DNA from: an uncultured Candidatus Saccharibacteria bacterium
GTDB lineage: Bacteria > Patescibacteriota > Minisyncoccia > UBA6257 > GWB1-50-10
DNA: 30,558 nucleotides
NCBI GenBank assembly: GCA_964528655.1
Contig: CAZGST010000001.1
Location: 12,061 to 42,618 of the forward strand
Reading direction: 5' to 3'
Shown: piece by piece, positions 1 to 30,558 of the stretch
How positions within the stretch are numbered: position 1 is the first letter of the stretch
How the letters are laid out: the number at the start of each line of letters is the position of its first letter
The notes under the pieces: model-generated
What the model was told of the DNA's origin: nothing
What the model saw: the letters and a program-made list of their open reading frames with translations, nothing else
Databases searched by the model: none
Program-made: the position numbers and the translations under genes

Positions 1-510
1 ACAAAAGGGGATGATGAAGAAAAAAAATACTGGACCATCAGACGTGAAAGCTTCAACCTTCTCCGTCACCATCTAAGCGGTAAACACACCGCCCCATTTA
101 TTGACGACTTTGTGGTGCTCCCTGAATACCTCCCTGAATTTTTACCAAGACTTAATAAGATCTTGGAGGCCTATAAAGAACACATGATCTACACCATTGC
201 CGGCCATGTCGGAGACGGAAACTTCCACATCATTCCAATCATGGACTTCAAAAACCCCAGCATAAAAAAGGTAATCAAAGAGGTCGCCGAAAAAGTCTAT
301 GATCTTGTCATCGAATATAAGGGTTCTACAACTGGTGAACATAATGACGGCCTGATCCGCACTCCTTTCCTTGAAAAGATGTATGGTAAGAAGATATGCA
401 AACTATTCGAAGAAACAAAGAATATCTTCGACCCGGAAAACATCTTCAATCCAGGCAAAAAGGTTAACTCCAATTTCTCGTGGTCCCTAGACCACCTTAG
501 AAAAACTTGA
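1..510 (+). CDS. FAD-linked oxidase (GlcD/D-lactate dehydrogenase-like), C-terminal part, 5' truncated by the window
   Basis: Frame 1 is open from base 1 (TKGDDEEKKYWTIRRESFNLLRH...). Contains GHVGDGNFH, GEHNDG and FDPENIFNPGK, typical of FAD-oxidase_C domains. Confidence 0.85.
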   Translation, partial: TKGDDEEKKYWTIRRESFNLLRHHLSGKHTAPFIDDFVVLPEYLPEFLPRLNKILEAYKEHMIYTIAGHVGDGNFHIIPIMDFKNPSIKKVIKEVAEKVYDLVIEYKGSTTGEHNDGLIRTPFLEKMYGKKICKLFEETKNIFDPENIFNPGKKVNSNFSWSLDHLRKT

Positions 511-546
511 GTACTAACCTTTTTAGAATTAATTTTCTTCTAAGAT

Positions 547-575
547 TTGCTGAAAAAAGATTTCTGGTTTATAGT
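547..575 (+). promoter_or_regulatory. sigma70-like promoter upstream of secD
   Basis: TTGCTG (547-552), 17-nt spacer, TATAGT (570-575), ending 13 nt before ATG 589. Confidence 0.5.
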
Positions 576-588
576 ATCAAACGTTTTT

Positions 589-1866
589 ATGCCCAATCGA
601 AAAAACTTAGCGCTCATATTGACAGGTATTATTCTTATCTCGCTCTTTGCCGCACTTTTCACGTATCAGCCTCTCTGGGGAAAAGTAAGTTCAAGTAGAC
701 CCTGGAGCTTTGGTCTTGATATTGCGGGAGGAAGCCTTCTTACCTACGAAATTGACATGAAGGATGTAGAACCGGGGGACCAAGACTCTGTTGCCCGCGG
801 ACTTCGTGATGTGATCGAAAGGAGGGTAAATTTTTTTGGCGTAAGTGAGCCTAGGGTATACCTTGAAAACGCTGATAATACGAAAAGACTGATTGTGGAA
901 CTTGCAGGAGTAAAGGATGTTAAATTAGCCATCGATGAAATTGGCACCACCCCTCTTCTCGACTTCAGAGAAGTTGAAGAGAGGGCTGGCACCTCAACCT
1001 CAACCGACCTCTTGGGTAATTACAATTTTATAAAAACCGACCTCACTGGCCGCTATATCAAAAACGCCCGAGTAGATTTCGACTCTGTAACTGGAAAACC
1101 TCAAGTATCTATTGAATTCACAGAAGAAGGAGGAAATATATTCGAAACCCTTACCGGAAAAAACATCGGCAAACCTCTCGCTATTTTTCTCGACGATGAA
1201 CCGATTGAGATGCCAATAGTTCAAGGAAAGATCAGTGGTGGGAAGGCTCAAATTACAGGGAACTACAGCTTAGAAACTGCTCGCGCCCTCGTTGAGCGCT
1301 TTAACGCAGGAGCTCTTCCCGCGCCAATCACGCTTATTAACCAAGAGACGATAAGCGCGGAACTTGGAAGCGATTCACTGTCCAACGCCTTTAGAGGAGG
1401 AATACTCGGAACAATTCTTGTCATCATTTTTATGCTCGTCTTTTATAAAAAGTACGGCCTCTATGCATCAGGCGCTCTTCTTATGTACATCGCTCTCACC
1501 CTCGCTATCTTCAAGGTTATTCCAATCACCCTCACCTTGTCTGGTATCGCGGGCTTCATTCTCTCTATCGGTATGGCGGTAGACGCGAACATCTTGGTCT
1601 TTGAGCGCACAAAAGAAGAACTCGCAAAAGGTCTTTCGCATGTAGCCGCTATTGAAGAGGGGTTCAAACGCGCCTGGAGTTCAATTAGAGACTCAAATGT
1701 AAGCACGATAATTACTTCGATTGTCCTCTACTACGCGACATCAAGTTTTGTGAGAGGATTTGCGCTGGCGCTACTTATCGGAGTACTCATGAGCATGTTC
1801 AGTGCTATTACAATTACAAGAACCATGCTTCGTCTCTCCCTGCAAAAAAAGTTGGAGAAACAATAA
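589..1866 (+). CDS. secD: Protein translocase subunit SecD
   Basis: N-terminal TM followed by the GLDIAGG motif, periplasmic domain, C-terminal TMs with GMAVDANIL and IRDSNVST. Start moved from TTG 547 to ATG 589 because 547-575 looks like the promoter. Confidence 0.95.
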   Translation: MPNRKNLALILTGIILISLFAALFTYQPLWGKVSSSRPWSFGLDIAGGSLLTYEIDMKDVEPGDQDSVARGLRDVIERRVNFFGVSEPRVYLENADNTKRLIVELAGVKDVKLAIDEIGTTPLLDFREVEERAGTSTSTDLLGNYNFIKTDLTGRYIKNARVDFDSVTGKPQVSIEFTEEGGNIFETLTGKNIGKPLAIFLDDEPIEMPIVQGKISGGKAQITGNYSLETARALVERFNAGALPAPITLINQETISAELGSDSLSNAFRGGILGTILVIIFMLVFYKKYGLYASGALLMYIALTLAIFKVIPITLTLSGIAGFILSIGMAVDANILVFERTKEELAKGLSHVAAIEEGFKRAWSSIRDSNVSTIITSIVLYYATSSFVRGFALALLIGVLMSMFSAITITRTMLRLSLQKKLEKQ

Positions 1867-1870
1867 ACCT

Positions 1871-2794
1871 ATGAATTTTATCAAAACCGGAAAAATCTTT
1901 GTAACCGTCTCAGCAATTCTCGTGCTTATAAGTATCGTTCTCGTTTCGACGCTCCACCTCAAAACCGGAATCGATCTGAAAGGAGGCACAAAATGGAGTG
2001 TGGAAATAAAAAATGAAAAAGCGAACGAAAACCTGATTGCGGAAGCCCTTCAAAAAAACAGAGAAGATAAAGATGTTGGCGTAAGAAAAGCTGAAGGAAG
2101 TGAATATGTTATAAGACTAGGAACCATCACAGAAAATGAGCACCAAGAGTACAAAACCCTTCTTGTTAAAGAATTCGGTGAGCTAAGAGAAGTTCAGTTT
2201 TCTAGTATTGGTCCGGTAATAGGAAGAGAGCTTGCCTCGCAAGCAATCTGGGCGATCATCTTAGTGCTTCTGGGAATATCGTTGTACGTCGCGTTTGCAT
2301 TCAGGAAGTCATCCCAAAAAATAAGGTCCTGGAAATATGGAGTAGTAACTCTTGTTACCCTTTTCCATGATGTGGCAATCCCAGCCGGCCTCCTTGCAAT
2401 TCTAGGTGTTTGGAAAGGAGTAGAACTAGACACGAATCTTATTGTTGCGCTTCTTGTTGTGATTGGTTTTTCAGTCCACGACACAATTGTGGTATTTGAT
2501 CGAATTCGTGAACACATAATAAAGAGTGGAATAAAAAACATCCCACTGGAAATGATAATGAATCAAAGCGTGGAGGAAACAATTGCCCGATCGATAAACA
2601 CCTCGCTAACACTCATTATTGTTCTCCTTGCCCTCCTTGGTTTTGGCCCAGCAAACCTCTTCTACTTTGTGCTTATTATCCTAGTAGGAACGGTAATTGG
2701 AACGTACTCATCAATCTTCGTGGCAACCCCGCTTTTGTACCTTTGGGCCGGAAGAAAAACAGAAGAAAAAAGATTTGAAAATACCGTACACTAG
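1871..2794 (+). CDS. secF: Protein translocase subunit SecF
   Basis: GIDLKGG and GFSVHDTIVVFDRIRE motifs, multiple TMs, directly downstream of secD. ATG 1871 lies 4 nt after the secD stop. Confidence 0.95.
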   Translation: MNFIKTGKIFVTVSAILVLISIVLVSTLHLKTGIDLKGGTKWSVEIKNEKANENLIAEALQKNREDKDVGVRKAEGSEYVIRLGTITENEHQEYKTLLVKEFGELREVQFSSIGPVIGRELASQAIWAIILVLLGISLYVAFAFRKSSQKIRSWKYGVVTLVTLFHDVAIPAGLLAILGVWKGVELDTNLIVALLVVIGFSVHDTIVVFDRIREHIIKSGIKNIPLEMIMNQSVEETIARSINTSLTLIIVLLALLGFGPANLFYFVLIILVGTVIGTYSSIFVATPLLYLWAGRKTEEKRFENTVH

Positions 2795-2845
2795 CTATAT
2801 AAGTCAAGAGTGTGGTATAATAAAAAATATAAATAAACGAAAAGC

Positions 2846-2874
2846 TTGACCTTACTTTATATTCATTGTATAAG
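2846..2874 (+). promoter_or_regulatory. sigma70-like promoter
   Basis: TTGACC (2846-2851), 17-nt spacer, TATAAG (2869-2874). A second extended -10 (TGG-TATAAT) lies at ~2813-2821. Confidence 0.55.
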
Positions 2875-2910
2875 TTGACATCCCCTAATGTAGCTACAAG
2901 GGAAAAACCT

Positions 2911-3936
2911 ATGAAAAATCAGGGTTCTATCAATCAAATAGTGGATGAGATGCTGGCCAATTTTCCTCCAAAACAGAGGAAAATACTGAGCGACAGGTTC
3001 GGTCTCAAAAACGGCAAATCCTCAGCTCTCCAAAAAATTGGAAGCGAATTTAACATTACTCGAGAGCGAGTGCGTCAAATTATCGAACAAAGCTTGAAAG
3101 AGCTGAAAGATACCGTTTCTCACAAGGTTGGAGATCTTTTGGGATTCGCTAAGGAGCACTTGGGAAAATCCGGAGGTGTGCGGCGCGATGATGCGTTCAT
3201 CACGGACCTCAAATTCTTCGCTGGTATTGAAAAAGACGAAAAGTATTCGGATGAAAAAATTCGTTTCCTTCTCTGGGCGAGTAAAGCTTTGGGATATGAG
3301 AAAGAAGATGAGGACATGCGAAGCTTCTGGTATATCGGAGAAGACGCGAAAGGTGCCCTCAAAAGATTTATCGATGAAATGATTTCGTTCTTCGAAAACA
3401 CGGATCGAAAAGCAATCTTGAACGATAAGGTTTATCTCGAAAAACTTGAGAAGTTTCCGGAGTGCCACTACATCTCGATATCGAAGAGGTTTGGTACGAA
3501 TGTATTCGGAGACCTTGGTCTTGTAGAGTGGCCCGAGATTCAGCCAAAAACGATTCGGGACAAGATATACCTTGCTCTCCGTAAGCACGACGTTCCGCTT
3601 CATTTCGAAGCCATCGCGGAATATATCACGGACACTGGCATTGAAAGAAAGTCTGTTCACGTACAAACTGTCCACAATGAGTTGATTAAAGATGACAGAT
3701 TTGTACTCGTTGGACGAGGCATCTACGCCTTGAAAGAAAAAGGCTTCGAAGCAGGTACAGTGCGAGAGCTCATCGTAAAACTCCTGAAATCAAAGGGCCC
3801 ACTTCATCCTCACGAAGTAGTGTCGTTAGTAAATGAGCGAAGATTCTTTAAAGAGAACACAATTTTACTTAACCTCCAGAATAAGAAATTCTTCAACAGA
3901 AAAGACGACGGACGCTACCACGTAAAAGAAGCCTAG
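2911..3936 (+). CDS. Sigma70 region-4-like HTH protein with C-terminal winged-helix (HARE-HTH / RNAP delta-like) domains, conserved in CPR
   Basis: LQKIGSEFNITRERVRQII matches the sigma70 r4 helix-turn-helix. C-terminal RDKIYLAL...PLHF..IA...QTVHNELIKDDRFVLVGRGIYAL. No sigma region 2 is visible, so it is not a full sigma factor. Start set at ATG 2911, downstream of the promoter. Confidence 0.7.
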   Translation: MKNQGSINQIVDEMLANFPPKQRKILSDRFGLKNGKSSALQKIGSEFNITRERVRQIIEQSLKELKDTVSHKVGDLLGFAKEHLGKSGGVRRDDAFITDLKFFAGIEKDEKYSDEKIRFLLWASKALGYEKEDEDMRSFWYIGEDAKGALKRFIDEMISFFENTDRKAILNDKVYLEKLEKFPECHYISISKRFGTNVFGDLGLVEWPEIQPKTIRDKIYLALRKHDVPLHFEAIAEYITDTGIERKSVHVQTVHNELIKDDRFVLVGRGIYALKEKGFEAGTVRELIVKLLKSKGPLHPHEVVSLVNERRFFKENTILLNLQNKKFFNRKDDGRYHVKEA

Positions 3937-3945
3937 CACAAAAGT

Positions 3946-3977
3946 ATACTTGATACTTGATACCGAATACAGGATAC
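3946..3977 (+). repeat. Period-7 array, five ATAC units
   Basis: ATAC starts at 3946, 3953, 3960, 3967 and 3974 (tATAC ttgATAC ttgATAC cgaATAC aggATAC). Confidence 0.85.
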
Positions 3978-3986
3978 TTAACTATC

Positions 3987-5402
3987 ATGGAGATTATCAA
4001 AGAACTTATTGAAGAGATCAAAAACTTCATAGAAGAAGCCGCATCAAAAAAAGAAACGTGGATTCTTCTTTTCTTACTCGGGTTTCTTACTGTCTACACC
4101 ACGAATGTTGAAAACTTCGATATTCTAAAGTACATCCTCCTCTTCTTGAAATACACCTGGTGGATCTGGACCTTCCTTATCATGTTTCCAATTTTTCGCT
4201 CTACCTGGATCTATTGGCGACAACAACTCTACCAAGAAGCAATAAAGTGGAAACTCTTGGAACTCAAATTTCCTCTCGAAATCCTGAAAAGCCCTGCTGC
4301 TATGGAGCAGGTGCTTCGAATCATTCACTCAATGAGGAATGTGGCGGGAAACTTCCAAGAAGTCTACTTCGACGGGGAAGTTACCCGTTGGGCTGCGCTC
4401 GAAATGGTTAGTTTTGGTGGGGATGTGCACTTCTACATACGTTGTTATCACAAACAGGCAAAGGTAGTAACATCTTCAATCTACTCTTACTATCAGGATG
4501 TCGAGGTTCAAGAAGTCGAGGATTATATCGATCGACTTCCAGCTAACCTTCAAGAACTCTACGAACAAGGTTATGACATGTACGGATCAGAAATGATCCT
4601 CGCCAAAAATCCGGCTTACCCGATAAAAACCTACCCTCATTTTGAAAGTCCAGACGAAGAGCGAATAGTAGATCCAATATCTGCTTTTTTGGAAATTCTT
4701 GGGGGCCTGAACAAAGAGGACTTTGTGGGTATCCAGGTTTTGATTGCCCCCAAAAGCTATGCGTGGGCCGAGGCAGAGGAATTGCAAGGAGTTGTTGATG
4801 AGCTGAAAGAGCCAAGTGTTGCCGCGACGGGAGGAGAGGAAAAAGGATTCAAGTTAGTACAAAGAACCCCGGGAGAAACAACACTCCTCGAAATCATCGA
4901 AAAAAACCTTTCAAAGCCGGCATTCGACACCCTCATTCGCTTTATCTACACTGCCCCGAAGAGCGTTTTTGATGGTGATTTTGCAAGGCGCGGTATCGCA
5001 GGCGCCTTCAACCAGTACGCGGGCGTGAACTTCAACCAGTTTGTTCACAACCATAACGTAATCACTCGAGGCGAAATTTGGATCTATCCGCACGTAGCTG
5101 TTGGTAAGCGTGTAGAGTATAGAAAACAGAGAGTACTGGCTAACTATCGCTCTCGCGAACTACCTCCGGAAACTTGGATGGGCAAATTCATCAGCTCTTA
5201 CTGGCCGTATAACTCGAACTTTGGTTCCAAAACATTCGATATGAATGCGGAGGCAATCGCGACACTTTTCCACCCACCAACTAGATATGTACTCACTGCT
5301 CCTCACATGAGAAGAATAGAAAGCAAGAGAGCTGGCACCCCAGGGGGATTGGCTATCTTTGGCGATGAAGAAGATATAGAAAAGTACATGGAAAAAAAGT
5401 AA
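3987..5402 (+). CDS. Conserved CPR membrane protein, of the type usually found with or fused to VirB4/TraG-like ATPases (DUF8128-like)
   Basis: Two N-terminal hydrophobic segments, then WKLLELKFP..ILKSPAAMEQVL, W.ALEMVS.GG.VHFYIR and YPIKTY..F. Family assignment is from recall, not a search. Confidence 0.6.
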   Translation: MEIIKELIEEIKNFIEEAASKKETWILLFLLGFLTVYTTNVENFDILKYILLFLKYTWWIWTFLIMFPIFRSTWIYWRQQLYQEAIKWKLLELKFPLEILKSPAAMEQVLRIIHSMRNVAGNFQEVYFDGEVTRWAALEMVSFGGDVHFYIRCYHKQAKVVTSSIYSYYQDVEVQEVEDYIDRLPANLQELYEQGYDMYGSEMILAKNPAYPIKTYPHFESPDEERIVDPISAFLEILGGLNKEDFVGIQVLIAPKSYAWAEAEELQGVVDELKEPSVAATGGEEKGFKLVQRTPGETTLLEIIEKNLSKPAFDTLIRFIYTAPKSVFDGDFARRGIAGAFNQYAGVNFNQFVHNHNVITRGEIWIYPHVAVGKRVEYRKQRVLANYRSRELPPETWMGKFISSYWPYNSNFGSKTFDMNAEAIATLFHPPTRYVLTAPHMRRIESKRAGTPGGLAIFGDEEDIEKYMEKK

Positions 5403-5406
5403 CAGC

Positions 5407-5928
5407 ATGGAACAAATATTTATTCAGATACAAGAGTGGGTTCGTAGCATAGACTGGTACGCAGTCTATATTGAAGTCCGAAATGTCGGAATCGGATTTA
5501 ACATCCTCTTATTTGGACTTCTCGTCTTTGCGCTTACGAAAGCCTATCATGTGCGTCCAAAATTGATCCCCCTTAGGAAATTTGGAAAGAAGACTCTCAC
5601 GCTGCGTAGTGAAGTAATGAAAGAAAACTGGCAAAAAGTAGTAGGAAGAGCGCACTCCTCGCCCCCACAGTCCCTCACAATCGGAATTATCGAAGCTGAT
5701 AGCTTTGTCGATGAAAGTCTGAAACGCATGGGTCTGAAAGGCGAACACATGGCAGATCGTCTTGAGCATATTAGCCCAGACGAAGTAAGAAGCCTGAATA
5801 ACCTCTGGACAGCTCACAGGATAAGGAATGACCTTGTGCATACTCCAGGCTTTACCGTGTCAGAAGAAGAGGCTGATAAAATTCTAGGGTACTATGAGGA
5901 ATTTCTAAAAGAGCTTGGAGTGATCTAG
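5407..5928 (+). CDS. Hypothetical single-TM membrane protein
   Basis: 173-aa ORF starting 4 nt after the previous stop. One TM (GIGFNILLFGLLVFAL) and a helical C-terminal domain with AHRIRNDLVH. Confidence 0.75.
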   Translation: MEQIFIQIQEWVRSIDWYAVYIEVRNVGIGFNILLFGLLVFALTKAYHVRPKLIPLRKFGKKTLTLRSEVMKENWQKVVGRAHSSPPQSLTIGIIEADSFVDESLKRMGLKGEHMADRLEHISPDEVRSLNNLWTAHRIRNDLVHTPGFTVSEEEADKILGYYEEFLKELGVI

Positions 5929-5931
5929 TGA

Positions 5932-6022
5932 GTAATAGGTACTACGTAGTAGTAAAGTATCAAGAAAGAAAGGCAGGTCCTTCATGCCTAATACCAGATA
6001 CTTGATACATGCTACTAGCTAC
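5932..6022. repeat. Imperfect inverted element with period-7 GTA (left) and TAC (right) arrays around a small hairpin
   Basis: GTA at 5932/5939/5946. GTATCAAG (5957-5964) is the reverse complement of CTTGATAC (6001-6008). AGGCA (5971-5975) pairs with TGCCT (5985-5989). TAC at 5992, 5999, 6006, 6013, 6020. Confidence 0.75.
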
Positions 6023-6023
6023 T

Positions 6024-7790
6024 ATGCAAAAATCCTGTCAAAACTGTGATAGTACTTTTCAAATAGAACTAGAAGATCTAGCGTTTTATGAACGCATACA
6101 GGTCGCCGCTCCCACCTGGTGCAGCGAGTGCCGATTACGGCGCCGGCTTCTCTTTCGCAACGAACGATTTTTGTATAAAAGAAAAAGTGATTTCTCCGGG
6201 AAAGAAATCTTTACGATGTATCCGCAAGAATCAGAAGTAAAAGTGTACGAAAACGAAATCTGGTTTGGAGACGAGTGGGATGCGATGGAGTATGGATTAG
6301 AATATGATCCCACAAAATCCTTTCTCATCCAACTACTTGAACTCTCCCGTAAAGTACCAAGGTTTGCCCTGTCTACACTCTACGGCGTAAACAGTGATTA
6401 CGCGAACAACTACACCGGTTTCAAAAACTGTTATTTAGCGTTTCACGGAAATTACGCCGAAGACTGTCTCTACGGCACAGGTTTGAACTATTCCAAAAAC
6501 TGCGTAGACAATACAGAAGCGGATCACTCTGAGAATTGCTATGGGAATTTTTGCATTGAGCGCTGCGCAAACACATTCTGTTCAGTTCAATGCTCAGAGT
6601 CCTTTAATCTTTACCTCTGCAAAAGCTGTGTCGGTTGCAATGACTGCATCGCATGCGTGAATCTACGTGGTAAAAAGCACCATATCTTCAATAAACCCGA
6701 AACCAAAGAAGCGTATGAGAAAAAAATGCGGGAGTTCAATCTCGGCTCTCACAACGCGCTCGAAAGCTTAAAAACCAAGGCACATGCTTTTTGGAAACAG
6801 TTCCCAGTTCGTTACATGTACGGAACAAAAAATCTGAACTGCACCGGTGACTACATCTCTAACTCAAAAAATGTGAATCGCTCGTTTATTGTGAAAGACG
6901 GAGAAAATATTCGTTACAGCTCTCATATCCAACACGGACCCACAAAGGACTGCTACGACTATAGTGTGTGGGGCGATAAGGCTGAGCTTGTATATGAAAG
7001 CGCAGTGGTTGGATTAGGCGTAAGTAACATGCGTTTTTGCTTCGAATGTTGGAACGAGGTAATGGACGCAGAGTATTCACTATATTCTTCCTCTTCATCG
7101 CACATATTTGGTTGTGTGGGCATAAAGAAAAAACAGCACTGTATCTTGAATAAACAGTATAGTGAAAACGAATACCACACACTGCGAGAAAAAATAATAA
7201 AAGACATGGACGAGAGGCCATTTATAGACAAAAGTGGTCACGTCTACCGGTATGGAGAATTTCTCCCGCCACTATTTTCTCCATTTCCCTATAATCACAC
7301 GAACGCGCAAGACTATTTCCCATTGAGTAAAGGAGAGTGTTTAGCACAGGGTTACGTCTACAAAGAAAATGAGCATCGTGACTATTCGAAAGTAGTCAAA
7401 AGCACAGAGCTACCAGATACTATTGCGGAAACGCCAAGCGTTATCACAGAAGCAGTGGTAGCGTGCAAAAGCATTGAGGAAGATAGACGAGCAGCTGAGA
7501 AACGGAACTGTGCTGAGGCATTCCGTATTCTCCCGCGGGAGCTTCAGTTCTATAAGACTCACAACATACCACTTCCACAACGTTGCTATCATTGTCGACA
7601 TTTTGAACGAATACAGAACCGTAACCCGATTAAGTTTTACAAGAGACAATGCGCGTGCAAAGGAGGATCAAACTCTACAGATCACGCTCACAACAACCAC
7701 CCTTGTCCCAACGAATTTCTAACCTCCTACACCCCCGAAAGAAAGGACATCATATATTGTGAAGCATGCTATCAACAAGAAGTTATATAG
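6024..7790 (+). CDS. Cys-rich multi-metal-finger protein, paralog P1
   Basis: Starts MQKSCQNC; contains PTWCSECR..RR..RNER, two Cys-rich repeat blocks and GEFLP; ends YCEACYQQEVI. Start ATG 6024 chosen by alignment with the other paralogs. Confidence 0.9.
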   Translation: MQKSCQNCDSTFQIELEDLAFYERIQVAAPTWCSECRLRRRLLFRNERFLYKRKSDFSGKEIFTMYPQESEVKVYENEIWFGDEWDAMEYGLEYDPTKSFLIQLLELSRKVPRFALSTLYGVNSDYANNYTGFKNCYLAFHGNYAEDCLYGTGLNYSKNCVDNTEADHSENCYGNFCIERCANTFCSVQCSESFNLYLCKSCVGCNDCIACVNLRGKKHHIFNKPETKEAYEKKMREFNLGSHNALESLKTKAHAFWKQFPVRYMYGTKNLNCTGDYISNSKNVNRSFIVKDGENIRYSSHIQHGPTKDCYDYSVWGDKAELVYESAVVGLGVSNMRFCFECWNEVMDAEYSLYSSSSSHIFGCVGIKKKQHCILNKQYSENEYHTLREKIIKDMDERPFIDKSGHVYRYGEFLPPLFSPFPYNHTNAQDYFPLSKGECLAQGYVYKENEHRDYSKVVKSTELPDTIAETPSVITEAVVACKSIEEDRRAAEKRNCAEAFRILPRELQFYKTHNIPLPQRCYHCRHFERIQNRNPIKFYKRQCACKGGSNSTDHAHNNHPCPNEFLTSYTPERKDIIYCEACYQQEVI

Positions 7791-7824
7791 TCTAAATGTG
7801 CTTTTCCTTGAACCAACGGTAAAG

Positions 7825-7858
7825 TTGTCATAATTCACTAAAAGATGTATAATTATAC
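7825..7858 (+). promoter_or_regulatory. sigma70-like promoter with a perfect palindrome over the -10
   Basis: TTGTCA (7825-7830), 17-nt spacer, TATAAT (7848-7853). The palindrome GTATAATTATAC spans 7847-7858. Confidence 0.65.
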
Positions 7859-7899
7859 TATCTAAAAAGCTACAAGTTAATTATATAAAAACCTAGACT

Positions 7900-9363
7900 A
7901 TGCCCAAAGGCTCTCGAATTCAGATAATCAAATACGCTCCACCCCCAACTGAACTCCCAATCTATGGAAGAGTTGAGCCCGAAGACGTGTCATTTATCGG
8001 CCGCACCAACTACGTGGCCGCCCTTGAAGAAAAAAAGTTCATCTTCGGAATGAAGCGAAAGGACCGCCGCCGTCACCTCTACGTTATCGGAAAAAGTGGT
8101 GTTGGTAAGTCAAAGCTCCTCGAGCTTCTTATGCGCCAAGACGTTGCCTACGGCCACGGTATCTGCGTCCTCGATCCTCACGGAGATGACATCGAGGAGC
8201 TTATCGATTTTATTCCCGAAAATAGAATAGAAGATGTCTGCATTATCAATCCTGCCGACACTGAGTTTCCAGTCTCTTTCAACCCCCTCGCGAATATTGA
8301 TCCGAACTTCAAACACCAACTTACCCAAGGGTTGATCGAAGTATTGGAAAAGCAGTTCGGAGCAAACTGGACTCCTCGTCTTGAGCACGTCTTCCGCTTT
8401 ACCGTCTTGGCACTTTTGGACTACCCCTATGCCACTATGCGTGGGATGATCTCAATGCTCACTGACCGTAACTATCGCCAAAAAGTAGTCGAATACATCG
8501 AAGACGACATGGTAAAGCGCTTCTGGGCAATTGAATTCGCGGACTGGTCAGAAAAGTTCGACACAGACGCCATCATTCCTCTCGTAAACAAACTCGGTCA
8601 GTTCCTCTCCGAACCGATGCTTCGAAACATCTTCGGTCAGAGAGAAAACAAGGTTGATCTTGAAAAAATGATGCAAGAAAAGAAAATAATTCTTATCAAT
8701 CTCTCCAAAGGTAGAATCGGTGAAGAGAACTCTAGCTTCTTCGGCTCCATGTTTATTACCAAACTGAAGCAAGCTGGTATGGCAAGAGCCAAACTACCCG
8801 AAAACAAGCGTCATGACTTCTACATCTACGCAGACGAGTTCCAGAATCTTGTGACAGAGACCTTCGAAAACCTCCTCTCTGAGGCCCGTAAATACGGAAT
8901 CTGTCTCACTATGGCCCATCAATACCTGAAGCAGTTGATTCCTCAAGTGCAGGCTGCGGTAATGGGTAACGTTGGTTCAATTGTTGTCTTTCGCGTAGGA
9001 GGTGAAGACGCGGAACGGTTGGAAGCAGAAATGACCCCGATCTTCAAATCAAAGGACATGATAAACCTTGGTATGCAGGAGTTCTATGTAAAACTCATGA
9101 TCGATGGCGAATCCTATGACCCGTTCTCTGCGGAAACTCTGAAAATTCTCCACCCACCACATCCTTCCTACCGAGAAAGAATTATTGAAAGTTCGCGTCA
9201 GAAATACGCTGTTCCTCTTGAAAAGGTTAAAAGCGGAATCCTAGAAGAAGAGCAGGAGATCTTCAAAAGAAATACTGCTCCCCGCGCAACTACTAGCGCA
9301 TCTGCTGGTGGTGGAAAAGAAGAAAGCGCTCCGGTTGAAAAAGACCCAGAACCGCTAATCTAG
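7900..9363 (+). CDS. VirB4/TraG/HerA-like P-loop ATPase (CPR type IV secretion-associated, DUF87-type)
   Basis: Walker A GKSGVGKS, VLDPHGD, Walker B YIYADEFQN, LSEARKYG..LTMAHQYLKQL, GNVGSIVVFRVG.EDAE. Confidence 0.85.
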   Translation: MPKGSRIQIIKYAPPPTELPIYGRVEPEDVSFIGRTNYVAALEEKKFIFGMKRKDRRRHLYVIGKSGVGKSKLLELLMRQDVAYGHGICVLDPHGDDIEELIDFIPENRIEDVCIINPADTEFPVSFNPLANIDPNFKHQLTQGLIEVLEKQFGANWTPRLEHVFRFTVLALLDYPYATMRGMISMLTDRNYRQKVVEYIEDDMVKRFWAIEFADWSEKFDTDAIIPLVNKLGQFLSEPMLRNIFGQRENKVDLEKMMQEKKIILINLSKGRIGEENSSFFGSMFITKLKQAGMARAKLPENKRHDFYIYADEFQNLVTETFENLLSEARKYGICLTMAHQYLKQLIPQVQAAVMGNVGSIVVFRVGGEDAERLEAEMTPIFKSKDMINLGMQEFYVKLMIDGESYDPFSAETLKILHPPHPSYRERIIESSRQKYAVPLEKVKSGILEEEQEIFKRNTAPRATTSASAGGGKEESAPVEKDPEPLI

Positions 9364-9367
9364 AGTA

Positions 9368-9395
9368 TTGACATACATACACCATGATGTATAGT
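9368..9395 (+). promoter_or_regulatory. TA operon promoter with an operator-like inverted repeat
   Basis: TTGACA (9368-9373), 16-nt spacer, TATAGT (9390-9395). Inverted repeat ATACAT-N8-ATGTAT (9373-9392) lies across the spacer and both boxes. Confidence 0.65.
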
Positions 9396-9403
9396 AGCAA
9401 TAT

Positions 9404-9661
9404 ATGAGCAGAACTCAAATCTATCTTCCTAAAACTCAAAAAGACGAAGTAAAAAAGATTGCCCTAAAGGAAGGCACTACCATCTCTCATGTTATTCGAG
9501 TATTTGTGGAACAAGGATTAAGATCTCTCAGAATGGAAAAGAGCACGAAACGTCATAGATCCCTCCTTGATGTACTAGAAGCAGTGAAGCGTTTAAAGGA
9601 AAAAGGACCAAAGGATTTAGCAGCAAATGTAGATAAGTATCTCTATAGAGGAAAAAAATAA
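9404..9661 (+). CDS. Putative antitoxin, ribbon-helix-helix/CopG-like (VapB-type)
   Basis: 85 aa. N-terminal RTQIYL beta-strand plus helices (EGTTISHVIRVFVEQGL). C-terminal GPKDLAANVDKYLY. Lies directly upstream of a PIN gene. Confidence 0.75.
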   Translation: MSRTQIYLPKTQKDEVKKIALKEGTTISHVIRVFVEQGLRSLRMEKSTKRHRSLLDVLEAVKRLKEKGPKDLAANVDKYLYRGKK

Positions 9662-9662
9662 G

Positions 9663-10073
9663 ATTTTTGTCGATACGAGCTACTTTGTTGCGTTCTCCAA
9701 ACCAAATGATTCCTTGCACAAAGAGGCTCTAGTAATCGAAGAAAAGATAAGAAAAGAGGGCATGGAGATAGTTATCTCAAACCTTATTTTCATCGAAACG
9801 GTAACAGTACTCTCACAACAAGTGGGCCATGGGACAGCAATAGCAATGGGTGAGTATCTAGAAAAAGATTTAAAAAATCCGATTATTTTTATCGATAAAG
9901 TGCTTCATGGTCAATCCTCGGAGATATTTAAAAAGAACAAAGACAAAAACATCAGCTTCACAGATTGTAGCGTGGTAGCAGTAATGGAATCAGAGCATAT
10001 TCAAAAACTCCTTACGTTCGACAAGCATTTCCAGAAATTGAGAAAATTTTATGACTTTGATTTCTTTAACTAA
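9663..10073 (+). CDS. vapC: VapC-like PIN-domain toxin; no canonical start codon, so possibly inactivated or using a non-AUG start
   Basis: The frame extends upstream of the ORF-track start (9714) to KIFVDTSYFVA, the first PIN motif. It also has FIET, SFTDC and LTFDKHF. No ATG/GTG/TTG lies between the in-frame TAG at 9630 and IFVD. Start coordinate is provisional (ATT). Confidence 0.75.
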   Translation: MFVDTSYFVAFSKPNDSLHKEALVIEEKIRKEGMEIVISNLIFIETVTVLSQQVGHGTAIAMGEYLEKDLKNPIIFIDKVLHGQSSEIFKKNKDKNISFTDCSVVAVMESEHIQKLLTFDKHFQKLRKFYDFDFFN

Positions 10074-10075
10074 CA

Positions 10076-11851
10076 ATGAATCAAACACTAAGGGTGTGTC
10101 AGAGTTGTAAACAAAGTTTCGAAATCACTCCCGAGGACCTTGAGTTTTACTCCAAAATAAAAGTCCCCGCGCCTACGTTTTGTGCTGACTGTCGTCTAGG
10201 GCGAAGAATGAGTTTTCGAAATGAGTTCACCTTCTATAAGCGATCTTGTGATCTATGTAAGAAAAGTATTATCTCTACCTACCGACCCTCGGTAGCGTGT
10301 CCAGTATACTGCGTGCACTGCTGGTACAGCGACGCATGGACTGCGGAAGACTACGGTATGCAGGTAGATTTCAATCAGCCTTTCCTAAGTCAGGTGAAAA
10401 CGCTCATGCAGAAAGTGCCCCACATTGGCACATTTCAAATGAACTGTGTGGAGTCTGATTACACAAACTACGCCTTCGATAGTAAGCGTGGGTACCTCGT
10501 AACAGGGTATGTAGAATCAGAGTCCTGCTCGTATGGGAATATTATTTGGCAATCAAAAGATTCACTTAACTGCTTCTATCTAGTGAAATCAGAGTTGTGC
10601 TACGAGTGTGTAAGCGTTAGTCAGTGTTACCGTGTCTCTTTTGGGGAAGACTGCGTCGCATGCAACAATTCGTTCTTTTTGTACAACTGTCGAAACTGCT
10701 CAAATTGTATAGGGTGTATAAACCTCGTAGGTAAAGAGTACTGGATGTTTAATAAGCCTGTTTCAAAAGAAACATATCAAGAGTTTATGAGCAAACTCGA
10801 ACCACTAACTGTAACAAAGATCGAAGAACTACGTAATCAATTTCTCCACCTAAAAAAGAACACAATACATCGGTATGCCAACCTTGTAAATACATTAAAT
10901 ACGACTGGGAACAATGTAAGAAATAGCAAAAATACCAAAAGTGCATTTTATGCCAATGATCTCGAAAACTCAGGATATCTTTTTATCGCAAGTAAAATAA
11001 AAGAGGGATTCGACGTCACAAATACACCAGGATTAGAAATGGGTTATGAATGCGTATCCGCAGTTGGGCTCTATAATGGTCTTTTCTCAAGTTTAAGTGG
11101 AGGAAGCGAGTACGTCCAATACTGCGAATTGTGTCCAAACGCAAAGAATGCGTTCGGATGCATAGGAATGAGAAAAGCAGAATACTGTATTTTGAATAAA
11201 CGCTACACCAAAGAAGAATATGAGGGTCTAAAAACTGAAATAATTGAACACATGGTGAAAGTGCCGTATGTAGATAGGGGAAACAGGGTATACCAATATG
11301 GAGAGTTTTTCCCGATTGAACTTTCTCTCTTTCCGTATAATGATAGTCAAGCAAATGATTATTTCCCTCTAAGCCGAGAGGAAGCCATGCTAAAGAATTT
11401 TCCATACGAAGAACGTGAAATAAAAGCATACACTACAACCAAATCCGGAAGTGCGTTACCAGAATCTATCAACGAAGTGGATGAGAGCATCTGTAAAGAA
11501 ATAATTTCGTGCATGGAGTGTAGGAAGGCCTACAGGATTATTTCTTCGGAACTGGAATTTTACAAGAAAATCGGGATTCCTCTGCCCCGTAAGTGTCCTT
11601 CATGCAGGCATGCTTTTAGGACAAAAAAAAGAAATCCCCCACACTTATTTCATCGCGAATGTGGGTGTAGGGGGAGCGCGTCAGCTTTATTGGAACCTCA
11701 GAAAAGTGAGCCTGAAAAAGGCATATTTCAGAATAGACAAGGGCATATTCATGGAGGAGGTCCGTGCAAAAAACAATTTGAAACTACGTATGCGCCAGAA
11801 AGATCAGAAATCATCTACTGCGAACCATGTTATCAATCAGAAGTGATTTAA
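10076..11851 (+). CDS. Cys-rich multi-metal-finger protein, paralog P2
   Basis: Same motif order as P1: CQSC, PTFCADCR, RNE, GEFFP, PLPRKCPSCR; ends YCEPCYQSEVI. Confidence 0.9.
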   Translation: MNQTLRVCQSCKQSFEITPEDLEFYSKIKVPAPTFCADCRLGRRMSFRNEFTFYKRSCDLCKKSIISTYRPSVACPVYCVHCWYSDAWTAEDYGMQVDFNQPFLSQVKTLMQKVPHIGTFQMNCVESDYTNYAFDSKRGYLVTGYVESESCSYGNIIWQSKDSLNCFYLVKSELCYECVSVSQCYRVSFGEDCVACNNSFFLYNCRNCSNCIGCINLVGKEYWMFNKPVSKETYQEFMSKLEPLTVTKIEELRNQFLHLKKNTIHRYANLVNTLNTTGNNVRNSKNTKSAFYANDLENSGYLFIASKIKEGFDVTNTPGLEMGYECVSAVGLYNGLFSSLSGGSEYVQYCELCPNAKNAFGCIGMRKAEYCILNKRYTKEEYEGLKTEIIEHMVKVPYVDRGNRVYQYGEFFPIELSLFPYNDSQANDYFPLSREEAMLKNFPYEEREIKAYTTTKSGSALPESINEVDESICKEIISCMECRKAYRIISSELEFYKKIGIPLPRKCPSCRHAFRTKKRNPPHLFHRECGCRGSASALLEPQKSEPEKGIFQNRQGHIHGGGPCKKQFETTYAPERSEIIYCEPCYQSEVI

Positions 11852-11939
11852 TAAAAGTTAGCGAGTTGACGCGTTACGGGCTGCAAGGTTCAGGAAACCC
11901 GACAGCCCGTAACTCGCGAAGCCATAAACCATCCCAAAC
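11852..11939 (+). other. 88-nt structured intergenic element, copy A
   Basis: GTTACGGGCTG (11873-11883) pairs perfectly with CAGCCCGTAAC (11903-11913). GCGAGTT (11861-11867) pairs with AACTCGC (11911-11917). Related to 30078-30165. Confidence 0.6.
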
Positions 11940-13706
11940 ATGAATAAACAATGTCAAAACTGCAAAACCAATTTCTCTATCGAAAACGAGGACCTTGAGT
12001 TCTACTCCAAAATAAAAGTCCCGACACCCACCTGGTGCCCCGAGTGCCATCTCATTCGTCGCATGCTCTGGAGAAATGAACGCGCACTCTATCGCAGGCC
12101 ATGCAGCAAGTGTGGCAAGGAAAAAATTACAATGTACCCAAGTGAGAGTCCATACACAGTCTACTGTCTCGACTGCTGGTGGGGCGACACGTGGAACGGG
12201 GATGAATTCGGTCGAGAGTATAGCTTCCAAAAAACCTTTTTCGAGCAGTTCCGTGATCTGCTCCGCACTGTGCCGCGTCCAAGCACCATACAACAGCAAA
12301 ACGTACGATGTGATTATGTGAACCGTGTGAGTCAGAGCAAAGACTGCTACCTTATCTTCGGAGCAAACTACAACGAAAACTGTTTCTACGGCACCCAGAT
12401 CAATAACTGCAAGGACTCAATGGACTCCTTCAACTTGCAGTTGTCAGAGCTGTGCTATGGCTGTACAGACTGTTCGGGTTCCTACAGACTCCTCTACTCC
12501 AAAGATTGCATAAGCTGCACAAATTCCGAACTCCTCACAGACTGCCGAAATTGTGACTCATGCTTTGGATGTGTGAATCTAAGAAACAAAAAACACTGCG
12601 TTTATAATGAGCAGCTCACAAAAGAAGAATATGAGAACAAGGTAAGCGAAATGAACATGCATACTCGTGAGGGAGTGATATCCGCAAAACAAGGAGCAGA
12701 TGAAGCAGCCTTAAAAGGTATTTTTCCAAATATTATTTCTAAGGCTTGCGAACACGTGAGCGGTAACTGGCTAGATGGTGTGCGAGGTGGATACAACTGC
12801 TATGCATGCCGGAGTATCGAAAACGGAAAGAATCTTTTCTCGGTAATTGAAGCAAAAGACGTCCAAGACTTTACCTATTGGGGAAGGGGATCGGAATTAG
12901 TGTATGACACGATCAGTGTTGGCATGCAATGTAGCAATATCCGTTTCTGCAATGAGCTATGGAATGGGGTAGTAGACGCACAGTACTGTATGAACTGTCC
13001 AGGCTCATCTCATATATTCGGGTGCATCGGGGTAAAGAAAAAAGAATATTGCATTTTGAACAAGCAATACACAAAGGAAGAGTTTGAAAGTCTAGTACCA
13101 AAAATCATCGACCACATGAATGAGCATCCGTACAAAGACGCGCTAGGAAGAGTGTATCCCTATGGCGAATTTCTCCCACCAGAACTTTCCCTCTTCGGCT
13201 ACAACGAAACAATGGCACAGGAGTACTTTGCCCTCTCTGACTCAGAAGCGAAATCAAAGGGCTTCCGATGGGCAACACCAGAAAAGAAAAGTCATAACGT
13301 AACAATTGAAGTTGGTACGGTACCAAACGATATTGAACTAGTCGAAGAGAGCATCACAAAAGAAACTATCCGTTGCGCCCACGCAAAAGAAGGGATCGTA
13401 AGTTGCAACGAGCAATGTGCATCAGCCTTCCGCATCACACCTAAAGAACTTGAGTTTTACAAGAAACTAAACATCCCGCTCCCGACAATCTGCCACAACT
13501 GCCGTCACTTCGAACGTCTCTCTCGTCGGAATCCAATTCACCTGTGGGGGAGAGGGTGCTGTTGTCCTGCAGAAAAACGGTACACGAACACTGCAGCCCA
13601 CTTCCACGCACCCGAGTCTTGTCCAAATGAATTCCAAACCACGTACGCTCCAGAAAAACCGGAAACCGTATATTGCGAAACCTGTTACCAATCCGAAGTC
13701 GCCTGA
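11940..13706 (+). CDS. Cys-rich multi-metal-finger protein, paralog P3
   Basis: MNKQCQNC...RNERALY...GEFLP...; ends YCETCYQSEVA. Confidence 0.9.
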   Translation: MNKQCQNCKTNFSIENEDLEFYSKIKVPTPTWCPECHLIRRMLWRNERALYRRPCSKCGKEKITMYPSESPYTVYCLDCWWGDTWNGDEFGREYSFQKTFFEQFRDLLRTVPRPSTIQQQNVRCDYVNRVSQSKDCYLIFGANYNENCFYGTQINNCKDSMDSFNLQLSELCYGCTDCSGSYRLLYSKDCISCTNSELLTDCRNCDSCFGCVNLRNKKHCVYNEQLTKEEYENKVSEMNMHTREGVISAKQGADEAALKGIFPNIISKACEHVSGNWLDGVRGGYNCYACRSIENGKNLFSVIEAKDVQDFTYWGRGSELVYDTISVGMQCSNIRFCNELWNGVVDAQYCMNCPGSSHIFGCIGVKKKEYCILNKQYTKEEFESLVPKIIDHMNEHPYKDALGRVYPYGEFLPPELSLFGYNETMAQEYFALSDSEAKSKGFRWATPEKKSHNVTIEVGTVPNDIELVEESITKETIRCAHAKEGIVSCNEQCASAFRITPKELEFYKKLNIPLPTICHNCRHFERLSRRNPIHLWGRGCCCPAEKRYTNTAAHFHAPESCPNEFQTTYAPEKPETVYCETCYQSEVA

Positions 13707-13738
13707 AAAAGGATGAGACCTCATTTTCGTGCTCTCTT

Positions 13739-15505
13739 ATGAACATACGTATTTGTGAAAACTGCAAGCAAAACTTCACTATTGCTCCCGAAGACTTCGA
13801 GTTCTACAAAAGACTAGATGTTCCTCCGCCTACGTTTTGCCCCGAGTGTCGCATGATCCGACGAATGACCTTCAGAAATGAACGGGCGCTCTATAAAAAC
13901 GAGTGTGCTCTCTGCAAGAAAAACGTGATGAGCATGTACGGAAAAGAGAAACCTGTTGTGGTATATTGTCTCGACTGCTACCAAACTGAAGATAAGTGGG
14001 ATCCGAGTGCTTATGGGGTTGATTACGATTTTTCAAAAACCTTTTTTGAGCAGTTTTCCAGCTTACTAAAGAAAGTTCCTCGTAGAGCGCTCTACCAGGA
14101 CTTTGCAACTCACAGCGACTATTCAAACTGGGCAGTCTACCTCAAAAACAGCTATCTTATTTTTGGCGGGCACCATTATGAAGATACGCTCTACGCAAGT
14201 TCCTGTTTTTATATTAACGACTGTTGTGATCTAGATTTCTGCAAGAAATGCGAAGCGTGCAGTAACTCCATCCACATACGGGACTGTCACAACGTTCATT
14301 GGAGTGCATATACGGAAAACTGCACTGACTCGTCTTTTCTCTACGGTTGCAAAAACTGTCACGACTGTATTGGGTGTACGAATCTCAAAAATAGTGCGTT
14401 TTGTATTTTGAATACTCAATACACAAAAGATGAATACACGGACAAAGTAAAAGAGCTCCAACTTGATTCACACGAAGGCTTGGAGAAAATGAAAAAAGAA
14501 GCCGCGAACCTCTCATTGCAGTTCCCCAGAAAATTTGCCTGGGTAAGAAATGCCCCAAATTCAACTGGCGATGATCTTGAGGGGGTAAAGGATTGCATCC
14601 ACTGTTTCACAGCAAGCGAAGACGAAAACTGTCGTTATGCCTTCTTTCTTCCTACAGGAGCAAAAGATTCCTATGATCTCGATCATGTTGGGTTAGGAGC
14701 AGAAAATGTCTACGAGGTAATGAGCGCGTTCGGAATAAATAGAGTGGTAGGGGGGTCGCGTATCTATTTTAGCCATGATATCTACTATTCCGATGACTGT
14801 TATAACTCAAGTAATCTCTTTGGGTGTATCGGCCTCCGTAAAAAAGAGTATTGCATTCTGAACAAGCAGTACTCGAAAGATGAGTATGAAAAGCTTTTCC
14901 CAAAAATAAAAGAGCATATGATGAGTACTCCATACAGAGATAAAAAAGGAAGGACATATGGTTTTGGTGAATTCTTCCCGACAGAAATTTCCCCCTTTTG
15001 TTACAACGAGACAACTGCCGAAGAGTATTTCACGCTTACAGAAAATGAAGCGGTAAATAAAGGATATGCATGGAAAAGAGAAGAAACAAAAAAATACGAG
15101 GTAACACGAGAACCAAAAGACATACCAAACATACAAGAAGTCACAGATGACATCACGAAACAAATTATTCGCTGCGAACACGGGGGATTGTGTAATGATG
15201 GGTGCACAACCGCATTCCGAATCATTCCACAAGAGTTAGAGTTCTATAAAAAGGTACATCTTCCTCTGCCAAAGATGTGTCCAAATTGCCGACATTATGA
15301 ACGATTGGGTAGAAAAAACCCAATCACTCTCTACGATAGAAATTGCGATTGCATAAATGGAACATCAAAAAACAGTGTCTATAAAAACCTTGCCACGCAC
15401 GTCCATAATGAGAATACCTGTGGCGCTGAATTTAAAACTCCCTACGCCCCAACTCGACCAGAAATCATCTACTGCGAGCAATGTTATCAATCCGAAGTTG
15501 CATAA
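13739..15505 (+). CDS. Cys-rich multi-metal-finger protein, paralog P4
   Basis: MNIRICENC...RNERALY...GEFFP...; ends YCEQCYQSEVA. Start reassigned to ATG 13739, which removes the overlap with P3. Confidence 0.9.
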   Translation: MNIRICENCKQNFTIAPEDFEFYKRLDVPPPTFCPECRMIRRMTFRNERALYKNECALCKKNVMSMYGKEKPVVVYCLDCYQTEDKWDPSAYGVDYDFSKTFFEQFSSLLKKVPRRALYQDFATHSDYSNWAVYLKNSYLIFGGHHYEDTLYASSCFYINDCCDLDFCKKCEACSNSIHIRDCHNVHWSAYTENCTDSSFLYGCKNCHDCIGCTNLKNSAFCILNTQYTKDEYTDKVKELQLDSHEGLEKMKKEAANLSLQFPRKFAWVRNAPNSTGDDLEGVKDCIHCFTASEDENCRYAFFLPTGAKDSYDLDHVGLGAENVYEVMSAFGINRVVGGSRIYFSHDIYYSDDCYNSSNLFGCIGLRKKEYCILNKQYSKDEYEKLFPKIKEHMMSTPYRDKKGRTYGFGEFFPTEISPFCYNETTAEEYFTLTENEAVNKGYAWKREETKKYEVTREPKDIPNIQEVTDDITKQIIRCEHGGLCNDGCTTAFRIIPQELEFYKKVHLPLPKMCPNCRHYERLGRKNPITLYDRNCDCINGTSKNSVYKNLATHVHNENTCGAEFKTPYAPTRPEIIYCEQCYQSEVA

Positions 15506-15525
15506 AGCAAGAAGCGTGATAAAAT
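15498..15525 (+). promoter_or_regulatory. Possible promoter of the second TA module
   Basis: TTGCAT (15498-15503), 16-nt spacer, TG-A-TAAAAT extended -10 (15517-15525). An imperfect inverted repeat GTGATA...TAACAC overlaps it. Confidence 0.4.
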
Positions 15526-15534
15526 AATAACACT

Positions 15535-15756
15535 ATGAGCATCACACTAACCAGAAAAGCAAATAAGATTCTCGAAGAAGTAAAGAAAGTGGAGAAAAGA
15601 AGCCAGGTGGAAATCTTAGAACAAGCACTTCTTGAGTACCAAAAAAGAACAGAAAGATGGAACCAAATTCGTAAATGGGGAAGGGCTGCTGCAAAAAAAC
15701 AAGGAATAACAAGATTCTCGCAAATTGTTGAAATAGTAGACAAAATGCGTAAGTAA
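15535..15756 (+). CDS. Putative antitoxin, RHH/CopG-like
   Basis: 73 aa: MSITL, then helices (RSQVEILEQALLEY) and RWNQIRKWG...GIT. Lies immediately upstream of a PIN gene. Confidence 0.7.
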   Translation: MSITLTRKANKILEEVKKVEKRSQVEILEQALLEYQKRTERWNQIRKWGRAAAKKQGITRFSQIVEIVDKMRK

Positions 15757-15771
15757 CCCTCCCATAAAAAG

Positions 15772-16167
15772 ATGCGTGTTGTAGTGGATACGAATGTATA
15801 TATTTCTGCTGTTCTTGGAGGCGGCACATGCGCAAAAGTTTTACAAAAACTCTCTACTTCGGGGAGTTTTGTGTTTATATCTCCGTCCTTAGTGTATGAA
15901 GTAAGGAGAGTGCTAAGAGAAAAGTTTCATATGAGTGCCTCAAATGTAAGGCGTGTCGAAGAAGACATGAAAAGTAGGGCATTCCTTATTCATCCAAAGA
16001 AAAGAGTAAGAGAGGTGAAGGGCAATAAGGGAGATAACAGAATTCTGGAATGCGCGTACGCAAGTAAAGCAGACCATCTTATAACAGGGGACAAGAAACA
16101 CCTACTCGCACTAAAAAGTTTCAAGGGTACAAAGATTATTTCTCCAAGCGAATTCTTGAAGACATGA
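15772..16167 (+). CDS. PIN-family putative toxin (PIN_3 / TIGR00305-like)
   Basis: MRVVVDTNVYISA, D.RILECA..SKADHLITGDKKHLL and IISPSEFL are characteristic of PIN_3 proteins. Confidence 0.85.
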   Translation: MRVVVDTNVYISAVLGGGTCAKVLQKLSTSGSFVFISPSLVYEVRRVLREKFHMSASNVRRVEEDMKSRAFLIHPKKRVREVKGNKGDNRILECAYASKADHLITGDKKHLLALKSFKGTKIISPSEFLKT

Positions 16168-17897
16168 TAGAAATCCGTACCTGCCAAAACTGTAAACAAA
16201 GCTTCGAGGTTGTTTCCGAAGACTTTGAGTTCTACTCAAAAATAAACGTACCTGCACCAACATGGTGTCCAGAATGCAGAATGCGTCGCAGAATGATGTT
16301 CCGAAACGAACGCACACTTTACAAAGGAACGTGTAAACTCTGCAGGAAAGACATGATCTCCATGTATCCGAAAGACACGGAGTACACGGTCTACTGCTAC
16401 GAGTGCTGGAATTCCGACAAGTGGGATCCTCTTTCATTCGGGGAAAACCCAGACTTCACAAAACCGTTTTTTCAGCAGTTCGGTGAGTTTTTGAAAGTAG
16501 TTCCGCGTGGAAGCGTGGAAGGTAGCGAAAATCTGAACTGCCCTTACACAAACTACACCTGGCACTCGAAAAATGTGTACATGTCTTCCTCAATTCTGTA
16601 TTCAGATAACGCCGGCTACATAAAGGGAGGTGAGAAGTGTATTGATTCTTTCGACTGCTTCCAAGTAACGGATATAAACACCTGCTACGAGTGCGTAAAC
16701 TGCGAACGTTGTAACAACTGTAAATTTCTCGTAAACTCTCACGACTGCCTAGATTCTGCATTCCTTTTTGATTGTGCAAACTGTTCTCACTGCATTATGA
16801 GTACAAACCTAAGAAACGAGGCTTATGTGATTGAAAACAAAAAATACTCTGAAAACGAATTTAGAGAAAAGCTAAAGGAACTAAAATTAGACACATTCGA
16901 AGGGCAAGAGTTTGCTAGAAAGCAATTTGCGGACATAGTAAAAAATGCAATCCATAAATACGCACGCATCACAAAAGCAGTAAACGCGACAGGGGACAAT
17001 CTTCTGAATGTGAAAGACGTGAAATACTGTTTTGACCTGCATAATATCGAAAACTGCAGGTATGTCGTTCGCGGATGGAATGTAAAAGATTCAATGGACC
17101 TTTACGGAACAGATGATACCCAGTGGGATTACGAAAGTGTAAATAACGGTCTTTTTTCTTCTCACTTGATATTTACAACAAACTGCCACACGAACTGTCT
17201 CGACATTCAATATTCGGATTACTGTAGATCATCTTCCTATCTCTTCGCCTGTATCTCGGTAAAAAATAAAAAGCACTGCATCTTGAACAAGCAGTATAGT
17301 GAGGAAGAGTACGCTCCTCTGAAAAATAAAATAATTGAACACATGAGAATCCTGCCATACACAGATAAAAATAGTAGGACATATACATATGGTGAATTCT
17401 TCCCTCCCGAAATTTCTCCGTTTGCCTACAACGAGGTAGTAGCGCAAGAATACTTTCCTGTGACAGAAGAGACCGCAGTAAAAGAGGGCTTCGGCTGGAA
17501 GCAACCTGAGGAAAAGCAATTTCAAATCACGATGGAAAGAGATATGATCCCGCAAAGCATAACAGGCATAGCCGACTCCATCCTAAAAGAAGTAATTGCC
17601 TGTGCTCATAAACGCGTCTGTAATGATCAGTGTTCCTTAGCCTTCAGACTAACACCTGCGGAATTGGAGTTTTATAAACGGACAAATACTCCTCTCCCGC
17701 ACCTTTGCCCAAACTGTCGCCACTACGAGCGCCTCAAATTCAGAAATCCGCTGAAGCTCTGGCACAGATCGTGCATGTGTGAGAAGATGAGCCATGGGCA
17801 CGCAAGCAGATGCCCAAATGAATTTGAAACCAGTTACGCCTCTGAAAAACCGGAAAAAGTATACTGCGAATCCTGTTATCAACAAGAAGTAGTATAA
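16164..17897 (+). CDS. Cys-rich multi-metal-finger protein, paralog P5
   Basis: ATGA overlap with the PIN stop. Full motif set; ends YCESCYQQEVV. Confidence 0.9.
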   Translation: MIEIRTCQNCKQSFEVVSEDFEFYSKINVPAPTWCPECRMRRRMMFRNERTLYKGTCKLCRKDMISMYPKDTEYTVYCYECWNSDKWDPLSFGENPDFTKPFFQQFGEFLKVVPRGSVEGSENLNCPYTNYTWHSKNVYMSSSILYSDNAGYIKGGEKCIDSFDCFQVTDINTCYECVNCERCNNCKFLVNSHDCLDSAFLFDCANCSHCIMSTNLRNEAYVIENKKYSENEFREKLKELKLDTFEGQEFARKQFADIVKNAIHKYARITKAVNATGDNLLNVKDVKYCFDLHNIENCRYVVRGWNVKDSMDLYGTDDTQWDYESVNNGLFSSHLIFTTNCHTNCLDIQYSDYCRSSSYLFACISVKNKKHCILNKQYSEEEYAPLKNKIIEHMRILPYTDKNSRTYTYGEFFPPEISPFAYNEVVAQEYFPVTEETAVKEGFGWKQPEEKQFQITMERDMIPQSITGIADSILKEVIACAHKRVCNDQCSLAFRLTPAELEFYKRTNTPLPHLCPNCRHYERLKFRNPLKLWHRSCMCEKMSHGHASRCPNEFETSYASEKPEKVYCESCYQQEVV

Positions 17898-17900
17898 AAA

Positions 17901-19571
17901 ATGAACTCCGAAACAAAACAGTGCCAAAACTGCAAAAAGAATTTTACGATCGAGCTCGAAGATGTTGTGTTTTATGAGAAGATGGGAGTTCCTTCTCCAG
18001 TGTTATGCCCCGACTGCCGGATGAAGAGAAAGTTCACTTGGCGCAACGAACGCACACTCTACAAAAGCAAGTGTGGTCTTTGTAGTCGTTCTATTGTAAC
18101 AATGTACAATCCAAAATCTCCCTACGTGGTGTATTGCAACGACTGTTGGATTTCTGACAAGTGGGACCCCTCCTCTTACGCAAAAGAATACGATACGCAA
18201 AAATCTTTTTTTGAACAACTAGGAGAGCTCACAAAGAAAGTACCAAAGAGCGCAAGCTATAGTAGTGCAGCAAGTGGTCCTAACATAAACAGCGAATACT
18301 CAAATTTTGCCGGCGGAAACAAGAACTGCTATCTTGTCTTCAATTCAGGACCACGCAATGAAGACTGTGCCTACGCGAGGGGGCTTATGAAGAGCCGCGA
18401 CGCCTACGATGTGTATTACGGAGACGAAGTTGAGCGTGTGTATGAATGTGTGAATGTTCACAAAAGCGCAGGAGTAGTGTGGGCAGATCATTCAACCGAG
18501 TGCCTTGATTCCTGGTTTCTTCGTAATTGTGTGAGTTGTCAAAATTGTTTTGGTTGTGTAAATCTTCGCCATAAATCATACCACTTTTTTAATGAAGAAT
18601 TACCAAAAGACGAGTGGAAATCAAAAGTCTTGGATATAATTGGTAGTTATAGAAATGTAGCGGCGTCACAAAAGCGCTTTAAAGAACACTGCCTCAAGTT
18701 TGGAAACAAAGAAAACAATAACTTTAAGTCAAATAACTGTATAGGTGATTACATATTTGAATCCCAAAACTGCTTCTCCTGTTTTGAAACATCTCTATGT
18801 GAAGACTCGAAATATCTATTTGCCGTAAAAGTAGCAAAAGACTGTTATGATCTGGTTGGTCATGGTCGTCAATCAGAACTGTTATTAGAGGGTGTGGGCA
18901 CTGGACTATCCCAGCGTGTCACAGGTACCTGGTGGGTAGAAAATTCTCATGATGTAGAATACTCAATCGCTACTCGATCGAGTGAATACTGCATTGGTTG
19001 CGATGGTGTAAAAAACGCAAAATATAGAATACTAAACAAAGAATACACCGAGGATGAGTATAAAAAGTTAAGAAGCCACATTATTGAAGAATTAAAATCA
19101 AAAAGCCTATACGGGCTCTTCTTACCTCCTGAAATTTCATTCTTTGCCTATAACGAGACAATAGGACAGGATAATCTCCCCATGACAAAAGAGGAATCTA
19201 GCGTACAAGGGTTTCGTTGGGAGTACGACATTCCTCGAACAAAAGGTCAGGAAACTCTTGCGCCAGAAAGCATCTCCGACCACATAAAAGATACTCCTGA
19301 TACGATCCTGAACGAAATTTTACGATGCGTAAAATGCGGCTTCAATTATCGGATCATTCGAGGAGAGTTGGAGTTGTACCGTAAACTCGTCATTCCAATC
19401 CCAAGAAAGTGTATAAACTGCCGTTACGAAGACCGCCTCGTTCGACGTGGTCCATTTACTCTCTACTCTCGTACCTGCAAAAAGTGTAACAAACCAATCC
19501 AAACTACATATTCCCCTGAACGTCCCGAAATAGTATATTGTGAGCAGTGTTATCAATCAGAAGTCATTTAG
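17901..19571 (+). CDS. Cys-rich multi-metal-finger protein, paralog P6
   Basis: Full motif set, short C-terminal variant (RTCKKC); ends YCEQCYQSEVI. Confidence 0.9.
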   Translation: MNSETKQCQNCKKNFTIELEDVVFYEKMGVPSPVLCPDCRMKRKFTWRNERTLYKSKCGLCSRSIVTMYNPKSPYVVYCNDCWISDKWDPSSYAKEYDTQKSFFEQLGELTKKVPKSASYSSAASGPNINSEYSNFAGGNKNCYLVFNSGPRNEDCAYARGLMKSRDAYDVYYGDEVERVYECVNVHKSAGVVWADHSTECLDSWFLRNCVSCQNCFGCVNLRHKSYHFFNEELPKDEWKSKVLDIIGSYRNVAASQKRFKEHCLKFGNKENNNFKSNNCIGDYIFESQNCFSCFETSLCEDSKYLFAVKVAKDCYDLVGHGRQSELLLEGVGTGLSQRVTGTWWVENSHDVEYSIATRSSEYCIGCDGVKNAKYRILNKEYTEDEYKKLRSHIIEELKSKSLYGLFLPPEISFFAYNETIGQDNLPMTKEESSVQGFRWEYDIPRTKGQETLAPESISDHIKDTPDTILNEILRCVKCGFNYRIIRGELELYRKLVIPIPRKCINCRYEDRLVRRGPFTLYSRTCKKCNKPIQTTYSPERPEIVYCEQCYQSEVI

Positions 19572-19602
19572 AATCAACTTCGTGCAAAAACATCCAGAGC
19601 CC

Positions 19603-21294
19603 ATGAATAAAACCTGTATCCAATGCAAACAGAACTTCATAATCCTCCCCGAGGACTCTGCCTACTACGAAAAAATCAGCGTATCCGAACCAAAAATGTG
19701 TCCTTTCTGTCGAGCGCAAAGGCGCCTCGCTTTCCGCAATGAGCGATGCTTCTACAAACGCCCATGCGACAGATGCGGAAAAGACGGTGTTTCAATGTAC
19801 AGCCCGAACAAGACCTACACGGTTTGGTGTTATGACTGCTGGTTCAAAGACGACTGGGATCCGACTACGTACGGTAGAAACTACAATCCCAACCGACCCT
19901 TTATGGATCAATGGAAAGAACTCTGGAATGTGGTCCCCAAAATAGCCCTCATCCACATAAGAAGTGTAAACTCTGACTACCTGAACATCTCTGCCGACAA
20001 CAAGGATTGCTACATGATTATTGAGTCCTCAAACAACGAAGGATGCACCCACTGCTACTGGATCCAAGTATGTCGTGACTGCGTAGATGTTTCATTCTCC
20101 CACCAAACAGAACTTTCATACGAGAGTGATGACTGCTACAATTGCTTCAAAATATTTTACAGTAAAGGGTGCCACGACTGTAGGGAAAGCTATTTTCTTC
20201 TGAACTGTAAAGACTGCAGAAACTGTATTGGCTGCACGAATCTTCGAAATAAACAGCACTGTGTATTCAACAGACAATGTACGAAAGAAGAGTACGAAAA
20301 AGAGAGGGAAAGCATGAAACTACACTCATGGAACGGGGTAGAAGAAACAAGGGAAAGATCTGAAGACTTTTGGAAATCACAACCAAAAAAATACGCGGAA
20401 ATCATAAACGCCCCCGGGTCAACTGGAAACTACATGAAGGATACGAAAAATTGCGTAGCTTGCTTCCATTGCTACGAGGCAGAAGATTGTAAGTACGGTG
20501 TCCATGTCTGGCGAAACGCGAAAGATTGCATGGATGTTGATACTGCGGGAAGAAACGCGGAACGAATATATAACTCCCTGAACGCTGGACTGGATGTTTC
20601 AAACTACATATGTTCAAGTCTTTGTTGGAGTAGTAGTTTCCTAGAATACTGTTACTACTGCTTCAACTCAAATCACAATTTTGGCTGTGTTGGTCTACGT
20701 AAAAAAGAATACTGCATTTTGAATCGTGAGTATGACAAAGCAGCATACGAAGGCCTCCGATCAAAAATTATAAGTGAAATGAAGAAAACAGGGGAGTATG
20801 GCGAGTTTTTTTCACCAGAAGCAAGCGCTTTTGGTTACAATGAAACCGCAGCCGCAGAGCAGTTCCCGCTAACAAAAAAAGAGGCAGGAAGAAAAGGTTT
20901 CAAGTGGGAGGACTTTCCTCGCGGAACATACGGAAAAGAAACAACCGAGTGGAATAATAAGCTAGACTCCATTCGTGACGCGGGTAGCATTGATCCTAGT
21001 AAAATAATTTTTTCGTGCGTATCCTGCAAAAAAAATTATCGCGTGATCCAGAGAGAACTGGATTTCTATAAAAACCTAGAAATTCCACTTCCGCGTCTCT
21101 GTCCAGACTGTCGTCATCTCCGCCGATTCAAGGCAAGGGGCCCAAATCGACTACATACAGGGATCTGCAGTTGTGAAAAAGAAAATCACTCCCACGGCAA
21201 CAGCAGATGCCCTAACAGCTTTGAAACAAGCTACGCTCCTGGTAGTAAAGAAACTATCTACTGCGAGGAGTGCTATCAGAAAGAAATAATATAG
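19603..21294 (+). CDS. Cys-rich multi-metal-finger protein, paralog P7
   Basis: MNKTCIQC...RNERCFY...; ends YCEECYQKEII. Start reassigned to ATG 19603. Confidence 0.9.
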   Translation: MNKTCIQCKQNFIILPEDSAYYEKISVSEPKMCPFCRAQRRLAFRNERCFYKRPCDRCGKDGVSMYSPNKTYTVWCYDCWFKDDWDPTTYGRNYNPNRPFMDQWKELWNVVPKIALIHIRSVNSDYLNISADNKDCYMIIESSNNEGCTHCYWIQVCRDCVDVSFSHQTELSYESDDCYNCFKIFYSKGCHDCRESYFLLNCKDCRNCIGCTNLRNKQHCVFNRQCTKEEYEKERESMKLHSWNGVEETRERSEDFWKSQPKKYAEIINAPGSTGNYMKDTKNCVACFHCYEAEDCKYGVHVWRNAKDCMDVDTAGRNAERIYNSLNAGLDVSNYICSSLCWSSSFLEYCYYCFNSNHNFGCVGLRKKEYCILNREYDKAAYEGLRSKIISEMKKTGEYGEFFSPEASAFGYNETAAAEQFPLTKKEAGRKGFKWEDFPRGTYGKETTEWNNKLDSIRDAGSIDPSKIIFSCVSCKKNYRVIQRELDFYKNLEIPLPRLCPDCRHLRRFKARGPNRLHTGICSCEKENHSHGNSRCPNSFETSYAPGSKETIYCEECYQKEII

Positions 21295-21296
21295 CC

Positions 21297-22976
21297 ATGG
21301 ATGAAGAGAAAAAAACATGTGAGGCCTGCGAAAAAGTCTTTACAATCGGAAAAAAAGACAGAGAACTCTACGCGCAATTGAAAGTAGCTCCTCCTCTGTA
21401 CTGTCCGAGGTGCGGTGTTCAGAAAATGATGGCGCTCAGAAACGAAAGAATCCTTTACAAAAGAGCTTGCGACAAATGCAAGAAAGACACCCTCTCCATC
21501 TACCATTCGAGCGCGCCCTACACTGTCTACTGTCACGAGTGCTGGTGGGGAGACTCATGGGATGGAGGTGAGTATAAAATGGAATACGACAAAAATCGTA
21601 ACCTCCTAGATCAGGTAAACGAATTACAGCACAAAGTCCCACGAGAAGCACTCATTATCTTGAACTCTACAAACTGCGACTATGGAAACAACATCAGAGA
21701 TTCAAAAGACTGCTACTTCAGTTTCCTGATCGCAAATAGTGAAAACATTCTCTACTCCACCTGGTTCGTGGGAAGCAAGGACTGCTTTGACTGTCAGAAG
21801 GTAGTGGACTCAGAACTAGTCGCGCATTCTGTTGATGTTGTAAAGTGCTACAAAAGTGCTTATCTCCAAGACTGCTCTGATAGTTCAGAGTGTTATTTCA
21901 GTTATGACCTAAGAGGATGTAGTAATTGTCTCTTCTCCTCAAACCTCAGGAACGCGACGTACAGGATAGAAAATATAGAGTATACGAAAGATGAGTATAG
22001 CAAAAAACTGAAAGAGATAATGGATGGAAAATACACAACACTGCAGGAGTCAATAAAAAAGTACAACGACCTGAAAAAAAGCGCTATCCGAAAGTATGTG
22101 AACCAGATAAACTCATCCGGAGTAACAGGTAACTACCTTCAAGGATGCGCGAAAAGTGAGTTTTGTTTTGAAGCAATATCTGTAGAAGACACAAAAGCAG
22201 TTGCAAGTATTCTGAACTCCAAAAACACCGAGTACGGTTACGCGATCGGAGTACAGCCCACAGAATTTATTTTTGGTTCCTCTGTGATAAAAGGAGGCTC
22301 AAATATAAGGTACTCATACAATCTTTTCAACTGCTCTCATTGTATCTACTGCGACAGCCTGATCTCGTGCAAAGACTGCATCGGCTGCGTAGGCATAAAG
22401 AAAAAAGAGTATTGTATTCTGAACACGGAATACACAAAAGAAAATTACGAGAGAATCTACAAGGAACTGCAGGAAAATGGAGAGCTAAAGAACTTCCCGT
22501 CTCCAGCCTTCTCCACATTCGCCTATAACGAAACCGCAGCAGAGGACTACTACCCCGCATCAAAAGAAAAAGCTATTAGCATAGGGTACAGATGGCAAGA
22601 TGAAACAACCTCCACAAAAGGACAGGAGACACTGACGCCAGAAAATATAAAAGATTCTATTATGGATGTAGACGAATCCATAATAAGAGAAGTTTTGAAA
22701 TGCACGGATTGCGGAAGAAATTACCGCATTGTAAAGAGAGAGTTGGAGTTCTGCAAAAATTTCCTGCTCCCCATATCTCGCACCTGCCCCCAATGCCGGT
22801 TTAAGGGAAGAAGAACACAAAGACTGCCTTTTGATCTTTGGAATGGGAATTGCAAGTGCAACAAATCAGATCATGGACATGAAGGATTATGCAAAAATAG
22901 CTTTGAAACAAGCTACGCCCCCGACCGTCCCGAGACCATTTACTGCGAAGAATGCTATCAGAAAGAAGTAATATAG
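21297..22976 (+). CDS. Cys-rich multi-metal-finger protein, paralog P8
   Basis: MDEEKKTCEAC...RNERILY...; ends YCEECYQKEVI. Start reassigned to ATG 21297, 2 nt after the P7 stop. Confidence 0.9.
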   Translation: MDEEKKTCEACEKVFTIGKKDRELYAQLKVAPPLYCPRCGVQKMMALRNERILYKRACDKCKKDTLSIYHSSAPYTVYCHECWWGDSWDGGEYKMEYDKNRNLLDQVNELQHKVPREALIILNSTNCDYGNNIRDSKDCYFSFLIANSENILYSTWFVGSKDCFDCQKVVDSELVAHSVDVVKCYKSAYLQDCSDSSECYFSYDLRGCSNCLFSSNLRNATYRIENIEYTKDEYSKKLKEIMDGKYTTLQESIKKYNDLKKSAIRKYVNQINSSGVTGNYLQGCAKSEFCFEAISVEDTKAVASILNSKNTEYGYAIGVQPTEFIFGSSVIKGGSNIRYSYNLFNCSHCIYCDSLISCKDCIGCVGIKKKEYCILNTEYTKENYERIYKELQENGELKNFPSPAFSTFAYNETAAEDYYPASKEKAISIGYRWQDETTSTKGQETLTPENIKDSIMDVDESIIREVLKCTDCGRNYRIVKRELEFCKNFLLPISRTCPQCRFKGRRTQRLPFDLWNGNCKCNKSDHGHEGLCKNSFETSYAPDRPETIYCEECYQKEVI

Positions 22977-22985
22977 CAGAAGAGT

Positions 22986-23297
22986 CTATCTATTTGTCTT
23001 CTTCTCAAGTGCCGCCACTCTTTTTTCAAGCATTGCAAAGTCGTCCAGAGAAACTTTTTTCTTCAGATCGTACTTTATTATTTCAATATCATCCTTCATC
23101 ACAACAAGAGTCTCGTCTATTTGACCAACCTTAGTCTCCAATCTATCAAGTCTTTGGTCCGCCACAGTGGCAACCTCTAACACTGCCTGTAAATCGTGAC
23201 TCATGGATTCCTGTAGAACCCCTATTTTCTGAACCATGACCGTAAGGTCTCTAGTTTTATCACTCCGTGTCTCCTTCACTTTCTTTTTAGAAATCAT
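22986..23297 (-). CDS. Small coiled-coil hypothetical protein
   Basis: 103 aa with heptad periodicity (QRLDRLETKVGQID, LEKRVAALEKK). Fills the P8-P9 gap exactly without overlap. Confidence 0.7.
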   Translation of the reverse strand: MISKKKVKETRSDKTRDLTVMVQKIGVLQESMSHDLQAVLEVATVADQRLDRLETKVGQIDETLVVMKDDIEIIKYDLKKKVSLDDFAMLEKRVAALEKKTNR

Positions 23298-23354
23298 GGC
23301 ATTATGATACTATCGTACGAAAAAAAAGCAAACTGAAAAAACACCTTAACCTTC

Positions 23355-25127
23355 ATGGAATCTCATCAGTGCCAAAATTGCAAGAAGAACCTCATCATCG
23401 AGCCAGAGGATCTTCATTTTTATGAACGAATCAATGTTTCTCCACCCACATTCTGTCCGGAATGTAGAATGATCCGCCGTTTCACCTGGCGCAACGAACG
23501 CTCTCTCTACCACGGAGCATGCAAAGCAACAGGTAAGAAAGTGATCACAATGTTCGGTCCAGACTCTGGCGTAACAGTATACGACAGAGACTACTTCTGG
23601 GGGGATGCGTGGGACCCGAGAGATAACGGCCTAAATTACGACTTTCAAAAAACATTCTTCCATCAGTTTGAAGAGCTTCTGAAAAAAGCTCCGTTGCCAA
23701 ACCTAGCAAATAATAACAACATAAACTCCGAATACGTAAATCACAGCCAGCAGTGCAAAGACTGCTATCTCATATATGCTTCCCACATAAACGAGAACTG
23801 CTCGTATTCCACCGGTCTTGCGGAATGCAAAGACTCTCTAGACCTCTACAAGTGTGGACATGTTGTAGAAGGGTATGACGACTCGATGTGTAATACCTGC
23901 AACAAGGTATTCTTTGGAAGCAATACTGAAAATTCGATAGAATCAATGTTCGTGGAATCATGCAAAAATGTTTCAAGTTGTTTGGGTTGTGTGAATTTGA
24001 AAAACACCAAGTACTGCATATGGAACAAACACCTCCCCAAAGAAGAATACGAAAAAGAAATAAAAAACTATGATTTTGGCAGCTACAAAAAAACGCAAGA
24101 ATTCAAAGAAAGATTTGAAAAATTCAAAAAAGTATTCCCAAAAAGATACGCCAATATTCTTCAAGGGGTAAGTGTTACAGGAGACAATATTGTTGGGTCA
24201 AAAAACTGCAAATACTGCTTTGATCTCTATGGTGAAGTCGAAGACTGTAAGTATGTAACGCATGGTTTACAAGCAAAAGACAGCTACGACATGTACGGAT
24301 TCGGTGTGAATATCGAGCTCATGTATGAAGGAGTTGATACCGGCATCAATGCCTCGCGGTGTCTAGGTAATGTCTACTCCCACAGTTGTCGGAACGCCTC
24401 GTATACGTACTGTTGCCACAATTCGAATAATATATTCGGTTGTGTGGGTCTGAAAAAAAATGAATACTGCATTCTGAACAAGCAACACTCCAAAGAAGAG
24501 TACAACGATCTCATTCCTAGAATAATCGAGCACATGAAGGCAATGCCATATAAGGATAAGAATGGAAGAGTGTACGTCTACGGAGACTTCTTCCCTTCAG
24601 AAATCTCACCCTTTGCCTACAATGAATCAATTGCTGAGGAGTACTTTGGAATTACCAAAGAAGAGGCCGAAGCTAACGGATACAGATGGAGTAGGGAAGC
24701 AGAAAAAAGTTACCCAGTTACAATACGATCTGAGGAACTACCAGATCACATAAAAGACGTTCAGGATGAAATAACAAAAGCCATTATTCAGTGTGAACAT
24801 AGCGGGAAATGCAAGGATCAGTGCACAACTGCTTTCCGTATTACGGAAAGTGAGCTTCAATTTTACAGAAAACACAATTTAACGCTCCCACGCCTCTGTC
24901 CCAATTGCCGGCATTATACCCGTCTTGCAAAGCGGACCCCATTCAAGCTTTGGGACAAAAAATGCGACTGTAATACAGAAAAAATTAAAGTAGGGAAGTA
25001 TGAGAACAGAAACACTCACACTCATGGTGAATCACCCTGCCCCGAGGAGTTCAAAACTGCTCACAACCCTGAGAAAAAAGAAGAAATAATTTACTGCGAA
25101 CAGTGCTATCAAGCGGAAGTTTCCTAA
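23355..25127 (+). CDS. Cys-rich multi-metal-finger protein, paralog P9
   Basis: MESHQCQNC...RNERSLY...GDFFP...; ends YCEQCYQAEVS. Confidence 0.9.
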   Translation: MESHQCQNCKKNLIIEPEDLHFYERINVSPPTFCPECRMIRRFTWRNERSLYHGACKATGKKVITMFGPDSGVTVYDRDYFWGDAWDPRDNGLNYDFQKTFFHQFEELLKKAPLPNLANNNNINSEYVNHSQQCKDCYLIYASHINENCSYSTGLAECKDSLDLYKCGHVVEGYDDSMCNTCNKVFFGSNTENSIESMFVESCKNVSSCLGCVNLKNTKYCIWNKHLPKEEYEKEIKNYDFGSYKKTQEFKERFEKFKKVFPKRYANILQGVSVTGDNIVGSKNCKYCFDLYGEVEDCKYVTHGLQAKDSYDMYGFGVNIELMYEGVDTGINASRCLGNVYSHSCRNASYTYCCHNSNNIFGCVGLKKNEYCILNKQHSKEEYNDLIPRIIEHMKAMPYKDKNGRVYVYGDFFPSEISPFAYNESIAEEYFGITKEEAEANGYRWSREAEKSYPVTIRSEELPDHIKDVQDEITKAIIQCEHSGKCKDQCTTAFRITESELQFYRKHNLTLPRLCPNCRHYTRLAKRTPFKLWDKKCDCNTEKIKVGKYENRNTHTHGESPCPEEFKTAHNPEKKEEIIYCEQCYQAEVS

Positions 25128-25155
25128 TATCGAAAAGGACGTCTATTAAAAAAAG

Positions 25156-25185
25156 GAGGCCTTATGGCATAAAACAAGGCCCCCA
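25156..25185. terminator. Possible hairpin between convergent genes
   Basis: GG-A-GGCCTT...AAGGCC-C-CC stem with a 12-nt loop, between the stops of P9 and the radical SAM gene. The A-run on its left would read as a U-tract on the minus strand. Confidence 0.35.
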
Positions 25186-25203
25186 GAAAACTATTAAGGT
25201 ACA

Positions 25204-26394
25204 TCATGCCCATGCAACAGGAGCATAGGCAGGAACAACTTCAACGTATGGCCATAGGTAACGACCTTCCGTTGCAGTGGTCCCATTCAACCGTGCTCGG
25301 GCAGGGGTTGACCTCGCCTGAGCAGGTGTAGATTGTCGCGCCATAGCTGGAGTTGACTCTCGTGCCATCGCCGGCGTGGAACGAGCTTGTGCAGGGGTTG
25401 ACGCACTAACCAATTGAATGAACGGTGCATCTCCTCCATCTAGGCTCTCACCACGCAGAGCACACGCAATCGCAGTGCGCGTTCGTGCCGCAACAGTCAT
25501 TTCGAACACTCTTCGCCGCTCGGCTATGAAATCTTGTCCAAAAAGCACCGACTCGACTCCGCTAAGCTTTACGTTGCCGAGCCTTTTTTCAGTGGAGAGC
25601 ATGCAGAGCGACAAGGCTCCTAAAGGTCCAACAGCGCACATGCCGTCAGCGCATGCACCACATAGCTCCTTTGCATCGACACCAGGCGCGATTGCCGATC
25701 GACCCACGTGTCGCTCCTCATCCTTGCTTATGGCCTCGAGTGGCACTCCATTCTGATGTAGGAATGCTCGGGTTTTCTGAAAATGACCAGAGTTTTGCGG
25801 GAGTTCGATATAGCCCACGCGAATGCGAACCCCGCTCCTAGTAACGGTCCGAATTGTCTGCAGGGTTTCAGCCCAATCATTGCGTTTAGTGATCGCACAA
25901 TGAACTTTGCTATCAGTAGAGTAAAAACTCGTCGCATAAATAATACCCTGATCTCGCATAAATCGAAGCGCCCGCCGATGAGGTGCCCGTGAACCTGTAG
26001 AAAAAAACTCCACGCTCCTGAAACCGAGCAGTTTTGTTAGAACGAGCAGATCAAACCAGAAAGGGCTCAAGAGCGGATCGCCGCCACTGATCTGGATTCC
26101 GGTGCAGCCAACGGACGCTAACTGCACAAAAAGTTCTCTCCAGTTCTTCAACGTCATGAATCCTTCTTCAGGGACCCCACCGCTCCTTTCTGCCTCATCA
26201 CGATCACCCGTAGGACTCGATTTATCACAGCAGTGGACGCATTGCCTCCCACAATTAAATGTAATGAGCGCCTCAAAGAAGCGAAGTGAAATGTGGCTAA
26301 GAGGTACACCCGAAGGCATAATCTCTGCCTCAGCCAATAGAGCTGCATTTCTGGACAGCACATCAGTTCGTCTAGATCCGGCTTGTCTTTGCAT
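25204..26394 (-). CDS. Radical SAM enzyme with a twitch/SPASM-like Cys motif and a fused C-terminal repeat tail
   Basis: CxxxCxxC motif (NCGRQCVHC), SGGDP motif, CADGMCAVGPLGALSLC (= C-x10-G-x4-C). GGAGG lies 4 nt upstream of ATG 26394 on the minus strand. Confidence 0.9.
   Translation of the reverse strand: MQRQAGSRRTDVLSRNAALLAEAEIMPSGVPLSHISLRFFEALITFNCGRQCVHCCDKSSPTGDRDEAERSGGVPEEGFMTLKNWRELFVQLASVGCTGIQISGGDPLLSPFWFDLLVLTKLLGFRSVEFFSTGSRAPHRRALRFMRDQGIIYATSFYSTDSKVHCAITKRNDWAETLQTIRTVTRSGVRIRVGYIELPQNSGHFQKTRAFLHQNGVPLEAISKDEERHVGRSAIAPGVDAKELCGACADGMCAVGPLGALSLCMLSTEKRLGNVKLSGVESVLFGQDFIAERRRVFEMTVAARTRTAIACALRGESLDGGDAPFIQLVSASTPAQARSTPAMARESTPAMARQSTPAQARSTPARARLNGTTATEGRYLWPYVEVVPAYAPVAWA
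25291..25401 (-). repeat. Five in-frame peptide repeats STPAxAR(E/Q) in the radical SAM tail
   Basis: STPAQAR-STPAMARE-STPAMARQ-STPAQAR-STPARAR (37 aa). The DNA copies differ mostly at synonymous positions. Confidence 0.9.
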
Positions 26395-26470
26395 ACAGCC
26401 TCCCGCAGAATTGAATGAAAGTAATTATGTTAAAAAGCAAAGTTTGAGGGAAAAATCTCCCCCAGACAGC

Positions 26471-26499
26471 ATAATATCACCAAGCAAAAGACCGCACAA
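26471..26499 (-). promoter_or_regulatory. sigma70-like promoter of the radical SAM gene
   Basis: On the minus strand: TTGTGC, 17-nt spacer ending in TGA, TATTAT (extended -10). Confidence 0.45.
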
Positions 26500-26563
26500 C
26501 AAATAAGGCTGATGATTAGCTAATAACAAAAATTAATATAGAATACAAGCATAGATAAAAAGC

Positions 26564-28363
26564 ATGAGCAATAGTTATGTGTGCCAAAATTGCCACAAAA
26601 ACTTCGAAATAGAAGAAGAGGACATCATATACTACCAAAAGATAAACGTTCCATATCCAACGTGGTGCCCAGAATGTCGACTCATCCGCCGCATGATCTG
26701 GCGAAATGAGTACATTCTCTACAGGCATAAGTGCGACGTAAGAGGACACGAAGAAAATTTGATCTCCCTCTACCACGAGAAAAGCCCCATGAAAGTATAT
26801 GATCAGAAGTACTGGTGGTCCGACGAATGGGACGCAACTGAATATGGAAAAGAGTATGATTTTACCAAACCTTTTTTCGAACAATTCAAAGAATTACTTC
26901 ACACTGTTCCAACAACCAGTCTTATGGGGAACTACGCTTCTCTTGTAAGAAGCGACTACTCGAACTGGGCCGGGGATTTGAAAGACTGCTATCTCATTAC
27001 GGACGCGGACGTAGTAGAAAACTCTCTCTATGGTTCAGGAATTTTCAAATGTAAAGACGTTTGCGATGTAGATAATGCCTCCGAATGCGAGCTCTGCTAC
27101 GACTGCTACAACATCCACTCGTGTTATAAGGTTGTCGGCTCTATAAACTGCCACGAATGTCATAATGTCTACTTTTCAAAAGGCTGTATAGGCTGTTCGA
27201 ACTGCTTCGGATGCATCAATCTTCGAAAAAAATCATTCTGTATACATAACAAAGAGTACAGCAAAGAAGAATACGAAAAAAAGATCCAGGAGCTCTTCGA
27301 CGGATCAAGAAAAAAATACGAAGAAAGTAAGAAAAAATCGCGAGACTTCTTTCTCAACTACCCGCATAAGAATCTTCGAGGCACACACAACGTAAACTCA
27401 TTTGGAGACTACATCTATCACACAAAAAATACAAAGTATGGATTTTTCGTAACAGACGCTGAAGACTGCAAATATGTATCACTCCTCCACTCCAAAAGTG
27501 CAAAAGACTGTTACGACTACACTGACTGGGGGGAAACAGCTGAGCAGCTTTATGAGTGTATCGCAGTTGGCATGGGCGCAAGTAAAGTACGCTGGAGCCA
27601 TATGGTATACAATAATGTAAAAGAAGTTGACTACAGCTATTACTGCATTAACTCATCAAATCTTTTTGGGTGCTGTGGCATCCGGAAAAAACAGTACTGT
27701 ATTCTGAATAAACAATATTCGAAAGAAGAGTATGAAACCCTGCTCTCCGCGATTAGAGAACACATGAACAGCACGCCGTATAAAGACTCTGACGGAAGAA
27801 CCTATGGCTACGGCGAGTTCTTCCCTCCAGAAATTTCTCCATTCGCATACAACGAAACCATCGCTCAAGAATACTTTCCACTCACAAAAGAGGAAGCAAC
27901 AGCGAAAGGTTACGCCTGGAAGGAAGAGGATGGAAGGAGCTACCAAATTACGAAAAAACCGAATGATGTGCCAAAAACAGTAACTGAATCCGAAGACTCA
28001 ATTTGTAATGAAATCATAGAATGCGCTCACATGAGTTTTGCCCTGAAGTGCAATCATCAGTGTACAACCGCTTTCAGGATCACTCTTCAAGAACTTGAGT
28101 TTTATAGAAAGATGAATCTTCCACTTCCGCAAAGTTGTCCCCGTTGCCGTCATTACGAAAGAATATTCGAACGAAACAAAATTCAGCTTTCAGAACAATC
28201 GTGTGATTGTAATGGATCAGCATCCAAAACTCGCCTCTATAAAAACGAAAGCAAGCACTCCCATGGCAACGTGCCATGTAACAAACTTTTCAAAACTACG
28301 TATCCAAAAAACCATGAAGAAATAATATATTGTGAAGAATGCTATCAGTCCGAAACGTCCTAG
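26564..28363 (+). CDS. Cys-rich multi-metal-finger protein, paralog P10
   Basis: MSNSYVCQNC...RNEYILY...GEFFP...; ends YCEECYQSETS. Confidence 0.9.
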   Translation: MSNSYVCQNCHKNFEIEEEDIIYYQKINVPYPTWCPECRLIRRMIWRNEYILYRHKCDVRGHEENLISLYHEKSPMKVYDQKYWWSDEWDATEYGKEYDFTKPFFEQFKELLHTVPTTSLMGNYASLVRSDYSNWAGDLKDCYLITDADVVENSLYGSGIFKCKDVCDVDNASECELCYDCYNIHSCYKVVGSINCHECHNVYFSKGCIGCSNCFGCINLRKKSFCIHNKEYSKEEYEKKIQELFDGSRKKYEESKKKSRDFFLNYPHKNLRGTHNVNSFGDYIYHTKNTKYGFFVTDAEDCKYVSLLHSKSAKDCYDYTDWGETAEQLYECIAVGMGASKVRWSHMVYNNVKEVDYSYYCINSSNLFGCCGIRKKQYCILNKQYSKEEYETLLSAIREHMNSTPYKDSDGRTYGYGEFFPPEISPFAYNETIAQEYFPLTKEEATAKGYAWKEEDGRSYQITKKPNDVPKTVTESEDSICNEIIECAHMSFALKCNHQCTTAFRITLQELEFYRKMNLPLPQSCPRCRHYERIFERNKIQLSEQSCDCNGSASKTRLYKNESKHSHGNVPCNKLFKTTYPKNHEEIIYCEECYQSETS

Positions 28364-28367
28364 TTTT

Positions 28368-30077
28368 ATGAATTCAGATACAAAAACTTGCCAAAACTGC
28401 CACAACACTTTTCAGATAGAGCCCGAAGATGTAGCTTTCTATGAAAAAGTAAAAACCCCACCTCCAACATTCTGCCCAAAATGCCGATTACAAAGAAGGC
28501 TTGCCTGGTTTCAGCTATTCAACCTCTATAAGCGACCTTGTGATCTTTGTAAAAAAGACTTCATCTCCATCTTTCAAAAAGACGCTCCGTATATCGTCTA
28601 CTGCCCAACATGCTGGTGGTCCGATAAGTGGGATGATACGAAATACGGGCGTGAGTACGACTTTTCTCGAACCTTCTTTGAACAATTTAATGATCTTCTT
28701 CACGAAGCACCGATCTTAGGACTCTCGGTCGATACGTTCTCTCTCGCAACCTCTCCCTACAACAGTAACGTTGGCAACCTAAAAGATTGTTACTTTCTTA
28801 TCCTGGCAAACTATAACGAACGTTGCGGTTATGGGTATCTGGTTGGCTTTTGTAATTCCACATATGATTCCTCGGTAATCCACGAATGCGAGGCATGCTT
28901 CGACACAATACACGGATATAAAAACTACAAGTGTATAGGCGCAAATCACACAACGAACTCCATTGAATGCATCTTCACACGAGACTGTATTAACTGTCAG
29001 AACTGTTTTGCATCGGCAAACTTGAGGAACAAACAGTATCACATCTTTAACAAACCTTTTTCTAAAGAGGATTATTTCAATGAAACAAAAAAATGGAACC
29101 TAGGTTCTTACACAACCTACAAAGAGCTCGAAAAAAAAGCTCACGACCACTGGAAACAGTATCCACCAAAGCCTATATGGAATGAATTCAATGTAAATTG
29201 TACTGGGAATTATGTGTTCGAATCAAAAAATTGTAAGGAATGCTATGAAGTATCGCGTGCAGAAAACTCAAAATATCTTCAAATCCTAAACGACCTAACC
29301 CCCATAACTGAATGCTATGATGTAACCTGTTGGGGCGAAACACTTTCATTGTCCTATGAGGGTGCCACAATTGGAGGCCAGGCCACAGGGCTAAAATTCT
29401 GCCATGAAACAGGTCTTGATACGCATAACCTTGAATACTGTGAGGGAGTAGTCTCGAACTCAAACCACTGTTTTGGTTGTGTAAGCATGAAACACACAGA
29501 GTACGCCATACTGAACAAAAAGTATTCAAAGGAAGAATACGAAAATCTACGTGAAAAAATTATAAAACACATGGGTGATATGCCGTACAAAAATAATCAG
29601 GGGATTTTCTATCGCTGCGGAGAGTTCTTTCCGACAGAAATGAGTATGCAAGGATACAATAAGACCCTTGCTCAAAACTTCTTTCCTCTTGTTAAGTCAG
29701 AAATAAAAAAACTAGGATACAAGTACGTCGAAGAAACTAAATCGGAATACACCTCAACCACAAAAGGCACCGAACTCCCTGACCACATAAAAGACGCGTC
29801 TTCATCAATAGTAAATGAGGTTATCGAGTGTACGAAATGTAAGAGAGGATTTCGAATGATTGAGAGAGAACTCGCATTTCTAAAAGAAATGAATCTACCA
29901 CTCCCCAGAGAGTGCCCCCAATGTCGTATTCAGTTAAAATTCAACCAATGGGTTAAAAACTTGCAGCTCACAAAAAGAATTTGTGACAAGTGCAGCATCC
30001 AATTCGAAACCCCCCATACTGAAGATCGAGCACCAATAATCTGGTGTCCAAAGTGTTACCAGTTAGAAGTGGCGTAG
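28368..30077 (+). CDS. Cys-rich multi-metal-finger protein, paralog P11 (divergent)
   Basis: MNSDTKTCQNC..., lacks the RNER motif; ends WCPKCYQLEVA. Start reassigned to ATG 28368. Confidence 0.9.
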   Translation: MNSDTKTCQNCHNTFQIEPEDVAFYEKVKTPPPTFCPKCRLQRRLAWFQLFNLYKRPCDLCKKDFISIFQKDAPYIVYCPTCWWSDKWDDTKYGREYDFSRTFFEQFNDLLHEAPILGLSVDTFSLATSPYNSNVGNLKDCYFLILANYNERCGYGYLVGFCNSTYDSSVIHECEACFDTIHGYKNYKCIGANHTTNSIECIFTRDCINCQNCFASANLRNKQYHIFNKPFSKEDYFNETKKWNLGSYTTYKELEKKAHDHWKQYPPKPIWNEFNVNCTGNYVFESKNCKECYEVSRAENSKYLQILNDLTPITECYDVTCWGETLSLSYEGATIGGQATGLKFCHETGLDTHNLEYCEGVVSNSNHCFGCVSMKHTEYAILNKKYSKEEYENLREKIIKHMGDMPYKNNQGIFYRCGEFFPTEMSMQGYNKTLAQNFFPLVKSEIKKLGYKYVEETKSEYTSTTKGTELPDHIKDASSSIVNEVIECTKCKRGFRMIERELAFLKEMNLPLPRECPQCRIQLKFNQWVKNLQLTKRICDKCSIQFETPHTEDRAPIIWCPKCYQLEVA

Positions 30078-30165
30078 TAAGAGTTATTCGTCAACGCGTT
30101 CACGGGTTACTATTTATATTATAAAACTCGCAAATACTAACCCGACAACCCACAAACACCCACAC
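30078..30165 (+). other. 88-nt structured intergenic element, copy B
   Basis: CGGGTTA (30103-30109) pairs with TAACCCG (30138-30144), extended by TATTT/AAATA. Shares motifs and exact length with 11852-11939. Confidence 0.55.
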
Positions 30166-30558
30166 ATGCAAAAAACTTGCCAAAACTGTAAACAAATATT
30201 TGAGATGGAGCCTGAAGACCAGGCTTTTTATACGAAAATCAACGTTCCTCCTCCAACGTTCTGTCCCGACTGCCGCCTGCAACGTCGTCTCATGTTCCGT
30301 AACGAACGTACACTCTATAAACGAACGTGTGATTTATGTAAAAAATCAACGCTCTCTGTGTATTCCGAAGACAAACGCTTCACTGTATACTGTCCGGAAT
30401 GCTGGCAATCGGATAAGTGGGATCCATTCCAATATGGAAAAGATTTAGACTTTCAAAAGCCATTCCTCGAACAATTCAAAGAACTCCTGGAGAAAGTGCC
30501 AAGGTCAAGTGTGTATCAGAGAAAAACCGTAAATACGCCTTACGCAAACTATGTTGAC
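30166..30558 (+). CDS. Cys-rich multi-metal-finger protein, paralog P12, 3' truncated by the window (absent from the ORF track)
   Basis: My translation from ATG 30166: MQKTCQNCKQIFEMEPEDQAFYTKINVPPPTFCPDCRLQRRLMFRNERTLYKRTCDLC..., open to the window end. Confidence 0.9.
   Translation, partial: MQKTCQNCKQIFEMEPEDQAFYTKINVPPPTFCPDCRLQRRLMFRNERTLYKRTCDLCKKSTLSVYSEDKRFTVYCPECWQSDKWDPFQYGKDLDFQKPFLEQFKELLEKVPRSSVYQRKTVNTPYANYVD

Follow-up and report, generated by a model that had tools for sequence, protein, structure and literature searches.

The window analysed here, a stretch of 30,558 nucleotides, carries 11 complete copies and one cut-off copy of a cysteine-rich protein of about 590 amino acids, which belongs to an undescribed, Paceibacteria-wide family of cytoplasmic proteins. 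As judged from their sequences, the copies are ancient paralogs under purifying selection that have orthologs in other genera. We tentatively propose, with a probability of roughly 0.4, that they form a set of clients or adaptors for two ATPases, termed A1 and A2 here, which bracket copies 2 to 13 on the contig. About 5% of the genome of this tiny groundwater bacterium consists of such old copies of an unnamed zinc-finger protein.

Both the ORF listing and the alignment bear out what the earlier note had described as 11 complete genes and one partial gene, all on the plus strand and spanning more than 19 kb (Table 1). The complete proteins comprise 556-599 amino acids counted from the aligned ATG, and together the copies occupy about 19.7 kb. 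Gaps at four junctions of adjoining genes are 2, 3, 2, and 7 nt long. Protein identity to copy 1 is 33-47%, with 14 columns invariant over all 12 copies and 7-15 CxxC motifs per copy. No long identical DNA is shared between copies, as had been noted, and even the best-conserved repeats are just 60-80% identical. The array does run past the window edge, which is exactly a scaffold gap of 10 N (contig positions 42619-42628) followed by the remainder of copy 12 and a 13th copy. The count of "at least 12" copies becomes 13 on the contig and approximately 21 in the 726-kb genome. Four copies that appear broken are all split by scaffold gaps, and none by mutation. The copies are present as claimed, but not as an uninterrupted tandem run, given that a TrwB-like ATPase gene, two PIN toxin genes, and a minus-strand radical SAM gene lie among them.

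Table 1. Genes in and around the array (window coordinates unless stated otherwise).
Feature	Position	Strand	Remarks
S	2866..3936	+	356 aa; sigma-70 region 4 domain (Pfam Sigma70_r4, E 1e-10)
M	3957..5402	+	481-aa membrane protein; phrog_5156 match
m	5407..5928	+	173 aa; accompanies M and A1
Copy 1	6009..7790	+	Likely start ATG 6024; family HMM score 846 bits; cysteines of second N-terminal ribbon lost
A1	7900..9363	+	Soluble TrwB/VirD4-like P-loop ATPase, 487 aa; Walker A and Walker B intact
PIN-domain toxin gene	9714..10073	+	Pfam PIN, E 3.5e-9; array insertion
Copy 2	10076..11851	+	ORF listing, alignment, family HMM
Copy 3	11940..13706	+	ORF listing, alignment, family HMM
Copy 4	13742..15505	+	Aligned start within ORF 13673-15505
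PIN_3 toxin gene	15772..16167	+	Pfam PIN_3, E 3.4e-15; insertion, 4-nt overlap with copy 5
Copy 5	16164..17897	+	ORF listing, alignment, family HMM
Copy 6	17901..19571	+	C terminus with exact CxxC-x17-CxxC spacing
Copy 7	19603..21294	+	44 Cys
Copy 8	21297..22976	+	ORF listing, alignment, family HMM
Copy 9	23355..25127	+	Second N-terminal ribbon without its cysteines
Radical SAM gene	25204..26394	-	Pfam Radical_SAM; insertion
Copy 10	26564..28363	+	Used for structure model
Copy 11	28371..30077	+	ORF listing, alignment, family HMM
Copy 12, first 131 residues	30166..30558	+	Cut by window end (scaffold gap)
A2	46939..48798 (contig)		Soluble TrwB/VirD4-like ATPase; bracket on the far side of the copies

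S is the first gene of a conserved run S-M-m-A1, and its orthologs lie upstream of M and A1 at four other loci. M matches positions 81-191 of the 824 of phrog_5156, and the A1 match covers its positions 388-813; by these matches, M corresponds to the N-terminal part of a coupling-protein-like ATPase type of about 800 amino acids. M is present in 39 of 41 relatives. Family profile searches gave no match for m, orthologs of which are located between M and A1 at three other loci. The first PIN gene is probably not part of the system. The radical SAM gene lies in a stretch of locally higher GC content (0.476 versus about 0.42), and no ortholog was found in the arrays of six related genomes, so that among the arrays compared it is seen in this genome only. 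It is one of several insertions in the long operon, along with toxin-antitoxin modules and an EamA gene. The same contig also carries a TOTE AEP-helicase conflict gene.

Searches of Pfam, NCBIfam, PADLOC, PHROG, and the PDB identified no relative of the cysteine-rich family above threshold. The profile search named in the earlier note as a possible refutation assigned no characterised function, and homologs in other CPR genomes are the unnamed hypotheticals that the note had mentioned. At E<1e-30 the family comprises 2,294 clusters at 50% identity, nearly all from Paceibacteria-type CPR bacteria, and no relative was found on a phage or plasmid. Of 300 genomes sampled from the phylum, 15 contain it, as do 12 of the 24 genera in the same taxonomic family, and copy numbers range from 1 to approximately 21 among related genomes.

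In an AlphaFold2 model of copy 10 (mean pLDDT 82.8, pTM 0.86), each end of the protein carries a two-ribbon zinc module composed of a zf_Tbcl-like and a CxxC-x17-CxxC-like ribbon, and the two modules are homologous to one another (hhalign probability 99%, E 8e-18). Two thin beta-solenoid-like repeats are predicted to separate them. Each solenoid is closed by a cap motif, GC.NLRNK.YCI.NK.Y(S/T)KEEY, which is found at two places in each gene with a spacing of about 453 nt, and beyond the second solenoid lies a conserved acidic alpha/beta domain. Every copy terminates in [VI]YCExCY[QN]xE[VI]x; all 55 copies have this tail at the same position and with the same pattern, its two cysteines and tyrosine being invariant. 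The absence of a signal peptide together with the presence of zinc ribbons indicates that the proteins are cytoplasmic. Such a rod-like predicted architecture, and the retention of many conserved paralogs together as a set, would suit structural proteins that assemble into a cytoplasmic heteropolymer or scaffold. Copy numbers as variable as those among related genomes are unexpected for a fixed assembly, however, and there was no match to bactofilins or other polymer families, which leaves this reading a slimmer chance than any of those discussed below except that of a metal store.

The earlier note had also suggested a store or buffer for metal or Fe-S clusters. Each protein contains 32-44 cysteines and 7-21 histidines, and Methanosarcina mazei has related stand-alone CxxC-x17-CxxC proteins that bind zinc (PMC12704099). 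Yet cysteine accounts for only 5.6-7.8% of residues, 3 of 11 copies lack all cysteines of one ribbon, and interior cysteine positions are partially occupied (11-94%) and exchanged between paralogs. In the first solenoid, modelled at a pLDDT of only 58-71, cysteine columns follow a 3/12-residue register with cysteine or serine at each third position, which makes them resemble core residues of a thin beta-solenoid rather than metal clusters. Profile searches yielded no ferredoxin-type or metallothionein match, and a store would not need about 20 diverged paralogs kept as orthologs. Based on the low cysteine percentage, the ladder-type partial cysteines, and the missing family matches, we rejected this highly improbable reading.

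A tree of 55 copies from seven genera groups them by orthogroup and not by genome, and orthogroups common to several genera have 99-100% support. The orthogroup of copy 6, for example, includes copies from three other genomes, and that of copy 7 unites copies from two others with 100% support. With dS saturated, dN at 0.25-0.38, and no recent DNA identity, the proposal of an old, selected expansion holds. The paralogs differ chiefly in their solenoid middle (26-33% identity between paralogs). Within orthogroups, by contrast, the middle is as conserved as the ends (0.57-0.61 versus 0.58-0.68), and ortholog divergence about equals that of SecD. Rapid diversification of the copies is thus not supported. 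These results bear on the proposal of an arms-race recognition repertoire, in which every paralog would recognise a different molecule of a phage or host and a HerA/FtsK-type ATPase might act as motor or effector. The family is multicopy, tandem, dispensable, variable in the middle, and present in only some of the genomes sampled; PIN toxin genes lie within the array, the conflict gene mentioned above is on the same contig, and A1 weakly matches the PADLOC model mad8. Against this reading, in addition to the constrained middle, the copies form conserved orthogroups and not lineage-specific bursts, the family itself has neither a PADLOC nor a PHROG match, no effector domain (nuclease, Sir2, TIR) is present, and relatives on phages or plasmids were not detected. 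We therefore consider an immune or conflict role distinctly unlikely.

The conserved placement of the copies relative to A1 and A2, which the earlier note overlooked, is the only functional lead. A1 matches Pfam TrwB_AAD_bind, T4SS-DNA_transf, and TraG-D_C, while NCBIfam TraD and VirD4-like matches of A1 and A2 are far below cut-offs. In nine related genomes the order A1-copies-A2 is present or an ATPase gene directly adjoins the copies; in one of these the family lies beside A2, and an A1-type gene was not found there. Among 79 loci from other species, the TrwB/VirD4-like ATPase is the commonest neighbour (27 loci, compared with an estimated random expectation of roughly 4-6%), and 40 of the 41 ATPase genes share the strand of the cysteine-rich copy. 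The copies are kept between the two ATPases in two different contexts, SecF-S-M-m-A1-copies-A2 and dnaK-A2-copies-A1-dnaJ. In distant genomes an ATPase gene adjoins the copies twice and lies within 3.4-3.7 kb in two further cases. In two genomes that lack the family, A1 and A2 adjoin each other. On the other hand, 52 of the 79 loci have no ATPase within the fetched flank, and single copies occur in unrelated housekeeping contexts. Of 41 relatives, 40 have A1, A2, or both, with or without the family, which means that the ATPases can do without it. A permissive insertion site within a long operon could also account for the adjacency.

Sequence conservation of A1 provides a second line of evidence. 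Every one of the 12 relatives with the cysteine-rich family has an A1 that is 74-79% identical, whereas among the 12 relatives of the same taxonomic family without these copies, A1 is either 45-66% identical or not found. The corresponding baselines are 71-76% in both groups for A2, and 60-66% versus 57-64% for SecD. In a SecD+A2 tree the family-bearing genomes do not form one clade (six changes; AU p 0.045). The species-tree backbone is weak, and well-supported branches alone force only one change; the co-variation may thus rest on few independent events.

Alternatively, the copies could be stand-alone nucleic-acid-binding proteins, RNA/DNA chaperones or regulators that grip with four ribbons and have one target per paralog, with their placement near ATPases due to operon hitch-hiking. 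Their ribbons are of kinds usual in nucleic-acid-binding proteins, the C-terminal ribbon module is strongly basic (mean net charge +6.5), and many copies are solitary, with housekeeping neighbours that include genes for RNR, tRNA synthetases, and a ribosome hibernation factor. In one source, homologs go by the name "Zn ribbon nucleic-acid-binding protein". Nevertheless, the protein taken as a whole has a slightly acidic character (mean net charge -2.4), its solenoids are not basic, and a structural search matched no known DNA- or RNA-binding fold, the best matches being generic zinc fingers at Z<3. This possibility, which we regard as unlikely, leaves unexplained both the co-directional cassette in two contexts and the co-variation of A1.

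The dnaK-A2-copies-A1-dnaJ order, present in several lineages (DnaK in 14 loci, DnaJ in 8), raises the possibility of proteostasis factors, partners of DnaK and DnaJ that would serve as zinc-dependent holdases or co-chaperones. Cys4 zinc sites serve client handling in DnaJ and Hsp33. But here and in many other genomes the cassette follows SecDF-S-M-m with no dnaK or dnaJ nearby, and no resemblance of the copies to Hsp33 or the DnaJ CXXCXGXG domain was detected. Every locus with DnaK or DnaJ contains the ATPases as well, so it is to the ATPases that these chaperones are linked; a chaperone role has a slim chance of being correct.

In the client or adaptor model, the family would work together with the ATPases, presumably hexameric. 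Docking to the ATPase or a shared partner would fall to the constant zinc-ribbon ends and tail, and the target of a given copy would be set by the solenoid surface particular to that paralog. The copies may be adaptors through which different clients reach the ATPase, or cargo themselves. Export would be feasible, as the genome has a type IV secretion system (T4SS) locus that encodes a VirB4-like ATPase, PrgI, and a pilin; a protein held by several zinc sites is an unlikely unfolded translocation substrate. A zf_Tbcl_2 ribbon of A2 is also found in genomes without the family and is thus not a family-specific docking device.

By comparison with known proteins, the ribbon pair common to both ends of each copy is that of zf_Tbcl (PF13451) and zf_Tbcl_2 (PF23477/TIGR04272, "CxxC-x17-CxxC"), with weak matches at residues 5-44 and 521-553 that in all window copies score 13-21 bits against curated cut-offs of 24 and 27. 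Stand-alone proteins of about 100 amino acids with both domains exist in other bacteria. Unlike the copies, known members are about 40-100 amino acids long and lack a solenoid core; placing the copies among them would not explain what the copies do. The core matches only beta-helix proteins, namely the ryegrass ice-binding protein 3ult (Z 4.6), LpxA-type left-handed helices (3.3), and 1m8n (2.2), all within the tool's stated noise range. The 12-residue register of the first solenoid resembles that of thin cysteine-ladder beta-helices such as the beetle and budworm antifreeze proteins (1m8n), which differ in being secreted and disulfide-bonded.

With respect to type IV coupling proteins (VirD4/TrwB/TraD), the likeness is that the cysteine-rich genes are encoded beside ATPases of this type. 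A1 and A2 lack the N-terminal membrane anchor of coupling proteins and are not near the VirB4 locus of the genome. Among Patescibacteria, only 148 of 5,713 VirD4 homologues are near virB4, and orphan VirD4 homologues were suggested to be possibly exapted for other functions (PMC12102498). The cysteine-rich genes are the best candidate partners for A1 and A2, the two orphan secretion-type ATPases. Some T4SS substrate families carry a shared C-terminal signal (XVIPCD, BID domains). While the copies contain no known T4SS signal domain, they similarly combine a constant C-terminal region with a variable body.

The window and the sequence just beyond it hold an array of old, constrained zinc-ribbon paralogs that stand in a recurrent cassette with two orphan, TrwB/VirD4-like ATPases, A1 and A2. 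Based on an ORF listing and a 12-sequence alignment, the 11 complete copies and the N-terminal fragment of a twelfth belong to a single protein family and all lie on the + strand, as the earlier note had proposed. Counted from the aligned start, copies are 556-599 aa long and 33-47% identical to the first copy, with 14 columns invariant in all 12. The window corresponds to C1:12061-42618. The intergenic gaps at four copy junctions are 2, 3, 2 and 7 nt, and a PIN gene inserted in the array extends 4 nt into the copy that follows it. Each copy contains 7-15 CxxC motifs. A direct-repeat analysis confirmed that no long identical DNA is shared among copies: inter-copy DNA identity is just 60-80%, even in the best-conserved stretches, and neither duplication nor gene conversion has occurred recently between them over any length. 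Four non-family genes break up the array. One of these, a radical SAM gene, did not turn up in arrays from six relatives and is thus probably a recent insertion; local GC content is 0.476 at this gene compared with about 0.42, and it is accompanied by a strong hairpin of the terminator type. In scans for promoters and terminators, the counts did not exceed those in shuffled sequence.

Locations of the features discussed (window coordinates unless a contig, C, or a fetched locus, L, is named; residue numbers refer to the AlphaFold2 model of copy 10)
Feature	Location	Strand	Remark
Membrane protein M	3957-5402		upstream of A1
Array	6009-30558	+	
Copy 1	6009-7790	+	
TrwB/VirD4-like ATPase (A1)	7900-9363		within array
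PIN toxin gene	9714-10073		within array
PIN toxin gene	15772-16167		within array
Copy 9	23355-25127	+	
Terminator-like hairpin	25184-25155		
Radical SAM gene	25204-26394	-	within array
Copy 10	26564-28363	+	modelled copy
10-N scaffold gap	C1:42619-42628		window end, 30558
10-N scaffold gap	C1:45647-45656		
10-N scaffold gap	C2, about 38310		
10-N scaffold gap	C20, about 5340		
EamA-like transporter gene	L012:1310-2221		between copies 12 and 13
YGGT-like small membrane protein gene	L012:3988-4311		between copy 13 and A2
ATPase A2	C1:46939-48798		downstream of copy 13
Primase-helicase fusion gene	L012:9303-11456 = C1:51921-54074	-	3 kb past A2
T4SS locus	L145, C3:18000-27000	-	
A3 as single gene	C5:10122-11423		source genome G000
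Zinc ribbons	residues 1-95		
Helix	residues 104-114		
Cys-rich solenoid-like stretch	residues 121-232		pLDDT only 58-71
Helices	residues 234-263		
Beta-solenoid	residues 267-385		
Helix	residues 387-403		
Acidic alpha/beta region	to about residue 480		well modelled
Zinc ribbons	residues 483-599		

The array runs past the window edge, in agreement with the earlier note: a 10-N scaffold gap starts exactly at the window end, followed by the remainder of copy 12 and a 13th copy. Eight further copies on other contigs bring the genome total to about 21, or roughly 37 kb, which is about 5% of a 726-kb, 83% complete assembly from groundwater metagenomes, with which no RNA run is listed. We considered and rejected the possibility that four apparently split copies are pseudogenes or products of programmed frameshifting, because each of the four breaks coincides with a 10-N scaffold gap; none of the copies can be shown to be broken. 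The paralogs evidently gave the assembler trouble, and the joins across these gaps could therefore be chimeric. Beyond the window, single genes for an EamA-like transporter and a YGGT-like small membrane protein are also present, as is a gene for a 717-aa fusion of a TOTE conflict-system AEP primase domain with a ResIII/DEAD helicase.

The family numbers thousands of members. It lacks a curated profile and a solved relative, and neither it nor its Pfam domains are described in the searched literature. A word-indexed search matched over 7,985 90%-identity clusters, and an exhaustive search of 50%-identity clusters returned 5,503 with E<1e-3 and 2,294 with E<1e-30, nearly all of them 550-610 aa in length. 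Searches of Pfam, NCBIfam, PHROGs and PADLOC profiles gave nothing reaching threshold, so that no characterised function was assigned, and a PDB sequence profile search gave no match at E<=10. Sub-threshold matches occur only at the two ends of the proteins. The first, zf_Tbcl (PF13451), is a treble-clef profile of ~48 residues with two CxxC knuckles and a Pfam gathering threshold of 24 bits; three of eight copies scored at best 20.4, 20.6 and 13.3 bits, all below it, and the others had no match. Given these scores, the invariance of the corresponding knuckles (C10, C13, C38, C41) across the family and a precomputed PF13451 match in the homolog P0029, we regard this module as a divergent relative and not as a scored member. 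The second, zf_Tbcl_2 (PF23477, TIGR04272), consists of two CxxC motifs separated by 17 residues and requires at least 27 bits in Pfam or 36 bits in NCBIfam. Copy 6 has exactly this spacing, yet scores 20.5 and 11.3 bits, respectively, below both cut-offs. Most copies carry an HxH-bearing insert between the first two Cys of this C-terminal ribbon. In a genome-wide scan, family C termini scored 21-26 bits and the sole protein to pass was A2 (54.8 bits), whose C-terminal end is such a ribbon. This ribbon was rejected as a family-specific docking domain, since it is also present in A2 of genomes without the family.

Judging by record titles, 79 loci from species genomes are of Paceibacteria/Parcubacteria-type CPR (Giovannoni-, Jorgensen-, Lipton-, Staskawicz-, Nomura-, Niyogi- and Sungiibacteria, Minisyncoccia). 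One contig labelled Aenigmatarchaeota (L002, GCA_038998945.1) carries, at its end, a homolog 51% identical to copy 10, and two further homologs lie on short contigs labelled Gammaproteobacteria (L015, L060); we suspect binning errors in these labels, although transfers could also account for them. Phage and plasmid collections yielded no relative by tblastn. Within the same taxonomic family, the zinc-ribbon family was found in 12 of 24 genera with 1 to 17 matches each, including several tandem arrays of 9-14 copies; of 16 further families in the order, one was found to have it, as were 15 genomes in a phylum-wide sample of 300. The statement in the earlier note that homologs in other CPR genomes are uninformatively named hypotheticals proved accurate. 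Sources that name them use "hypothetical" or "Zn ribbon nucleic-acid-binding protein". It is conceivable, if rather unlikely, that the copies are stand-alone nucleic-acid binders.

An AlphaFold2 model of copy 10 (mean pLDDT 82.8, pTM 0.86) shows zinc ribbons at both ends of a core that includes two solenoid stretches. The N-terminal and C-terminal two-ribbon modules are homologous in a profile-profile comparison (hhalign probability 99%, E 8e-18). A cap motif, GC.NLRNK.YCI.NK.Y(S/T)KEEY, is present twice per gene, about 453 nt apart, indicating that the core also arose by internal duplication. In copies 1, 9 and 10, none of the four Cys in the second N-terminal ribbon (residues about 57-85) is kept; the sequence reads, for example, KSDFSGKE...VYENEIW as opposed to the consensus CDLCxK...VYCxxCW, and the zinc site of this ribbon is thus dispensable. 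By contrast, the C terminus conforms to [VI]YCExCY[QN]xE[VI]x in all 55 full-length copies from seven genomes. Mean net charge is +6.5 for the C-terminal ribbon module, -5.9 for the alpha/beta region and about -2.4 for the whole protein. DNA mimicry by the solenoids was rejected based on their net charges of just -3.7 and -0.9.

In the first solenoid, Cys columns recur every third residue in a 12-residue register, with occupancies of 11-94% and autocorrelation peaks at lags 3 and 12. Judged from this pattern, the Cys ladder would fit the core of a thin beta-helix better than conserved metal clusters. All whole-model matches in VIA-align against 48,161 chains were beta-helix proteins (an ice-binding protein, LpxA, Ag43 and budworm antifreeze protein), with a best Z of 4.6, compared with 2.8 for the C-terminal half. 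Foldseek against the PDB returned nothing at E<=0.001 for either the whole model or the C-terminal half, and AFDB clusters and the ESM Atlas, searched by features and shape, returned only unnamed members of the same family. That such solenoids form a structural polymer appears improbable. A metallothionein-like or Fe-S storage protein would have a very high Cys content together with conserved cluster motifs, or match a ferredoxin-type CX2CX2CX3C profile. The metal or Fe-S store suggested by the earlier note did not stand up: Cys makes up only 5.6-7.8% of residues, interior Cys columns are variably occupied and no Fe-S family in Pfam or NCBIfam is matched, and we consider this explanation highly improbable.

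In a maximum-likelihood tree built from 55 copies (G000 plus six related genera), no grouping by genome was seen; the G000 label required 13 changes compared with a shuffled mean of 13.9. Orthogroups spanning genera received 99-100% support, and the paralogs are therefore older than these genera. Paralogs are 46-55% identical to one another at the ends and 26-33% in the middle, but within orthogroups the corresponding identities are 0.58-0.68 for the ends and 0.57-0.61 for the solenoids. Ortholog pairs are 53-68% identical, about as divergent as SecD between the same genomes (57-66%), with dN of 0.25-0.38 and synonymous sites saturated in every pair, which precludes a dN/dS ratio. These values show purifying selection acting on stably different paralogs. 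This upholds the old, selected expansion postulated earlier and speaks against a fast-evolving repertoire. A repertoire for conflict or immunity is a distinctly unlikely alternative: the middles are as constrained as the ends within orthogroups, and a PADLOC scan of two copies matched no known defence-protein model at E<=0.01.

Neighbours of the family were clustered, with no assumptions made beforehand, across the 79 loci of other species. ATPases of the A1/A2 kind were the most frequent neighbour (27 of 79 loci), compared with an estimated 4-6% under random placement, and 40 of 41 ATPase genes were co-directional with the family copy. A1 and A2 are 43% identical to each other. Both are soluble proteins in which the Walker motifs are intact, and their kinship with TraD, VirD4 and CedD is no more than distant. 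A1 lies directly upstream of the array in eight relatives (G002, G003, G005, G009, G011, G021, G022 and G024) and A2 adjoins copies in six (G003, G005, G009, G022, G024 and G028); in G006 and G026, both without the family, A1 lies next to A2. In five distant family-bearing genomes, an ATPase adjoins the copies in two, lies within 3.4-3.7 kb in two and is not nearby in one. Two cassettes recur, SecF-S-M-m-A1-F..F-A2 as in the window (F, family copies; S, a sigma-70 region 4 protein; m, a 173-aa protein) and dnaK-A2-F..F-A1-dnaJ. The copies lie between A1 and A2 in both, and the form of the cassette is constant while its surroundings vary. The dnaK/dnaJ-flanked form was seen in some Paceibacteria (L035, L038, L051, L061, L065), with cysS next to it on the opposite strand. 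DnaK (14 loci) and DnaJ (8 loci) were the next most frequent neighbours overall, which might suggest proteostasis factors linked to DnaK/DnaJ; neighbour counts and gene maps show that the copies track the ATPase rather than DnaJ, and we judge this role to be quite improbable.

Separately, M matches the N-terminal part and A1 the C-terminal part of phrog_5156, and the pair resembles a divided form of an ~800-aa membrane-anchored ATPase type, here named A3, that also exists as a single gene in G000 and in nearly all relatives.

The sequence of A1 also co-varies with the family. We compared proteins of 12 relatives with the family and 12 from the same taxonomic family without it to those of G000. 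A1 is 74-79% identical in the former; in the latter it is 66, 59, 58, 55, 51 or 45% identical, and no A1-type gene was found in six. For A2, the values are 71-76% compared with 71-75% and two outliers at 55%, and for SecD, 60-66% compared with 57-64%. By the baseline genes, both groups are thus about equally related to G000. Clear co-variation of M with the family was rejected, as identity falls only from 44-53% to 40-48%, with M not found in one genome lacking the family. In a SecD+A2 tree, family-bearing genomes do not form one clade (6 changes, AU p = 0.045; a single change in 0 of 200 bootstrap trees), but the backbone is weak: if only branches with good support are counted, a single change is all that is required, so that there were between 1 and about 6 independent events. 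G028, in which the family lies beside A2 and no A1-type gene was found, counts against a simple link, as does the ribbon on A2, which occurs with and without the family.

A T4SS substrate or adaptor would be encoded with, or co-vary with, a type IV coupling protein (T4CP), and neighbour counts, the A1-F-A2 cassette and A1 identity place the family in such a relationship. We consider it possible, with a probability of roughly 0.4, that the proteins act with A1 and A2 as a set of adaptors or cargo, in which constant ends would be combined with paralog-specific middles. G000 possesses a patescibacterial T4SS locus, on a contig other than that of the array, encoding a 583-aa VirB4-like P-loop_TraG/AAA_10 ATPase, a PrgI-family protein and a T4SS pilin besides several unnamed genes; the Pfam VirB4 (PF03135) and TrbL models gave no match. 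Because of this locus, export of family proteins by G000 may be possible. Of 5,713 VirD4 homologues in Patescibacteria, only 148 are near virB4 (PMC12102498); the authors of that work cannot tie these ATPases to the T4SS and suggest that exaptation for other functions may have taken place. The family is a candidate for what these orphan homologues act on. More specifically, its zinc-capped rods, each with a solenoid surface of its own, would be their missing partner; either A1 and A2 would load the rods onto the T4SS, or the rods would load clients onto it, for passage into the host. This extended proposal is unlikely; if true, the family would be the first set of effectors or adaptors known to serve the episymbiotic way of life of Paceibacteria.

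Paceibacteria-type CPR have genomes of less than 1 Mb, yet some keep 10-20 diverged copies, which is a large investment. Their conserved place between orphan VirD4-like ATPases makes the proteins the first candidate partners for these ATPases. The hypothesis is open to test through binding to A1 and A2 and exit from the cell, and either answer would inform on the dealings of ultra-small episymbionts with their hosts.

The first solenoid may be a Cys-ladder beta-helix of the antifreeze type (12-residue coils with a regular Cys ladder): it shows the 12-residue periodicity, its fold matches are only at Z 2.2-4.6 and it is modelled at low confidence. As to T4SS substrates and adaptors, a Pfam profile search of the family matched no known C-terminal translocation signal domain, and only the strictly conserved tail and the basic charge of the C-terminal module are seen there.

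Follow-up and report, generated by a model that had tools for sequence, protein, structure and literature searches.

A radical SAM/twitch protein with a cysteine-free repeat tail in a family with fused Cys-x-Pro peptides

Can a radical SAM enzyme carry its own peptide substrate as a C-terminal tail? The question is raised by a gene on the minus strand of the window (the whole 30,558-nucleotide stretch of DNA that was analysed), whose product, P0001, continues beyond its radical SAM core into a series of short repeats and an aromatic end (Table 1). A preliminary description, placed at 25204-25440, a range equal to the final 78 residues of the P0001 open reading frame, had suggested that this tail is modified by the enzyme to which it is attached. 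The answer developed below is that P0001 is intact, evolves fast and belongs to an unnamed radical SAM/twitch family whose members typically have a RiPP-like Cys-x-Pro peptide fused to them, and that what happens at its own, divergent tail can be stated with less confidence. The assigned start is matched by the two closest homologs, which likewise have ~25 aa ahead of the common PSG(I/V)PL core start. The terminator is strand-specific, with a folding z of −2.59 on the minus strand versus −0.39 on the plus strand, and since it folds well on the minus strand only, no gene is co-transcribed downstream of P0001. At 26445-26464 on the same strand, 50–70 nt before the start codon, a hairpin is followed by a T-rich run (upstream region fold z −2.5), which is possibly an attenuator.

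Table 1 Features of the P0001 gene and its product in the window.
Feature	Position	Strand	Remarks
Radical SAM/twitch gene with fused tail (P0001, query)	25204..26394	−	396 aa; ORF list, Pfam, AlphaFold
GGAGG ribosome-binding site	26399..26403	−	4 nt upstream of Met1
Strand beta-1 positions 41/43	26266..26274	−	Glu, Leu in P0001; Trp (94%), Glu (95%) in family
CxxxCxxC SAM-cluster motif (C48, C52, C55)	26230..26253	−	following residue Cys versus Tyr in 98% of family
GGE motif altered to GGD	26074..26085	−	Glu in 100% of homologs
Twitch auxiliary-cluster motif CxxC-x15-C (C245, C248, C264)	25603..25662	−	intact
C311, lone tail Cys	25462..25464	−	47 aa past C264; not in CxP
Five STPAxAR repeats	25291..25401	−	aa 332-368; synonymously diverged; occupy place of family's CxP repeats
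Aromatic/hydrophobic C-terminal 18 aa, Y-x-W-x-Y start	25207..25260	−	homologs without counterpart
Intrinsic terminator, 11-bp stem + U7	25147..25184	−	20 nt past stop

The Pfam Radical_SAM model (PF04055) matches residues 44-210 of P0001 at 45.7 bits against a cut-off of 29.5, and AlphaFold predicts a partial TIM-barrel, preceded by only ~35 aa, with a pTM of 0.76, core pLDDT mostly >90 and confidence extending to ~residue 315. The top matches in a fold search with this model are all radical SAM proteins, with SkfB first (Z 25.2, rmsd 3.0, 252 aligned), SuiB next (Z 21.1) and MoaA (19.6), anSME (18.7) and ChlB (18.3) further down. SkfB is again the closest fold for a typical family member (Z 26.8), and a common fold alone does not establish the function of P0001. 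A sequence search of the PDB with P0001 gave no match, and no NCBIfam model, the cyclophane-synthase models included, scored above its cut-off. The twitch-like Cys motif that had been noted in the open reading frame is borne out, such that C245, C248 and C264 are accompanied by strands at 252-255 and 260-262, and the same CxxC-x15-C spacing occurs in 146 of 147 aligned sequences. No second Cys cluster follows C264, leaving one auxiliary set with a beta-hairpin and no second SPASM half.

Is this core still that of a working enzyme? All six cluster cysteines are retained, as are S156, R192, D225, R228, G231 and R232 in a check of the SAM motifs. P0001 keeps 24 of the 28 near-invariant core columns versus 13 of the 84 variable ones, and its core is under purifying selection. 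Across the conserved columns, 36 of 48 (75%) are kept, with a median of 96% among homologs, and only one hit, apparently unrelated, scores lower than P0001. Five changes, W41E, E43L, Y56C, E106D (GGE to GGD) and N133T, all at near-invariant positions, are found in P0001 and in no homolog. Positions 41 and 43 of strand beta-1, which we take to match the substrate-contacting positions of MoaA (Arg17) and viperin (Asn77/His79), probably face the substrate by analogy. The SkfB residues that match E106 and Y56 contact SAM (PMC6231123).

A second question is how general the tail is. P0001 matches 1184 clusters in a search of 1.84 billion representatives, the best of them at 33–36% identity over the core only. 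Tails were counted in those top homologs whose C-terminal region is complete, 142 in all, of which 132 carry a fused tail with at least two Cys-x-Pro (CxP) units, and 965 of the 1020 tail cysteines in the top homologs lie within this pattern; the commonest residue following CxP is Asp. CxP tails are present in all 16 of the twitch-type members listed from viral contigs and in all four plasmid members inspected (Streptomyces, Amycolatopsis and Rhizobium), the latter being annotated as radical SAM protein or not at all. None of the curated NCBIfam models reaches its cut-off for nine family members tested, and in a literature search whose coverage leaves out most subscription journals, no description of a CxP or fused-substrate radical SAM family came up.

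A sister form of the enzyme occurs in genomes of the family, class and phylum to which the window belongs; it has an N-terminal extension that may be RRE-like, a full SPASM domain and a separate CxP-repeat peptide of 40–90 aa whose N-terminal part is Cys-free and in this respect leader-like. Split cassettes with the small CxP peptide were found at L004, L005, L016, L017, L030 and L032-L036, and most of them also encode an HExxH protein of 240–290 aa without a Pfam match. Of 400 other genomes of the class, 7 contain a profile match, as do 12 of 400 from the phylum, and the majority of the matches inspected are radical SAM-CxP loci; such loci are thus not exceptional in this group, whereas the preliminary description had expected RiPP biosynthesis to be unusual in a CPR genome. 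The fused form is present in one genome of the class (L015). A maximum-likelihood tree of the cores, rooted at midpoint and thus not giving the order of fusion and split events, places the fused forms in one clade (98/89) among the split SPASM forms. Mainly because the same kind of peptide occurs both free and fused, the fused tail is the probable peptide substrate in the family, for which the fused-substrate idea is well supported. The suggestion of an in-cis substrate therefore fits the family, but the core peptide there is Cys-x-Pro, which P0001 does not have.

An alternative hypothesis is that the tail binds metal or a cluster throughout the family and is not a substrate, in which case P0001 would need only C311 as a fourth twitch ligand. 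The offset of C311 from C264 is indeed within one residue of the family median of 46 aa for the first tail Cys, and SkfB and BtrN draw twitch ligands from the region past this helix (PMC6231123). However, across the family the first tail Cys lies at widely differing distances, mostly 35–60 aa, and CxP repeats exist also as the small genes with Cys-free leaders beside SPASM enzymes and HExxH proteins, so that a purely metal-binding tail is highly improbable.

For the family as a whole, the chemistry may resemble that of the sacti- and ranthipeptide maturases (SkfB, 6EFN; CteB; AlbA; PapB), which share with P0001 a radical SAM core followed by a twitch domain and include its best fold match. The three twitch cysteines could leave an open site, and the putative substrates of the family are Cys-rich repeat peptides. 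A 5'-deoxyadenosyl radical would take a hydrogen from the tethered tail, a tail Cys would occupy the open site of the three-Cys twitch cluster to give thioethers, as in SkfB or CteB, and the covalent tether would stand in for leader and RRE. By analogy, we infer in-cis thioether formation across the family. P0001 differs from these maturases in that it has no RRE and no separate precursor was found in the 83% complete source genome, its putative substrate is fused, its repeats offer no donor Cys, and at 16% identity it falls under all curated cut-offs.

Several individual family members have unusual arrangements. In gene 78 of the Mycobacterium prophage prophi68-1 (L045:2860-2958), an in-frame TGA lies between the twitch enzyme and a further 31 aa that include five CxP and have no start codon, and the arrangement reads as a broken or read-through fused gene. 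P0048 (L022:156-3835) has an extra domain of ~140 aa past its CxP tail, and its gene precedes two further radical SAM genes. Actinobacterial fused members at L047:3950-6066 and L043:2663-5679 adjoin a protein-isoaspartate O-methyltransferase, or a P450 and a phosphotransferase, and these neighbours could be tailoring enzymes. The Cys-poor tails of homologs P0044 and P0064 resemble, by eye, frameshifted CxP tails.

What, then, of the tail of P0001 itself? Its STPA-led heptamers start at residues 332, 339, 347, 355 and 362, shortly after the position where family tails start, and their spacing of 7/8/8/7 lies inside the family CxP range of 4–9. The preliminary description had counted five STPAxAR(E/Q) repeats; five are present, but the extra E/Q follows repeats 2 and 3 only. 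Its further claim, that the repeat codons are synonymously scrambled through selection on the peptide, holds with exactly the codons quoted: pairs of repeats differ by 3–6 synonymous versus 0–1 non-synonymous codon changes, 7 of 7 third-codon columns vary versus one amino-acid column, and 0 of 50,000 runs of a neutral simulation, which assumes a star phylogeny, gave fewer than three variable columns. The P0001 repeats are thus under peptide-level selection, but while synonymous scrambling indicates selection on a peptide, it does not establish a substrate role. The repeats contain no Cys and the whole tail no CxP. Its net charge is +4, whereas 75% of family tails are not positive and most are acidic. 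Five W/Y residues fall in the final 18 aa, the 3 Tyr and 2 Trp counted earlier. AlphaFold gives a pLDDT <50 for residues 327-396, and the chain is predicted to be disordered from 327. Logan contigs from four groundwater runs (two samples of one study, possibly the source) contain the tail without substitution or indel, so that it is not a one-off assembly error. An atlas search with the tail alone gave a best value of 0.81, within chance, and the predicted complex of core, tail, two clusters and SAM, which scored 0.14 against a mark of 0.32, was given no weight.

P0001 stands apart from the rest of the family. It groups with the CxP-tailed P0002, P0003 and P0048 (100/97) inside the fused clade, its exact place being unsure (long branch). 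Word-indexed protein, genome and metagenome searches and DNA searches at the genus level make it a singleton with no relative closer than ~34%, and searches for close relatives returned only P0001, P0003 and one distant SPASM protein. The contig that encodes P0003 (CAYYDP010000001.1; L012/L013) is filed under a gammaproteobacterial MAG, has the dnaB-recR-rplU and secY-adk-map orders in common with the source genome, and may, from this gene order, be misbinned; its radical SAM gene lies between secY and adk in the opposite direction. The G+C content of the P0001 gene, 52.5%, is at the 99th percentile among the long ORFs of the source genome, which suggests acquisition from elsewhere, and its codon fit is at the 7th percentile. 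Such a horizontally acquired CxP-family gene might have lost its function and be drifting. The composition, the terminal branch of 2.5 (three times the median of 0.83), the 12 changed conserved columns and the insertion of the gene in opposite orientation to an array of 11 paralogs (~580 aa each, 32–46% identical) would all be expected of a decaying relic. However, a drifting gene would hardly have kept 396 open codons, all the cluster cysteines, a ribosome-binding site and a terminator, together with a strong excess of conservation at invariant columns and peptide-level selection on its repeats. Decay is for this reason quite improbable, and this reading and the metal-binding tail fit worst.

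Comparison with homolog tails, which the preliminary description had proposed as a check, revealed that tails are present and mostly of the CxP kind, but neither STPAxAR nor the aromatic end recurs in them. Against family tails, the P0001 repeats match no better than permuted units, whether in frame (P=0.68) or frameshifted (P=0.87), and CTPA is present once in 132 family tails; position is the sole ground for homology between the P0001 tail and a CxP tail. Direct Cys-to-Ser descent of the repeats is not shown by the in-frame result, nor is a frameshift origin by four non-significant tests (P=0.19, 0.52, 0.10 and the 0.87 above). The other frame of the repeats reads NPC twice, a trimer also found in the tails of P0002 and P0003. 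A by-eye likeness between the end of P0001 and a spacer in the P0002 tail has a score of 11, which 15–16% of shuffles reach, and was rejected. The earlier proposal of multi-core repeats with Arg cleavage sites finds little echo in the family, where CxPxR is rare and accounts for 72 of 952 CxP units. A protease that might cut at Arg did not turn up in the 83% complete source genome, and the scanned ORFs of the window include no recognisable protease or exporter that would release a product.

These differences raise the possibility that the P0001 tail is no longer a substrate, its CxP cores having been lost or replaced, by point changes or by an old frameshift with repeat expansion, so that what is left is a basic, disordered segment selected in its own right as a spacer or for binding. 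The target of the enzyme would then be another protein or a small molecule, or P0001 would only bind Fe-S and SAM. The missing CxP units, the charge opposite to that of most family tails, the lack of sequence likeness to CxP tails and the changes in the pocket and SAM motifs are all consistent with this reading, as is the repeat composition, which is nearer to +1-frameshifted than to in-frame family tails (median score 20 versus 12, p=0.0015). However, the frameshift signal is not significantly above that of +1-read enzyme cores (p=0.10) and is independent of residue order, a spacer would rarely need five exact heptamers, and no other peptide substrate was found in the source genome. That genome, which is 83% complete, yielded neither a CxP peptide nor an HExxH partner nor a PqqD match. 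Loss of the substrate role is the main rival to the reading preferred below and only slightly less likely than it, though less likely than not.

Alternatively, the repeats could be a linker that presents the Y-x-W-x-Y end for aromatic cross-links (C-C or C-O) like those of triceptides or darobactin, as had in part been put forward in the preliminary description. The concentration of aromatic residues, their aromatic-x-aromatic pattern, the presence of SuiB and ChlB among the fold matches and a remodelled pocket that could accept a new residue type are in keeping with this. C-O links from Thr and aromatic-x-x motifs have precedents in TqqB and the triceptide/darobactin enzymes, which act on separate precursors and have full SPASM domains. 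The aromatic-x-x core motif is found in P0001 only, homolog ends being W/Y-poor: the last 20 aa lack W/Y altogether in 86 of 142 homologs and contain more than three in none, and the end segment of P0001 has no significant match in any homolog tail. Moreover, the cyclophane-synthase models are all under cut-off and SkfB is clearly the closer fold. The aromatic proposal thus finds no support among the homologs and is improbable for P0001.

The reading that we prefer is that the tail remains an in-cis substrate whose reactive unit would be Ser-Thr-Pro. The combination of peptide-level selection on five exact units with a parallel pocket change is what favours it, and because the repeats have no Cys, the chemistry cannot be thioether formation. 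Hydrogen abstraction at Ser or Thr would be followed by oxidation via the twitch cluster, yielding either an aldehyde of the formylglycine type, the product of anSME on Cys or Ser, or a TqqB-type ether (C-O) link; the altered beta-1 residues would be the matching pocket change, and the product would remain attached to P0001 if no host protease released it. anSME and AtsB are radical SAM enzymes that accept Cys or Ser, and repeat 5 of P0001 reads SxPxR, the sulfatase motif being (C/S)xPxR. Conversion of either residue into formylglycine by anSME (PMC5682303) and the Thr-Gln ether link of the TQQ peptide (PMC8326336) are precedents; AlbA, for its part, does not accept Ser in place of the donor Cys (PMC8172795). 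anSME differs from P0001 in having two fully ligated SPASM clusters, in acting in trans on sulfatases and in its weaker fold match, and no sulfatase (PF00884) was found in the 83% complete source genome. On the features tested, P0001 falls outside the sactipeptide, anSME and cyclophane families. Weighing against the Ser/Thr reading are the singleton status of P0001, which leaves no second Ser-type tail to confirm it, and the alterations at SAM-binding residues (GGE to GGD, and Cys where in the family a Tyr follows the Cys motif). Modification of the repeats in cis at Ser/Thr, other than by a thioether, is therefore a tentative choice, somewhat short of an even chance. The fuller claim is that P0001 modifies itself: its fused substrate would have changed from Cys-x-Pro to Ser-Thr-Pro alongside a remodelling of the pocket, a natural shift from sulfur to oxygen chemistry (aldehyde or ether for thioether) within a family of single-gene enzyme-substrate fusions. 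This claim is on the unlikely side. The most to which the working of P0001 can be likened is a RiPP maturase with tethered substrate and the SkfB fold.

The nearest parallels in architecture are the borosin methyltransferases and the plant BURP cyclases, which resemble P0001 in having enzyme and core peptide repeats in one polypeptide, although enzymes and chemistry are unrelated. No paper on a radical SAM counterpart of these fusions was found, and radical SAM peptide maturases with a fused substrate, if real, would be that counterpart. P0001 shares with the rSAM/Cys-x-Pro family the fused clade, the twitch motif and the place of the tail, and differs from the other members in lacking CxP and having an aromatic end and five S-T-P repeats. 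What is new is this one cysteine-free variant with a remodelled pocket; the fused family itself is a strong, testable lead, and since it is wide, one gene in a laboratory host would test it. P0001, a singleton whose groundwater host is uncultured, would be a more difficult and riskier starting point. It is also a natural experiment on which pocket residues changed once the cysteines vanished and, if active, would show a path from sulfur to oxygen chemistry in such enzymes.

The surroundings of the gene have features of their own. The paralog array (6009-30077, plus strand) encodes eleven Cys-rich proteins of ~560–610 aa, two of which were scanned, neither with a Pfam match above cut-off, and a crude count places their paralogs at roughly 20 loci across the genome. 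It is broken on the opposite strand by the radical SAM gene and a 103-aa ORF (22986-23297), and within it lie RHH/PIN toxin-antitoxin-like genes at 9404-10073 and 15772-16167. A TraD/HerA-like ATPase is encoded at 7900-9363. The sole other radical SAM match of the source genome, at C1:1400-1909 outside the window, falls in a 482-aa frame whose N-terminus resembles the B12-binding type.
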